A DNA stretch of 63,351 bases, taken from IMG/VR virus record IMGVR_UViG_3300032007_000021; one strand, written 5' to 3'. The position numbers and the translations under genes are program-made. The stretch is from an uncultured virus (IMG/VR IMGVR_UViG_3300032007_000021). Its lineage: Duplodnaviria; Heunggongvirae; Uroviricota; Caudoviricetes. Of the stretch, positions 1 to 63,351 are shown piece after piece. Below the pieces are notes generated by a model. The model did not search any database. It was not told the origin of the DNA and saw only the letters and a list, made by a program, of their open reading frames with translations. Numbering within the stretch: the stretch's first letter is position 1; each line of letters begins with the position of its first letter.

Positions 1-1
1 C

Positions 2-505
2 TCACAAGAAGATATAAATAATGCTAAAAAAGACCCTGATTTCATAAAAAACAGAACAGAATAGCTGAGAAAAGACTTGGATAAATTAGGCGTAAAATAT
101 ACAGAAATCGTTGGAAATTACGATGGAGAAGAACCTTCTTTTTTAATAAGTCATAATGTTGATTCAAAGATTGCTCAAAAACAAAAAGACAATACTTTAC
201 TTGTTTCTGGCAACAATTATTAGAACAACAATAAAATCATCGAAAAATTGAATCAATTAGGAAAAAAATATAATCAAGATTCGGTCGCACATTCTAAAAA
301 CGGAAAAATGGAATGGCATTATACTACAGGAGAAAAAGCTGGAAAAAGAGTGAGAGGCTTAGGTACTCAAATGTTAAATTCAGCAGATAATTATTATTCA
401 TAGGCAAGAGTTGGAAACAATGATTTTACAATGTGGAGTTGTGATATGTCACCAGCATGGTAGAATCCAAATGCTTTAGAAGATAATCCTTATTTCAAAT
501 AGTGA
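2..505 (+). CDS. 3' part of a hypothetical phage protein (5' end outside window)
   Basis: Open frame from base 2 to TGA 503-505 when 5 in-frame TAG are read through; contains GNYDGEEPSF and LGKKYNQDSV segments. Confidence 0.65.
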
Positions 506-791
506 AATTCTTCGGCATAATTTCTCTTGGAGTGCATTTACTCTTTTTACAATAAACATCTAAATCTGCCCCCTTTAAAATCAATAAACGCGCAACTTCT
601 AAATATCCTTTTTCAAATGCAACAATAAGAGGCAATCTCAAAATAAATGTAGCACCAAAATTATATTCAAGATTTTTATTTAGTATTGTTGTTTCTGTAA
701 TATGTTCTTTCAAATATTCTATATCATTGTTTTCAATTGCTTCATACAACCAAAAACTTGTGTATTCCTTTTCTTTTTTATTCATTTTCAC
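495..791 (-). CDS. ankyrin-repeat protein
   Basis: PLIVAFEKGYLEVARLLILKGADLD is an ankyrin motif. Confidence 0.75.
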   Translation of the reverse strand: MKMNKKEKEYTSFWLYEAIENNDIEYLKEHITETTILNKNLEYNFGATFILRLPLIVAFEKGYLEVARLLILKGADLDVYCKKSKCTPREIMPKNFTI

Positions 792-853
792 CCTTCATTT
801 TTGATTTGATGTTAAAAATTTTTCCAAAATAAAATTAACATCTCAAAATTTTA

Positions 854-1783
854 TCAACATTTTTTATCTTTATAACTTTTTATTAACTACAATACAGACT
901 CCTAAATATTATTCTTTTTCCCCACCTTTTCCAATATTTCAAAAATATCTTTTGATTCTTTCTTGAATTGTTTGAATGATTCTATATATTTCGATTGCAC
1001 AATATCTGTTTCAACCTTTATCACTTGTTCTTGTTTTTCAGGAAAAATATTGTCTCCTTGACTGTGTTTCAACACTTTTTCTTGTAAACTTATCTCTCTT
1101 TTTCCAAAAAACTATTCTATATTTATAATTGCAACTTTCGGCTATCTGTCTTTATCATCTCTACTTACTCTCAATAAAGACCCCGGATTGTAAAAAGAAA
1201 TTCCATATTTATTCTTTTGATAATCATGTCCATAATGCAAATGACCACTTAAAACCAAATCTATATTTTTATTGTTTATCATGTTCAAACTAATATTTCC
1301 AACATCATTATTATCTGACAATTCACTGTGAGTCAAAAATATATTTACTTTCTAACTTTTCTGTATGCTCTATGCTGTTTTATACAAATTCTGGCCGGAA
1401 TGACAAACATAAACATTACAACATTCAGTTTCTAACTTCTCATTTATTATTTGAAATTTATTGCCTAACAACTTGCTTAAAAAACCAATATTAGATTTCT
1501 ATACCGTTTGCCATCTAAATCCCATTTCATCATGATTTCCCATAATATAATAAACAGGAACATTATTTTTATCTAAAATATCATAAATTGGATATATCAA
1601 ATCATAATTCAGCTATCTGTGCCTATCAAAAAAATCTCCTCCAAACAAAATAAAAGCACATTTTTGATATTCAAACCAATTTAACGCTTCTTTCAGTTTA
1701 TTCAAACATGTTTCAAAAGCATTATCTAGTCTATTCTAATTTTTCAAACTAAAATGACTGTCTGTAAAAAAACCTATTTTCAT
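854..1783 (-). CDS. SbcD/Mre11-like metallophosphoesterase nuclease
   Basis: With TAG read-through: FTDSH, GGDFFD, MGNHD, LTH, SGHLH and NPGSLLR motifs; ends TGA. Confidence 0.8.
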
Positions 1784-1809
1784 TCACCTTCTCCTATATA
1801 TAAAAAAAA

Positions 1810-1841
1810 TACCTATATGAAATTTTACTCTCATATAGGTA
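1810..1841. terminator. inverted repeat, probable intrinsic terminator
   Basis: tacctatatga-N10-tcatataggta followed by a T-run on the minus strand. Confidence 0.6.
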
Positions 1842-1872
1842 ACATCTAATTTTATTTAATAAAAATGTTCAA

Positions 1873-2415
1873 TTACCACTTGTCTGGACTGTCTCCTTTT
1901 CCATGTCTTTTGTCTTTATCATATCCACCTTCCCAAGTACCTTTTTCCCAAGTTCCATCATACCAAGTACCTTTTTCCCAAGTACCATTCTTCCAAGTGC
2001 CATTCTTCCAATCGCCATCCATCCAAGTGCCATCCATCCAAATACCTTTCTCCCAAATCCCCCACTCCCAAGTTCCGTTCTTCCAAGTACCGTTCTTCCA
2101 CTTGCCCCATTTCCATGTACCTCTCTCCCAAGTACCATTATGCCAAGTACCATTATGCCAAAAACCTTTCTCCCAAGTACCATCATACCAAACACCATTC
2201 TTCCAAGTACCATTCTTCCAAGTACCATTTTCCCACTCAATCTAACCATTGCTCTTCAATTCAAAAGTTGCATTCTTAACTTCGCTTCTAATTTTTTCGT
2301 AAACAATCTTCCCGGTGAAATTCTTATATTCTCCCGGAACATAAGCTATATTTTTTTCAGAAACTATACTTTTGGCTATCTTCACTAATTCTTTTGCTAC
2401 CTATATTTTTTTCAT
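1873..2415 (-). CDS. W-x-x-G-(T) pentapeptide-repeat protein
   Basis: GGAGG RBS; MKKI*VAKELVKIAK start, then about 20 repeats of WENGT/WKNGT/WYDGT/WEKG; ends TAA. This frame is absent from the ORF track because of TAG. Confidence 0.75.
1925..2236. repeat. 15-bp degenerate tandem repeat (ccaagtaccattctt-like)
   Basis: Directly visible; encodes the pentapeptide repeats. Confidence 0.9.
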
Positions 2416-2462
2416 GTTTTCCTCCTAATTCTTTTTTATATAATAAATTATAAAAAATTATT

Positions 2463-2801
2463 TCAAAATATAATTCTTCTATCTTCAAACGCTTTCTTCT
2501 ACATTTGTTTTTTTCTTCTAAAATAAATCTAAGGAGCCGCTTTCATCCTTTCTATCCTCTATTCTCTCCTTTTCTATCTCTATGACTACTACCTTCTTTG
2601 TTTAGCCTCTTCCATCGTATCTTCTATCTTACTCGTATTATGTTTTATGTCTTCCAATTGTTGTAATTCATTTTGATGTTTTAATGGTTGCATTCCTCTT
2701 AATCCAAGCTCCTATTGTCTATAGGATAACTATTCTCGCAATTTCATCCTGTCTTTTTCAAAAATCTTTTGTTTCGTTTCATCAGTAACAATGTTTGACA
2801 T
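2463..2801 (-). CDS. hypothetical charged protein
   Basis: GGAG RBS, ATG to TGA with several TAG, including a tandem TAG TAG. Confidence 0.6.
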
Positions 2802-2818
2802 AAAAATCTCCCTTTTTA

Positions 2819-4576
2819 TTATGCTCCTTTATAGTCATATTGCGTTCTCAAAGGTGTAACTTGTATATTCTGATTCATTTTAGCTTCATCTCTATCTTTA
2901 TTATTCTTTTTGTCCAAAAGAAAATTCACTTTGTTTTCCACTTGAACAGTAGAAGAAACCAACTCTTTTGCCATATCTGCCGGAGAAACAAACTTATCTT
3001 CTTTGTTTATGCTTCCAGTAACAACAGGCAATCTCTTTAATTCATTCAAAGCTTTTTGTTTCCCAACTTCAAAACCTCTCAATCTATCTGTTGCATTGTC
3101 AGAAAAATCATAATCATCAATATCTTTTTGTAAAATTTCACTTGCCCAATAAACAATAAAATACTTAATCACTCCTGCAATAATTTTTGTGATAATTGTT
3201 CTATACGATCTATTTTCAACTCCCCCAAGACTATCTACAACAATATTGGTCAATCTTTCAGAAACATAAACATTTCTATCCAGTTCCCTCCTCACTTCTC
3301 TCAAAATGTTTCTCAAAGCAAAAACAAAATCATTTTTTATTGACTTAGAAGGGTTTGCATAAAAAGAGTTCGGCATTTTTTTCTTAATCAAATCAAAAAT
3401 AAATTCAACAATCCTATTTTCATTCTTTGAAATCTTTTCAGCAACCATTTTGAACAAATCTATGGCAGTGTTGTCTATCGTATTCTTCAACGTAATTCTA
3501 TCCCCAATACTCTCTTTTTTGGAAGAATTACTCTGGTAATCCTCATCATCCCTTACTTTCTCATCACTATCATCTGATTTTCCATCATCATAACGATAAA
3601 CATCTCGATAAAAATTATATGTTGCATGTTTAGCAACACCATCAATACGCCTCATAAAATTGAAAAACACGTTTTTCAACAACTTGTTCAAATCAATTTT
3701 TGAAACTTCAACAACAATCTCTTTAGCATCAGAATAATCAATATCAATATCCAAAATCACATTCTTAGCAAAGTTAAAAGTATCAACCTTATAACTATTC
3801 ATCTCATTAGCAAATCTTTCAACAATCTACATCTTTGATTCTTTATCCAAATATTCGTGACCAGGTTTGTTTCTCAAATTATAAACAAGAGATTTTCCAA
3901 TAATCTTTGATAACTGTTGAATCGAATCTTTACTTTTCAATTTATCAGAAAAATCTTTTTTCAACTTTACCAAATTATCAAAAGCTAACTTTCTGTCATA
4001 ATCACGATTTATTTTTTCATTGTAAATACTTTTATCAAGTTCCGAAATCTTTTTTACCATTTCAGACAGTAATTTTTTGCTTTCAATTACATAATCATCG
4101 TATTCAATCTCTGAATCAGAATACATCTCAAACAATTCTTCTTTTCTCTTCTTCTCTTCCTGATACATCTTTTCGTTTTTTTCAAGTTCTTCCAATCTTT
4201 TTATTTTCTTATTATCAAGATAATTGTTTTTATCTTCCATTTCATCTTTCATTTTGAGATATTCATAATGCTTTTTCACCTTAATAGGAGCAACCATAAA
4301 TCTTTTATATTCTCTCTCATTCTTTTTCCTTTCAACTTTCAAAAGCTCTAACTTTTCTTTAATTTTGAAAACTTCATTTTCCAACATTTCTTTCTGAGCT
4401 TCCTTCTCCTCAATAATCTAATCTTCTGCTTCATCAAAATCTTTTGAACGACTGTTGATTTTATCCATATAAGCTTCCCAACCATCAGCTATACGATTCA
4501 AAAACCCTTCCGACCAAGAAGAAATATAATCAGTGTAATCTCTCTCTTCCATCGCAGAATCAGCAAACTTTTTCAT
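2819..4576 (-). CDS. large hypothetical coiled-coil protein (~585 aa)
   Basis: Track ORFs 2819-3802 and 3827-4387 plus the upstream segment are in one frame, separated only by TAG. Confidence 0.75.
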
Positions 4577-4685
4577 TTTTCTTTCTTACTCCTATTTGTT
4601 TTTTGAGTTGGTTTCCTATAATTATAACTCATTTTCCGGATTTGTCAATATCATTTATCACAAAAAATAAGAATTTTTTTCTTTT

Positions 4686-5462
4686 TTACACTTTTACCAT
4701 ATCTGGAATCGCATTTTCCAACGGAGCAATCTTTGTTTCCCATCCACATAATCTTCCTTCCTATACACAAAAACACATCATTCCCCAATCTGTAGTCCCA
4801 ACACATCTCCTAGCTCCATACTTTGTTAATGGTGCTTGCAAACATGGTAAGTTTACAGCCATCCAATCACTCTATCCACAATGCGTATAATAATGAACAT
4901 GACTCCTCACATACACGTTTGCTTTCGGTCTTCCATCCTTCTCCGCAAGCAATACATCCCACAACCTGTTTTTTGCCATACTGTTAAATCTACCAGTTGG
5001 TGTGGAAGATGACCCTATATGATGCTTTATGTCAAAAATAACCCCTTCAACATCCAACCTTAATTCATCATATACCTTTCCTCCCATTTTATCTGCAATC
5101 ACTTTCTAAAAATCTTCTCCACCATTGGACGATGTGTGATAAGGTGTCCCATGCGTCAACAATATCTTTTTATATTCGATCTCCTGTAAACATTCACAAG
5201 CTATATCTGTTTGTATCAATAAATCCGTAGTCAACAACTAACTGCCAGAAGATTTAACACCATGTCCCTCAATAGCATCTCCATTCACCACTAAAAGATC
5301 AACTTTCCCTATTTCATACAACATCTGCTTATAATTTTTCCACATCTATCTTTGCAACAAAGCTATTTTTTTGTTTCTTTTCTCCGAAATGAACCAAGAC
5401 GGAGGGGTTAATCCAACTAAAGAACCACAATGTAAATCTCCTATTACTAATACTTTTTTCAT
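4686..5462 (-). CDS. calcineurin-like metallophosphoesterase
   Basis: IGDLHCG, NGDAIEG, GTPYH, KHH and RSHVH motifs across in-frame TAGs. Confidence 0.75.
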
Positions 5463-5480
5463 CTATTACTACTCCTAATA

Positions 5481-5822
5481 TCATCTCTTATTATTTATAA
5501 TTATTTTTTGCCAAATAATATCTGGTATCTTTTCAAATCCATTAGATGTAATCAACCAAGACTCACTTCCCACACATATTACATCTCCCAAGTTTATACT
5601 CCTGTTGAAAGATTTTCTTCTCTTGTCTATCTCTATGTGTTTCAATTTGTGAAACACATCTTGCAAACTTTCAGATTCCATCGGTTTTACATAATTATAA
5701 TTCCAACTTGCTACTCCCAATCCTTCTTCCAACCAGTTAATTTTTTTGCGAAAAGAACATAACATAATAGCCTATAATCTATTCTGTCTATCCACATAAT
5801 ATATCTAAAATTTTTGTTTCAT
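5481..5822 (-). CDS. YodL-like small protein
   Basis: YNYV...LQDVF...RSINLGDVI pattern; ATG at 5822 is in frame through two TAG. Confidence 0.5.
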
Positions 5823-5825
5823 TTT

Positions 5826-6221
5826 TTATATTCCCCAACCTATAACATATAACACCATTTTCTAACCTTCAAACCCGAAATCTATAATCGTTTTCGGATT
5901 AACGTCAAAAACATAATTAAATGTTACTTTTTTCTAAACACTACCATTAATTCTAATTTTTCTCGTAAATTTATGTGTTATACAATTACTTTTCTAATCC
6001 TATATAGAATGTAAAAAATTTAATATCTATTCTTTCTGCAAAATCATCTCTTCTTTATCGCTTATCTTAAATGACAAAGGTTGAACAAACTAAAATTTAC
6101 CAACAAATTTATAAATTGTTCTGTTGTGTTTGTTCTTGCTTTTCTTAAGCAATTTAACACCAACTAAATTCAACTTGTGAAAAGCCTATTCAAATATATC
6201 TAAAAAACGCTACTACATCAT
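5826..6221 (-). CDS. hypothetical protein
   Basis: Continuous frame MM**RFLDIFE... to TAA with TAG read-through. Confidence 0.55.
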
Positions 6222-6276
6222 TCAACCTTTTTTATTTAATAATCATTTATAAATAAATCTTTCTATAAAATAGAAA

Positions 6277-6300
6277 GAGAGAAGTCAAAACTTCTCTCTC
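6277..6300. terminator. hairpin terminator after dnaN
   Basis: gagagaagt-caaa-acttctctc. Confidence 0.6.
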
Positions 6301-6314
6301 ATAAATAAATATCT

Positions 6315-7373
6315 TTATGATTTTCTCAATGGCATAATCACACCACAACTACCTTTTTTATCACTATATTCAACAGGTTGCCCTTCTCCCTTATATTTTA
6401 TATAAATCTATTCTTCACTCATGTTTTTAAATATATCAGAAAATAATTCTCTGTTTACATTAAATCCAAAATCATCTCCAACAATTTTTTCCCCAACAAT
6501 AACATCCTTTACATTATTTTTTGCATTGTTACAAATCAATTCTATTTTTCCTTCTTTACATTGAATATTCGTTTCAGTACCTTCTATAATACTCAAAAGA
6601 TTAAAAGATTCCAAAATATCATTTCTCTTTACTTTATATTGACAATAATCTTCCTCTGTAAAAAACTTTGAAGTATCAGGGAAAGAACCATCCAACAAAG
6701 GCATGTAATATTTATAATCTTCCAAATCAAAACAAATTACATTATCACAAAATCTGATCTAAACATCTTCTTTATCAAAATTATCAATCGCTTCTATAAT
6801 CTTCGGAGACAAAACACCCTTAAAAACAAAATCTTTGTTCTAAATATCAATCACACTCTTAGCCATTCTCTTGCTGTCAGTTGACAATATCTGCAATTTA
6901 CCATCACTAATATTCAACTAAGCCCCTGTAATAAATTTTCTCGTATCTTTTTCATTCCTCGCAAAAGCTCCATTCTTTAAAACTTTTTGCAACTAATCAA
7001 CACTCAACTTGATTCCAACTTCTTCAAATTTTTTGTCTTCAAACAATTCAACATCTGTATCATTTACAGCATTTTCAAAAACCGTATTGTCATCACTGAC
7101 AACCAATTTGTTTTCTTCCTTATTTATTTCTAATGTTTTTCCCCTCAACTTACAACAATTCAACAAAAATTTATATTCAACCAAAAAATGCCAATCCTTT
7201 TCCTATCCTTCTTTTTTCATACTTAAACAAATACCATTTATCCCATCCGTAGCCCGATAAATAATATTATCTTCCATCGTCTTAAAAGAAATTTTAGCTT
7301 CTTTGTTGCTCTTATCTATACATACTCCAAGTTTGTTCAAAACTCTCTTCAATTCACTCTTTTCAATTTTCAT
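6315..7373 (-). CDS. dnaN: DNA polymerase III beta-type sliding clamp
   Basis: ATDG, STDSKRMA, LLDGSFPD, FGFN and C-terminal VIMPLR; ~352 aa once TAGs are read through. Confidence 0.85.
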
Positions 7374-7942
7374 CCTTTTGTTTCTCCTTTTTCTTTATAT
7401 GGTTGTATTATTTGTCTCTATTTAACAATCTTCTTTAATACCTATATCTTCTATTTACTTAACTTTTCTATCTATCCGTTTTTATAGTCTAAATATGCCT
7501 TTCCTAAAAAAGCCATCGCACAAGCATCTGCGATATTATTACTGTCTATATCATAACCATGATTTTTATATACACTCTTTAACATATTATCTTTATGCGC
7601 TGTTCCACTACCAGTTTCAAATTTCTTGATTTGAGTAGGCATAACAGCTAAATATCCAATCCCATTTTCCAATAATTTATATCTTACCATCGTACCCAAA
7701 GCTGATAATTGTATCACCGTTTGACTATTCTTTCCAACAAAATAATCTTCCATAATTACTAAATCAACACCATCATGATTCTTAATATTCTATATAATTG
7801 CATCAGCTATATATTCAACTCGCTCTATCAAATTCGGAAATTTCTTTGGATTAGTATTGATCTACAATCCTTCTGTTCTTTCACCATCTAATATAAATAT
7901 CCCTGTTCCTGTCAAAGATAAATCCAAACCAGTAATTTTCAT
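7370..7942 (-). CDS. ruvC: RuvC-like Holliday junction resolvase
   Basis: GLDLSLTGTG, VIMED, PTQIKKFETGSGTAHK and NIADA motifs; ATGA overlap with dnaN. Confidence 0.8.
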
Positions 7943-8184
7943 CCCATTTTTTCCTTTATCTATTCTATTTTTTTCTTCAATAACTATGTCTTTTTTTCTA
8001 TATCTAACTATATCTTTTTCATTTCCTATTCAAAAAACTATATCTATATGCCATATTCTTCCTTTATCTTTTGCTTTAATTGTTCTACCTATCTCTATAA
8101 TCTCTATTTCTACCTCTCGTCACTCATCTTCCTTATCTTCAACTAATCCACCTGTTTCTTCAATATCTCAAACTATTCTTTCAT
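7939..8184 (-). CDS. small coiled-coil protein with about 12 TAG codons
   Basis: With TAG=E reads MKEEFEILKKQVDELKIRKMSDEREKERLEREVEQLK...; ATGA overlaps at both ends. Confidence 0.7.
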
Positions 8185-8615
8185 TTTTCTATTTCCTTCT
8201 TTTCATTATTATCTTTCAACAATCCTTCAAATAATATCTTCTGTACTTTACTCGGTAAAACTTCCATTGCACCAACATTTCCAAAATCACAATGAAAATT
8301 TTTACCTTTTTCACTTAAACATACCTTACATCCCATATCCTATATCTTCAACTACTTTCCACTTAATTTTATCCTTCCCTTACATCCTATATTCAAATTC
8401 TTACACACATATACCTTTATCCCGGAATATCCTCCACTAACACCTTCACCTATCACTTGATAACTATATATGTTTTTAACAAATATAACTCTCTCATCTG
8501 TCTATCCATCAACCAACACCCTTATCAGTTCATCATTAGCACCAACTACCAATCCTGTTATACTTTTACCTGTAATCGAATCTATATATATCTTCTTCCC
8601 TTGTAAATGCTTCAT
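8181..8615 (-). CDS. hypothetical Cys-containing protein
   Basis: ATG to TGA frame with ATGA coupling to both neighbours. Confidence 0.65.
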
Positions 8616-9721
8616 TTTATATCTTCCTATTCAAATTTTTTACCACATAAAGGACAATATCCCAATTCTTTTTTCATTTCTTTCAACATTACCTATTTCT
8701 ATCTTAAATCAACTTCTAAAGATATTTGTCGAATTTTCAACCTGTTTAACAATATTTGCTTGTTGTCAAATTCTTTCTTAATTACATTTAATTCCTAAAC
8801 CAAATTAACACTTTTCTTTATACATTCAAATAATTCATCCAATTCTTCTATTGATACTTCCGATAAATAACTACATTTTTTGATAAATCCTTTTTTATCT
8901 CGTATCTAAATATATTTTTTGTATAATTCATAATCTCTTTCATAGTTTTTCCATAAACCATATAAATCAATATTTAATAAATTTCTTTTCAATATTTCCA
9001 ATTTATTATATAACTACTTGTATTTACGATAATCTTCACAACCTTTATCAAATAATTCCCGTTCCTGTTTAAGTACATTATAAGATTCCTTACATCTCTA
9101 TATGTTTTCTTTGTAATATCTAAATATCTACTCCGGCAATAATTCACTCTTCAATTCACTAATCTAGGAACTTAAGTCATTATATTTCCTCTTCTATTTA
9201 CTCATATCAACAGAAATCTCTTTTATTAAATCTTCCATCCCTCCCAACCCTATCGCATTATCCATCATCCTTGCCACTAAATTACCAGTCGCTTTCTTTC
9301 CATCTATCTATGATAACATATAATGTTTCTATAATTGAAACATGAAATTAGGTAATTCCTTGATCTATCCCCTTATCCTCTATCCCATTCCCAATATCTA
9401 TGGAACTTCATCAGGTACTCCATTACCTATACTCTTATATTCTTTTTCCTATTTCCCATCAAATACTTTCCATTCATTTATTCCCTATCCCCTCTTGCAT
9501 TCAACCCATCCTTTCTATGTCTATACCTTTACATAACAATAAATACATCCCGTCCTTACTTGCTCTTTATCCCATCTATTTGCTACACAACACGCTATCC
9601 CCCTGATAATACTACTCTTACCACTATTACTGTTCCCTATAATCAAATTCAATCCTTCTCCAAATTGTATGTCACTGTCTTCATGACTCTAAAAATTCTT
9701 CAATATCACTCGCTTTATCAT
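8612..9721 (-). CDS. SbcC/Rad50 N-terminal half (Walker A, coiled coil, zinc hook)
   Basis: LKNF*SH, GNSNSGKSSIIRG, Q-loop FQL, and CPLCG hook at the C-terminus. Confidence 0.8.
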
Positions 9722-10341
9722 TTCAACCTCTAAACCTCCGACACACTTCCTTTTATCCCTACATAATTCACCACATCCGCATATTCCTACATACATTGAT
9801 GATGACTGCTCATAATAATCTGTACACCTAATCGTTTGCTGATCTCTCTTAAAAATTTAGCAAATTTTGGTACTCTGTCAACATCCAAATGCTTGCCAGG
9901 TTCATCTATTATCAATACCTTGTCAAAACTTATATCATTCAATAATACCACCAATTTCAACGGTAAACTGATACTGTCTCCTACACCTCCTCCTATACCT
10001 TCCAATCCCCTCCTCACCACTAATCCGTCACTGCATTTCCTCACTAAATTAATCTATACACTTGTCTTATTGTTCTTTATCCCATATAAAAACTATATCC
10101 CATAACTCTCATCATACACTTCCCTTAAACATGATGTAATCAATTTCTATATCTATCCCTTCGTTTCTTCCCTCTAAGATACCGCCACTTCCTATATGTA
10201 TTCCAATGCCCTTACTTTCGTTTCTATATTATTTAATAATTTCTACCTTTCTTCTGTCTTTTTCCTAATCTCTTTCTATAAAAACTATCTCTATCTATTA
10301 ATCTAAAAAAACCTGTTCTATATATATGCCAATTCCTACAT
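9718..10341 (-). CDS. SbcC/Rad50 C-terminal half (signature, Walker B, H-loop)
   Basis: GGGVGDSIS, LIIDEPGKHLD, QIIMSSH; upstream coiled coil is reached through TAGs. Confidence 0.8.
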
Positions 10342-10342
10342 C

Positions 10343-10723
10343 TTATTCCTATTCCTTTATCTCATTTATCTTTTTCTTAATAAACATATTTACCAATATC
10401 CTCGCATTCTCATTTATACTTCCATCAGGATATATCATCTTCAAATTCTTTAACTGTTTCAATCTCGGTATCGCTTCCTGTACCGTAACTCCTAATGTTA
10501 TCGCATACTATTTCAAATTTATTTCACATAACTACCATAATTCATTTAATCCTATGTCTTCTCTTACCTATGCCTATTTGTCAAATCTTAATTCCAAATT
10601 CTTCCATGCCACTAAACTCTATAATACTCTTGTGTCTCTCGGATTCAATAAAAATATCATCTTCTATGTGCCACTCTTCTTGTCCTCATCCTTTATCTAC
10701 TATAACCTATATTGCGCTTTCAT
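10343..10723 (-). CDS. hypothetical protein
   Basis: Continuous frame with TAG read-through; contains IYPDGSIN; ends TAA. Confidence 0.6.
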
Positions 10724-11268
10724 ATCTATCTTTCCTGTTTTATTTCATTTTTTATTTCTATCAATTCTCCATCTATCAATTCACCTCTCCATCCACACCC
10801 TTCACAATAATAGCGGGAAAAACCTACACTCTTCGATGAATCAGGGTCTTTCGACCATCCCTATGCTTCTTCATCTATCTCATTAATTAATTCCTATGCC
10901 TATTCTTTCGTATATCCATAATACTTCAATTCTCCTACCTATATCTACATCAATAAATCTTTTAACCCTTCTATATCCCATTCACTTGTCTAAAAACTCC
11001 TGTTGTCTATATATCTTATCCGCTTCTTCGTCTATTCACTTACCTAACCAATATCATATATATAACACTATTTCCATTTCAATCTCTTCATGCTTTCATA
11101 TAATAATACACCGCATAATATCTATCCCTAACTAACTACTATCGGTTGATATTGCCCATGTCTCTTCAAACTCTCACAACATAACTATATCTGATGCTTA
11201 CTGTGCTTCCTCACCAAATATTCATTCTTCTTCAAATCTTTCAATCTCTTCTTCTATATCTTCATCAT
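10720..11268 (-). CDS. ParB/Srx N-terminal domain protein (paralogue 1)
   Basis: H..HQI..SLKRHGQYQPIVV...ILCG...IDNR..*TSEWD, with C-terminal CEGCG. Confidence 0.7.
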
Positions 11269-11731
11269 CCAATATCACCATCTCTTTCTTTAATTCCTTA
11301 CCACAACAAGGACATATATATTTTTCTACTTTTTTCACTCTTTCTTTCCTTTCTTTCTTCTTCTTCTTTTTATTTAATATTTTCTATATGTCTTCATCTA
11401 TCCCCCACCATCCTTCTTCTCCTTGCAACCATTCATATAATCTTTCATCTTTCCAAAAACTTAATTCATTCAATCTGTTGTCTATTATAGATAACCCAGC
11501 ATTATTCTATACCTATATACAGTCACATTCCTTCCATCCCAATATCTTCATAGCTTCCAACCTGCCATTCCCACATAATACCTTATTACTTCCTTTCTAT
11601 ATAATCAATGGCTTCCATTGCCCATATTCTTTCAAACTGTTTACTATCATCATTATGTTCTATTCATTATGTAATCTTATATTCTATTCATCTATCACCA
11701 ATTCTTCCAATTTCTTCTTCTTTATCTACAT
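11222..11731 (-). CDS. ParB/Srx N-terminal domain protein (paralogue 2)
   Basis: NIRLHN...SLKEYGQWKPLII...VLCGNGRLEAM...DNRLNELSFW, with C-terminal CPCCG. Confidence 0.75.
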
Positions 11732-11913
11732 ATTTTCTATATCTTTCTTTATATATATTTATTCTAGTAATTTCTCTCCTGCTCATCGCTTGCAATATAT
11801 TTTACTCCGGTTTTTTGAATTTTATTCCTGTTTTTTGTGGTTTTTTAAAAAATTTTTTCATTTTTTTTGATATGCTTAAAAAAATCAATTTTAAGGCATC
11901 TATATCAAAAAAA

Positions 11914-11947
11914 GCCTTTACTTATATAAATTTATATAGGTAAAGGC
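11914..11947. promoter_or_regulatory. 34-bp near-perfect palindrome (terminator or binding site)
   Basis: gcctttacttatataa-at-ttatataggtaaaggc. Confidence 0.5.
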
Positions 11948-11976
11948 ATAAATGCTGTTAAAATCTCTTAAAACGC

Positions 11977-13134
11977 TTAAATATCATAATAAGAACAAGA
12001 GTTACATCCATGTTGTTTGATACTGTTCAAAGAAATTGATCTGTCTCTGGAAACTTTATCAGAATACCAAACCTCTTTAACAAAATCTTTACATTTATTC
12101 AAATCTATACCTTCTTTCCATTCTCCTTCTCCTTCCATGAAAGAACAAGGAAAGAAACGTCCATCTGCATTGATATATAAAGAAAACAAACATTTCTCAC
12201 AAGGTTCACAATATGTTTTGATTCGTTCACAATCAGGTTTTTCTTGAATTGCTTTAAAAAATTTGTTACATGAACAACTGTCCATACCAAACCTAATGTC
12301 ATTTTCAAAACAATAATCTATGATTTTTTTATATTCCTATTCTGAAAGTTTATTATAATCCATTCCTCTTCCTTTTTGTTTCAAAGATAAGAATACTATT
12401 GCATTAACTTTTTTAAGCCTTGTATCGCATCTTAAATCATCAAGAAGTTCAAAGATAAAGTTGTATGTCTCCTTGCTGATAAGTGCGTGTATATTCACCG
12501 TAATAGGCTTTTCTTGCTTTTCTGATTCATCTGTTAAAAGTTTAACCGAATTATAACAACATTCTTTATTGAATTGATACGCAGATACAGCTACAGCACC
12601 ACAATTACTAACAATATTTTTTGCTGTATCTTCTGTAATATCAGCAACAGTTATATTGGGAGTAACACCATTTTCTTTCGTATATTTTATGATTTTCCAA
12701 ATATCAGGATTTAATTCTTCACTTGCTTCCGCATCAACTCCAAATGCTATTTGTGTCATTGTTTTTGCTTCATTCAATAAATCAAATATTTTTTTGAATT
12801 TTTCAAAAGACATATAATGTCCACAAGGAATATTTCCCTTATAACACATTTCACAAACTTTTCTTCTGCCGTCTTTTCCTCTTATTCCACGACATGCTTT
12901 TGTAATCTCTATATCTGCAATTTCATTTCCAAAAGGATTATAGTCTGGGTCTTTACTGAAATTTTCTCCCCATTTATAAGTCAACCCATCTGATTTTCTA
13001 AAAAGCATGTTGAAATTCATGCTCTTTATAAGTCTATTACCATTTTTATCTTCCAAAACAAAATAATTCTTATCTTGTTTGATAAGTTCACCTTCATTAA
13101 AAACTTTTTTATAAAAATCAAGAAACTCTTTCAT
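11977..13134 (-). CDS. radical SAM protein with SPASM-like C-terminus
   Basis: EITKAC...CEMCYK cluster motif and CEKCLFSLYINADGRFFPCSF; two track ORFs joined by one TAG at 12337. Confidence 0.8.
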
Positions 13135-13158
13135 TTACATTTCCTTTCAAATGAAAAA

Positions 13159-13635
13159 TCAAGCAGACCAATATTTAAAAGTATTCTTTTTCAAATCATG
13201 AATCAACACATTTTCCTGTCTAAACTATTGACATAATTTTGTAGCAATTTCTTCAACAACATACATAGGAGTATTATTTAAAATAATTCTAACCGTATCA
13301 TCTTTTGTTTCTTCTCCATCAAACAAACTAACATATCTCCCTTTCAATCCTTTCTATATAGTCCATCCAAATTGGAAAATTTCATTTCTTTTCATTGCTT
13401 CTTTGATAATACCATAAAACTTATTAAGAGTAAGAAAATGATTCAAAATTGTTCCCCCAACCCTTTCAAGCCAACCATATAACTTTTTACAAGTAACAGT
13501 TGTTGAAACAAATATTTCTCCTCCGGGACTTAATTTCATCGTATATTTTGCAATTAATCTGCTTGCTAACCTCTAAACATCATCTGCTTCCACAAACTTA
13601 TTCAAATCTTCATTATAAACAAATTTTATTTCCAT
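13159..13635 (-). CDS. hypothetical protein
   Basis: GGGAG RBS; frame continuous through TAGs; contains LCQ*FRQENVLIHD. Confidence 0.6.
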
Positions 13636-13660
13636 ATAATCTCCCTTTTTCTCCCTCTTT

Positions 13661-13894
13661 TTATTTGCACTTTTGAATAAATCTTTTATCACCTTTAAAA
13701 ACACAACCAAAAAACGGCTTAAGTGTATGACCATCTTTTGTCATCGGATAATCAATCCCAACACAAAGAGTTTTAATATCCCTAATTTTACTTGGAATAT
13801 AATCAATAATTACTTTGAAAAGCAATTTAAAAGATTCCTTCCAATACTCTTTATCAATAATCAGATTTTCATTCACACCTTCAGTCATTTTCAT
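13661..13894 (-). CDS. hypothetical protein
   Basis: Track ORF with GGAGG RBS. Confidence 0.55.
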   Translation of the reverse strand: MKMTEGVNENLIIDKEYWKESFKLLFKVIIDYIPSKIRDIKTLCVGIDYPMTKDGHTLKPFFGCVFKGDKRFIQKCK

Positions 13895-14140
13895 TTTTCA
13901 ATCCTCCTTGTTATTGATTTGTAAATAAAGGTTTTATTCAAAAAAACAGGAATTAATACAAAGAACCACTTCATTTATATCTATGTCAAATTTTGTCTCA
14001 TTCAAACAACAATCAAAATAATTGTTGGGAATATCTTTAAAACAAACATAAATATTATTGTTCACAAAACATTTTTCACAACTACCCTAACACGAAACAC
14101 ATACTTCACCTTCTTCCATTTTCTCTGTTCCTTTCTTGGT

Positions 14141-14647
14141 TTAATCCATAAGATAAGTCCAAGTTTTCAGTTTGCTGTTTCCGAATTTCTTCCAATAAGT
14201 TTCAAGACGCTTTTTGAACATTTCTTTCTGATTTTCAGACTCCTTTTTCAGTTCTTCTTTGTCTTTATCAGTAAGTTTGAAAATTTGTTCAGCGCGATAA
14301 CATCTTTCCATTTCGTTTTTCATGAAACTGACCACATGATTTTCATTTGTATAAGAAATCACGCCAAACAAACTTTCAGAAAAATTATAATCAAATTTTT
14401 TGAGATTTTCACGAATAAAATTCTGTTTTTCTTTCATTTCTTTTGTGAAATGAATTGCATCTTCAAAATCTTCTTCTGTACTAATCCCATTCTGTCCATA
14501 ACCAACAGGAAATCTGGTCTTGATTGTAGGTTTGCAGAAAAGAAAAATTTTACCATTTTCAAACTCAACATAACCACAAGCATTGTTAACATAATAATCA
14601 TCAACAACACCTTTTTCATAAAGTTTTTCCACGAAATCTTTTTTCAT
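14141..14647 (-). CDS. hypothetical early protein
   Basis: Starts MKKDF directly after the repeated promoter/leader; TAG-free. Confidence 0.65.
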   Translation of the reverse strand: MKKDFVEKLYEKGVVDDYYVNNACGYVEFENGKIFLFCKPTIKTRFPVGYGQNGISTEEDFEDAIHFTKEMKEKQNFIRENLKKFDYNFSESLFGVISYTNENHVVSFMKNEMERCYRAEQIFKLTDKDKEELKKESENQKEMFKKRLETYWKKFGNSKLKTWTYLMD

Positions 14648-14716
14648 TTCAAATCTCCTTGATTTGTTGATTTTTATTTTACAATATCTATATAACAACA
14701 AAAAATTTTAATTACA
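14648..14716 (-). promoter_or_regulatory. repeated early-type promoter and leader (variant copy)
   Basis: TGTAATTAAAATTTTTTGTTGTTATATAGA...AAATCAAGGAGATTTGAA. Confidence 0.7.
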
Positions 14717-15281
14717 AAACTTTATCTGCAATTCCATATTCAACAGCTTCTTTTGCATTCATAAAATAATCTCTATCAGTATCTTTCTTGATTACATCTA
14801 TATCTTTTCCTGTATTCTTTACAAGCATATTCATCAATAATTCATTTAATCTGTCAGTTTCTTTCAATGAAACCTTCATATCGTTGATATGTCCCTCACA
14901 TCCACTTGCAACAGTATGTATCATCACTCTTGCGTTAGGCAAAACAAATCTTTTGCCTTTTTCTCCACTGGAAAGAATCATTGCTCCCATAGACGAACAT
15001 TGACCCATTCCATAAGTATATACCGGATTTTTTATCAGATTCATTGTATCTATGATAGATAGACCAGCAATAACAGAACCTCCCGGAGAATTAATATACA
15101 AATGAATTGGAGCAGAACTATCTTCACTCTGTAAAAACAAAAGTTCAGCAACCACCACGCTGGCCATATTGTCTTCAACCTGTCCGTGACACACGATAAT
15201 CCTATCTCTCAAAAGTCTGCTATATATATCAAAAGACCTCTCCTGTCCTCCATCATTACTAACAACCATCGGTATTAACAT
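14712..15281 (-). CDS. clpP: ATP-dependent Clp protease proteolytic subunit
   Basis: DIYSRLLRDRII, YINSPGGSV, CSSMG, MIH, DTDRDYFM, YGIAD. Confidence 0.95.
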   Translation of the reverse strand: MLIPMVVSNDGGQERSFDIYSRLLRDRIIVCHGQVEDNMASVVVAELLFLQSEDSSAPIHLYINSPGGSVIAGLSIIDTMNLIKNPVYTYGMGQCSSMGAMILSSGEKGKRFVLPNARVMIHTVASGCEGHINDMKVSLKETDRLNELLMNMLVKNTGKDIDVIKKDTDRDYFMNAKEAVEYGIADKVL

Positions 15282-15300
15282 TTTTCTTCTCCTTTCAAAA

Positions 15301-15585
15301 TCAATCGGCTTTATAAGTCATAAACATTACTCTCAATCCATTCATTGTAGAAAACATGTCAGAAGATAAGTAATAGCCACTATTAAATCTATCCAAATCA
15401 TATTGTGTATAATTAGAACAAAAACATTTAAAAGCCTCTTCATTTGTTGCATTAAAAGACATTTCTCTCAAATAAAGTTTTGTTTCTTCATCATCAAAAA
15501 ACCGTTTCAATTCTTCTTCCGTGTAATCACTCATTTGATTTTTAAATTGCTCTTTCACTTCTTTTTCAAATTCTTCATTCGTCAT
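15301..15585 (-). CDS. hypothetical protein
   Basis: Track ORF; probable start at MTNEE. Confidence 0.55.
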   Translation of the reverse strand: MTNEEFEKEVKEQFKNQMSDYTEEELKRFFDDEETKLYLREMSFNATNEEAFKCFCSNYTQYDLDRFNSGYYLSSDMFSTMNGLRVMFMTYKAD

Positions 15586-15620
15586 TTTTTTCTTTCCTTT
15601 CAATTAAATTGTAAAATTTT

Positions 15621-15694
15621 TGGTCGGGACAGGGCGACTCGAACGCCCAATTCAAACCCCCAAAATTTGCCGTTTACCTTTAACTTATGTCCCG
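15621..15694 (-). tRNA. tRNA-Pro(TGG)
   Basis: CGGGACA/TGTCCCG acceptor stem, loop TT-TGG-GG, TTCGA T-loop, CCA. Confidence 0.85.
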
Positions 15695-15797
15695 ATTTTT
15701 TAAAACATCATCTACAGTCCTTCAACAGTTGCGCTTTTATATCTTGTTACTTCCTATTTATTCATAAAATATCTCCCTCTTTTTGTTCATAAAAAAC

Positions 15798-15882
15798 TGG
15801 TACCCGAAGTGGGACTCGAACCCACATGCTTCTACAGCTTCAGATTTTAAGTCTGATGTGTCTGCCATTCCACCATTCGGGC
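15798..15882 (-). tRNA. tRNA-Leu(TAA)
   Basis: TCAGA-CT-TAA-AA-TCTGA, long variable arm, ACCA. Confidence 0.9.
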
Positions 15883-15888
15883 ATTTTA

Positions 15889-15901
15889 TTTTTCAAAGAA
15901 C
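15889..15901 (-). promoter_or_regulatory. boxA-like antitermination motif
   Basis: GTTCTTTGAAAAA just upstream of tRNA-Leu. Confidence 0.55.
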
Positions 15902-15904
15902 CTT

Positions 15905-16232
15905 TACAAACTTAACGATTCTAAAAACATAAAAATTCTGTTTACCTTTTCAACTTTTATTTGTCTATAGGTTTATTCCGTGTTTGCTTTTGAGTAATAT
16001 ATATATAAGACTCAAAAGGTACTGACAAAATCGGTAGGGAACAGAAACTCCTAACTCATCTCCAATTCGATTATAATGATGAGATTCAATGAACATCGGT
16101 TTTGAGATTAGGAAAAACCGAAAACCAATATTTCTTGGAAATCACAGGGAGCCAAATTAACCAATCCCCAAAGTTTCGTCCAAGCCCTACTCCTTCTTCA
16201 TCTCTCAAGTTGGTCTTCTTGAAAGATTAGTG
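15905..16232 (-). ncRNA. candidate structured ncRNA in the tRNA cluster
   Basis: No ORF; lies between a promoter+boxA and the next boxA; several stems (cttttgagt/actcaaaag, tcggtttt/aaaaccga, ctcatc/gatgag). Confidence 0.4.
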
Positions 16233-16235
16233 TTG

Positions 16236-16249
16236 TTTTTCAAAGAACA
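16236..16249 (-). promoter_or_regulatory. boxA-like motif downstream of a TGTAA-N17-TATATA promoter
   Basis: TGTTCTTTGAAAAA. Confidence 0.55.
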
Positions 16250-16297
16250 TTTATTAACAATATATATATAACACAATAAAAATTTTATTTACAAAAC

Positions 16298-16382
16298 TGG
16301 CTCGCTTGGCAGGACTTGAACCTACAAACCTTACGGTGAGAGATTAACAGTCTCTTGTGTTTACCAATTCCACCACAAGCGA
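16298..16382 (-). tRNA. tRNA with GTT (Asn) anticodon and a long variable arm
   Basis: TCGCTTG/CAAGCGA stem, AGAGA-CT-GTT-AA-TCTCT, variable arm CACCGTAAGGTTT, GCCA end. Confidence 0.8.
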
Positions 16383-16394
16383 ACAAATTATAAA

Positions 16395-16472
16395 TGGTTG
16401 GAGAGGTGGGAGTCGAACCCACTTGTAGCTGTTTATAAGACAGATTCATAATTACCGATCTGACACTCTCCA
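16395..16472 (-). tRNA. tRNA-Ile(TAT)
   Basis: TGGAGAG/CTCTCCA stem, CTGT-CT-TAT-AA-ACAG, ACCA. Confidence 0.75.
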
Positions 16473-16475
16473 ATA

Positions 16476-16489
16476 TTTTTCAAAGAACA
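16476..16489 (-). promoter_or_regulatory. boxA-like motif
   Basis: TGTTCTTTGAAAAA between a promoter (about 16505-16533) and tRNA-Ile. Confidence 0.55.
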
Positions 16490-16538
16490 TTTTTTCAACA
16501 TCATCTATATAACATCAGAAATTTTTAGTTACAAAAAC

Positions 16539-16614
16539 TGGTGCGCTTGGAGGGGATCGAACCCCCGACCCATTGCTTAGAAGGCAATTGCTCTATCCTC
16601 TGAGCTACAAGCGC
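16539..16614 (-). tRNA. tRNA-Arg(TCT)
   Basis: ATTGC-CT-TCT-AA-GCAAT, canonical cloverleaf, CCA. Confidence 0.92.
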
Positions 16615-16661
16615 ATTTATTTTTAACTAAACCTTTTACTTGCATCTCCTTTCATTAAAAC

Positions 16662-16749
16662 TGGTGCCGAAGGTGGGGATCGAACCCACACGCCTTTAAA
16701 GGGCAACAGATTTTGAGTCTGTCAAGTCTGCCAATTCCATCACTTCGGC
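16662..16749 (-). tRNA. tRNA-Leu(CAA)
   Basis: ACAGA-CT-CAA-AA-TCTGT, long variable arm. Confidence 0.9.
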
Positions 16750-16803
16750 TTGTTTTTCAAACATCATCTATATAACATTACAATTTTTTATTTACAAATT
16801 TTT

Positions 16804-16891
16804 TGGCGTTGCTGGCAAGATTCGAACTTGCGGATGCTTTCACATCAACTCTTTAGCAGAGAGTCCTCTTAAACCTCTTGAGTACAGCAAC
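16804..16891 (-). tRNA. tRNA-Ser(GCT)
   Basis: ACTCT-CT-GCT-AA-AGAGT, long variable arm, GCCA. Confidence 0.9.
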
Positions 16892-16898
16892 TATTTTG

Positions 16899-17516
16899 TC
16901 AATGATTATTCAAACAATAAATATGAAAGTTTCCTTCTGGTGAACGCATCAAAAAAGGCATAAACATATTTTCCATATATTCAGTATCTCCAATTTCATT
17001 CCCATATTCCAATTCATTTATTTTCCATCCTTCATTTATAAGTTTCAAATAAATATCAAAACAATTTAGTTGTTTAATTTTTTCTCTTACAAAATCATAA
17101 TAGGATTCACCTTTTTCTCTTTGTTCTTTGTTGTTAAAATCCAAATATTTGAAACCTTTCTTTTCCATCCATTTTTCAAGTTTTTTTCCAGCTTCATGAA
17201 TTTCTTGTATTAATTTAAAAGTATTAGAAAACTTTGCAGCTTCAAAATCTCTTTCAAAATCACTAAAAACAGAACTTAAAACGATCTAAAAATAGTCTTT
17301 TTTCTTAAAAGGATACATATCGCCAACTTCCCACATCTCTCTTTCTGCCATGTGTTTTACAAAATTTTCTTCATTTCCTTTTTGTTTTTTCAAGTCTTGA
17401 ATAAAAGTGTTATATCCTTCAAAAGGCTTGAATTTATCAAAATCACTTATATCTTTATAAAGAACGATAAAACTACTACTTGAACTATTACTTACATATC
17501 CATTTCTGATTTTCAT
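16899..17516 (-). CDS. MKIRxGYVSNSSSSSF-family hypothetical protein
   Basis: Two track ORFs joined at TAG 17286. Confidence 0.7.
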
Positions 17517-17709
17517 TCAAAAATCTCCTTTCTCAAAACTTGCTCACCTTCATTTATCAATCTTTCATTTGATATATCCTAATTATACATAGATGATTTC
17601 CATACAGATTTTAACGTATAATCATCTATAATTTCGACCCATTTCTATTCATATTGTTGATATATAACAACATTAAAACCATTAAAAAAAACACTCTATA
17701 TCTTCTGTT

Positions 17710-18555
17710 TCATATTCTAAACCACTTGTTTTCTTTCTTGTGATATTCATCCAAATATTTGTTTGGTATAACCAAATAAACTTCATCGGGATTGCATTTA
17801 ATCCCTTGTGGTAAAAATTCAAAAATATCCGTTACACAATCTTTCAATCTCACATTATCTATTACAAATAAAAAATTGTCATCATAAAAAACAGCATATC
17901 TTTTTTCTTTTTCTCCAATAAACTCATAAAATTTTTTCAATAGAAATTTGTTGAAGCCACGAAAAACATATTCTTTATTTTTTTCGTAAAAACTTTCATC
18001 AAAACCATAGATTTGTTTGAAAAACAAATTCATATTTTGTCTCTCATGAACTTTATCTATCGGCTAACAATTATCATCCCAAAGACTAACTTCAGAATCT
18101 TCCATAACAAAATGTCCGTTTTCCTATTTGATCTAATTTTCAAATTCACAAACTTTTGTTTTTTCTCCCTTTTCAAACTCATTTGGATTTTGAATTGTAT
18201 TCAAATTCAAAATATAAGAAGAATTTTTCTTCTTTGGGTCATCTCTATAAGAACTCCACCAACACGGAGTACCTTCCTTTATATTTTCACCCGTCAAAGC
18301 GCATTTGTTATTTTTTCCTCTGACACCTTTAGCAACCCACATATACAATCTATTATTATAATAAATAGACATACCCTTTTTTTCAGGAATATTTTTATCA
18401 CTTAAAGCACAACTTAAACACAAATGAATTGTCGGACTGATTTCAGAAACATATTCATATTCATTTTTCTCAATTTCTTTACCACAAATATCACAACAAA
18501 TTTTTTCTGCCTCTACCTTTTTCTTTTCCACAAATTTAACGCCGTTCTTTTTCAT
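17710..18555 (-). CDS. Cys-rich (zinc-finger-like) hypothetical protein
   Basis: ORFs 18133-18555 and 17710-18033 are one frame through three TAG; CDICG...CLSC. Confidence 0.6.
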
Positions 18556-18568
18556 AAATCAATCCCTT

Positions 18569-19078
18569 TCATTTTTTCTTTTTAAAATTCAAACTTATAA
18601 TTCTTTCCTCTATTTTTAATTCATCCTATGTATAACCATATTCCTTAAGACTTTCTTTTATTCTTTCAAAAAAAGAATAAATATCATCTGTTCTTTCTAT
18701 TTCTCTTCCATTCAAAACAAGTGTTATCCGAACAACAGCATCATTTTTCAGAAACTATATAACATGATTTATTTTTATACGAAAATCATTGTCTGCTATA
18801 TTCAAGCGCAACTTAATCTATTTCTTTTCTTGAATATTAGATTTATTCTTTTTCCTGTTCTTATTTTGTTCATATTTTAATCTTCCAAAATCAACAATCT
18901 TAACCAAAGGAACTTCATTTTCTTTAATCAAAATTAAATTCAAACCCTTTTCTTCCGCAAGATTCAAACCCTAAATAAAAGTAAGTCCTTTCATTATTTT
19001 TCCGTTATTGTCAATCAAATCAACCAAACTATTACCTTGATAGCTTCCAATAGTCAACAAACTTTTCTAATCAACCAA
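18569..19078 (-). CDS. infC: translation initiation factor IF-3
   Basis: LIDNNG...*GLNLAEEKGLNLI...PLVKIVDFGRLKYEQ...K*IKLRLNIADND...FL...GRE; putative TTG start after GGGAG. Confidence 0.85.
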
Positions 19079-19778
19079 TTTTCTTCTCCCTTTTCTTTTT
19101 CAAAGATTTAGATATTGTCAAAATATTTTCAATGCCTTGTTCAATGGCATCCCCTCTTTCCGGATAAAACTCATATATTTTTTTGAAATCTTTACTGTTA
19201 ACAAAAGAATTAAAAACAATTATTTTATCCATAAATCTCAATCTTTTTCCAAAAAACTATGGAAATTCTCTCTGTATTTCTAATTCACTATATGCCTCAT
19301 GCACTAATTCATGACTGTAAAATTTACCATTTTTCTCGTTAAAATCATAATCATATTCTCTTCCTACAAAACTTTCCAATCTCTTCAAAGCTTTCGTAAC
19401 ACCTTTTTTCGGTCTAAGAATACAAACCCCATCGCATCTCAAATAATCAACAATATTTGTTTCCGAAACACCTTCCCTTATCGCATGAATAACTTTATTA
19501 TTTCCAATATATACTCCAGAAAAAGTATAATCCCCAGGAATAAATTTATTGCTCAAATAACTCTTGAAATTTCTTCCAATAATATCTCCTGCTTTCAAAA
19601 GCTACATTATTTCCAAAGTCTGTTTGCCCTTTACAAGAAAATCCGCTGGCTTATATTGAATAAACATCGGATACTGACTTAATTGTATATCAAACATAAA
19701 CTATATAATTTTTCTCTTGTAATAATAAAAATTCTTTATGATATTCCAAAACAATCCAATCAAAAATTTTAAATTCAT
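19071..19778 (-). CDS. permuted papain-like (YiiX/YebB, NlpC/P60-type) protein, probably catalytically degenerate
   Basis: LKAGDII, GVYIG, VIHA, GREYDYDF and FYSHEL; the usual catalytic His and Cys are replaced. Confidence 0.65.
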
Positions 19779-19820
19779 ATCTAATTCCTCCTCCTTTTTA
19801 TAGGAGGAATTATAAACAAT

Positions 19821-20264
19821 TTATTTCATCATCTTTAATTGATATTCCAAATTGTTTTTAGCAAGTTTATTAAACTTCTCAAATGTTTTCGTACAAAAAA
19901 TATCTTCTTTCAGAATATTTTGATATTTTTCCCGAATTTTATTTATATCTTCATTTTTAATCAACATATCATGCTCTTTATAAAAATCATCCTTGTTCCG
20001 CAAATAAGAAAGTTGAATATCTTTCACAATTTTTTCAATAGGAGAATATGGTTTTCTCACACCATTCAACACATTCAAAGCATCAACCACATTTTTATTG
20101 CATCCATTTTTCAGAAGATAATTTTCTATTGCATTTTCCTTAAACTCATTCCAATAACAAATCGCATCTTCTATATCAGATTCATTGACTTCAGGATATT
20201 CGACTTCAAACTTGTTTTTATAAAAATTCCAAACCAAAAACATACGATTAAATTTCATTTCCAT
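19821..20264 (-). CDS. hypothetical protein
   Basis: Track ORF with GGAG RBS. Confidence 0.6.
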   Translation of the reverse strand: MEMKFNRMFLVWNFYKNKFEVEYPEVNESDIEDAICYWNEFKENAIENYLLKNGCNKNVVDALNVLNGVRKPYSPIEKIVKDIQLSYLRNKDDFYKEHDMLIKNEDINKIREKYQNILKEDIFCTKTFEKFNKLAKNNLEYQLKMMK

Positions 20265-20330
20265 AAAAAGCTCCTTTCAATTAAAATTAAAAAACAAATT
20301 CGTTTCAAAAATAAATAACATCAAAAAATT

Positions 20331-21341
20331 TTAATCGCATTTCAGTTTAAGAAAAACACCTTTCTTTTTTCCACAAACAGCATTCTTTTGAAAAACCATT
20401 TCCAATTCAAAAAATTTTATCCATTTTTCAATGTTGTCTTTTAATTTACTCAAACTCATATTCTCATCAGTATATAATTTCCACTACTCTTCCAAAAAAT
20501 CATTAGAAATAAAACCATCTCCGGCAAAAAGATTTGATTTGTTGTTCAACCAATTAGAAATAAACCCTAAAAACACTTCTCCAAACACCTATTTCGCTTT
20601 AGTGTATTTGTCCTACTTTTCTTGTGAATAAAGATACTTCTTCATCAGCTATTTTTTTGTACACTCATCTTCAACTGTAATAACTTGTTCATAATTTCCA
20701 TTGTTTGTTTTCAAATAAACATCATTGTCAATAGTAAAAGCTTCCACACCTTTCGGTATTTTTCTGTTACTATATTTTTTATAATTAATAGCAACCCCTC
20801 TGTCTATCAATTCCTTTCCAATCAACCATATTTCAGTATATTTTCCCTTCTACACCTATTCTTTTGTCAACACTTTTTCAGCAGTCTTCTGAAATATATA
20901 TTGATATTTCTCTAAAAACAAACTATATTCTTTCATTTCAGCTTCTTTTGCTTCATAACCACTACTCATACTGTGATACATACAACAAGTAGTATCAGAC
21001 AAATATCTTTCATCTCCACAAGTCCATAACATGAACCCAGCGCTGTCTATCTATCCCAATCCAATTGTGACAACGTATTCAAACTAATCTAATTGTTGAC
21101 CAATTAACATTAATGTTGTGCAAGAACCACCTGTACTGTGAATCCACACATGAATCTATTTTGATTTATCAGCATCTTTCAAATCCATCAACAAATCAGC
21201 ATAAGACGGATTTTCTTGATCTGCCTATTGAAAATCTCCGCTAAAAATCAATTCATATCTATCTTCTTTCTTATAAAACCTTATGGGTTTATCTTTATAC
21301 TTATCTTCTTTAATCTGTTCCAATCCTTCAAAAAAATTCAT
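20331..21341 (-). CDS. divergent ClpP-like (S14/S49) serine protease with C-terminal extension
   Basis: WIHSTGGS, G*IDSAG and CMYH motifs through TAGs. Confidence 0.65.
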
Positions 21342-21358
21342 ACATTTCTCCTTTTTTA

Positions 21359-21832
21359 TTAAATAAAAAGCGAATTATCTTCACCTTTTCCATTAATTAA
21401 TTCTTCTCTTATTTTCATTAAAATTCTTCCAAGATAATTCTATCCCTAACCGTTACATTTCTAACATTCACATTTTCCAAAAAACTTATCATGCCACTTG
21501 TTTTTCAAAACAATCTATTCACCGTCAGTATCTATTAATTTTTGTTTTAACTATTCATTTTCAAATTTCAATCTTATCAAATCCTACATAATTTTCAATC
21601 TGACTTCCTACCAATCTTCTCTTAAAGGAAGCAAACCACCAAGTAATTTAGCTTCATTAGGCTATATCTTTCCAAAAATTCTTTTCATCCTATCCATTTT
21701 CATATTAGAACCAATATATTTCTGCGCTTGATATGCAGCCTAAACAGAATAATATTTATATCCCTAATACTATATTTCACAATACTAAAAATTACTCAAC
21801 CAGCGATTTTCACCACAAAGATAGCAAATCAT
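21359..21832 (-). CDS. NADAR family protein
   Basis: WLSNF*..I*Y*G..Y.SV*AAYQAQK, LREDW*EVR, WHDKFFG, G*NYLGRILMKIREEL. Confidence 0.85.
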
Positions 21833-22293
21833 TTTTTCTCCTTTTTATAAAGCTATATTTGAATACCTTTATTTTGCATTTCTAATTTTTTTAATATCTA
21901 TAAAACAACACTCTAATTACCTTCTCCAGATTCACACCCTATCAAATATGGCATTCCAACTCTCTTAAAATTATTTAATAAACACCAATAAAAAATGTCG
22001 TTCAAACCATACTATAAAGCATCATAATCAGTCTATTGTTCATTTGTTCCATATCTATATTGTGAATATAAATTAAATATATACTTCAAATTTTTGCTCG
22101 GAAAACAAACCTTAGAATAACTACCAAGTTTATTTCTATCGCCAAATTTTGTTTTTCTGTCCGCTATCTATGCTTCAGGAAACTTTTCTTTTAACTGTTT
22201 CGCAAATCCATCTTCCATATTCCAAAAACAATTACATTGATGTATGATTATCGAAACATCTGAATCAAATATATCTTTCTATATTATTTTCAT
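21829..22293 (-). CDS. macrodomain (Poa1p/DarG-like) ADP-ribose processing protein
   Basis: DIF...IIHQCNC...GFAKQLKEKFP, NLYSQ, TDYDAL, MPYLIGC. Confidence 0.8.
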
Positions 22294-22506
22294 TTCAATA
22301 TCTCCAAATTAAATTTTCCAAATAAAAATCGCACTTCCTTATCTAATCAGCAATTTTTTCCTGACAATAAACATTACAAAAACACATCAATTTCATCAAA
22401 CATTTTTTCAGCCTAATCAAAACATCATATTCTCTATTCAAAATACTTTCTCTTATCAACAAACTTATTCCAACCAACAAAATCTAAACACTTTCATTAT
22501 CAACTA

Positions 22507-23358
22507 TCATTTATTTTCCTTTCTCTTCAAATAATTTTCTATCACAATATTTATTTGCTAAGACAAACTTCTATCTTTATAATTTTTCAAATCATTCTCG
22601 ACACATTCAACATTATAAACATTCATTTCATGACTATATGGCTCTATCTAAAAAGTAACATTCTCATCTTGAAATGGAAAATCAATAGCTATACAATGAA
22701 AATCTTCCTAAAGAAATGTATAATTTGCAGGATTTTTTATTTTTGTTAATTCTTCTTTATATTTTTCACAAAGTTTCATCCATTCTTTAGAATTACACAC
22801 ATATCCTTTTTCAAAAATCTTCTGAACTCTGTTTTTTTGATAATCATTCAAAACCTGTATGAGTTTATCTTCAAGCTCCTAAAAACTTCCATTATTTTCA
22901 ATAGAATAAGTGATATATTTTTGAGATAAACCATTCTCTGAAACATGAGTATCATTTTCCTTACTATCGCGGGTTATATTAATCACAATACCAAACTTCT
23001 GCAAAATCATTTGAGCTTCATTATTAAATCTCACATCAGGTATCACAACACATCCGAACTAATTTTCCAATTTCAATTCCATTAATTTAACCCAAACATT
23101 CTAATCAAAATTTTTTCTAAAACAATCAGTACCAATCTTTTGTAATATCTATCTATTTGTCATCCCCCAAAACGAATTGTATCTTTGCTTACCTTCAGTC
23201 GTATAAACATCTTCTTCTTTCAATCCAAAATATTTAATACACATATCTTTTAATATGTCTGCAAAATGCAAAATTTTAGTATTTGGAAAATTTTTCTGAA
23301 TAATTCTAGCCGCAGTATCTTTCCCCACCTATTTCTTTCCACTTATTCCAATTATCAT
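22507..23358 (-). CDS. dNMP kinase with C-terminal extension
   Basis: IIGISGKK*VGKDT, FAD.LK, R*ILQKIGTD, IPDVRFNNE, HVSE, IENNGS. Confidence 0.85.
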
Positions 23359-23373
23359 AGCATTTCCTTTCTC

Positions 23374-24558
23374 TTATTTTGAAACTATAATTAATTCTTC
23401 CTCTGCTCTTGTAATAGCTGTGTACATCCATCTTCTATTGGTTTCTTTACTCTACCAAATCCCAAAATTTTCATCAAAAATCATAACATTTTTCCACGAA
23501 CTTCCCTGTGCCAAATGAGCTGTTATGCAATAACCAAAATTAAAATGAACTATATCCCGTTTATATCTTGAACTCATCAACTCTTCTTTCTATAATCCAA
23601 CAGTACCTTTTACTTTATGTTCTCCATTACAAACAATTTCATGAAAAACATCATCATGTTCCAACTAATCTATATAACAAAGCTAATAAACATCCTTTTT
23701 TACTTTGGCATCTTGTGTTAGATATACAATCTGTCCATGAAACAAGTTGTTTTTCAAATTGTTTGCCATACAAATTAATTTTTCATTTCTTTTCGGAATT
23801 TCATCACCAAAACCCTTTATTTCTCTTATAGTCTAATTAACAAGTTTTCTTTTCTTGTTTGTACCACAAATGATTTGCCCAGAACTCAACAACATTTCGT
23901 CAGTAACATCACACAAATGTACTTTTACAATGTTTTTTCCAAATTCCTCAAAAGGAATTTTCTATCCTCTTATTGCCATTTGAGATAATCTTATAATAGG
24001 ATTGTTCTACTGTTGCCTTAAAACTTGCTACATTCTATAATCCGTAACATTCATCAAATTAAATTTTGATTTTACCGGAGGCAGTTGTTGATGATCTCCA
24101 ACAAAAACAACAGGAATATTAAAACTTAACAAATCATTAAATATCTATTCGTTTATCATTGATGATTCATCAACAACTATTAACTTGTATGTTAAGAAAC
24201 TTTTCTTCTCAAACTAAAAATAAATTTTTCCATCAACAATATATTTTTTAGTATCATAAATAGCAGAATGTATTGTGTGAGTGTTCGACAAACCTTTTCT
24301 CTTTAAAGCTAAAGCCGCTTTACCAGTCAAAGCACAAAACAAAACATCACGTTCTTTTAAATTTAATTCTTCACACAAATAACTCAATAAAGTAGTTTTT
24401 CCACTTCCTGCAACACCACCTATAACAATATGTTGTTTTTTTGACGTATCTTTCCACCATGTTTTTATCAAACAAATCACATTTTTTTGGTCTTCTGAAA
24501 ACTAAGAAAAATCTTTAACTTCTATTGCAAAATTATTTTTATAAAACTAATCTAACAT
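23374..24558 (-). CDS. RecD/Dda-like SF1B DNA helicase
   Basis: GVAGSGKTT, VDESSM, GDHQQLPPV, VLRQ, YCITAHLAQGS, YTAITRA. Confidence 0.9.
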
Positions 24559-24571
24559 TCACTATTCCCCA

Positions 24572-24997
24572 TTAAAATATAGAGTTATAAAACTATTTTT
24601 TTGTTTCAACATAATCTTTAGCTTGTTTAATAAATTCTTCTTGTTTACATTTTACAATTTCTTCTTTATCTTTATCTATGAAAAGATACTAACTAATCGT
24701 TAAACCATCATCTAATTCAGACACAATATTTTTTATATAATCCTAATCTATATTAGTCCACCATCCATCTTCATTAACTAAAATCATTTTTTTATAACCA
24801 TTTTTCTATCCAACAAACAACGTTTGCTATATATCTATTCTCTTCTAAATACTTTTGTTTGAAAAAATCATTGTAAGTAAACAAACTTTTTTCTTTTCAA
24901 TATTATCTAACAATTTAAACACATTTCTAATACTTTTATCTTCAACTTCATTTTCTTCCAATTCAATCAAACGATCATGATAATAATACAAATTCAT
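24572..24997 (-). CDS. hypothetical protein
   Basis: GGAG RBS; frame continuous through TAGs. Confidence 0.55.
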
Positions 24998-25011
24998 TTT
25001 TAATTCTCCTT

Positions 25012-26199
25012 TCATTTATAAATATCCAAATGTGTATTGCTCTCTTCTTTCCCTCCCTGAGAAATAACTATATATTCCACTTCTTTTCTAAATTGTTTCC
25101 AATTCTTACAGCCACCATAACTTAAAGCACTTTTTAAGTTCATTTTAAGCTATTTTAACCATGTTTCTGTTTTTCCTTGATATTTTATATATCCGCTTAC
25201 TCCCTCAACGCTACCTTCGCTTAAAACACCATTTCTTGCATCTTTAGATGCCATACCCATATATCTCTTATATTCCGGATAATAAATACTGTTTTTGTCG
25301 TCAAAATTAATTTTATCTTTCGGAATAAAACTCATTTTTTTATTATAAAACAAATCAGAAGACAAATCTGTTGCGGCAAGCATTTTACCCAACATTACAG
25401 CTCTTGCCCCACAATACAGGGCTTTTACAATATCTCCAGATGTGTTTATACCTCCGTCTGCAATCACATCAATATCTGTTCCTTGACAAATCTCCTGCAA
25501 ACAAGTAACCATTGGCACACCGAAACCTTCTTTCCCTCTTGTTGTACAAGCATTGCCTGATCCTATACCAACTCTTACACTATTAACCCCAGCATCACAT
25601 AATCTTAGGAATCCTTCTTTAGTAGCAATATTGCCAGCCATTATTTTTATATCTTTTCCAAACTTCCTTATATAAGCAATCGTATCAACACAATGCTTAC
25701 TATCTCCATGTGCCATATCTATACAAAATCTTTTTATCCCTTTATTCAAAAGAAAATCAATCCATTCTTTATATTTAAAAACACTTCCAACTGAAAAATA
25801 AATTTTTTCAATTTCTTCTCGAATTGCATTCTTCATCTTTGAAGTAAACCCCACAACTCCTTGTCTCATTTTTTTTCTCTATTCAAAATCATATAAATCA
25901 ATACCCTTATTATCAAGTCTTATCATTTCAGATAAACCCAAATATACATAATCATATTGATCCTTTACTTCCTTGAAATACCTGTGAACTGTCGCAACCA
26001 TATCGTTTTTCAAAAAGAAATATATCATCTATGGAGAAGTTACACAATTCATCGGAGACATTATCAAAGGCATCGCAATTTTTTCGGAAGAGAAATTTTC
26101 ACTAATATCCACTTCATTCCTGCTTTGTAAATCTGAATATCTTGGAATCAACAAAATATCATTATAACCAATCGCCATTTCTTCTTTATATTTTTTCAT
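25012..26199 (-). CDS. IMP dehydrogenase/GMP reductase family protein
   Basis: DILLIP, SPM, DMAHG, VRVGIGSGNACTTR, IADGGI, YMGMAS, EGVSG, SALSYGG. Confidence 0.85.
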
Positions 26200-26202
26200 T
26201 CA

Positions 26203-26811
26203 TCATTCCTTTCTGCTTTTTTGAACCAAATATTCTAAATATTTCACATCATCTTGATAAAAAATCTTTTCACCTTTTTCGTTCAAAACAATACGATGTT
26301 CTTTCTGCATCTCAATTTCTTTTTTATTTACCATTTCCATTACTTCATCCATATTATATGGACTATAATCATGAGTATCAACACCAATATCAAAAGTAAG
26401 ATTATAAAAATTCATCCTACCATGACAATGACCAACAAGTTGAATATTACCACGAAAACAATTTTCCCATGTTCTTAAAGGACAATGGGACATTACAAAA
26501 TATCTGTCTTTATATTTTATTTGTTTTTGATAATCAACTGTAATAAACCTTTTATACACCTCTGAACTCATACTGTCGTGAGAACCAATAATCAAATGTT
26601 TTTGACCTTTTAAAGCATTAATAAATTTAACATGATTTTTAAAAGCAAAATCTCCGATTATATAAACATGATCGTGTTTATTGATTTTAGCATTCCATAG
26701 ATCAATCATATAATCATTCATTTCTTCTGTATTTTTAAACGGTCTTGAGCAATGTTTCAAAATAGCATCATGATCGAAATGAAGATCAGCAGTAACCCAA
26801 ACATTTTCCAT
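26203..26811 (-). CDS. calcineurin-like phosphoesterase
   Basis: ADLHFDH, IGDF, GSHD, SHCP, GHCH, DIGVD. Confidence 0.85.
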   Translation of the reverse strand: MENVWVTADLHFDHDAILKHCSRPFKNTEEMNDYMIDLWNAKINKHDHVYIIGDFAFKNHVKFINALKGQKHLIIGSHDSMSSEVYKRFITVDYQKQIKYKDRYFVMSHCPLRTWENCFRGNIQLVGHCHGRMNFYNLTFDIGVDTHDYSPYNMDEVMEMVNKKEIEMQKEHRIVLNEKGEKIFYQDDVKYLEYLVQKSRKE

Positions 26812-26887
26812 TCTTTATTACCTTTCTTTAAAAATTGTTGGCGGTTACTTTTTAAATAACCGCCTAAAAATTTCAAAACATTTTTTA

Positions 26888-27433
26888 TTATCTCTATTCA
26901 AGCAATCTCTTTAAATCAAACTCATGTTTCGTCTCATCTTCCAAAATCTACTTGAACAGTCTCTCTGTAACATAATCTTTCAAGCCCTTAGCATAATTAA
27001 TGATGTCTTGATAAAAAATTCTGGCATCTCTCTCAGCATCAATCAAAATATTCAATTGCTACTTTGGATCAGACGTAGAAATAATTTGCCATGTATGACC
27101 AACAGAACTAATCTCATTTAAGTTAGTAACAACTCTACCACCAAGCTCTTCTATTCGATGTGCTATCTTCTATAAATGCTATGCCTATTCTGTCATATGC
27201 TAATTATATTCATCTAAACAATCCACTCTTCCCTATCCTCTTACAACATGAGAAGCAGTGAAGTATTGCCATGTCGCCGTTGTCTCATCACAAAAAGCAA
27301 CAATCAATTTTTCAACCAAACCCTAAACTGTAAAAGTCTTCTTCTATTCATTCTAATCTATAATTCCTTCTAACGCTTCAATCATCTTACTTAAATCAGC
27401 TTTCTATTCTTCATACGATTTAATCATCTTCAT
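26888..27433 (-). CDS. ferritin-like (DpsL/bacterioferritin) protein
   Basis: DE.TA.WQY, *HMTE*A*H..KIAHRIEELGG, AERDA..FY, D.VT, ILEDETKH di-iron motifs. Confidence 0.8.
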
Positions 27434-27504
27434 TTTTCAACTCTCCTTTTTATTAAATAATTCCTTATGGAAATAAATCTTCTTTATTATATTTCAATAT
27501 AAAG

Positions 27505-27535
27505 AAAAAAGTAAGAGAAGTTTCTCTTACTTTTT
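27505..27535. terminator. bidirectional-type hairpin terminator
   Basis: aaaaaagtaagagaa-g-tttctcttactttt. Confidence 0.6.
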
Positions 27536-27556
27536 GTTTGTTATTTTTATTCTTTT

Positions 27557-28108
27557 TCAAGTTTTATTTGCAGAACATTCAAACTGCTTCTTTTCGTATT
27601 CCGTAGGATCATCTTTATAATAAGCAAGTTTTTCAAATGCAGGAAACTTATCTTCAAGATTTTCTTGTGCAATATTCTTTCTTAGCAGAGCAAGATTCCT
27701 TTCCTTATCTTTATCAAACAGCTTCTTTTCATATTCCGTAGGATCATCTTTATAATAAGCAAGTTTTTCAAATGGAAGTTTAGGCATCCAAGCATGTTTT
27801 CCATGATATTTTCCAACAGGAAACTTATCTTCAAGATTTTCTTTTGCAAGATTCATTCTTAGCAGAGCAAGATACCTTCCCTTTTCTTTAACAAAAGCAT
27901 CTTTCTTTGAACAAACCGCAATTCCTCGACAAACCTTATCTTCCATCTTTTCAACCGCAACTGCGGCATAAGGCTTTCCTCCATTATCTCGCATGTAATA
28001 AAGTTCAATATTCTTATTCACCATCAGATTAACCTTAAATCCATTCATCATTTTTTTCTTTTTCCTTTCATTTTTAAGTTTTTTGTTACTTTTTTGTTTG
28101 TTTTTCAT
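27557..28108 (-). CDS. hypothetical protein with an internal C-terminal duplication
   Basis: LALLR..ENLEDKFP..FEKLAYYKDDPTEYEKK occurs twice. Confidence 0.7.
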   Translation of the reverse strand: MKNKQKSNKKLKNERKKKKMMNGFKVNLMVNKNIELYYMRDNGGKPYAAVAVEKMEDKVCRGIAVCSKKDAFVKEKGRYLALLRMNLAKENLEDKFPVGKYHGKHAWMPKLPFEKLAYYKDDPTEYEKKLFDKDKERNLALLRKNIAQENLEDKFPAFEKLAYYKDDPTEYEKKQFECSANKT

Positions 28109-28136
28109 TTTATTTTAAATCATAGTGTTACTCCTT

Positions 28137-28604
28137 TCATTCCCACATTTCATTCAGGTTGATGTTCTTGTTTTTCGCGTATGCTTCGATGATCCGGTAT
28201 GCTTCATCCTCGTCCACGACTTTCTCGCCATTGATTTCCGATGCTACTTCCAGTTCCGCAAGGGTGATTATATTTCTGACCGCCTTTAAAAGCGCGTCTT
28301 CATCGCAGTCGCCCTCGCAGGACTGATAGTGCCAGCAGTGGGCAGCCCTGATGCGTTGGCAATCGTGCAGTTCCGGATGTTCCTCGTACCGGATTGCCGC
28401 CATGTAGGATAGATAGGACTGGTACTCTTTCCGGTTGTCCTCACATTCCGAATCCCGGAGCTGATACCGCTGGTTCACGGACTCCACGTTCAGCAGATAC
28501 AGACGCTGACAGAGCAGGTCCTTGTTCTTGATTTCCTGATACTTCGCTGACAGATCAACGATGCTGGAAAAGGTGATGTTTTTTGTACAAACGAATGCGC
28601 TCAT
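28137..28604 (-). CDS. hypothetical protein, GC-rich relative to the genome
   Basis: LNVESVNQRY and YQSCE motifs; GGAG RBS. Confidence 0.75.
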   Translation of the reverse strand: MSAFVCTKNITFSSIVDLSAKYQEIKNKDLLCQRLYLLNVESVNQRYQLRDSECEDNRKEYQSYLSYMAAIRYEEHPELHDCQRIRAAHCWHYQSCEGDCDEDALLKAVRNIITLAELEVASEINGEKVVDEDEAYRIIEAYAKNKNINLNEMWE

Positions 28605-28664
28605 TTTTCAAATCTCCTTTGATTATTTTTGTTTCAGAAAAACTCCCTCTTTTTGTCGCAAACA

Positions 28665-29075
28665 TCAGGCTTTCACTTCAAAAATTCTACCATCCATTCT
28701 AATCTCCTTGATTTTTTCAATTTTTGCAGTACGATAACAACCAATCGTTTCGTCTTTGTTTTCTGCGTTCATATCAAAATATTTCAGATTACCTTTAGCA
28801 AGAGCTTCTTCAAAAGATTCTCCAATAAATTTTCCTTTTCCTGGAGCAGTACAATTCTTCGGATCAGTTACACCAAGTCTGCAAGTGGCATCGCGGAATT
28901 TTGAAAGTTTAGTTCCACAAATCGGACACTCATCAAGCTCATTCCATTTCTTGTTAGATTTTCCACAAAACGGACATTTTGCAGCAACTCTTTCATAAGT
29001 CATCGCAAAAATCTTGTCTCCTGCAACCTTACGAATCTGTCTGACAATCTCTTCAACCTTGATCTGTTCTTTCAT
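28665..29075 (-). CDS. zinc-ribbon hypothetical early protein
   Basis: CPFCG...CPICG; follows the repeated leader. Confidence 0.7.
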   Translation of the reverse strand: MKEQIKVEEIVRQIRKVAGDKIFAMTYERVAAKCPFCGKSNKKWNELDECPICGTKLSKFRDATCRLGVTDPKNCTAPGKGKFIGESFEEALAKGNLKYFDMNAENKDETIGCYRTAKIEKIKEIRMDGRIFEVKA

Positions 29076-29146
29076 TTCAAATCTCCTCTGATTTGTTTAG
29101 ATTTTTGGTTACATCCTCTATATAACAACAAAAAATTTTAATTACA
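29076..29146 (-). promoter_or_regulatory. repeated ~72-bp promoter/leader element
   Basis: TGTAATTAAAATTTTTTGTTGTTATATAGAGGATGTAACCAAAAATCTAAACAAATCAGAGGAGATTTGAA. Confidence 0.8.
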
Positions 29147-29152
29147 TTTTTT

Positions 29153-29457
29153 TTACTACGTTTGAAAAAAGGGATTAACTTCGTTCAGATAAATTTCGAG
29201 AATTTTGTACATTTCCTTTCTTTCGTTCGTTTTATCATCGTTGATATATATTGTCAAGTTTCTTCCAACAAAACCAGTAGAAATGGATTCTTGCGTTACT
29301 TCTTTGTTTTTTCTTGCTCCAGCAATAAAACAACCTTCAGTTCCAATTTTCTTCAACATTTCAAAAAGTATTTTTCTGTTAGTAAAACAACCAATAAAAA
29401 AATCTTTTTCTTTATGTCTTTTTGTTAAAACATAAACTCTTCTTTTATCTTCACTCA
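29153..29457 (-). CDS. hypothetical protein
   Basis: MSEDKRRVY...; ends TAG TAA. Confidence 0.55.
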
Positions 29458-29462
29458 TTAGA

Positions 29463-30062
29463 TTATTCACTCTCTTGTGCAAACAAATATTGAAATTCAT
29501 TCAAAAGAAAACAATCATTTTTTTTACCATTTATAACATAAAAATCAGAAACACTATAAACAAAACTTAATTTTATCTCTTCCAAAATCTTGTCATCTGA
29601 TATAAAAACAAACACATTAGAACGATGATCTGTATAATCAACCACACACAATCTGTTGATGCTCTGAATTTCTTTCAATTTGCGTAAAACTCTTTCTCTA
29701 TATTCCCTCACAACAAACACACTCAATTCTTGAGATTCACATTCAAACAAATCAAAACTCTCTCTGTCTTTATTGTGTTTGTCAATATAAATCATATTCT
29801 AAAAATCATTTTTCAACCCAAAAGGAAGATGATAACCCAAACATTTAAACAAACCTTTTCGAGTATTCATTTCAAAACCTTTTGCCATTTCTTCCTTTCC
29901 AATATATCTGGCATAATCTGCATAAGCAAATAGTTTTTCATCTGAAATATTTTTTCCATACTTGGAAAGATAAGACAACACTCCTGAACCATCATCATTA
30001 TCATAATGACCGATAATTCTATTGTTCCATCTTTCCTCAATATCAGCTCTTGTAACAGGCAT
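29463..30062 (-). CDS. hypothetical protein (two track ORFs fused at TAG 29799)
   Basis: ...KNDF*NMIYIDK in one frame. Confidence 0.5.
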
Positions 30063-30080
30063 CGTTATTCTCCTGATAAA

Positions 30081-30263
30081 TTAATAAAAACTAATAGAAT
30101 CCTCTTCCTCAAGAAAACCTTTTTCTTTCTTCACACGATGCTTTTCTTTATATCTTTTCTGATCTTTCCTTTCATCAACAGCAATATTCTTTTTTACTTT
30201 CTTTTTGGATTTCACAAAACCACCAAATTCTGCTTCCATCTCATCATCAAAACGATCTTTCAT
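30081..30263 (-). CDS. small basic hypothetical protein
   Basis: Track ORF with a purine-rich upstream region. Confidence 0.5.
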   Translation of the reverse strand: MKDRFDDEMEAEFGGFVKSKKKVKKNIAVDERKDQKRYKEKHRVKKEKGFLEEEDSISFY

Positions 30264-30326
30264 TTTCTCTTTCCTATTTTAGTTAAAAGTTTCAAACAAT
30301 ATCTAAATAACATCAAAAAATTTTAC

Positions 30327-31349
30327 TTACATTTTTTGCGAAAAAATCACACAAGCCTGAAATACCATGAATTTCAAACTCGGCAAAGGGTTTGGATCAA
30401 CAAAATATCCAACATCAAAAATCTTAAAAGCCTATAAATATTGAACAGATTTTTTAGTCAATCCATTCATCTATAATTTCTTGGTTAAATATGTCCTCAT
30501 CATTCTTCTAAAACCTTCACAATCTATATTCTAATTACTATTTATCTATTGTATAAATCCATTAAAATCTCCTTTCTAAACCATTTGACATAACTTCCAA
30601 TAATCTATTTTCTTTTCTCCAGATATTTGAGAAAGACTATCTATTCCACCATTTACAAATTGATTGAAATTATTTAATATTTCTCGATAACTCATTCCTT
30701 GAACATAATCAAAAAATATTTGCTTCTGCTAACTTGTCAGATTTGCCATCTACTGTGAACATACTCCGCTCAACAATTCGGAAATATCCTTCTTGGAAGG
30801 TAATTTGAACTCATATTTTTCACATCTATTCTGCAACGTCTTTATTAACTTATTTGATTCTGTAGTACAAAATATCATATAAGTATTGGCAGGAGGATTT
30901 TCCAAAGGTTTTAACAACAAATTTTGAGAAGATGATGTTAACATTTGAGACTCATCCATAATCCAAATATTATTTCTTCCAGTTAAAGATGTCTGATACA
31001 TCTACTAAACAAGTCTATCTATATCTTCTTTTGTCCCCGTACTACCAATATTAATATCATGTATATTCAAAGCCCTTTCAGCCAATGCTTGTTTACAACT
31101 ATCACATTCCAAACAAGGTTCAACAGTATCTCCTTTCTAACAATTCAAACCCATAGCCAAAATCTTGCTAATGGTAGTTTTTCCACATCCTGATTGACCA
31201 ACAAACAATAAATTTGTAGAACGCTACTTTCCCTGCTACATCCATTTTATCAAATTCTTTTTGATAGATTCGTTCCCTATTACCTCACTGAACTTTCTTG
31301 GTCTATATCTCTATATAATCTGTTTCTAACCTCTTCTTATTACACCCAT
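30327..31349 (-). CDS. dnaX: clamp loader, DNA polymerase III gamma/tau-like
   Basis: RYRPRKFSEVIG, GQSGCGKTT, LNC..PCLECDSC, IMDESQML, LLKPLENPP, TLQNRC. Confidence 0.9.
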
Positions 31350-31445
31350 ATTATTTTCCTTTATTTACAACCTTAAATCCATTTTATCAACAAAGATGTT
31401 GTTTTATATGTATCCAGCATTAATTGCTCTTAAAATCGCTTTAAA

Positions 31446-32141
31446 TTACCATTTAAAGTATTTTGCAACATGAGGAATATATGGAGCAATCAATTTCTTA
31501 ATCGCTTTTGCATATTCCCTTATTTCAAATTGAGCGTGTTCATCATCTCTCAAATCAAGAAAATGCAACAAATTTCTCAAATCAACCGTCCACCAAAAAG
31601 TAGTCATCATACATTGCGGCAAAATTCCCCTTGCCTGTTCTTTGCAAACACCAAGTTTCAATAAATTTTCATAAACAGAATAACACTTGTTTACTATATC
31701 AAAACACACATCAAATGCCTTTTGATTATCCTATATCATACTTCCCTAAACAGACGCTTGTTTATTATTATCAGATTGTTTGCGATACGTTTCGGGTAAA
31801 TAAAACTCCAAATCAACTTCTGTATATCTTCGAGATATTTCATTATAACTTCCTGCTCTGTGCCTCATCCACTGACTTCTCACAAACAAAGGACAATGAA
31901 TGCTGAATTGAAATTTCACATGTTCAAACGGTGTTAAATGCTGATTTTTTATTAAATAATTTAGTAGCTTCTCATCTTTTTCATCGAATACAGTTTTCAT
32001 TTTCCCAAACGATACTCTGGCCGCATTTGTAATTGTATTCTCATCTCCCATGTGATCCAACAATCCTACCCATCCTTGTCCTCCATCTAAAACCTTAATA
32101 TGATTTGTTGGAGGCACATTCAAACTATTCATCTCATTCAT
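31446..32141 (-). CDS. thyX: flavin-dependent thymidylate synthase
   Basis: AARVS, HLTPFEH, QWMRHR..SYNEISRRY, EQARGILP, LRDDEHAQFEIR; joined across TAGs. Confidence 0.95.
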
Positions 32142-32143
32142 AT

Positions 32144-32374
32144 TTATTCTCCTTCATTCACTTTAATAATTTCCATTTTTTTATTCTTTATATCAATCAA
32201 ACTTACAATCTGTTCTTCACTCTTTATAATATAATTGTTTAAACCTCTCGAAAAATATCTATTGTCAAATCTAATAAATATTCTCTTGAATGGATTTGCA
32301 ATATATACTGCATAACCTTCTCCTACATGTCCCTTCAAAAATTCATCTGCTTGTTCAATATTCATCTCATTCAT
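32144..32374 (-). CDS. hypothetical protein
   Basis: Track ORF; RBS and first codons identical to those of thyX. Confidence 0.55.
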   Translation of the reverse strand: MNEMNIEQADEFLKGHVGEGYAVYIANPFKRIFIRFDNRYFSRGLNNYIIKSEEQIVSLIDIKNKKMEIIKVNEGE

Positions 32375-32415
32375 ATTTATTCTCCTTTTTTATTTAATAA
32401 ACATTCAATACAATA

Positions 32416-32444
32416 AAAACTAACGGTAAATAACCGTTAGTTTT
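32416..32444. terminator. hairpin terminator
   Basis: aaaactaacggt-aaata-accgttagtttt. Confidence 0.65.
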
Positions 32445-32468
32445 AACAGAAACAAAAAATAAGAAACA

Positions 32469-33194
32469 TTAATATATTTTAAAATCTTTAAAAAACTCCC
32501 TCTTATTTACTTCATAAGGCAAATTCTCTGTTATTTCCCCGTTAATATTTACTTTGTTCACAAACACTGGAATATTATAATGTTTACACTCTTCAATCAC
32601 ATCTTTAATCCAAGAAATTTCACAATTCCTTCTGTTTTCTCCAGTCTCACATCCTACAACAATCCAATTAATCAATCCGGTTTTCAAATATTCTTCAATA
32701 GAAATTTTTTCCAGCATAGGCTCAAGAGAAATAAAACGATATTTAATTTTGTCTGTCATCAGCAAATCGTCAATTCTCTTCTTCCTAATATTAGTTTCAA
32801 CCGTTACCCCAAACATCATTCGTTCAAAATCCAAATATCCAACATTATCAAACAAACAAGGATTTTCAAAATAATCTTTCAGCAAGGATGACCTTTTAGT
32901 AAGAATCAAAAAATGTTTTTCTTTTGCTTCATTCATCTTTCTGAAAACTTTATCTAAATATCTTTCAGAAATAGAAGGATGAAACAAATCACTCTGTCCA
33001 GAAACAAAAATTGTTTCTTCTCCAGATTCAAAAGAACTCATCAGTTGTTTTTTATTTTCACGAATATCAAAAGTCAAATTCTTTTCACACTTTTTTCGTT
33101 TTTCAACAAGCTCTCTTGCAAAACAATTTTCACAACCTTCACTACAAGGACTACAACCAAGTGTCGGATTCCATGTTCTATTATAATATTTCAT
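32469..33194 (-). CDS. Gp37Gp68/DUF5131 radical-SAM-like protein
   Basis: TWNPTLGCSPCSEGCENCFA, SDLFH, ILTKR, FISLEP, WIVVGCETG. Confidence 0.85.
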   Translation of the reverse strand: MKYYNRTWNPTLGCSPCSEGCENCFARELVEKRKKCEKNLTFDIRENKKQLMSSFESGEETIFVSGQSDLFHPSISERYLDKVFRKMNEAKEKHFLILTKRSSLLKDYFENPCLFDNVGYLDFERMMFGVTVETNIRKKRIDDLLMTDKIKYRFISLEPMLEKISIEEYLKTGLINWIVVGCETGENRRNCEISWIKDVIEECKHYNIPVFVNKVNINGEITENLPYEVNKREFFKDFKIY

Positions 33195-33209
33195 TTACAT
33201 TCTCCTATC

Positions 33210-33887
33210 TTAAACACATTCTTCTTCAACATCAACAATCCAAAAACGATTTCTGTTAAATTTTCTCTTTTTACCTTCATCATCAATAAAACAAACAAAA
33301 TTTATATCGGAATCGTTTTCAATGATCTTATACATTTTGTTCTCAGTCAAATTACAAAGATTACTGTCATCCTTACAAAAAGCCATTTTGATAGTCTTAA
33401 CAACTTGTTCAACACTTTCTTTTTTACATTCAGATGTACTGATTTCAGAATTACTTTCTTCACAAGAAAAACTCTTTTTATGAGACATATCCAAAAATCT
33501 ATGTGTAACTTCTTGAATTTTATCATAAACCTGTTGCTGTTCAATAATACTGAGCGGGAAACCACATTCAGCACACTCTTTTGAAAAACATCTAAAAGAC
33601 CTTGATATTTGAGTGAAAACAACCGTAAATTCATCAATAGTTTCTTTAGAATAAGAAGAAAAATTTTTGAAAAAAATTTCTTCTGTAACACCTGTCAGAT
33701 TAACACCTTCAATATCATGACTTGTAAGTTCTTTCTTGGAAAATCTGCAAGGAGAAATTCCAATTCTCTTCATAACCCCGAAACCAAAACAACGGTCATC
33801 TTTAACAAGTTTAAAAATCACTCTCACAAAATTAGGCGAACTAACAACGTTCTGATAAAACCGATTAAAAAACACTCCAATTTCCAT
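33210..33887 (-). CDS. hypothetical early protein
   Basis: TAG-free ORF after the repeated leader. Confidence 0.65.
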   Translation of the reverse strand: MEIGVFFNRFYQNVVSSPNFVRVIFKLVKDDRCFGFGVMKRIGISPCRFSKKELTSHDIEGVNLTGVTEEIFFKNFSSYSKETIDEFTVVFTQISRSFRCFSKECAECGFPLSIIEQQQVYDKIQEVTHRFLDMSHKKSFSCEESNSEISTSECKKESVEQVVKTIKMAFCKDDSNLCNLTENKMYKIIENDSDINFVCFIDDEGKKRKFNRNRFWIVDVEEECV

Positions 33888-33960
33888 TTTCAAATCTCCT
33901 TTGATTTGTTTAGATTTTTTGGTTACATCCTCTATATAACAACAAAAAATTTTGATTACA
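33888..33960 (-). promoter_or_regulatory. repeated ~72-bp promoter/leader element
   Basis: Near-identical to the copies at 29076, 35183 and 37110. Confidence 0.8.
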
Positions 33961-33961
33961 A

Positions 33962-35182
33962 TTATCTGTTACCAAACCACATGTTTTTTTCCTTTTTATT
34001 ATAAAAATTCATAACATCAAAACTAAACACATTTCTAATCGTTTCATTCCATCCTGCTTTTTCCCGGTCTTTCAGTGAAGAAAAAACACTCCTGAAAATA
34101 GCAAGCGGAACAAAATCTTTAATTTTCATTTTTTCAAACATCATTGCCAAATCACAAACAGAAACAATAGAACGAGTAGAAAAAAGAGTTTCAATTTTAC
34201 TTTCAACCCACTGTTTTCTGATTTCATCTCTAAACCGAATCATTTTATTGACAATCTCTTCATCCTTAAATTTTTTTGTCATAATTTCTTTTTCTGCTTC
34301 AAGATTAAAACCAAAATGATAAGTAGCTGTAATTCTGTTAAGAGTAGAATCATCCATAATATTGTTCTGAGCAGTATAGCCCATTTCACCTTCATTGTCA
34401 GTTCCCCTACCAACAGTATTGCCAGCAAGAAACATTGCAAAACCAGGATGAGATTTCACAATTCTTCCTCCATCTCCAGAAATTTCAATACTTCTGGAAC
34501 AACCTGCTTCCCTCGGAATTTCCATAGCTCTGTTAAAAACAGCAAGAAAAACAGAAGGATTAATTGCGGCAAATTCATCAAGGAAAAACAAACCAGGCTT
34601 TCCAATTACTTTTGGATTTCCCGTACCATCAGTAACCACTTCTCCATATTCATTATAAAGAATCTGATTACCCTTTTCATCAACTTCAGTACCTTCAATA
34701 AAAGCCCGATAAAGTGGCCCTTTGTTCCATTCAATTTTATTCTGCCCACTTTCTTTATCAATCACAATGGTCTTGTCTCCCAGAAAATCAGAACTATCCA
34801 TGTCTTCACGCCCATTCACCTGATAAATCTTACTAAATCCTGCAATATTAGCTATTTCATGAACAAACTCAGATTTTCCCGATCCAGCACTTCCATACAG
34901 AACAACGTTTGCGCTCTTACAATGTTCATAATCATTTGCACAATTCATAATAGCCTATACTTCATCAGCAAAAGATGGCATGATATAATTGTGCTTCTCA
35001 ACATTATTTTTACGCACAACTCGATCATATTTCATGAAAATCACATCATCATTATTGTTAACCATAACAATACCTTTTCTAAGGAAGTCTTCTTTTCTGT
35101 TCTCAATTTTTTTCGCTTCTTTCTTGGAAAGAACGACATCTTTTTCTCTTGCTTCCTTAACGATTTCTTCAAACTCTTTCAT
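33962..35182 (-). CDS. MoxR/CobS-like AAA+ ATPase
   Basis: GSAGSGKS, FFLDE, HPGF...AGNT.GRG, DDSTLNR, STR; N-terminal ORF joined at TAG 34955. Confidence 0.85.
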
Positions 35183-35254
35183 TTCAAATCTCCTTTGATT
35201 TGTTTAGATTTTTTGGTTACATCCTCTATATAACAACAAAAAATTTTAATTACA
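35183..35254 (-). promoter_or_regulatory. repeated ~72-bp promoter/leader element
   Basis: Near-identical direct repeat. Confidence 0.8.
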
Positions 35255-35261
35255 AAAATTT

Positions 35262-37109
35262 TCATCTCTTGGAAATAATCTCTTTGAACGAATTGAAAAA
35301 ATTTTGTCCAAGTTCTTTAATAGATTCAAGATAAACAAAATTATCCTTTCCATAAAATTCTTTAGGCTCAAAAGTACCAATACCAAAAGCATAAACTTCA
35401 ACACCATTTGATCTAACAAATTTAATTGCTTTTTTAAGGTGTTCTCTCAATTCAAATCTATGCGCTCCACAATCGGGCAGACCATCAGACAAAACAAAGA
35501 TAATTTTTCTCTTCGTTCTCCGTCTGAAAATTCTATTATAAGCAATCAGCAAGCTTTCTCCATCAGCATTGTGAAATTCTGACTGAATATTGCCAAGTCG
35601 ATATTTACAAACATTATAATTTTCATTATAAGTCTTGTATTCTTTTATCTTCAAAGGACAACTTCTGGAAAATTCTGAATTGCGAGTAGAAAAATCTACT
35701 GTCGTAAAACCAAGAACTTCAAAATCAATATTAAGTTTAGAAAAGACCTCTGAAAAAGCAATAGTCATAGACCTTAATTCATTTATCATGTGATAAGTTG
35801 ATCCACTTTCATCAACAAGCAGAGTAACAGAAACATCAAGATCAATTCCATCCTTTTTTCGATAAAAAACTTTTTTAGTCAAAGATTTTCCTACAATAGC
35901 AAGTTTCTTTTTGTCAATTTTACCATGTTCAAGATTTGACATTTTTTGAATACGAGAAAGCCATCTCAAATATGCTTCAGTATAACTGGAAAGTTTATCA
36001 ATAGAGGATGAAATTATTTCTCTGGAAGTCTTGTAAACATCTGCTTTATCTTCCGGCTTATAAATCATATCACAATCTTTTAATGCAGTATATCCTCTCC
36101 ATTCTTCCTTGGATTCTTTACAAATATTTTTAATTTTTTCTTTCAAAATCTCTTCGATCAAATCTTTATCTTCAAAATCTTCGGAAAAATCTTTGCTTTC
36201 TTCACCTTCACTTTTTTCTGAAGATTCAGTTTCTTCACTTTTATTATTATCTTCTTCATCTTCACTTTTTTCGTAAGAACTACTGCTTTTTGCAGAATCA
36301 CTTTTATTCTTTTCATTTTTAGAAGAATTGTTTTCTTCATTTTTAGAAGAATTGTTTTCTTCATTTTTAGAAGAATTGTTTTCTTCATTTTTAGAAGAAT
36401 TGTTTTCAGAATCACGATCTTTCTTTTCGCTGTTTTTAGATTCATCAGAATTTTTATCTTCAGAACCATATTCATTTTCTTTTTGATTATTTTTCACATC
36501 TTCAAAAATTCTAATCAGCTCATCAGCAATTTTAGGAATACCAGCAAAACCCGCCTTATTATCAAAATCAGACAGACTTTTATATTTCTCAAAAACATCT
36601 TTTGATTTTTCAAAATATTCTCGGCCCTTTTCAGACATATTCCACAAAATAGAATGTCCTTGACTATTAATCATCAAAGCACAAATAGCTTCATTAACAG
36701 GCTTTAAGTTTTCAAGATTATCAGAAAACCTCTTACCAACAAGTTTAGACATTTCTTCGCCAAAACTATAAATATCGTTTCTCAGAACATTATTAATATC
36801 AGATACAGCTTTCTCAATCCTGCAATCCTCCAGAGCATTAACCAAATTTGCTTTCAAAGGACTCCACGATTCATCTTTATTTGCAGGAGTCAGTCTTGCG
36901 TGAGCTGCTTCATGGATATTTTTTCCTCTTACAATAATGTCATCCTTTTCATCTTTAATAATACCAAACATAGGACTGTAAATAATTTTGTTGTCAATAT
37001 CACAATGAGGAACATCATCATTGGAAATATAAGAATGTTTCCAATTTTTAGAATCTTCACCAATAACGATAGAATCCAGTGCCATGTTTGCAGAAATTCT
37101 TTGACTCAT
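35262..37109 (-). CDS. CobT-like vWA-domain partner of the AAA ATPase
   Basis: HEAAH and NALED metal motifs, acidic linker, MIDAS LVDESGS...LSDGLP. Confidence 0.85.
   Translation of the reverse strand: MSQRISANMALDSIVIGEDSKNWKHSYISNDDVPHCDIDNKIIYSPMFGIIKDEKDDIIVRGKNIHEAAHARLTPANKDESWSPLKANLVNALEDCRIEKAVSDINNVLRNDIYSFGEEMSKLVGKRFSDNLENLKPVNEAICALMINSQGHSILWNMSEKGREYFEKSKDVFEKYKSLSDFDNKAGFAGIPKIADELIRIFEDVKNNQKENEYGSEDKNSDESKNSEKKDRDSENNSSKNEENNSSKNEENNSSKNEENNSSKNEKNKSDSAKSSSSYEKSEDEEDNNKSEETESSEKSEGEESKDFSEDFEDKDLIEEILKEKIKNICKESKEEWRGYTALKDCDMIYKPEDKADVYKTSREIISSSIDKLSSYTEAYLRWLSRIQKMSNLEHGKIDKKKLAIVGKSLTKKVFYRKKDGIDLDVSVTLLVDESGSTYHMINELRSMTIAFSEVFSKLNIDFEVLGFTTVDFSTRNSEFSRSCPLKIKEYKTYNENYNVCKYRLGNIQSEFHNADGESLLIAYNRIFRRRTKRKIIFVLSDGLPDCGAHRFELREHLKKAIKFVRSNGVEVYAFGIGTFEPKEFYGKDNFVYLESIKELGQNFFNSFKEIISKR
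36317..36407. repeat. 24-bp tandem repeat (encodes ENNSSKNE), about 4 copies
   Basis: ttttagaagaattgttttcttcat repeated. Confidence 0.9.
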
Positions 37110-37183
37110 CTTTCAAATCTCCTTTGATTTGTTTAGATTTTTTGGTTACATCCTCTATATAACAACAAAAAATTTTAATTACA
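37110..37183 (-). promoter_or_regulatory. repeated ~72-bp promoter/leader element
   Basis: Near-identical direct repeat. Confidence 0.8.
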
Positions 37184-37187
37184 TTTT

Positions 37188-37481
37188 TTATTTCATATCA
37201 TCATCAAACATCATTAGCGTCAAATTTGGACAACTACCATTTACCTCTCCATAAGGATAAAAGCCAATCTTTTTTATCTTTCCACAAATATCAATATCCT
37301 TCCTCGATTTTTTCTTACAAAGAATTTTATATCTATCTTCAGACAAATCTATTTTTTCACTAAATTCACAATCTTTACAATTATCAAAAATTGTTTCTAT
37401 TGTTACAACTCTCTTTATTTTCAACATCTCTTTTTTCTTCAAAATATCAAAATTTACTTTTCTTCTTTCACTTCTTGTCAT
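37188..37481 (-). CDS. hypothetical protein
   Basis: Track ORF with GGAG RBS. Confidence 0.6.
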   Translation of the reverse strand: MTRSERRKVNFDILKKKEMLKIKRVVTIETIFDNCKDCEFSEKIDLSEDRYKILCKKKSRKDIDICGKIKKIGFYPYGEVNGSCPNLTLMMFDDDMK

Positions 37482-37595
37482 GTTGTTTCTCCTTTTTCAC
37501 CATTCCTATCATTTTTCACCATTCCTATATAACTACAAAAAAAGAAGGGAACATTTTTGTTTCCCTTCTTTCAACATAAAATTATTTAATAATTA

Positions 37596-38354
37596 TTACT
37601 TAATTCCCTTTAAAGACATCTGAATCTTTTTCAAGTCTTCAAGAGTGATTTCATATAATTTTGTTGTCGGGCCAATAGTTTTTGTAGTTCCTTTTGTATT
37701 TAACAACTTCCAATCAACACAATTATTCAATCTCTTATCATTGTAACGACGAGATTTAGAAAAACTCTTCATCATATCACTTTTAGTGACTTCATCCTAA
37801 TCTTCCTATTCTTCATCTGCCGCCTATATTTCCTATGCCATGGCAATAATTCTCTTACTCAAACTCTCTTTTTGAGAAGCTGTCAACTATTGTTTCTTTC
37901 CCTTCAAAACACCAGCCAATTTAACCAATCTCTATGCTATAGCTAATTTCTTTTCCTAATCAGAAGTAACTTCATCAAACTCATTATCAGCCATTTTTCT
38001 CTCTCCTATAATTATAAGTTTTCTTGTACAATTAGCAATTTTTTTAGCAACAACCTGTGTTTCATCTTCGATGTCAGAAGCCTAAACATCTCTTAAATCA
38101 CAACTGATTTTTTGTATATCTTCATTCGATAATTTTTGCAATTTATTTCCAATAACATTTAATTTCTTGGCAACATAATCTTTCTGCTATTCATTCAAAT
38201 CAGTTTCCTTATTAAACAAACCGTTTGCTATTTTGCTCAAAGATTTCACTGAATTTCCTAAAATTCTTGCACTTCTTGTCTATTCTGGAACATTCGTAAT
38301 TTCTTTTTCAACATCAACTTTATCCTCTATCTCATTTTGAATAGGCTATTCCAT
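37596..38354 (-). CDS. hypothetical protein, possibly virion-associated
   Basis: GGGAG RBS; frame open through about 11 TAG; contains IA*RLVKLA-like helices and the acidic run ADEE*ED*DE. Confidence 0.65.
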
Positions 38355-38385
38355 AATAATCTCCCTTTTTTATTTTTTATTTTAA

Positions 38386-40572
38386 TTACAAATAATTATA
38401 AACAAATTCTTCTTTTTGATAATCAACTTTTACTTTACCACCATTTTTCAATTTTCCAAACAAAATTTCATCAACAATCTTTTCTGATATATATTTGTTA
38501 ACAAATCTTTCAACAGGTCTTCCTCCCATATTTTCTTTAACAGAATCATCAACAATTTTTTGGACACAAGTTTTAGTGATTTCTATCTAAACATTTTTGT
38601 CCTTCAAATCTTTATTTATTCTACTAATATTTTTATAAACAATATTTTCCATAGATGATTTAGAAAGATTGTTAAAAAAACAAATTTCTGAAATCCTATT
38701 TCTAAACTCCGGAGGGAATGTCTTTTTCATTACATTTTCAATAATTTTTCCTTTTTCTTTTTGTTTATCTTCTTCTGTAACAACAAACCCAACAGCCGAA
38801 CTTGTTTGTTCAGCAACAGATATTCCAACATTACTTGTCATAAGCAAAATAACATTTTTAAAATTCGCTTCTCTACCATTATTATCTGTCAGTTTTCCTT
38901 CATCCATTACTTGCAACAAAAGATTATACACATTTTTATGTGCCTTTTCAATCTCATCCAACAACACAACACTATTAGGATTACGAATAACTGGTTCTGT
39001 CAATGCTCCACTTTGTTCATAACCAACAAACCCCTGAGCGCATCCAGTCAACTTGTTTACATCCATTTCCAAAGAATATTCGGACATATCAAGCTTCACA
39101 AAATTCATACCAAGATTTTTCGCTAACAACTTGGAAAACTCTGTCTTTCCTGTTCCTGTCGCACCAAGCAAAAGAGCAGACAGACATTTATTATTGTTAT
39201 AAAGTCCAGCTTTCATCATTTTAATTTTTCTAACAATAGAATCAACTGTTTCATCCTGACCAAACAACTCTGTTTTTATTCCAACATCTAACATTTTTAT
39301 TTTTTCAGTTTCATCCTTACTAACACTTATTTCATTAATATTAGCCATTTTACAAACAACATTCTCGACATCTTTTCTTGTAACATTTTTAGATTTTACA
39401 AAACCGGAACGATGTTTAGCACCTATTTCATCCATTACATCTATAGCCTTATCTGGAAAATGCTTATCAAATAAATAACGCGCAGACAAATCAACAATAT
39501 CTCTCAACACTTCGTCAGAATATTTAACTCCATGAAACACCTCATAATCATTTCTTACACCCTGAATAATTTCAAAAGTCTCTTCTTTTGAAGGTTCAAT
39601 CAAATCTATCTTCTTAAATCTTCTTGCAAACGCTTTGTCTTTCAATATTTTTTTATATTCATCATAAGTAGTTGCACCAATCACTCGCAACTTTCCATTA
39701 GACAAATAAGGCTTCAATATGTTACTCGCATCTAAAGCACCCTCATTTCCTCCAACACCAGCTCCAATAATCGTATGAATCTCATCTATAAACAAAATTG
39801 ATTTCGGATTTGTAGAAATTTCTTTTATAACATTCTCCAATCTCTCTTCAAATTCTCCTCTAAATTTTGTTCCCGCAATCATAGAACCCATATCCAAAGA
39901 CCAAACTTCAAATCCCTTCATAGATTTTGGAACACTATTTTCTGCAATCCTCAAAGCAAGACCTTCAACTACACTCGTTTTTCCACAACCTTCAACACCA
40001 CACAAAATTACATTATTACTCTTCTTCTTGTTTAGAATTTCAATCATCCTTTCTGTTTCACTATTTCTACCAATAATTTTACCAATTTTACCTTCCTTTG
40101 CCATATCCACAAGATTAACAGCAAATCTATTCAAAATTCCATTACAAAACTCTTGTCTTTTTCTAATATAATCACTCACATCAGATTCTTTAATTCCAAC
40201 CTTTTCCAAAAAGAATTTGGCAAAACTATCTTCATCTTCAAACAACGACTGAAAAAGTTGAAGACTATCCGGCTCCATAGCCCTCAAATTAGCCATTACA
40301 ATAGCTCTCTGTATCACCTGTGTATAAGCATTTGTCGGAACAATTTTACTTATATCTGTTGTTTTATCAAAATCCTTAAAAAAAGCATCAACATCTTTTT
40401 CAACCACATTTAAACTAAATTTATTTGTTTTAAAAAAATCCTTCACTTTCTTATCATTAAGCAAAACCTTCAACAAATGCTCCGGAACAACAAAAGCATG
40501 TTTGTTTTTCTCAACATAAGTTTGAACTTCACCAACAATCTTCTTCAATTCAGCATAATCTTTTTCATTCAT
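38386..40572 (-). CDS. clpA: ClpA-type Hsp100 ATPase
   Basis: Two AAA modules (GVEGCGKT/FIDEIH; GATGTGKT/LLDEIEKAH), GTKFRGEFEER, PEFRNRI; C-terminus completed across TAG 38587. Confidence 0.92.
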
Positions 40573-40576
40573 TCTT

Positions 40577-40876
40577 TCAATCCCTTTCAATCGTTACTTT
40601 CAATGGAAAATTATTCTTTTTAGCTGCATCCAAACAAATACTTTGTTTGGTTTCTGCTATTGATTTTATATAAATACCAGCTACACCAGACCCTTTTTGA
40701 TGTATAGTCAACATCAAATCTACAGCTTCATCAACCGTCTTATCAAAAACTTCTGTCAACATCCCAATAACAAAAGCCATTGTAGTAATCTAATCATTCC
40801 AAAAAATGACCTTGTATTTATGTGGCATCTAAACATTTATTTTTTCAACTACACTTGTTTGACTTTTATTTGACAT
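40577..40876 (-). CDS. clpS: ClpS adaptor
   Basis: YKVIFWND*ITTMAFV...MLTIHQKG.GVAG.Y...IAETK...FPL; directly upstream of clpA. Confidence 0.9.
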
Positions 40877-40998
40877 ACAATCCTCCATTATCCAATCATA
40901 TTAATTATTCCTGAAATAAACAAACAAAAACTGTTTATATCAATAGAACCAATAAAAACAAAAACTTTTGATAAAAATACAATCATTATCTTCTCCTT

Positions 40999-41391
40999 TT
41001 AAGCCCAATCAGGTAAATTTTCAAAAACAACGCTAATAATCATATAAAAAATAGTGTTTTTACTTTTACAATTAATTTCTTGAATATTAATAGAGCAAAT
41101 ATTATCAAAAAACTCTCTAACTTTCAAATTATAATTTTTTGAAATATAACCCAAACATTCATATTTATTTTCAACAAAACAACAAACAGCAATAGCATTT
41201 TTATCAAAAGCATTTTTGTCGTCTAAAAGCAAAAAACAATTTGGATATTTTTTTGTATTTTTATACTATTCATATAATCTTTTCAGTTTTTCTTGACGAT
41301 TTTCAAAAGTAACACCAACTACATTAAACAATAATTCCCTTGTTGCGCTTTTTCTTTTTTTAAAACGTTCCAGTACACTTTTGGTGTCCAT
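40999..41391 (-). CDS. HIRAN domain protein
   Basis: VVGVTFENRQ, NAFDKNAIAV, LGYI. Confidence 0.75.
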
Positions 41392-41454
41392 CTGTCATTT
41401 CCTTTCATTTATCATTTTTAGTTTGTTTACAAAAATAAATAACAAAAAATTTTT

Positions 41455-42012
41455 TTATGACAAAATCTGTTCTCCATATTTTTGTACAAGAGCATAAAGT
41501 AATTGCAATGTTGAAAAACTATCTCCCAAACCTCTATGTCCACCATAATTTATATTAAATAATTTTGACAAACTCTACAAAGAATTTGATTCAAAACACT
41601 TTAGCTTTTTTACAATCTTATATGTATCAATTGATTTTATATCATACATTTGAACTCCAACCTAACTAAATTTTTGATTCAACATAGGTATATCAAATTT
41701 TTCTCCATTATGAGTAACCAACAAACTATTACTCAAATATTCAGCCATTTTTTTTGCTCTTTCCTTAAAAGTCTTTTTATTTAATCTTTCCCTATCTTTG
41801 ATGTGATGAACATTTCTAACCAAATACATAGAACTATGACCACCACCAAATTGGGTAGTATATTCTCGCACTATTTTTCCTTCATTAACCTATATCAAAC
41901 CGATCTCTATTATCATGTTTCTAATAATGTCAAGCCCAGTTGTCTCCAAATCTAAAGCAATCATTCTCTTATCTAACAAACAAGCTGGGCATTTATATTC
42001 TGTATAACTCAT
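41455..42012 (-). CDS. DEDDh 3'-5' exonuclease (DnaQ-like)
   Basis: DLETTGL, IEIG, HNGEKFD, IDT, HRGLGD. Confidence 0.85.
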
Positions 42013-42018
42013 GTTAAA

Positions 42019-43146
42019 TCAAATTTCTCCAGATTCAACAATTTCATTTTCTTCCTGAAATTCATTCACAATCTATTCATCACTCATCGTTTCAACTTCT
42101 ATCTGTTCTTCTTTCAATTCCACAATATTTCCTTTCAATTTATCTTCAAGTTTCTTTTTCATTTCTTCGTATAATTCAGGTTTCTGTTCAAGTAATTCTT
42201 TAAATTTTGTTAAACCTTGAGCAATATTTTCACCTTCATAAGCTATCCAAGCACCTTTCTTTTGAACAATACCTCTCTAAATTATCCCTTCAATTACTGT
42301 TGCTTTATTGTCAATACCTTTACCAAAAGAAATGATAAATTCACCTTTTTTATACGGAGGAAATGTTTTATTCTTTGTGGTTTCTGCTTTCACTCTAATG
42401 GAAACTTTTTCTTTATTGTCTCCTGTACCTTCCTCAACAGCTCCAATCTTGGAAAATTTAATTCTAATGCTGTCATAATACTTCAGAGAATTTCCACCAG
42501 CAACCGTCTATGGATTTCCCATCATCACCCCAATTTTATTACGAATCTGATTTGTAAAAACAATAGTTGTACCATATTTTGCTGCTATTGGAACAAGTTT
42601 CCTTAAAGACCTACTCATCATTCTGGCTTGTACTCCCATCAATTGTTTTCCATAGTCTTCTTCCTCTGTTTCTGATCTTGGAACCATAGCCGCAACACTA
42701 TCAACAACAATCAAACTACAAGAACCCGTTTCAATCAATCCCTGAACAATACCAAAGGCATCTTCTCCTGAATCTGGTTGTGCCAAAACAAGTTCTTCAA
42801 TATTTACCCCCACACTTTTTGCATACGAATTATCCGAAGAATATTCAGAATCTATAAATGCAGCGAACTTATTTGGATATTTCTTTTGGGCTTCGCTAAT
42901 AGCATGATAACACGCTGTTGTCTTACCACAACTTTCTTGACCATATAATTCAACTATTCTTCCTACTGGCCATCCTCCACCAGTAATTTCGTCCAAAGCA
43001 ATACTGCCCGTTGGGATTCTCTCCAAAGGCTATATTTTAGTATTTCCAAGAAAATTCACAGAACCCCTACCAAACTTTTTCTGTAACTCACCACATATCT
43101 TATCTAATACCTAAAATTTTTTCGCTTTAATTTTATCTTCACTCAT
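42019..43146 (-). CDS. recA: RecA recombinase
   Basis: IPTGSIALD, GQESCGKTT, IVVDSVAAMVP, NQIRNKIGVMMGNP*TVAGGNSLKYY, KNKTFPPYK. Confidence 0.97.
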
Positions 43147-43170
43147 TATTTCAATCCTTTCTATTAAAAT

Positions 43171-43210
43171 TAATAGTGAAGATGATTTTTTATTGTCATC
43201 TTCACTATTA
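43171..43210. terminator. hairpin
   Basis: taatagtgaagatga...tcatcttcactatta. Confidence 0.6.
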
Positions 43211-43226
43211 TATTTTTAATTATTCA

Positions 43227-44054
43227 TTAAAACGGGTCTTCTTCACTGTTTCCTTCAAGCAAACATTTGACATCTTCCTACAAGTTTTCCAAAAGTTTTT
43301 CTTGCTCATAAGGCTTTCCACACATCAATTTTAAATCTAACAATTTCATCTACTTTTCTTCTTCAGTTAAAGGAGTAGTCTTAATGGACATCCCATCATA
43401 AACGGGCAACACATTGTATTTAACCTTACCTTCACTTCCTCCACCACTCTTAGTAACAATCAAATCAATCCCGTTTTCTTCGCTTGAAATATCAACACCT
43501 TTCAATTTTTCTGAAAGAGCAGAAATACCCTGCATCAACTCATACGGAACTTCAATAATCTTATATCCACGAATTTTTTCTTCCTCATTGACATAAGGAT
43601 GATCTCTATCTATACAATTAAAATAGTATCTTGTCTTCACATCACACTTATATTTCAAATCCTTGAAAAACTTCTTGTCTTTCTATTCCAAACTCTTTCC
43701 CTATTCAGAATAAAGAATATCTCCAGCAATCTTACGAATCTTACAAATAACACACTCACCATTTTTGTGGTCTTTTTCTTCTTCAATATCCCAATTAGAA
43801 CAATTAATTTGATAAGGCATCTTATCATCTCCCACAAAAAGCTTTTCATCATATAACTTCAAAGAGTTAAATGCACTTGGCCCAATCCAATGATTATGAG
43901 TAATAATAAAATCACCAACCAATCGAATTGTATGTTCACCCTTTTCCCACTTAAACCAATTATCAGTTTTCGGGAAACTTCCAGTTAATTTAGTTCCTCT
44001 TTCTGCTTCTCTGCGTTCTTGTTCTCTTTTCATCCGTTCTTGTAATGTACTCAT
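43227..44054 (-). CDS. gp32-like single-stranded DNA binding protein
   Basis: WFKWEKGEHTIRLVG, C..CVIC, RYYFNCIDR, GIDLIVTK, acidic EEDPF tail; lies upstream of recA. Confidence 0.65.
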
Positions 44055-44294
44055 GATTTTTTCTCCTTTTATTTTTTCTTTTTTTATTTTTCCGTAATTT
44101 TTATTTGAAAATTACCGTACACTCTATACATAACTCTGTTTTTTATTATATCACAATTTATTAAATAAATTTCAAAATAAAAAACCTTGAACAAACCTTG
44201 ATTTTTCTATTCTGTTTTTAGCTATATAAAAATATTGTTTATTCAGCTATATTCCTATAAAATCTCTTTCTGTGTTGCTTAATTTAAACAAATC

Positions 44295-45626
44295 TTATAC
44301 AAAAATATATGACTTTATATAAGATTTATCTGAATTTAATCTATAAGAAACTCTAATATTTTTATTTTTATCAGAGAAGAAATTTCTGTAACACATCTTA
44401 AACTTCTTTTTAAGAAATTTAGAAACCTCACTCCAAGTTGGAACTTGCTAAAAATTAGAACTTATCTCTTTCTTCCAACGATTCGATAAATCCTCAAGTT
44501 TTACCTTGGTATCTCCAAATTTCTTTAAATCTTCATCTTTCCTTTTTCCAATCTAAATTGCGGCAGCTATAGAATCAATTTCTTTCTAATTCTATAATTG
44601 TCCTTTAATTGAACTATATCCTGCAAAAACTTTTTGCACTTTAATTCCTATCAAATTACATCTTTTCTTTAAATTATTAACAAAACAATTTCTTAACCAA
44701 TCATTATTACAATTTTTATTAAAACTTTTTCCTTTCTTTTTATCTGAACTTTTTATATTTAAATCCTACAAAACCAATGTCTATACTTTATATTGTTTTA
44801 ATATCTACGATATTCTTTTGCTTATTTGTAATGTTTCATATTTTCTTTTATTATACAAATATTTTCTATATTCAGCCTTGTTTTCTTTATCTTTATAAGA
44901 TTTCTTTTTATCTAAATCATTTAAATCTTTTAACGAAAACACAGTTTTTAATAAATGTTTATTATTATCTGATATAACTAAAGCTATATAATTAGGATTT
45001 TGGTCTATTGATGCTATTCTATTGTTTTGGGGATTGTATTCTTTATCTTTTAATATTATCTAATCAAATATTAACCAAACATATTCTTGATTTAACTAAA
45101 CAGTATAACTAAAAGATTTTTTATTTTTATCATAAATTTCTTGCAATTGATTCAATAATTCTTTTTGATTTTTACTTACAATATATTCCAAACAAAAATG
45201 TTTACTTCTATTTTGTTTAAATATTATTTTATCATTTTTCAAATCCAAGTCAACTTTTCTGTTCCCGTTATCCTATTTTCTTCCTATAATTCTCAACGGC
45301 AACATTCTTAAATTTATAATTTGTTCTTTTGTTAGAAAACCATTAAGATATTTTTTATAATTTGTTTTCCCGCCAAATATTACTTTCTATCCATTTGTTT
45401 TATAAATTTGTTTTGATTTAGCAACTGCAAACTAAATAATTGAATAATCCAACTACTAAATATTATTCATATTTACTTTTACTAATTTTATAACATCAGA
45501 ATCTTTAATAATTCCATTATTATCAGAATAACGATTATAAGCAAATCTAACAACATTATTAAATTGCTTCAATAATCTCTAATATCCTTTTTGTTCTTCT
45601 TTTAATTTTAATTTAATCGTTATCAT
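44295..45626 (-). CDS. tnpB: TnpB (RuvC-type RNA-guided nuclease family)
   Basis: RFAYNR, IFGGK, GNRK; RuvC-I SIDQNPNYIA, RuvC-II LVL*DL, RuvC-III IDSIAAAI*IGKR. Confidence 0.8.
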
Positions 45627-45691
45627 TAAATATTTCCTTATATTCTTTTATATTTTCATATATAAATTTATATAAAAGAATTATTTTGTTT

Positions 45692-46288
45692 TTATTCATT
45701 TTGAGGTATAATTATATTCTAATTTGTATCTTGTATTTTTAATTGCTACTATATTTTTTTGGCTTTATTTTTTCCACGTCTCAATCCATATAATCTACAA
45801 CAAAAACTTGTAACAATAGAAACTAAATCTTTTATCAAATCAACTTCATTATTTTCATTTGGAAAAATAACTTCTATATTACAACTCAACTTTTTCAATA
45901 ATTTCTACAAATAATTAAATCCAAATCTTGTCAATCTATCTTTATTCTAACAAACAATTGTTGTAGGATTACTTTCCATCATTTTCCAAAATTCTTTTCT
46001 GTTATCATTCATTCCAGAAGCAATCTATTTATAAATCTAATCTATTTTTATTCCTTTAGATATACAATATTGTTTACATCTTTCAACTTGCAACTATAAA
46101 TCATGTTTTCTATCTTTACTCGAAACTCTACAATAAATTACATTCCTTATTTTTTTTATCTATTCATCTTTTACTACTATGGTTCCGCTATGCAATTGAT
46201 AAGCATTAGGTATCAATCCTTTCTTATACCAATTATGCGCAGTTATATATGTTACATTATTTTTCTTTGCATATTCTGATAATTTCAT
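45692..46288 (-). CDS. tnpA: IS607 transposase (HTH plus serine recombinase)
   Basis: MKLSEYAKK, YCRVSS, *IASGMNDNR, C*NKDRLTRFGF, RLYG.R. Confidence 0.88.
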
Positions 46289-46343
46289 AATTAATATTCT
46301 CCTATGTTTTTATATATTTTATTCTACTAATTGTGAAATTCCT

Positions 46344-46814
46344 TTATGTCGTTTTCACCGTCAAAAGATTTGCTGTAACTAAAGCTGTCATGGAATTTAA
46401 TACAAAACCCTTTGCTTTCCACGCCTCAAAATAAACACTGGCCATATCTCTTTTACTCTTCAATTCGGTTAAATTATTACTCAATATCTCTAATTCTTTT
46501 TCGTATTTTGTTTGAACAAGAGCTTCAATATCTTTTACAGTATTTTTCTTTCCCAATCTGCTTAAGCTATTATTGCAATCCGCATACATTTCATTATATC
46601 TGAAATGATATTGCCTCTAAACCTCATCCAACTTATTTTCTATCTGTTTATATAAAGTACCATAATAAGCAATTCCGGCAGCTTGCATTTGCAATGCTTC
46701 TAAATAATTCTCTTCTGTTACAACCAAATTATCATAACTTGGATCATCAAACCTATTTCCATTAAATTCCATATTTTGACCATTCTAAAATGCCTTTTCA
46801 AAATTAACTTCCAT
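46344..46814 (-). CDS. helical protein, possibly a UvsY-like recombination mediator
   Basis: Frame extended through TAGs; position upstream of ssb/recA; EAWKAKGFVL. Confidence 0.45.
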
Positions 46815-46815
46815 A

Positions 46816-47514
46816 TTATTTCTCCTTTATTTTTTTCAACTATTCCAAAAAATCTTTTTTATCGTGTTTTTCACAATATTTTTTCATTGATTCTACAAAC
46901 TATTTTATCGTCATATCTCCCCTGGAATAAGATAATATCTTTTCTCCCAAATTCCTTTCTTTTATTTCTTCAAGCAAACGAGTAGCTAACTCAATAATTT
47001 TATTTTTTATCGCCAAATCTACAATATCTCTTTTCCTGATTCTCAAACTATCTTTCTTTTCGTATAAAAATTTATCAACAATCCAAGACGAACACACAAA
47101 AGCTATATCCGCAGGTAAATATTTCTTGTTTCTCTACAAACTGAAAAAATCATCCCAAACCCAATCTAAATACTCTTGAGAATTGGAACCCTAACTCAAC
47201 AATCTTTCAATAGTTTTAATTAACAAAGAATTTGTAACTATATTCATCGGCTTGTCATAAGACATGTCTATATTCTATATATATTTCTGTTTGAATATTG
47301 CAATAAATTCTTTCTTTTGTCTAACAATTCCTTTCTATTCATTGTTATCTTCACCATCTCCGCACTTTATTAAAGCCTATTTAATCCTCAAAGAATTATT
47401 GGAAGCAATTAAAGCATTTTTTAAATCTAAAGACAATTTATCAAATTCTTCATCTGCTATCCACAAAGTTAAGTGCATCTTTATTTCATCACTCAAAGAA
47501 ATTACTCTTCCCAT
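46816..47514 (-). CDS. hypothetical protein
   Basis: Continuous frame through TAGs to TAA. Confidence 0.6.
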
Positions 47515-47531
47515 TCTTTCAATTCCCTTTT

Positions 47532-48506
47532 TTAAATCCCCAACTCTTCTTTCAATTCTCTACTTGCATAAGATAAAATATAATCCTTTTTACTCTAAAA
47601 ATCTTTTTCAGAATAAACTTCGAAACTTATCATCTATAATCCAGCTTTTTTTGTCTTTAATCCAAAAATTTTCATCACCCTTGCAACATCAAATTCAACT
47701 CTCTTCTTTACAGCTATCTAAATAACATCTAAAAAACCATTCTTTTCTATTTTCTTTAGAAAACAAATTTTTTTCAAAGCATTCAACAACCTGTCAAAAT
47801 CATTGTACTAATTATTTATGTAATATTTTATCCACTTCGGTCGTTTCCCGGTTAATAAACAATAAAAAACAAAACCGCTCAACAACTATCCATTTGTAAA
47901 CGCATAACCTTTATTTAATAATTTATTTTTATAATTACTAATCTATATTTCATCAACACAGCCAATAGATAAATTATCAAAACCAAACATCCAACTCAAA
48001 ACCAATTCATCCTCAAAATCATTATTAAATATCACTTGTTCCAACTTATCGCTCAATATTTTGATTCTTTTCGGATTAAAATAAAATCTACTTGAAATCT
48101 AACCAAACTAATTTACAACAACATTGTTTTGAAAAAAACAAATACAATTGTTCTATAACAAATACTGTTTTACATCTTCCCAAGAAACCCATTTTCCTTG
48201 AATATAAGCCAAAGTTTTCTTATACCATATATTATAAGACTACTCATCATATACAACCTGTTTTAATATCATTGGAAGCACATTAAAACCAACATTCTAA
48301 ACTTCATCCATGGTAGAATATATTGGAGGTAATTTCCCGAACAATAACTATTGAACAGTATTAAACTAATCACTTTTGCTGAAAATAATAGCCTAACCAT
48401 CCAATGTATAAGAACGTCCAGCCCTTCCAATACATTGATTTATTTCATTGGCATCTATATATTTGTTCCCCCTTTTTACACCACAAACAATCACTTTATC
48501 AATCAT
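47532..48506 (-). CDS. C-terminal half of a Ski2/Hel308-like SF2 helicase
   Basis: MIDKVIVCGVKRG..IDANEINQCIGRAGRS..DG*AII (motif VI), WYKKTLAYIQ, winged helix *FG*ISSRFYFNP. Confidence 0.7.
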
Positions 48507-48650
48507 TTTCAATCTCTATTTTTCATATTTGTTTTCAAAAAATTGGTGCTACTTGAATTTAGCCACTTGCACCGAGCGACCCTATTCAGGCTCAAGCTAC
48601 CAGAAAGCTAAAACTTTTCGTATAAAACTACTTGTTTCGCTTTAAAAAAC

Positions 48651-48725
48651 TGGCACCCCCAGTCGGTTTCGAACCGACATTAGCGGAGTTAGAGTCCGCT
48701 GTCCTAACCGTTAGACGATAGGGGC
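48651..48725 (-). tRNA. amber suppressor tRNA (anticodon CTA) with a tRNA-Glu-type body
   Basis: GCCCCTA TC GTCT AACGGTT AGGAC A GCGGA CT-CTA-AC TCCGC TAAT GTCGG TTCGAAA CCGAC TGGGGGT G CCA. Confidence 0.93.
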
Positions 48726-48865
48726 AAAAGGTGACAAGTCCAATAAAACCTTGTCTGTAAAAATCGGCATTTTTTACATGTAGAATTTTCTGGTCTACAA
48801 ACGCAAACAGGAAAAAAGAACACTGTTAAGAAAAACAACAATCAACAATTTTTTCTCAACATTAT

Positions 48866-48894
48866 TTATATAACACAAAAAATTTTTGGTTACA
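48866..48894 (-). promoter_or_regulatory. early-type promoter upstream of the suppressor tRNA
   Basis: TGTAACCAAAAATTTTTTGTGTTATATAA, the same motif as the repeated promoters. Confidence 0.6.
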
Positions 48895-48906
48895 TTTTTT
48901 TATCAA

Positions 48907-49251
48907 TCAAAAATCAAAATCTTCATCAAATTTCACATTATTGTAATGCAACCACTTCGCCATATCAAAATTGTCTATCACTGTCCAAACAGTACAAATA
49001 TTCTCATTTATATATTCCTCAAAAAACCACTCATTGTTAGCAATCCAGCCAAAATCTAACTATTCTGTTTCAACATGAAAAAAACCATCACCATCTTCTA
49101 TCACCGGAACATTCTTTTCTTTCCACAACTTCAAAACATTTTCACGATAGTTTTTTACAAACTATCTTTTTTCTTCAGAAAGATCAAACCAATCATAAAT
49201 GATAAAACTACTGCTGGAACTGTTGCTTACATATCCGTTCCTTATCTTCAT
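48907..49251 (-). CDS. MKIRNGYVSNSSSSSF-family hypothetical protein
   Basis: N-terminal motif; two internal TAG; ends TGA. Confidence 0.7.
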
Positions 49252-49638
49252 TATTTTTCTCCTATTTTTATCAATCTAACACTAATTTCATCTTGAATCG
49301 GATAAGCAAACATTACAAGTCCCCTTCTCCCAACAACCACTTCTCCAAAAACTTCTTTTGTCTATCCTTCATTTTCAACAATCATAATTTCATAATCTTC
49401 TTTTTCCAATTTATCAAACAACATCTGTTTAAATTGCTCAAAATAATTGTTAACATATTTTTCATAATTATATCTCTTAAGAACAGACATCTCCACTTCA
49501 ATCATCTTAATCAAAAAAATTTGTTCATCTTTTATCTGTTCAATCTAGCTCTTTTCATTTATCATAAAAATACTTTTAGATAAATCAGATGATTTTCTTA
49601 CAAAAACTGGCAACTAATCATTTTTTATCTTATAAAAC

Positions 49639-50127
49639 TTACTCATTATCTTCAACAACCTTTACTTCAAAACCGTCTTCATTCATACTAACAATAAATC
49701 TATGATAAGGATATGTTTCTCGCAAAAACTTCAAAAACTGTTTTTTGTTGTAACTCTTTGCCACATCGTGTTGCTTCAACAGCCAAACACTTCTATCACA
49801 ATCAACCTTATACTCATTAAACAACTCATAACATCTTGGACTCTTACCTAAATCACCTTCTTCGTAATAATAATTTTCAACAGATTTTATAGCATCATAT
49901 TTTTGATCTTCACTATCACTGACAAGCTCTGTCAAAAAATATTTTCTATCCAAATCCAATAAAATTTTGTTTTTATCAAATTCTTCAAATCCCCAACTAT
50001 GATTATTCAATCTTGCCTTGACTTCTTTAGATAATTCCAAACAAGCAACACCCTTATCGCTCAAGTCTTCTCCAACAATAAAACTACTGCTGGAACTGTT
50101 ACTCACATATCCCTTCCTTATCTTCAT
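49639..50127 (-). CDS. MKIRKGYVSNSSSSSF-family hypothetical protein
   Basis: N-terminal motif. Confidence 0.7.
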   Translation of the reverse strand: MKIRKGYVSNSSSSSFIVGEDLSDKGVACLELSKEVKARLNNHSWGFEEFDKNKILLDLDRKYFLTELVSDSEDQKYDAIKSVENYYYEEGDLGKSPRCYELFNEYKVDCDRSVWLLKQHDVAKSYNKKQFLKFLRETYPYHRFIVSMNEDGFEVKVVEDNE

Positions 50128-50131
50128 AATA

Positions 50132-50389
50132 TTATCCTTTATTTATATAAGCTAAAATTTGTTCTTCATTTATAATCCTATAAATTGTTCCTTCAACCTT
50201 CACTTCTGTTCCATCATATTGTTTAATCAATACTTCATCACCAACCTCAACATCTATAACATCTTTACCAACATCTTCCACAAAAAACTTACATTCCTTA
50301 CTAGAGTCAGGAACAATCAATCCTCCAACAATTTTTTCCTATTGTTCTACTCGAACCAAAACATTGTTTCCAGTCATTTTCAATTTCAT
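50132..50389 (-). CDS. groES: co-chaperonin GroES
   Basis: GNNVLVR...*EKIVGGLIVPDS, VEVGDEVL..YDGTEVKVEG..Y.IINEEQILA. Confidence 0.85.
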
Positions 50390-50590
50390 TATTTATCTCT
50401 CCCTATAAAATCAAAATATATATCATTCAAAATCTCATATTTCCTATCAGAAAAATATTCCTCCGCAACCATCAAAAACTCTTTCACTTTTTCATCTTCA
50501 ACATTACTTTCTTTTTGCATCAAATAATTTTTGAAATCAGAAAAATTAAATTTCAACGAAACAGAACTATTACTCTTTTTTACTTCCATC
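50389..50590 (-). CDS. hypothetical protein
   Basis: MEVKKS start after GGAG. Confidence 0.5.
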
Positions 50591-50603
50591 TTGTTTCTCC
50601 TTA

Positions 50604-50807
50604 TTATTCCAAACCTTTCTTGGGATAAGAAACCGTCCAATTATTACAATCTGAAGGATCAGACTCTACACAATCTTTTCCAGACAACTTAAGTTTGTTG
50701 AGTTTAGCATAACTTTTAGCTTCAACAAAATCATCAAAACCCATCACAAACTTACCTCTGCTCATGACATACCAATCAAACTTCCAAGTCGGTGTTAGTT
50801 CTTTCAT
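50604..50807 (-). CDS. hypothetical protein
   Basis: Track ORF with GGAG RBS. Confidence 0.55.
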   Translation of the reverse strand: MKELTPTWKFDWYVMSRGKFVMGFDDFVEAKSYAKLNKLKLSGKDCVESDPSDCNNWTVSYPKKGLE

Positions 50808-50874
50808 TTTTGCTTCTCCTTCATGTTAAATTTTCAGGTTTACACCTTCTAAATAACAAAAGGATTTTTTATTT

Positions 50875-51726
50875 TCAAATCTATTTGATGATTTCGCTAA
50901 CTTTCAACTACATCATACATCTCGGAAATTTTTGATTGCGATATTCAAAAACATGTTTACATGTTCTTTCATCTATCTCTCTCATAAAAAATTTCATACA
51001 TCCATTATTCTTATTATATCTCTCACACTCGCTAACAAAATGTTTCGTGTTTTTGTATTTTGTCAAAATCTAAGGTTCTCTTGCTCCAGATAAAACAATA
51101 TTTTTTACATTATCAAAAGCAGAAGCGATATGTGTTATAGCACTTGGAGGCGAAATTATACCTTTAGCATTACTAACAAGACTTATCAATTCTCTTATGG
51201 ATGTTTTTTGTCTTAAATCTATAACTCCCGTTAATTCTTGTTGTATATCCCTCTATTCCTTTCCACCTATCTGTATAAACTGTATGTTTTTTCTTGCATT
51301 TACTATTTCTTGATACCACGGATACGCTTTAGTTTCAGAACAAGTTTGACAATTAGCATTAATTATCCAATAATCTCCATATTTGTTTTCTTTCTCCTCA
51401 TCTGTCAAATACACATCAAAAACATTTTTTACTATTGGAAATTTTTTATTTAATATTCTCATACAATTTACATTAAAAGCATCAGTCAACAAACCACCAT
51501 TACCAATTTTTTGTGAAAACGGAACATACTACAATTTTATTTTTTTACAATTTCCATCATCTTCAAAAAAATCAACAAAAGGATTATTTTTAAAAACATC
51601 TTTATAATTTGTTTCAAAACCCACTTCCAACTATGGAAACTCTTTTTTTAAATTAAAAATAACACTTGTACAAATAACAACATCACCCAAATGATTATTT
51701 GTACTAAACAAAATTCTTTCTTTCAT
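50875..51726 (-). CDS. GT9 (heptosyltransferase-like) glycosyltransferase
   Basis: HLGDVV.CTSVI.NLKKEFP, NNPFVD, QIG, TSIRELISLV..A..IISPPSAITHIASAF. Confidence 0.75.
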
Positions 51727-52174
51727 AAATCTCCTTTTTATTCTTAAAAACATATTCAAGCAAAATAGAAACAGCCTTTCTATATCTCTTTAAAAGACCA
51801 AATTTTCCGGTTTTATCAACAACACACCTCATGATATTATCATATAAATCAGCTAATTTTACCTTAATTGCCATTTCATTTGTTTTCAATCTTTCAATAT
51901 AGTCGAAATATTTTTCTTCCGGTTTTCTTGTAATGGCAAATAAAGCTTCTTTCTGTTCTTGAGAAAGAAAAATCAATTCAACTAATTTATCTAAATCAAA
52001 ATATCTTTCTTCAACAACATCATGAAACAGAGCGACTGGAAAAAGTTTGTCTTTCTCGTCTTTTTCATAAAAAGAATGATTCTGTATAAGATCAGCAACT
52101 CTTTTCCAATGAAAAAACTCTTCTTTATCCATAGCTATTCTTTTAGCAATAGAAATCAACTCTTCTTTATTCAT
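51695..52174 (-). CDS. HD-domain protein (SpoT/Mesh1-like hydrolase)
   Basis: H..RVA, ALFHDVVE, AITRK, Y.DYI, VKLADL.DN. Confidence 0.8.
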
Positions 52175-52344
52175 TTTTATTTTTCTTCTCAACATCACTT
52201 TTTACACTTAAAAGAAAAACAACAATCAAAACAGAAACAAATCCACACATCATAGCATCCAAAGCAAAACATATAATCGCTAAAGCCAAATAAAAATCAG
52301 AAATGTCAATTTGAAAGACGTTCTTATTATTGTTTTCCATCTTA

Positions 52345-52536
52345 TTATCCAATCATTTTTTCAACTTCAATGGCAACTCCAACCGCATAACCCTTTGTAA
52401 GACACAGAAACATCATCAAATCCTCAATGATTCTTTCCCTTCCATAAATTTTCCATTCTTCCTTATGTTCTTCAACGATATTCTTTCCTTTTCCTTCTTT
52501 CAGCCACTCCACAATCATTTGCGTTTTACTTTTCAT
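52345..52536 (-). CDS. hypothetical early protein
   Basis: Follows a variant of the repeated leader (52537-52600). Confidence 0.55.
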   Translation of the reverse strand: MKSKTQMIVEWLKEGKGKNIVEEHKEEWKIYGRERIIEDLMMFLCLTKGYAVGVAIEVEKMIG

Positions 52537-52605
52537 TTTTCAAATCTCCTTGATTTGTTGTTTTACAATATCTATATAACAAGTAAAAATTTTACTTACA
52601 AAAAA

Positions 52606-52681
52606 TGGCAGCCCTTGAAGGAGTCGAACCCTCACAGACGCGGGACCAAAACCCGCCGCGCTACCATTACGCAAAAGGGCT
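52606..52681 (-). tRNA. tRNA-Gln(TTG)
   Basis: AGCCCTT/AAGGGCT stem, GCGGG-TT-TTG-GT-CCCGC, GCCA. Confidence 0.85.
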
Positions 52682-52853
52682 GTAAGAGTGATAGGTTCCT
52701 CTCACACTCTTTGAGGGCAAACAAAAACTAAACCTGTTTGCAAGGCGGTTGCTATTTATGTACAATCAAGCAACCCATCAGATTTGGCTGGGATTATCCA
52801 TATCAAGTGTTTACAAACACACCAAATCATTTTCAAACACTTATTATATAACA

Positions 52854-53717
52854 TCATAAATTTTTATTTACATTATCTTGAATCATCATCGCTATTTTTG
52901 CTCCATCTGCTGATGCAATAATAGCTTGTCTGTATTCATTGTGTATATCACCACAGAGATAAATATTTTTATATCCTTCGATACTTGAATCAATCTATTT
53001 ATAATCTCCCAACAACTCATCTCTTTTAATTATTCCAATAGCAACAAACATCCCTTCTATATCTTTATACTCAATCTCATTTTCGCCATTTGTTTGCTTA
53101 ATTACAATCCTCTTAAAACAACCCTATCCTTCCACTTCTTTCAACATAAAATTTGTCATAATAGATATATTTTTTTGATTTCTCAATTTTTCCATTAATT
53201 TATAATCAGCTTTAAAAACATTTCGGCGGTGTACCAAAACAACTTCTTTACAAATCTAAGATAAATACAAAGCTTCAGTTATCGCAGTATTTCCTCCTCC
53301 TATTACCATTACTTTTTTATCTTTATACAAAACACCATCACAAGTAGCACAATAATGGATATTTGAATAATTATACGCGATTTTCATCGTTACACTTCCT
53401 GTCGCAACAACCAAATAATCATATCTAAAAATTTTATCATTATCTGTAACAACAAATTTTTTGCTTTTATTAATCTATGTAACTTCGTTATCAAAAACAA
53501 CACAACCATTATTTTTTGCTTGACGTTCTATTTTATTCATTAATTCATTTCCAGAAATACCATCCGGAAATCCTGGAAAATTCTCTACAAATTTTGTCTC
53601 TGACAAACATCCAAGAGAATAATTATTAAATATCTTTACATCAAATCCAAATCTTCCAAGATATATTCCACAAGTCAAACCGGAAACACCGCCACCAATT
53701 ATAACAACATTTTTCAT
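52854..53717 (-). CDS. trxB: thioredoxin reductase
   Basis: IIGGGVSG, ENFPGFP, VATGS, YCATCDG, IGGGNTAITEA, VHRR, CGD, YRQAI. Confidence 0.9.
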
Positions 53718-53729
53718 AAACACAACCTT

Positions 53730-54416
53730 TCAATAAAAAGATTTCGCATCTGACTAATCTTTCTAATTTTCTTTTTTTAACATATCAAACATATAATTTT
53801 TTAACTTATCTTTATTTTTTATTCCCGGAAAGTGAACTGCAAAATCACCTTCTTGATAAAGATTTATTGGTTTTGTTTTATATTCAGGTAAATCTAAATA
53901 ACTGTTAAACAATCTAATAGGAACCTAACACACTTTTTTTCTATATGGTTTATAAACACTATCCATCAAAAAACCCATTGCAGCTTGTTCTCGAAATTTG
54001 TGCGTCTTAAATTTTTCATAATTTTCCAAAACTTCATTCAAAAACCTAAAACTTTCCTAACATTTCTTTATCAAGAAAACACCATTATTCCAACCATTAA
54101 TATCTTGTCCCATCCAAATAAAAGTATCTTGATTTCCATATTTAAGAATCTACTACAAATCAAAATCCTTGTTAAGAATCAAAGTATCTGCATCCATCCA
54201 TAAAAAATATTCACTCTATATTTGCGGGGTTTGAAACACTTTTAATAAACCATAAATCTTACTCCAAACTGGATGTTTTGTCTCATCTAAAGAATGTTTG
54301 CTTTCAACCATTTTATAACCATGTTGCATACAATACTATCTTCGATGATCCCTGCTGATTTCAGCAATCTATTCTATATTTGGAGTCGCAAGCGAAAACA
54401 AACAAAACTTACTCAT
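53730..54416 (-). CDS. GT34-like glycosyltransferase
   Basis: YC..HGY, WSKI, WMDADT, NNGVFLIK, EQAAM, FNSY, GDFAVHFPG. Confidence 0.8.
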
Positions 54417-54623
54417 GTGTTTCTCCCTATTGTTTTATTCCAACATTTATTACACTTTCTTTCTAAACCTAGTAATAACAATCCCCAAACCAAGTATTTG
54501 TTTTTACCACTATAAAATCAATTCCATCTATTATTTCGTGATAACCGCTTACTATCTATCCAGAAAAAGTAATTCCACTACAAATTATATCATTCATTTT
54601 TTCTCCTTTTAATTTTTTAAATT

Positions 54624-54712
54624 TGGCGGAGAGCAGAGGTGTCGATCCCCATACCGATCAAAGTACCAACTGTTTTCAAGACAGTGACCACAGCCGTGTG
54701 ATTTTACTCTCC
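54624..54712 (-). tRNA. tRNA-Ser(TGA)
   Basis: GGAGAG acceptor, ACTGT-CT-TGA-AA-ACAGT, long variable arm, GCCA. Confidence 0.85.
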
Positions 54713-54717
54713 GTTTT

Positions 54718-54792
54718 TGGTGAGAGCTGAAAGATTCAAACTTTCAACCTATTCCGTGTAAAAGAATTGCTCTATCATTGAGCTAAGCCCTC
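54718..54792 (-). tRNA. tRNA-Val(TAC)
   Basis: ATTCT-TT-TAC-AC-GGAAT, ACCA. Confidence 0.8.
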
Positions 54793-54941
54793 TTATCCTC
54801 TTTATTGATTGATTGTAAGCCCACCCAAACAATCACTCACCACTCTTTTTACCCAAATTCAGTTTTTACCTGCCCACATTCTCCCTTTTTGGAGAAAGAG
54901 TATCAATAAAACATTTTTATATTACAACAATATTTTTTATT

Positions 54942-55703
54942 TCAAATTTCCAACAAATATGTTTTTATATTACTTTTAAACAAATAATCGTTTCCAACAT
55001 TTATACATTTAACACCATTTATTTCCTTTATCACTCTTTTATGTGTATGTCCACAAACACAATAATCAACCTTTATTTCATTCAAAAAATCTTTACTACC
55101 ACTATATCCATTATATAAAGAAAAAGGTTCGTGTTCACTAAACCAATTCAATTCTTCATGCGGAACCATGTGCGTAACCAAAATGTTTGTTTTACCTTCA
55201 ACAATATTTTCCTTTATTTGTTGTTTACATTTCTTGTTCTATAAAGACGGTATGAAATCTATAATTTTAGAATCCAACCAATGACTACTTATCATATCTC
55301 CTTGATAAAATTTATTTTTATTTAAACTATGGTCATACCAAAAAACATTTCCAATAAAATTTAAACCTTCAATTTCATATCTTCCCTATAAATCTAAATA
55401 ATGTATATTGTAATGTTCTTTCCATTTAAGATAATAATTTTTTATTTCCTATATGCTCCAATAAGCAAACTCATGATTTCCAAAACAACAAACCACAGGA
55501 CAATCATTTCCCAACAATTCATGAATAATTCTATAAGGATTTTCTTTACTTAAAACAACATTACTCTCCAATATATCACCAGATATAACAATCAAATCAT
55601 ATTCATATTGATTGATAGCATTAATCAAACTTTCTCTGAAAAAAGACCTTACATATTTAGCTTGATAATCATAATGTAAATCAGACAGAATTAATATTTT
55701 CAT
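54942..55703 (-). CDS. metallophosphoesterase
   Basis: SDLH, SGD, GNHE, VTHMVP, CGHTH; two track ORFs joined through TAGs. Confidence 0.85.
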
Positions 55704-55722
55704 TCAAACCTCCTTTCTTTTC

Positions 55723-55796
55723 TGGTGGACTTTAGCAGAATCGAACTGCTATTTATAGAATGCAAATCTATTGTTTTACCATTAAACTAAAAGCCC
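55723..55796 (-). tRNA. tRNA-Ala(TGC)
   Basis: G3:U70 pair, ATAGA-TT-TGC-AT-TCTAT. Confidence 0.85.
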
Positions 55797-55845
55797 AAAA
55801 TTACTAAAAATTTATATATAAATTTTTCCAATTTTATTCTTAAAA

Positions 55846-55920
55846 TGGAGCCGACTATTGGATTTGAACCAACGACAAGCATATTACAAGTATGCTGCTC
55901 TACCCCTGAGCTAAGTCGGC
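55846..55920 (-). tRNA. tRNA-Thr(TGT)
   Basis: GCATA-CT-TGT-AA-TATGC, canonical cloverleaf. Confidence 0.9.
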
Positions 55921-55957
55921 ATAAAATATAAATTTCATAAAAAAGTACTACAAAATA

Positions 55958-57259
55958 TTATAACTTTGAATCAAAGTTTAATATTTGAATATTACTCTTC
56001 TTATAAAACTTACTAAAAACTGCATTTTGAATATTATCCATTAGCAGAAACCTATATTTTAAATCAAGTTTTTTAACTTTTTTGTAAAGTTCCACCCAAG
56101 ATTCAACTCCCTAAAGTGTTTGCTTCCACTGCTCATCTTTAGGTTTAACATCAAATTTTGGATAAAACCAACTTTTTACATACTTCTTATATCCTCTTCT
56201 TGCTATTTCTATCGAACTTGCAACCATATCTGGTGTATTATAATTTCCAAACAAAAGATTTCCAATAAAACTTGAATATGCCGGATTAACTTCAATTAAT
56301 TTATATCCATGTATATTTGCCAACATGTTCAATTTGTTTTTTATCAAATGCCGACACCAAACATTATTACACAATCTATTAAATTCCTTTCCCTTGCCTT
56401 TATCAGAAGACCTAATTACCAAATCCTCAATTACCATATTTGAACACTTCCAAATATTCATCAACACATCTATTTTATAACAAACCTTTATTAACTCATA
56501 TTTTCTTTTCCTGTTTTGATATTCCTTATCTTTTGTTAACAAAAACTTTTTATCGTTCAAACGAAACATATTGAACACTTGCTTATATAACACGTTAAAT
56601 TTATTCTTACAATTAAACTACAAAACAGACAACCCAATAGCATTAGGATTCAAATCAATTCCCAAAACTCTTTTTGATTTCAGATTATCATAAAACTTTT
56701 CTTTCATCAAAGATTCATCATAAGCAATCCACACATTCTAATTATTAAATTTCACTGAAACTGTTACTTCTCTTTTGTCTATTAAATTTTGCAAAACACA
56801 CAATTCTTTTTGAAATTTTCCGGAAAACTTATTAATTTGTATTTCTAATTTTTGTCCTTTATGCGGTTTATAATATATTTTATTGTTGTTCAATTCAAAA
56901 TCAAAACATCTATTTCCTTTCATTAATTTCTAACCTTGAATAGATATTGGAATTTGTCTCTTTTTCTTTAACTACTATTTACAAATCAAACCTCTTAAAT
57001 ATTTCTTATAATTTGTCTTTCCCCCAAACACTATTTTTTTATTTTTAAACTTAGAATACAACATCTGCCCTTCTTTTACCGCACATTGTATAAACCAACT
57101 ATTCTATCCTAAAAACAATTTTTTACAACAAGTTCTAACTTGTTTTTCATTCATTCCATCTTGGAAACGATTAAAAGCAATTCTTACCAACGAATTAAAA
57201 CTTCTTAATTCTTTAGTAAAATCAACTTTATTCATAATCTTTGCTTTAATTGTTTTCAT
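55958..57259 (-). CDS. tnpB: TnpB
   Basis: RIAFNR, VFGGK, IQG*..KGNR, LGIDLNPNAIG, VIEDL, VNPAYSSFIG, PDMVASSIEIARR. Confidence 0.85.
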
Positions 57260-57860
57260 CTTTCTCTTCCAACTATTTTCTTATTTTATTTAATTTTCTT
57301 CTGTGAGAATAGCTTTTTATAGTAAAATAATGAATAATAGAAATCAAATCATCTGTCAATTCTTGTTCATAACTCCTGTTCTCAAGAACATCATTTAAAA
57401 CTAAAATAGTACACCCAAAATATTTAAATATCTGTTCTATAATCTAAAATCCAAACCTCACTAATCTATCTTTGTTTTCAATCACAACAACAGAAATCTC
57501 ATTACTAATTACTCTTCTAATAATCTCTTGAAAATCTTTTCTATCTGAAGACATCCCTGATTTTATATCAAAATATTGTTTTTCAAGCACTAATCCTCTC
57601 GATATACAAGATTCATATATTCTCTTGTTTTGTTCATTTAATTGTTCTTTTTGTTTTTGTGTAGATACTCTCGCATAAGACACTATAGATTTCTTTTGTT
57701 TACAAGATTTTTCTCCAATTAAAGCATATACAGACTCATCATCATACTCAAAAAAATTTTTGCTAAATTTTGATTTAACTTTTATTTTTCCATTTTTAAC
57801 ATACCTACACAATGTTTGTCTTGTGATTCTCAAAATCTATAAAACTTCTTTTGCTTTCAT
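57246..57860 (-). CDS. tnpA: IS607 transposase
   Basis: MKAKEVL*ILRITRQTL, YARVST, DIKSG, IENKDRLVRFGF*, EL..DLISIIH.F...YS.RR. Confidence 0.9.
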
Positions 57861-58047
57861 ATTATTTTTCTTCTTTATTTGTTAATATTTTTTAATTTTT
57901 TACTATATAAAAATATAAACAAATTATTTAGTTTTTCTGTTTTTAAGTAGAAAATCCATTAAAATTAACTTGTTTTATTTTATATTTTTAAACTCTTTTT
58001 AATGATTTCTATATAACAAATCTAAAATATCAAAACAATTTTCTTTT

Positions 58048-58785
58048 TTATGCTTTTAAGTGTTTTTCATATTTTGAAGCATAAGGGAAAAGACCAAACA
58101 ATCTGTCTCTCAATCCATTATAAAAAGCCTCATCATTATACCCCGCAAACATTTTTTCAATATTCTATGTTTTTACAGACTACGCATCTTCAAAAGTAGC
58201 TTTCAAAACTCTTTGCTCATACCCAGATTTATAACCAAGTAAACCACAGAACAAAGTGTTGATGCTATAACCAATATCACTTGTATAATCAACACCTTTC
58301 ATAACTTCAAGCAACTCTTTCTTTGGATACTTAAACGGACAATGACTTTCAAAATTAAAACTCAACTATAAACCTTTTGATTTCAAATAATCAAAAGTTC
58401 TTGCAACTCTCCTTGGCCAGATATGATTACTTGACGCAAATGCTTCTCGATCTCTCGGATTATATACAGGACACAAAAACTGAAAACTAAACGGCATCAA
58501 AAACACTTCATCATCACTGCAAAAAATAAAGTCATCTGACAAGTCTTGAACATTCTAACATACATAAAGAACTTTATTAATAATATTCCCATCCTTATTA
58601 TGTTCAAGACCATCTTCAAACTATATAAAATCAACTTCTTGTACCCATTCTGGTTTTCTGGGACCAACTATAATAATCCTTCCAACATCAGATATATTTC
58701 TTTCAATGCTTCTCAACAAAATTCTCAACTCATCATCATTACTATGACTCTCTTTACTCAAAGGAATAATCACATCATACAACAT
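58048..58785 (-). CDS. Stealth-like (hexose-1-phosphate transferase-like) protein
   Basis: DVII, DELRILLRSIERN, IIIVG..PEW, LSDDFIFCSDD, ESHCP. Confidence 0.6.
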
Positions 58786-58840
58786 ACTCTTTTTCTCCTT
58801 TCTTGTTTATAAGAATATAATTTATATTACAACAAAAAAT

Positions 58841-58869
58841 AAAAAAGAGAGAAATTTTTTCTCTCTTTT
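58841..58869. terminator. hairpin terminator
   Basis: aaaaagagagaaa/ttttctctctttt inverted repeat. Confidence 0.55.
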
Positions 58870-58901
58870 AGAACAAAAAAACAAATTATTTTTTACTTAT
58901 T

Positions 58902-59192
58902 TTACTTAATGGGATTTTTGGTTGTCTTACCAACAAAAACAAAACGTCCCTTTTCACGAGTATAAACTTCATAAACAGTAGAAGGATTACTATTCATCTT
59001 CCCACACTTACAAGTACATTTAACACTTGTAGTTTTAACTGATGATTCAGATTCAACAGCGGCAATCTTTTCAGCAAATTCCTTCTTAATCTTTGCACGT
59101 CCTCTGGAATCATACTTGTTCAGCTTTGCAAGCTTGCGAGTTTCATTTGCCTTGTAAGCCCCAATTTTACGGTTCTTTTCTTTTTCAGTCAT
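58902..59192 (-). CDS. small basic protein
   Basis: Lys/Arg-rich, TAG-free ORF with RBS. Confidence 0.65.
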   Translation of the reverse strand: MTEKEKNRKIGAYKANETRKLAKLNKYDSRGRAKIKKEFAEKIAAVESESSVKTTSVKCTCKCGKMNSNPSTVYEVYTREKGRFVFVGKTTKNPIK

Positions 59193-59396
59193 TTTCCTTT
59201 TCCTTTCTTGGTTAGTTTACTATTTACTCAAAAAAACATATTTTGAGCGTGACTTACTTATAAGTAACATCTTTTAAAAAATGCAACAAAAATTTTCAAA
59301 CTTATTTTCTTGTTCTTCACAAGCATTTCTATTACCAAATATTTCTCCGCAAGACTAACATCTAAAAAAACAAATTTCTTTCATTTCAAATAGTTC

Positions 59397-60281
59397 TTAT
59401 TTCCATCTGTCTCTAACACTTTCAGGTATATATTCGCGTATTTTTTCTTTAATTTTCTCATCAATTTTAGAGTATGGCATCATAAAACCACCCGATTCTT
59501 TAATCTTAAAATATGTAGCATCTTTTATATACATGCCACCAAAATCACTAACTTCAATTTTAACATCAACTTGTGCTTTATTAAAACTAATCCAAAAATC
59601 TCCATCCAAAAAATTTCTAATTGAATTTCCAAAATTTATAATATTTCTCATCGTATCAGCAGTACCTTGATGAGTTGTAAGTAAAATTCTATCCGGAATT
59701 TTTCTCTTTCTTTGATTATTTTGAATAATAGCAACTTTATAATCATTTAGTACCCAAACCAAATGAATGTTTTCTGCTTTATATCCAACACTAATTAATC
59801 TATTAGCAAGATTTTCAAATTCTGCATAAGAACTCAATGTTTTATCAAAAATTAAATTTGGTTTTCTATCATCAGCAGCCATTCTTGCAGAATACATTAC
59901 ATAATCAATATATTTCTGATTTAAATTAATATCTTTCAAATATCCGTGAAGCATTTCAACTTGTTCAGAATTATTAAGTTTCCAATTAGAAATATCAACT
60001 TTACAAACTTCTTTAATTTTTTCTTGAATTTTTTTGTTTGTAATTGCAAAATCTTTCAATTTATCAACATCAATTCTTTTTGCATCAAGCCCAAATAATT
60101 TTGAAATCTGAAAACCTTTTCCACTTCCTCCTCCACCGCCAACAATAACAACATTGTTATATGCAGGATAATTTTTCTTTCCAAAAACTATTTCTTTAGC
60201 AACATATACATTTCCTTCTTTTGGTAAAGAATATTCAACTTTGTTAAGACATTCAGCAATTTCTTCTAAAAAATTTTTCAT
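59397..60281 (-). CDS. zeta-toxin-like P-loop kinase
   Basis: GGGGSGKG Walker A, IDVD, LIFDKT, NNQRKRKIP. Confidence 0.7.
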   Translation of the reverse strand: MKNFLEEIAECLNKVEYSLPKEGNVYVAKEIVFGKKNYPAYNNVVIVGGGGGSGKGFQISKLFGLDAKRIDVDKLKDFAITNKKIQEKIKEVCKVDISNWKLNNSEQVEMLHGYLKDINLNQKYIDYVMYSARMAADDRKPNLIFDKTLSSYAEFENLANRLISVGYKAENIHLVWVLNDYKVAIIQNNQRKRKIPDRILLTTHQGTADTMRNIINFGNSIRNFLDGDFWISFNKAQVDVKIEVSDFGGMYIKDATYFKIKESGGFMMPYSKIDEKIKEKIREYIPESVRDRWK

Positions 60282-60302
60282 ATTGTTAATCCTTTATCCA
60301 TA

Positions 60303-62114
60303 TTATAAAGCAAAAAATTCTTGTTCACTAATAATCTTAATCCCAAATTTCTTTGCTTTATTCATTTTAGACGATGTACTATTTACATCAGCACAAACTA
60401 AAATATTTAAATCTTTAGAAACACTATCTACTGGAACAAATCCTTTTTCTCTTGCTTTATCTTCCATTTCTTGTCTTGTATATGAACTCTTTCCTGTAAA
60501 ACAAATCTTTTCTCCTTCTTCAATTTTTTCTTCTTCTACATCAAACAATGACAACAATCTCAAATTTCTTTCTCTGTTTTTATTAAGACCTTCAATTACA
60601 TTCTTACTTGTAATCTCTCCAATACCTTCCATTCCACAAATATCAGCAATAGTTAGAGATTTCAAAATATAATCCAAATTAAACGATTTTAGAAGCGTTT
60701 TAGATACACTTTCACCAAGGTTTGATATATTTAATGCCTTAAGGAATAAACTCGCTTTAACACACTTTATTTTAGCTAATTCGCACATAATATTATCTTG
60801 CATGGTTTTGCCAATCCCATCAATTCCTATCAAATCTTTTTTCTGTATCATCAAGAAATCATAAAGATTATCAATGTCAGTCTTTTTCATAATGGAACGA
60901 ATTACACTCTCTCCAATTCCAAAAATACCAAGACAAGTAAGTTGCCAAGTAACATTTTTCACTTTTCCTTCAAAACAATGTTCATTCAAACAAACAACAC
61001 TATTATCATCAATTCTTATATCACTTCCACAGAAAGGACACTTTTCTATGCTTACTATCTCCCCTCTCGGATTAGATTCTTCAATATTTACAATATAAGG
61101 AATAACCATCCCCGCCCTTTCAACCACAATTTTGTCTCCTATTGCAATATCTCCGTGAACAATATATTTACCACCATCACTTCTTTTTGTAAGAGATATA
61201 GACGCTTTAGTGATTGTAACTCCCTGTATATCTACGGGATCAAAAACAGCAACAGATGTAATTCTGTTATCTTTACCCATTCCCCATTCAATACCCACCA
61301 ATTTCGTAACAGCTTGTTCATTTGTAAACTTCAAAGCAATTTGATTTTTGGGATGATGTTCTGTTCTGCCAAGACTATCTCCATATTCTTTATCTTTCAA
61401 CTTGATAACAATACCATCCATAGGATAATCATATCCATTTATCTGTTCTTCTATCTTTTCAAATTTTTCATCAAATTCTTTCATCTTTATCTCAAAAGAA
61501 TTTTTGTCATAATCTACAAAAGTCAAAACCGCACCTTGCTTAAAATAAAAATCAGCATCTTCATTACCAACAATACCACTCACAGCATTTCTACTGTTTT
61601 TGAAAGTCTTTCCAGATTTACTTTTAATCTTTCTATATACAGTATTAAAATCATTATTCGTAATTACAATTTCTCCAAGAACATAATCTTTTGTAACATC
61701 AACAATTTTATTGCTTTCAATTCTTATCATCTTCAATTTATCAGAAATATTGCTTCCTTCATATCCGTTTCCTCTGGTAGATAATTTACCTTCTTCCAAT
61801 TTTCCGGAAATACCATCATATTTTGGCTGAATCAAAAACAATTCTTCTTCGTTTCTTGAAACTTGTTCCATCCATTTTTTCAACTATTCTTTTGTATAAA
61901 CCTTATTTAGGGATAACATTGGAACCTTATGAACAATCTTTTCCCCAACAACAACAGGTTCATTAACTTGACAAACCAAATCATTGTTAGGATCAATTTT
62001 TCTTAATTCCTCAACCAATTTATCATATTCAACGTCACTAATATCGGACACACCATCTTTCCAATATTTTTCATTAGCCCCTTCAATCTTTTCAATCAAT
62101 TCTTCTTTGTTCAT
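60303..62114 (-). CDS. ligA: NAD-dependent DNA ligase
   Basis: ISDVEYD, HKVPMLSLNK, KYDG, STRGNG, DGIVIK, zinc finger, BRCT; two track ORFs joined by a single TAG at 61884. Confidence 0.95.
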
Positions 62115-62395
62115 TTCTCTTCCTCAAGTTTAGATTTCAGAAACACCAATTCTTTTTCAAATTCTTTCACAAACTTGTCTTCACTTAATTCAAACACCTT
62201 CCTAAATATTCTTGCTTTATCAACAAACAAAACAAGGAAAAACTTGTCTTCAAAATCGCTTTTGTGAAAATTAAACTCAACTTCTTTTCCGGCAAAGTTG
62301 AATTTCAAAACATTCAAACCTTCTATCTTATAGCCGTTTTCATTAAAATCAAAAACATCAATTTTATTTTTCTTTAAAATCTTTTCAATATTCAT
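62111..62395 (-). CDS. hypothetical protein
   Basis: Track ORF with ATGA overlap into ligA. Confidence 0.6.
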   Translation of the reverse strand: MNIEKILKKNKIDVFDFNENGYKIEGLNVLKFNFAGKEVEFNFHKSDFEDKFFLVLFVDKARIFRKVFELSEDKFVKEFEKELVFLKSKLEEEK

Positions 62396-62444
62396 TTTTC
62401 ATTTCCTTTCTTTTTATTCACCTTCTACATAACAAAATAAAATT

Positions 62445-63351
62445 TTATTCACATTTTTTTCGCTTCTTCCATCTTTCTACCAAACTATTTGCTCCTTCAT
62501 TCAAAGCATACTAATCAAAAACTTGTTTTTCTTTTTCAAACTAATTTTCTTTCTAACTAATCTCTTGCATAATGTCATTAACTTTCTGTTTCAGTTCATT
62601 TCCATTGTTCTTATAAATCTATTTTAAATCTATCGCACTTCTCATCTGACCATCTGGCTTTGTCTCATCCATCATCTACATTGTTTGTTTCTATACAGCC
62701 TATCCAAAACTATCTTTCTACAAATCTTCTTCAACTTTTCCTATTGTCACATACATCTTGCAACGGAAAGTAAATATGCTTCCATCTCTGTTTTTTGGAC
62801 AACAAATCACTAACTTATGTATTTTCCTTTCCTCTTCACTCCTTTCTCCTACTCCAACAGTAGCAGTTTGATTGACAATACCTAACAAACAGTTCGCACT
62901 ATGTACCTTTTGTTTTGTACCAAACACATCAGAAGCACTTAAAAACGGTCTTTCTTTTGTTTCCTGCTTTTCTGCTTGAATACCAGCTTGTGTACAAGTA
63001 AGAACCGGACAATCACAGTTTATCGCTAATTGTTTTAAATCCTTTGTAACTTTACCTTGTTCATCATTTTCCGAATATGCTTTATGTGTTGGAGACATCA
63101 AATCCATATAATCAACTATTATTACATCTATATGAACACCTTTCAATTTCAACTCTGCAACAGCTCTTTCTATCATTGTAGCATCTGTTGCTTGCGGAAA
63201 TTCATAAATATATAATCCTCCAGCTCTCACCCTCTGCTATATATTAAATCTTTTCCATTTTTCAAATTCTGCATCACTAAACATTCCAAGTTTCAATCTT
63301 CTATAAGGTATCTATGATTCCAAAGACTGATATTTTGTCCGCATCTGAAAT
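62445..63351 (-). CDS. DnaB-like replicative helicase, 3' part
   Basis: IIVDYMDLM, LKQLA, TCTQ, KNRDG; C-terminal tail runs through TAGs to TAA. Confidence 0.85.

Follow-up and report, generated by a model that had tools for sequence, protein, structure and literature searches.

In the phage DNA described here, TAG very probably serves as a sense codon for glutamate that is read by the phage's own tRNA(CUA), while TAA and TGA remain stop codons. The initial annotation had proposed Glu instead of Gln from the residues conserved at TAG positions, and this proposal was supported by comparative sequence analysis: two sets of alignment columns favored Glu, the sense codons used as controls were called correctly, and the tRNA(CUA) appeared to be of the Glu type.

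The window, that is, the whole stretch analyzed (positions 1..63351; 63,351 nt, genes on the minus strand throughout), is part of a genome of ~187 kb (187,352 bp in an identical metagenome record). The phage is a large one and its source was cattle gut. When TAG was translated as X, 89 non-overlapping minus-strand ORFs of at least 60 aa covered 90.4% of the window. The presence of in-frame TAG was confirmed, with 378 such codons among 19,224 and at least one in 65 of the 89 ORFs. TAA (53 ORFs) and TGA (36 ORFs) were the sole terminators, neither occurred in frame in any ORF, and read-through of TAA was needed by none. The genes were therefore, as first described, broken only by TAG and ended by TAA or TGA. 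All of the motifs quoted at that stage were found in the translations (RecA GNPXTVAGGN, NADAR SVXAAYQ and DWXEV, ferritin TEXAXH, IF3 KKXIK, dNMP kinase NRXILQ, TnpB VLXDL, ligase TKEXLKKW, and GXAII). The TAG positions were evenly spread along the genes (KS p=0.45), and 35 of the 88 translated ORFs scanned matched Pfam families (E<=1e-4), with domain matches spanning TAG positions. Coding density was also higher when TAG was taken as sense: stop-to-stop ORFs of at least 100 codons then covered 0.91 of the window, compared with 0.51 under code 11. Nevertheless, TAA as sense scored higher still (0.97), the DNA being AT-rich, and coverage alone could not single out TAG; it was dropped as a sole criterion, and it was homology that singled out TAG.

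The use of TAG was uneven. If TAG encodes Glu, it makes up ~19% of the Glu codons (378/1,972), with a share of 0 to 64% across genes of at least 90 codons. A TAG-rich block (21362..24558, minus strand) contained the genes for NADAR (12 TAGs), a macro-like protein (7), a dNMP kinase (8) and a RecD-like helicase (12), and the replisome genes were also TAG-rich (clamp loader 14, DnaB-like 10, clamp 6). A TAG-poor block (32147..37481, minus strand), with a 76-aa ORF, DUF5131, a 227-aa ORF, an AAA_5 ATPase, a CobT-like vWA protein and a 97-aa ORF, had 1 TAG in ~1,660 codons; the CobT-like gene alone used GAA/GAG 69 times and TAG never.

The amino acid encoded by TAG was analyzed with a Codetta-like custom script, in which log-odds from Henikoff-weighted alignment columns were summed per codon. 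Deep alignments were built for the DnaX-like protein (119 homologs), the RecD-like helicase (119), NADAR (6), the ferritin-like protein (144) and RecA (6). The word search with NADAR returned 7 proteins only, X residues breaking the search words, and a single RecA query in viral contigs returned one distant locus. When the beta clamp was searched for in 41 Bacteroidota genomes, the matches, in 6 of them, had 20-25% identity and were left unused as too weak. The tabulation of TAG columns that the initial annotation had recommended gave Glu: over the 47 columns of the five families, E reached +39.4 nats, Q -9.8 and D -41.8, and E was the top call in each family taken singly. With homologs restricted to at most 45% identity, 42 TAG columns gave E +25.6 and Q -17.5. 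All 34 sense codons with at least 5 columns were called correctly, including GAA/GAG as E and CAA/CAG, which served as the Gln control, as Q.

A second data set consisted of relatives translated from DNA, all of them using the standard code. At 147 TAG sites in 25 genes the four best calls were E (+74.3), D (-55.0), K (-77.5) and S (-86.6), with Q outside them, and the script assigned 53 of 54 sense codons to their proper residue. When each site was given one vote, E obtained 60.8 and Q 8.7. GAA/GAG sites, where E made up 39% and Q 4%, were similar to the TAG sites, and CAA/CAG sites, where Q made up 32%, were not. The TAG columns were Glu-enriched, and not Gln-enriched, in all of the data sets built.

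Several near-invariant Glu columns were spelled TAG. The di-iron ligand of the ferritin/Dps-like protein (27185..27187, minus strand; codon 83 of ORF 26891-27433) was E in 136 of the 144 homologs kept. Codon 200 of the DnaX-like clamp loader (30750..30752, minus strand; gene 30330-31349, with its 14 TAGs) was E in 54/55 bacterial DnaX proteins, in 59/64 phage relatives, the other 5 having Q, and at 53/57 DNA-checked loci. In RecA, 5 of the 6 DNA-translated homologs had E at the TAG of the GNP-X-T motif (42508..42510, minus strand; codon 213 of 42022-43146). In the translation of TnpB copy 1, the RuvC-II acidic position (VL-X-DL; 44766..44768, minus strand), which we take to be the catalytic Glu of the family, was E in 2/2 related loci, and the paralogue at 55961-57259 has VIEDL there. 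Support from paralogues within the window held only in part. The pairs cited earlier were present (ParB DNRSFXTS and DNRLNELS, WKXC and WKEC; TnpA CXNKDRL and IENKDRL; TnpB VLXDL/AIXIG and VIEDL/SIEIA), but the tally over all 58 aligned TAG positions was weak and indecisive, with 10 GAA/GAG, 10 AAA/AAG, 4 TAG and 3 CAA.

Furthermore, codon densities were compared, a test for which no database is needed. Across the 57 genes of at least 150 codons, TAG density was inversely correlated with that of GAA/GAG (Spearman -0.37, p=0.004) and showed no significant correlation with that of CAA/CAG (+0.16). The addition of TAG to the Glu codons left their dispersion unchanged (2.17 to 2.12), whereas its addition to the Gln codons raised it from 1.52 to 3.98.

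The candidate decoder is an amber suppressor tRNA with anticodon CUA on a tRNA-Glu body (48651..48725, minus strand), detected by ARAGORN and by the Rfam tRNA model (58.3 bits). It has G1·U72, U11-A24, U13·G22, an 8-nt D-loop, a 4-nt variable loop, U35, A37, A46, no residue 47, G73 and an encoded CCA. The ordinary tRNA-Gln(UUG) of the phage (52606..52681, minus strand) is unlike it, with A1-U72 and a 7-nt D-loop. In a blastn search against 50,697 phage records the suppressor matched 41; the 40 matches listed comprised 35 tRNA-Glu, 2 tRNA-Gln from one phage and 3 unannotated sequences. The tRNA-Gln of the window had no match among these phages and was thus unusable as a control. The 18-nt D-arm of the suppressor was found in 117/117 tRNA-Glu (64 UUC, 53 CUC) among the 120 bacterial matches listed. 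The lengths of the D-loop and variable loop overlapped between Glu and Gln classes and were discarded as discriminators in favor of position 1/72. G1 was present in 125 of the 131 tRNA-Glu collected, 54 of them with G1·U72, and in none of 24 amber suppressors from other viral contigs, which had a Gln-type first pair (U1-A72 or A1-U72) absent from the phage suppressor. Its best identity to a bacterial tRNA-Glu was 57/72 aligned bases; it had no match in E. coli genomes, and the exact pattern of D-arm plus CUA matched 0 viral contigs.

In E. coli, the tRNA-Glu determinants given in excerpts of PMC9976931 are U11-A24, U13-G22:A46 and a lack of residue 47, together with U34/C34, U35, C36 and A37 within the anticodon loop, C36 being a strong determinant for GluRS. 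Judged from its sequence and ARAGORN fold, the suppressor carries the augmented D-helix determinants as well as C34, U35 and A37, but position 36 is A because the CUA anticodon requires it. Glu charging is therefore not guaranteed, since C36 is necessarily lost. Taken together, the comparisons supported the assignment of the tRNA(CUA) as a putative Glu-type molecule.

Among the alternatives, mixed decoding, in which TAG is read mostly as Glu with a share of Gln arising from partial amidation, a second Gln-type suppressor or a near-cognate host tRNA-Gln, fared best and was still judged improbable. According to the same excerpts (PMC9976931), G1·U72 would be a weak pair, distinct from both the G1-C72 antideterminant and the U1-A72 determinant; against this, it is common in ordinary tRNA-Glu (54/131). 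The window represents about a third of the genome, pairs of adjacent suppressors occur on other phage contigs, and the other ~124 kb could encode a second suppressor, of the Gln type, a GluRS or a release factor. However, ARAGORN and Rfam found no second tRNA(CUA) within the 63,351-nt window, and a share of Gln would be detrimental at the near-invariant Glu columns that are spelled TAG.

CAG/TAG polymorphisms, which would fit mixed decoding, also speak for code 15, the reading of TAG as glutamine that the public protein collection assumes. Between the window and a 99.7% identical twin, 2 of the 36 differences were CAG/TAG (52084, 61445) and none was GAG or GAA versus TAG, a comparison too small to separate E from Q. 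The two differences are silent under TAG=Gln, yet their weight is slight because ligase codon 224 is a variable position where relatives are alignable, CAG->TAG is a transition and the coding strand is C-poor. Database copies of the DnaX-like protein of the window have Q at all 14 TAG positions, which reflects an annotation choice, and in the deep alignments Q ranked second among the calls. Nevertheless, it lay ~49 nats below E over the 47 columns and was not in the four best calls at the 147 DNA-checked sites. The Q of database relatives is in part an artefact of the same translation, and such relatives would bias the column analysis towards Q and not towards E. In a blastn search of the suppressor 5' half against a sample of 31 Bacteroidota genomes the best match was a tRNA-Gln(UUG), followed by three tRNA-Glu(CUC), the GUCU/AGGAC D-stem not being confined to tRNA-Glu; against this, the G1 of the suppressor occurred in 0/19 tRNA-Gln. 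Given also that TAG trades off with Glu codons and not with Gln codons, a pure glutamine code was considered even less probable than mixed decoding.

The third alternative, that the TAGs arose from sequencing or assembly errors (such as GAG read as TAG), RNA editing or pseudogene stops, can hardly be upheld. The 378 TAGs stood against no in-frame TAA or TGA in the 89 ORFs, GAG was still used 264 times, and a dedicated tRNA(CUA) was present. Systematic misreading of GAG, the error considered in the initial annotation, was contradicted by other sequences: the twin mentioned above, which is an independent IMG/VR record of 12.1 kb with 99.68% identity to the window across 11.3 kb, kept all TAGs but one, assemblies from other animals likewise retained TAGs, and contigs of an independent run, from another sample and study, spanned 156 in-frame TAGs, with none of the 40 variant positions listed falling in a TAG and 174 further variants beyond these. 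RNA-library contigs were identical to the window over 15 in-frame TAGs, which argues against editing, although DNA carry-over is possible; these contigs denote presence in an RNA library and not transcription. Pyrrolysine, for which the only sign was the label that ARAGORN gives to any CUA anticodon, was dismissed as negligible: the D-loop of tRNA-Pyl is small and the canonical GG and TTCGAAA-type motifs are missing from it, whereas this tRNA folds as a canonical cloverleaf, its 8-nt D-loop containing GG and its T-loop reading TTCGAAA, no Pfam match to Pyl synthesis or PylRS was found in 88 window ORFs, and the alignment columns give E.

The glutamate reading was then set beside known systems. 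Codes 30 and 31, the eukaryotic nuclear codes of peritrich ciliates and Blastocrithidia, read both TAA and TAG as Glu. The phage would share with them TAG as Glu, but here TAA is the commonest terminator (53/89) and the decoder is virus-borne and of bacterial type. The suppressor resembles bacterial tRNA-Glu(CUC/UUC) in having the same 18-nt D-arm, G1·U72, 4-nt variable loop, U35 and A37, and differs from it in the anticodon, CUA and not YUC. Phages with code 15 (TAG=Gln) include crAss-like, Lak, Garnet/Topaz and the phAss-1 group; the comparison drew on passages of the preprint of Borges et al. and on others about phAss-1. Like the code-15 gut phages, the present one is a large lytic-type phage of the animal gut that has in-frame TAG in many of its genes, encodes a tRNA(CUA), keeps TAA and TGA as stops and uses TAG unevenly between genes. 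Unlike them, it has TAG-rich replisome genes, and the amino acid at TAG appears from the alignments to be Glu and not Gln. In the passages on phAss-1, its suppressor was typed as Gln by tRNAscan-SE, whereas here the suppressor seems to be built on a tRNA-Glu body.

In the mechanism proposed for TAG as glutamate, the decoder would be a tRNA-Glu(CUC)-type molecule bearing a C-to-A change at position 36. It would be charged with Glu by a glutamyl-tRNA synthetase, which could belong to the host or be specified by another part of the 187-kb genome, and its Glu-type first pair (G1) and body may keep it from the Gln route, by way of either GlnRS or GluRS plus amidotransferase. The suppressor would have to outcompete release factor 1. 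TAG-free genes could be made in an uninfected-type cell and TAG-rich genes, replisome parts included, would need the suppressor, which may have a role in timing.

Stop recoding in phages has been treated as TAG=Gln and TGA=Trp, plus a TGA=Gly that matches the host. The suggestion that a TAG-only Glu code might be undescribed in phages still stands: full-text literature searches found no phage with TAG=Glu, and the recoded phages in them were said to read TAG as Gln. The closest database relatives, on contigs of up to 228 kb, have Q exactly at Glu-conserved columns, among them the one such column of the helicase alignment, which suggests that the code is common to a clade and not a one-off. There is thus probably a ruminant-gut lineage of large phages (~190-230 kb) with TAG=Glu, TAA and TGA as stops and a tRNA-Glu-derived suppressor, a code that would be new for a virus or prokaryote and whose proteins, catalytic glutamates included, public pipelines would be mistranslating with Gln. 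The known recodings are built into gene callers, databases and structure predictions; if TAG is Glu, public sets would carry a wrong amino acid at ~2% of the residues of such proteomes, frequently at glutamates that bind metal or act in catalysis. A simple rule to tell the two codes apart combines position 1 of the suppressor with column analysis. The phage would also supply a natural Glu-type amber suppressor, possibly an orthogonal one, and the recruitment of suppressors could extend to a second isoacceptor family, one with a synthetase that reads the anticodon, which raises the question of how far GluRS tolerates A36.

The presence of in-frame TAG codons was confirmed. With TAG translated as X, 89 non-overlapping ORFs occupied 90.4% of the window, all of them on the minus strand, which carried every gene, including all 12 tRNA genes. 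In-frame TAG occurred 378 times among 19,224 codons, with at least one in 65 of the 89 ORFs, and the ORFs ended in TAA (53) or TGA (36). The G+C content was 29.4%, and G made up only 8.5% of the plus strand. The strand skew was extreme, with only 8.5% C versus 21% G in the minus (coding) strand, where codons such as CTC (9) and TAC (59) were rare. The coding-density comparison proposed in the initial annotation gave an ORF coverage of 0.51 under the standard code (code 11) and of 0.91 with TAG as sense. Coverage alone was little proof, however, since TAA as sense reached 0.97 in this AT-rich DNA; it was homology, not coverage, that singled out TAG. Pfam family matches were found in 35 of the 88 translated ORFs scanned, and domain matches spanned TAG positions. 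They included RecA (42022-43146), NAD-dependent ligase, clamp loader, beta clamp, DnaB-like helicase, RuvC, a ClpB/ClpC-like ATPase, ClpP, ClpS, IF3, ThyX, an IMPDH/GMP-reductase-family enzyme, NADAR and dNMP kinase, together with a thioredoxin-reductase-like enzyme, a ferritin/Dps-like protein and two resolvase genes. Every motif quoted in the initial annotation was recovered in the translations. TAG was spread uniformly along genes (KS p=0.45), as a sense codon predicts, and its use fell between that of GAA (1,330) and GAG (264).

The amino acid at TAG was assessed with our own Codetta-like test, in which column log-odds for each amino acid were summed per codon over MAFFT alignments with Henikoff weights. 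The window's own proteins in the public collection carried Gln at TAG. P0001, the full-length database copy of the clamp loader ORF (DnaX-like, 30330-31349 (-)), had Gln at 14 of 14 TAG positions and was therefore translated with code 15 (TAG read as Gln), and P0241 (21362-21832) and P0248 (26891-27433) were recognised as full-length copies by identity and length only (92% and 93%). Hence, Gln in database relatives was suspect, and any bias from such translation would favour Gln. Deep alignments were obtained for the DnaX-like protein (119 homologs), a RecD-like helicase (119), NADAR (6), the ferritin-like protein (144) and RecA (6). Their 47 usable TAG columns were enriched for Glu and not for Gln, as had been anticipated (E +39.4 nats, Q -9.8, D -41.8), and E was the top call in each of the five families taken singly. 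All 34 sense codons with at least five columns were called correctly in the DnaX-like, RecD-like helicase and NADAR control, and after removal of homologs above 45% identity, 42 columns still gave E +25.6 and Q -17.5. A TAG spelled the di-iron ligand column of the ferritin (E in 136/144 homologs), DnaX column 200 (E in 54/55 bacterial proteins) and the GNP-E position of RecA (E in 5/6 homologs).

A second set, independent of database translations, consisted of 90 viral or metagenome loci found with the DnaX-like alignment or RecA. The relatives with DNA, 40-47% identical in the clamp loader, used the standard code. A recoding signature was seen in one of the 53 loci of at least 6 kb, namely the window's own record L132 (0.56 vs 0.95), and the next largest gaps among these loci, from two scans with the DnaX-like alignment, were 0.10-0.11. 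When every window ORF was compared with the remaining loci by tblastn, 150 HSPs from 25 genes were obtained; the 147 TAG sites covered scored E +74.3, D -55.0, K -77.5 and S -86.6, and the control called 53 of 54 sense codons correctly. With one vote per site, E received 60.8 and Q 8.7 of 147, a profile like that of GAA/GAG sites (E 39%) and unlike that of CAA/CAG sites (Q 32%). In a database-free test on 57 genes, TAG density dropped as GAA/GAG rose (rho -0.37, p=0.004) and showed no such fall with CAA/CAG; over-dispersion was unchanged when TAG was pooled with Glu codons and more than doubled when it was pooled with Gln codons. The paralogue motifs offered as further support were present, but the in-window paralogues as a whole were indecisive.

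A candidate decoder, a tRNA with anticodon CUA and an ordinary cloverleaf, was located at 48651-48725 (-). It matched 41 of 50,697 phage records, the best 40 of these 41 being 35 tRNA-Glu, 2 tRNA-Gln (from one phage) and 3 unannotated. Its 18-nt D-arm belonged to tRNA-Glu in 117 of 117 cases (64 UUC, 53 CUC) among the bacterial matches listed, from at least 120 loci; the D-stem was also common to some tRNA-Gln. When 31 Bacteroidota genomes were sampled, a tRNA-Gln(UUG) matched the 5' half of the suppressor best, with three tRNA-Glu(CUC) next. The first pair (1/72) cleanly discriminated Glu from Gln among the tRNAs collected: tRNA-Glu had G1-C72 (71/131) or G1·U72 (54/131), and tRNA-Gln had U1-A72, A1-U72 or U·G in 19/19 and G1 in 0/19. 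The suppressor had G1·U72 and the window's tRNA-Gln(UUG) at 52606-52681 (-) had A1-U72. A relaxed pattern retrieved 24 other tRNA(CUA) genes from 25 contigs of IMG/VR, and the first base of each was U or A. The suppressor also bore U11-A24, U13·G22, A46, U35 and A37 and lacked residue 47, features named among the E. coli tRNA-Glu determinants in the relevant section of PMC9976931, where U1-A72 marks tRNA-Gln and G1-C72 serves as antideterminant against the Gln route. C36 was lost because the CUA anticodon demands A36. Together with the TAG columns, this Glu-type suppressor supported the proposed interpretation of TAG as Glu in this phage. Separately, one family of IMG/VR contigs (L226, L232, L237, L243, L246 and L247) carried two adjacent tRNA(CUA) genes, one of which, of 91 nt, had an insert following the anticodon arm and A1-U72 as its first pair; ORF coverage in these contigs rose by 0.07-0.14 with TAG as sense.

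In-frame TAG was common at Glu positions, and a Glu-type tRNA(CUA) is encoded by the phage itself. A GluRS encoded by the host, or in the other two thirds of the phage genome, would charge this tRNA, for which it must accept A36, and the Glu-tRNA(CUA) would then compete with release factor 1 at TAG. The base 3' of TAG was A in 50% of cases vs 40.5% after GAA/GAG (p=7e-4). In E. coli genetics a 3' A is a favourable context for suppression, and its excess may reflect selection for such a context. The TAG share of Glu-type codons varied strongly among genes (chi-square 355, 74 df, p=2e-38). It was zero or near zero in ClpP, the ClpB/ClpC-like ATPase (1/67), the ligase (1/57), a CobT-like protein (0/69) and DUF5131, and about half in the clamp loader, NADAR, TnpB copy 1, its resolvase and a helicase-like ORF. 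This unevenness fits timing control, as outlined for code-15 phages in the Borges et al. preprint; the replisome genes were TAG-rich here, unlike in published accounts of other recoded phages. It also fits a recent arrival of the TAG-poor genes from standard-code cells, with TAG yet to accumulate in them.

The TAGs recurred in independent records. G001, an IMG/VR record of 12,112 bp, was 99.68% identical to window positions 52069-63351. Among the 36 differences, one lost a TAG (62512, TAG in the window and TCG in G001) and two made TAGs (52084 and 61445, CAG in the window and TAG in G001); the remaining TAGs of the overlap were all retained. If TAG were Gln, as in code 15, these two changes would be silent, a weak point against Glu. 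At ligase codon 224, where an alignment with relatives was possible, the residue varies; a change from CAG to TAG is a transition, and the coding strand is poor in C. Among so few differences, a GAG/TAG change is not expected. In X3, a sample from another, independent study, contigs spanned 156 in-frame TAGs, and 0 of the 40 variant positions listed (174 more lie beyond these) fell in TAG. The segment 20331-24558 was present, at least partly, in at least 22 public runs from at least 14 studies, mostly with bovine or goat gut labels. RNA editing was argued against by RNA-library contigs identical to the window across 15 in-frame TAGs, although DNA in that library is possible.

Other features of the window were also recorded. 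An 85-nt tRNA with anticodon GUU (Asn), a long variable arm, U1-A72 and G73 lay at 16298-16382 (-); its nearest annotated phage tRNAs were tRNA-Leu in 8 of the best 10 of 171 records, and the AAT and AAC columns still called Asn. Two long ORFs, each adjoined by a serine-resolvase-type gene, were found at 44298-46288 and 55961-57860 (-). These paralogous ORFs, termed TnpB in the initial annotation, had no Pfam match and shared 34% identity over 435 aa (their resolvases, 32% over 157 aa); the first pair was rich in TAG (15 and 9) and the second had fewer (7 and 3). Three further paralogous ORFs, at 16902-17516, 48910-49251 and 49642-50127 (-), had the N-terminus MKIRNGYVSNSSSSSF in common, and no Pfam match was found for them. 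Cargo unusual for a phage (14715-15281, 18572-19078, 21362-22293, 26891-27433 and 38389-40888 (-)) comprised ClpP, the ClpB/ClpC-like ATPase with ClpS, IF3, the ferritin/Dps-like protein and NADAR, whose gene adjoined a 154-aa ORF without Pfam match.

The closest database relatives sat on contigs of up to 228 kb. Seven database proteins (P0002, P0007, P0008, P0065, P0122, P0123 and P0125) had Gln where other homologs have Glu; in protein translations alone, P0002 showed it at 2 of 5 Glu-conserved DnaX columns, and P0122, P0123 and P0125 at the sole Glu-conserved helicase column. These residues are probably mistranslated TAG = Glu codons of related large phages, and the simplest reading would be that the closest database relatives carry TAG at Glu-conserved columns.

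TAG encodes Glu in the eukaryotic codes 30 and 31. The suggestion that a TAG-only Glu code may be undescribed in phages held, in the sense of not found rather than absent: in the full texts searched, subscription journals and supplements aside, no report of TAG decoded as Glu by any phage or prokaryote was found. On mismatches between phage and host codes, the pertinent part of the Borges et al. preprint names only TAG = Gln and TGA = Trp, and a 2026 jumbo-phage survey, where it treats TAG recoding, terms it code 15. The phAss-1 suppressors are typed as Gln where the phAss-1 paper describes them, in contrast to the Glu-type suppressor found here. If TAG is indeed Glu, P0001 contains 14 wrong residues. 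Stop-codon recoding through a suppressor tRNA is known in phages; what would be new here is that the amino acid and the ancestry of the tRNA differ.

Follow-up and report, generated by a model that had tools for sequence, protein, structure and literature searches.

Which amino acid is inserted at the in-frame TAG codons of a phage whose own CUA-anticodon tRNA resembles a bacterial tRNA-Glu? The question is raised by a tRNA gene at 48651–48725 on the minus strand of a 63,351-nucleotide stretch of DNA from an uncultured virus, which is referred to here as the window. As far as the available text of the Borges preprint (10.1101/2021.08.26.457843) extends, only TAG-to-Gln and TGA-to-Trp reassignments have been seen in phages with a code unlike that of their host. 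Our analysis makes it likely that the window belongs to a phage of about 187 kb with a G+C content of 29% in which TAG means glutamate, and that the tRNA at 48651–48725 is the decoder. A sequence-only reading of the window had proposed that a tRNA-Glu scaffold carries an anticodon for amber, fitting a TAG = Glu code, and this proposal is supported both by the matches to the D arm of the tRNA and by protein comparisons.

An amber tRNA in a genome that reads TAG

The window has a G+C content of 29%, and its genes are strongly biased in orientation, almost all of them lying on the minus strand. Positions 44689–52085, which include the gene for the CUA tRNA, match the end of a metagenome contig of 187,352 bp (locus L393) with 100% identity, from which we conclude that the phage has a size of roughly 187 kb. 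Its genes in the window include phage-type functions in replication and repair (clamp, clamp loader, Dda helicase, SbcCD-like, RecA, RuvC, NAD ligase, ThyX, and dNMP kinase), as well as ClpP, a ClpB-like ATPase, Cpn10, and IF3. A search of IMG/VR with a single protein as the query returned no close relatives; the best match obtained with an alignment as the query was 40% identical.

TAG is a sense codon in the window. Stop-to-stop frames of at least 100 amino acids on the minus strand add up to 8,399 amino acids under code 11 and to 18,773 when TAG is read, compared with 12,246 if TGA is read instead and 10,771 if TAA is read. Of the 76 long frames, 43 are closed by TAA and 33 by TGA. The 69 non-overlapping open reading frames (17,412 codons) contain 337 TAG, 1,195 GAA, 232 GAG, 322 CAA, and 113 CAG codons, and the use of TAG is patchy across the genes. 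With in-frame TAG, a coding density that is restored when TAG is read, and a matching phage tRNA, the window has the hallmarks of a recoded phage, except for the assignment of TAG to Gln (table 15). For the host, the standard code is presumed. A Pfam scan of the 61 open reading frames of the window, which represents 63 kb of the approximately 187 kb, detected no domain of a synthetase or a release factor.

According to ARAGORN, the window contains 12 tRNAs, which all lie on the minus strand and have an encoded CCA; the tRNA at 48651–48725 is the only one with the anticodon CUA. It is matched by the Rfam tRNA model RF00005 at 48654–48725(−) with 58.3 bits and an E value of 5.2e-10, the gathering score being 29. 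The anticodon CTA (tRNA positions 34–36, with position 34 as assigned by ARAGORN) lies at 48690–48692 on the minus strand and pairs with codon TAG. The acceptor stem of 7 bp, GCCCCTA/TGGGGGT, contains the wobble pairs G1:U72 and U6:G67 and is followed by U8 and C9. Positions 8–25 make up the D arm, TCGTCTAACGGTTAGGAC (48701–48718, minus strand), whose stem is of the GUCU/AGGAC type with U11–A24 and U13:G22 and whose loop, AACGGUUA, is of the canonical 8-nucleotide kind with GG. The anticodon stem, GCGGA/UCCGC, has 5 bp, to which ARAGORN adds A26–U44, and carries the loop C-U-CUA-A-C. The variable loop, UAAU, is 4 nucleotides long, the T arm reads GUCGG-UUCGAAA-CCGAC, and at the 3' end G73 and the encoded CCA are directly followed by a G and six T (48644–48650, minus strand). 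Judging from its sequence alone, this run may mark the end of the transcript; a terminator scan of 48300–49300 yielded no site.

The cloverleaf described in the sequence-only reading, with the loop CT-CTA-AC, A37-C38, a 4-nucleotide variable loop, G73, G1:U72, and CCA, was thus recovered in every detail by ARAGORN and by inspection of the sequence. The promoter-like motif that it had placed at 48866–48894 did not hold up. A sigma-70 scan of 48300–49300 gave two sites versus 4.4 expected, none of them at that position, and the motif TTGTGTTATATAA, when allowed up to two mismatches, was counted 8 times over the window versus 8.06 expected, which is chance level. ARAGORN labels the gene tRNA-Pyl, from its anticodon alone. 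Pyrrolysine tRNAs have a very short D loop and a 3-nucleotide variable loop and are built without G18G19 or the T-loop consensus; the canonical D loop, the 4-nucleotide variable loop, and the UUCGAAA T loop of the CUA tRNA rule out this label.

Nearest relatives of the tRNA body

Judged by its nearest relatives, the body of the CUA tRNA is glutamate-type. The 18-mer of the D arm (positions 8–25), searched as an exact string in one genome per bacterial or archaeal species, was found at 120 loci or more. Among the matches listed, all 117 predicted tRNAs are tRNA-Glu, with the anticodon UUC in 64 and CUC in 53 cases, and no other isotype is present. The pair G1:U72 occurs in 48 of these 117 and G73 in 10 of them, so that the acceptor end of the CUA tRNA is ordinary for a tRNA-Glu. 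Given such natural tRNA-Glu ends, a single change from CUC to CUA would therefore yield the CUA tRNA. This one-step origin (CTC to CTA) had been suggested before, and the matches listed, which include tRNA-Glu(CUC), agree with it.

A blastn search with the CUA tRNA against 50,697 phage records matched 38, of which 35 are annotated as tRNA-Glu and 2 as tRNA-Gln (one phage in two entries), with one unannotated. The ordinary tRNA-Gln(UUG) of the phage (52606–52681, minus strand; ARAGORN), which served as the blastn control, found no match in the phage collection. The body of this tRNA is unlike that of the CUA tRNA: it has A1–U72, the D arm TTGCGTAATGGTAGCGCG, and a longer variable loop. The claim that the amber tRNA is built on a tRNA-Glu scaffold, and not on that of the phage's own tRNA-Gln at 52606, therefore stands, both from the listed D-arm matches and from the different construction of the tRNA-Gln.

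Individual bacterial tRNAs give the same picture. In Alistipes putredinis, the tRNA-Glu(CUC) is identical to the CUA tRNA at positions 8–26 and likewise has G1:U72 and a 4-nucleotide variable loop; the two tRNA-Gln of this species have U1–A72 and a D arm of another sequence. When all 40 Alistipes tRNAs are compared with the CUA tRNA by raw global identity, the isotypes do not separate. Like the CUA tRNA, bacterial tRNA-Glu(CUC/UUC) from Alistipes, Bifidobacterium, and Saccharibacteria combine the 18-base D arm with a 4-nucleotide variable loop and the anticodon-loop pattern C-U-N-U-N-A. They differ in having C36, with which they read GAG, whereas the phage-encoded CUA tRNA has A36 and pairs with UAG.

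The specificity lies in the exact arm. When a looser D-arm pattern was combined with CUA in a search of IMG/VR, 113 loci yielded 22 CUA tRNAs (15 distinct), most of which have U1, and the general shape of the D arm is therefore not Glu-specific. A pattern scan of metagenomes returned 39 loci with 24 distinct CUA tRNAs that have such a D arm; 15 of these start with G. A six-frame gain test on the 39 loci does not discriminate in such AT-rich DNA. Twelve of the CUA tRNAs, including that of the window, share one cloverleaf in an alignment whose D arm and D loop were set by the search pattern and whose G1 was our choice; of 21 pairs, 15 show compensatory changes. Ten of the 12 tRNAs have G1:U72 and all 12 have U11–A24, the latter being demanded by the search pattern. 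The compensatory changes indicate that the fold of these Glu-like CUA tRNAs is under selection.

The residue at TAG sites

The meaning of TAG was examined in a DnaX-like clamp loader with 14 in-frame TAG codons (30327–31349, minus strand) and a Dda-like helicase with 12 (23374–24558, minus strand). Glu is the commonest residue in 7 of the 14 clamp-loader TAG columns among 64 phage-type homologues and in 5 of 14 among 55 bacterial DnaX proteins; Gln is the commonest in none of the 14 in either set. At codon 200, Glu is found in 59 of the 64 phage-type proteins and in 54 of the 55 bacterial ones, and at codon 71 in 57 of the 64 phage-type proteins. Comparison of the helicase with 150 cluster representatives in query-anchored phmmer alignments gave Glu as the commonest residue in 5 of 12 TAG columns, once in a tie, and Gln in 0 of 12. 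Over the three sets together, Gln thus leads in 0 of 40 column tallies.

Profiles of the homologues, built without the query, point in the same direction. Glu is the best of the 20 residues in all three, ahead of Gln by 5.7, 1.6, and 4.4 bits, the smallest value being that for bacterial DnaX, and the runner-up is Gln or Lys each time. When true Glu, Gln, Lys, Asp, or Asn positions were masked, the correct residue was regained in 15 of 15 controls, which are favored by the query-anchored alignments. In the phage-type DnaX profile, TAG sites score about 1.2 bits per site versus 2.4 bits for true Glu sites.

Annotation has to be taken into account in such comparisons. The public protein entry for the clamp loader of the window carries Gln at all 14 TAG sites; Gln in close relatives is therefore in part an annotation habit, and as a result the homologue comparison is biased against Glu. 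In five clamp loaders that seem to be unrecoded (P0002–P0006, 66–67% identical), Glu occupies 7–8 of the 14 TAG sites and Gln 0–1. The closest relative of the helicase, P0121 (53% identical), is stored with TAG as Gln. Of the 12 TAG sites of the window, 10 are 'Q' in P0121, but so are 8 sites where the window has GAA or GAG, and only 3 Glu-to-Glu matches remain. By its sequence, this pattern is a TAG/GAR exchange, which is what one would see if TAG and GAR had the same meaning in this clade.

Codon usage adds to this. In the 19 TAG-poor open reading frames, Glu codons account for 9.7% and Gln codons for 2.0%, and the 20 TAG-rich ones have 7.1% GAR, 3.0% CAR, and 4.6% TAG. The frequencies of TAG and Glu codons are negatively correlated (Spearman rho −0.36, p 0.003), with a slope of −0.25 and not −1.

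We also scored TAG as Glu or Gln against Pfam models, which are independent of recoded phages, in 25 domain comparisons from 22 proteins; this test has no Gln-positive control. The net score is +14.9 bits in favor of Glu, with the signs divided into 12 for Glu, 12 for Gln, and one tie. The largest gains for Glu were obtained for Ferritin (+6.8), IF3_C (+5.0), Resolvase (+3.6), NADAR (+2.8), and RecA (+2.4 bits); those for Gln are small except for CLP_protease in 20331–21341 (3.3 bits). The Ferritin/Dps-like gene (26888–27433, minus strand; 12 in-frame TAG), which was also aligned with PDB structures, scores 61.6 bits with TAG as X, 73.4 as Glu, and 66.6 as Gln. For the IF3-like gene (18569–19078, minus strand; 5 in-frame TAG), the IF3_C scores are 57.4, 65.2, and 60.2 bits, and for RecA (42019–43146, minus strand; 5 in-frame TAG) they are 282.8, 286.3, and 283.9 bits, each in the same order. 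In the PDB alignment of RecA, one TAG falls into the motif GNP-x-T, which is GNPET in E. coli RecA. A phage meant as a Gln-type control, G005, gave Glu-minus-Gln differences of −0.2, −1.4, −0.3, and +1.4 bits.

The earlier suggestion of TAG = Glu is therefore borne out on several lines, since the DnaX and Dda columns, all three profiles, the Pfam net score, the unrecoded relatives, and the P0121 exchange favor Glu over Gln. From these sequence comparisons, TAG very probably stands for Glu rather than Gln.

Other phages with this tRNA design were compared as well. In the lineages of contigs L411 and L388, Glu is preferred over Gln in all four Pfam comparisons (+8.0, +0.9, +5.7, and +3.4 bits); in one of these, an ADP-ribosyltransferase-type domain, both Glu of the ExE motif are written TAG. 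The 37-kb viral contig G002 favors Glu in 5 of 8 Pfam comparisons, with two slightly in favor of Gln and one tie. Its CUA tRNA has U1–A72 in the register of ARAGORN, and the first pair is therefore not a sufficient predictor, given that the TAG sites of this contig favor Glu. Two pairs of near-identical contigs allow codon exchanges to be followed: L392/L411 show no TAG exchange in 1,905 codons, and L398/L413 show one (CAG/TAG) in 1,115 codons, a single event that is contrary to Glu; events are too rare here to carry weight. Another contig, G001, is a 12-kb fragment that ends short of the suppressor tRNA. In sequence comparisons, three further lineages with Glu-like CUA tRNAs thus also favor Glu. 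We consider it rather probable that a separate phage code, in which TAG alone means Glu and which is kept by a Glu-scaffold tRNA(CUA) together with host GluRS, has arisen in or spread to several unrelated low-GC lineages, namely the 187-kb phage, L392/L411, L388/L395, and G002.

Charging, rival readings, and known systems

The identity set of GluRS, as described in the available part of PMC9976931, comprises U11–A24 and U13:G22 with A46 and no residue 47 (the 'augmented D helix') as well as the anticodon-loop determinants modified U34, U35, C36, and A37. According to the same text, modified U34 and C36 are the anticodon positions most strongly read by E. coli GluRS, and G1–C72 and U2–A71 are weak determinants in E. 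coli. The D stem of the CUA tRNA contains U11–A24; U13:G22 is drawn by ARAGORN, and the 4-nucleotide UAAU loop provides A46 and leaves out residue 47 by our numbering. In the anticodon loop, U35 and A37 are found, with C34 in place of modified U34 and A36 in place of C36. C34 also occurs in 53 natural CUC tRNA-Glu among the matches listed. Instead of the weak Glu pairs, the acceptor stem has G1:U72 and C2–G71.

Of the glutamine set, the CUA tRNA possesses G73, G10, U35, and A37, which are common to many tRNAs. It has G1:U72, C2–G71, and C3–G70 instead of U1–A72, G2–C71, and G3–C70, and A36 and C38 instead of G36 and U38. The features that GlnRS could use are G73, G10, the weak first pair, and the CUA anticodon. 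Amidotransferases depend on U1–A72 and have G1–C72 and U20a as antideterminants, as stated in the part of PMC9976931 that is available. The sequence-only reading had stressed that the U1–A72 needed by GatCAB is absent; G1:U72 is indeed present, and the amidation rule agrees with the available text of that paper, on which it rests. By our numbering, the D loop of the CUA tRNA contains an extra U.

We propose that the CUA tRNA is a tRNA-Glu that has kept the marks read by GluRS and carries the anticodon CUA instead of CUC or UUC. It would be transcribed together with other minus-strand phage genes and would need no CCA addition. GluRS, most likely the host enzyme tolerating A36, would load it with Glu, and the Glu-tRNA(CUA) would escape conversion to Gln-tRNA because U1–A72 is absent and the extra D-loop U is present. 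Its competitor would then be release factor 1, at the 337 TAG that lie in frame among the 17,412 codons of the window. We infer the charging, the escape from amidation, the expression of the tRNA, and the absence of a second decoder elsewhere in the genome; for charging with Glu by the host GluRS in particular, our expectation is only slightly on the positive side.

Several other readings have to be weighed against this mechanism. If the Glu-like CUA tRNA were charged with Gln by a GlnRS that accepts CUA, the phage would use ordinary code 15, with TAG as Gln as in crAss-like phages. G73, G10, U35, A37, and the weak G1:U72 pair would be compatible with this, E. coli attaches glutamine to amber suppressors according to work cited in the available text of the Borges preprint (10.1101/2021.08.26.457843), and mass spectrometry gave TAG = Gln in two crAss-like phages, as reported in the accessible part of PMC9523058; in addition, 12 of the 25 Pfam comparisons lean slightly toward Gln. 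We nevertheless consider code 15 quite improbable, given a tRNA without U1–A72, G2–C71, G3–C70, G36, and U38. Gln, moreover, is commonest in 0 of 40 column tallies, whereas Glu leads in all three profiles, the Pfam net of +14.9 bits favors Glu, and unrecoded close relatives have Glu at 7–8 of 14 sites and Gln at 0–1. Reading TAG as Gln would also imply a Gln content of 7.6% in TAG-rich versus 2.0% in TAG-poor genes. Mixed decoding, in which both Glu and Gln (or Lys) are loaded onto the tRNA and TAG is ambiguous, tolerated chiefly at exposed positions of acidic or polar character, would accommodate the lower conservation of TAG sites relative to true Glu sites in phage-type DnaX (about 1.2 vs 2.4 bits), the second place of Gln or Lys in all three profiles, and the split Pfam signs. 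It is hard to reconcile with TAG in near-invariant Glu columns (DnaX codons 200 and 71, and GNP-E-T of RecA) and with the ExE motif of a related lineage, both Glu of which are TAG; a large Gln fraction would probably not be tolerable at such sites, and we regard this reading, too, as improbable, if a little less so than code 15.

The code and the tRNA could also be as proposed, with the charging performed by a phage GluRS that is adapted to CUA and encoded in the other approximately 124 kb of the genome. Huge phages carry GluRS genes, as far as the accessible part of PMC7162821 (Extended Data Fig. 7) shows, with A36 a strong determinant for the E. coli GluRS is lost according to the available text of PMC9976931, and the phage already possesses translation genes in the form of IF3 and 12 tRNAs. 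Against this, Pfam finds no aminoacyl-tRNA synthetase domain in the 61 open reading frames of the window, synthetases are rare in recoded phages in the available text of the Borges preprint (10.1101/2021.08.26.457843), and smaller contigs such as the 37-kb G002, which are fragments too, display the same TAG = Glu signal. A phage enzyme therefore appears unlikely, though a good deal less so than either of the readings that involve Gln. Finally, the CUA tRNA might be decaying or otherwise used, and TAG might be read by another tRNA or a host suppressor. The window covers only about one third of the genome, and suppressor tRNAs are found in only 40% of TAG-recoded phages, according to the available text of Borges et al. 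(10.1101/2021.08.26.457843). This is the least probable reading, and very improbable in view of the intact cloverleaf with 58.3 bits and CCA, its status as the sole CUA tRNA among the 12 of the window, the agreement of its body type with the residue independently inferred from the proteins, and the homologous Glu-like CUA tRNAs, which keep their pairs with compensatory changes in 15 of 21. Decoding of TAG as Glu by the CUA tRNA thus remains the reading that we favor.

If it is correct, phages possess a second amber code beside TAG = Gln, and the Glu reading points to a hijacking of GluRS instead of GlnRS. Translation with table 15 would then place the wrong residue at about 2% of the positions of the window, including conserved Glu that are probably catalytic or metal-binding. 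Should several lineages use TAG = Glu, databases mistranslate their proteomes with Gln (table 15), as for the proteins of the window itself. The CUA tRNA would be a natural Glu-inserting amber suppressor and a possible tool, and the acceptance of CUA by an anticodon-reading synthetase would become directly testable.

How TAG has been handled in earlier work varies. In the accessible parts of the respective texts, TAG was left as 'X' in huge phages (Al-Shayeb et al., PMC7162821), the amino acid at the recoded codon of Lak phages was noted as unknown (Cook et al.), and a 2026 jumbo-phage survey treated TAG as Gln. A full-text search of the literature, which covered main texts, returned no phage paper with TAG as glutamate. 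In the available descriptions of code-15 phages (crAss-like, Lak, Garnet/Topaz/Agate/Jade, and phAss-1; 10.1101/2021.08.26.457843, PMC9523058, PMC10607447), these are likewise low in G+C, contain in-frame TAG, and encode their own CUA tRNA, and the window shares with them a coding density restored by reading TAG and a patchy use of TAG per gene. They differ in the amino acid, which is Gln at TAG in the code-15 phages as described there, whereas the TAG sites of the window are Glu-like and the body of its tRNA is Glu-type. Our data thus support a phage that recodes a stop codon and brings its own suppressor tRNA, glutamate taking the place of glutamine.

Glutamate at TAG does have precedents outside phages. 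NCBI table 30, used in peritrich ciliate nuclei, assigns TAG to Glu, as proposed here for the phage; that code is eukaryotic and nuclear and reads TAA as Glu as well, whereas TAA still ends genes in the phage (43 of 76 long frames). The E. coli GluA of Normanly, Kleina, and Miller is reportedly an amber suppressor made from tRNA-Glu. An engineered human Glu sup-tRNA is described in the available part of PMC12204705. In such laboratory suppressors, a CUA-bearing tRNA-Glu can insert Glu at UAG, as we propose for the phage tRNA, but they are engineered, whereas the CUA tRNA of the phage is natural and would serve hundreds of sense TAG codons.

TAG usage across the window

In-frame TAG codons are distributed patchily over the whole window, accounting for less than 0.5% of codons in 19 of the 69 ORFs and for at least 3% in 20 ORFs. 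The TAG-poor group includes ORFs for a ClpB-like protein (38386–40590), a ligase (60303–62114) and ClpP (14712–15281); in the TAG-rich group are an SbcC-like ORF with 20 TAG codons (8612–9796) and a ParB-like ORF with 14 (10720–11268). The phage also encodes translation initiation factor IF3, with IF3_N and IF3_C domains (18569–19078, minus strand), whose gene carries five in-frame TAG codons. Two IS607-like pairs, each consisting of a serine recombinase and a TnpB-like ORF, lie on the minus strand at 44295–46288 and 55958–57860 and contain 9 + 15 and 3 + 7 in-frame TAG codons, respectively. Both mobile elements thus use the same genetic code as the phage that carries them.

The DnaX-like clamp loader (30327–31349) is present in a public protein collection as an entry, P0001, that displays Gln at all 14 TAG sites. 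This entry is a translation with table 15, in which TAG is read as Gln, and is probably incorrect at each of the 14 positions.

CUA tRNAs in other contigs

The 37 kb viral contig G002 (IMGVR_UViG_3300028048_000269) combines a CUA tRNA with a UUA tRNA, tRNA-Glu(UUC), tRNA-Gln(UUG) and a tmRNA; the coordinates of this RNA-gene set are 19–92 and 1729–1804 in locus L009, 705–778 in L010, and 1501–1572 in L015. Glu was preferred at its TAG sites in five of eight Pfam comparisons. Despite these Glu-leaning sites, its CUA tRNA has a U1-A72 pair in ARAGORN's register.

On metagenome contig L411, an ADP-ribosyltransferase-like ORF (470–1222, plus strand) matches Pfam ADPrib_exo_Tox with 73.0 bits when TAG is read as Glu and 65.0 bits when it is read as Gln; TAG codons occupy both residues of its conserved ExE-type motif. 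Glu-like CUA tRNAs are encoded on the minus strand of the low-GC contigs L392 (3963–4037) and L417 (2820–2894 and 4217–4291). Their T loops are odd, lacking the TTC consensus, and the two L417 copies are arranged in tandem, spaced by about 1.4 kb.

A GUU-anticodon tRNA

ARAGORN assigns the 85-nt gene with a long variable arm at 16298–16382 (minus strand) as tRNA-Asn(GTT). Judged by its nearest phage matches, this tRNA has a leucine-type body carrying a GUU anticodon. These matches number 171 records, and all 10 of those listed are annotated as tRNA-Leu.
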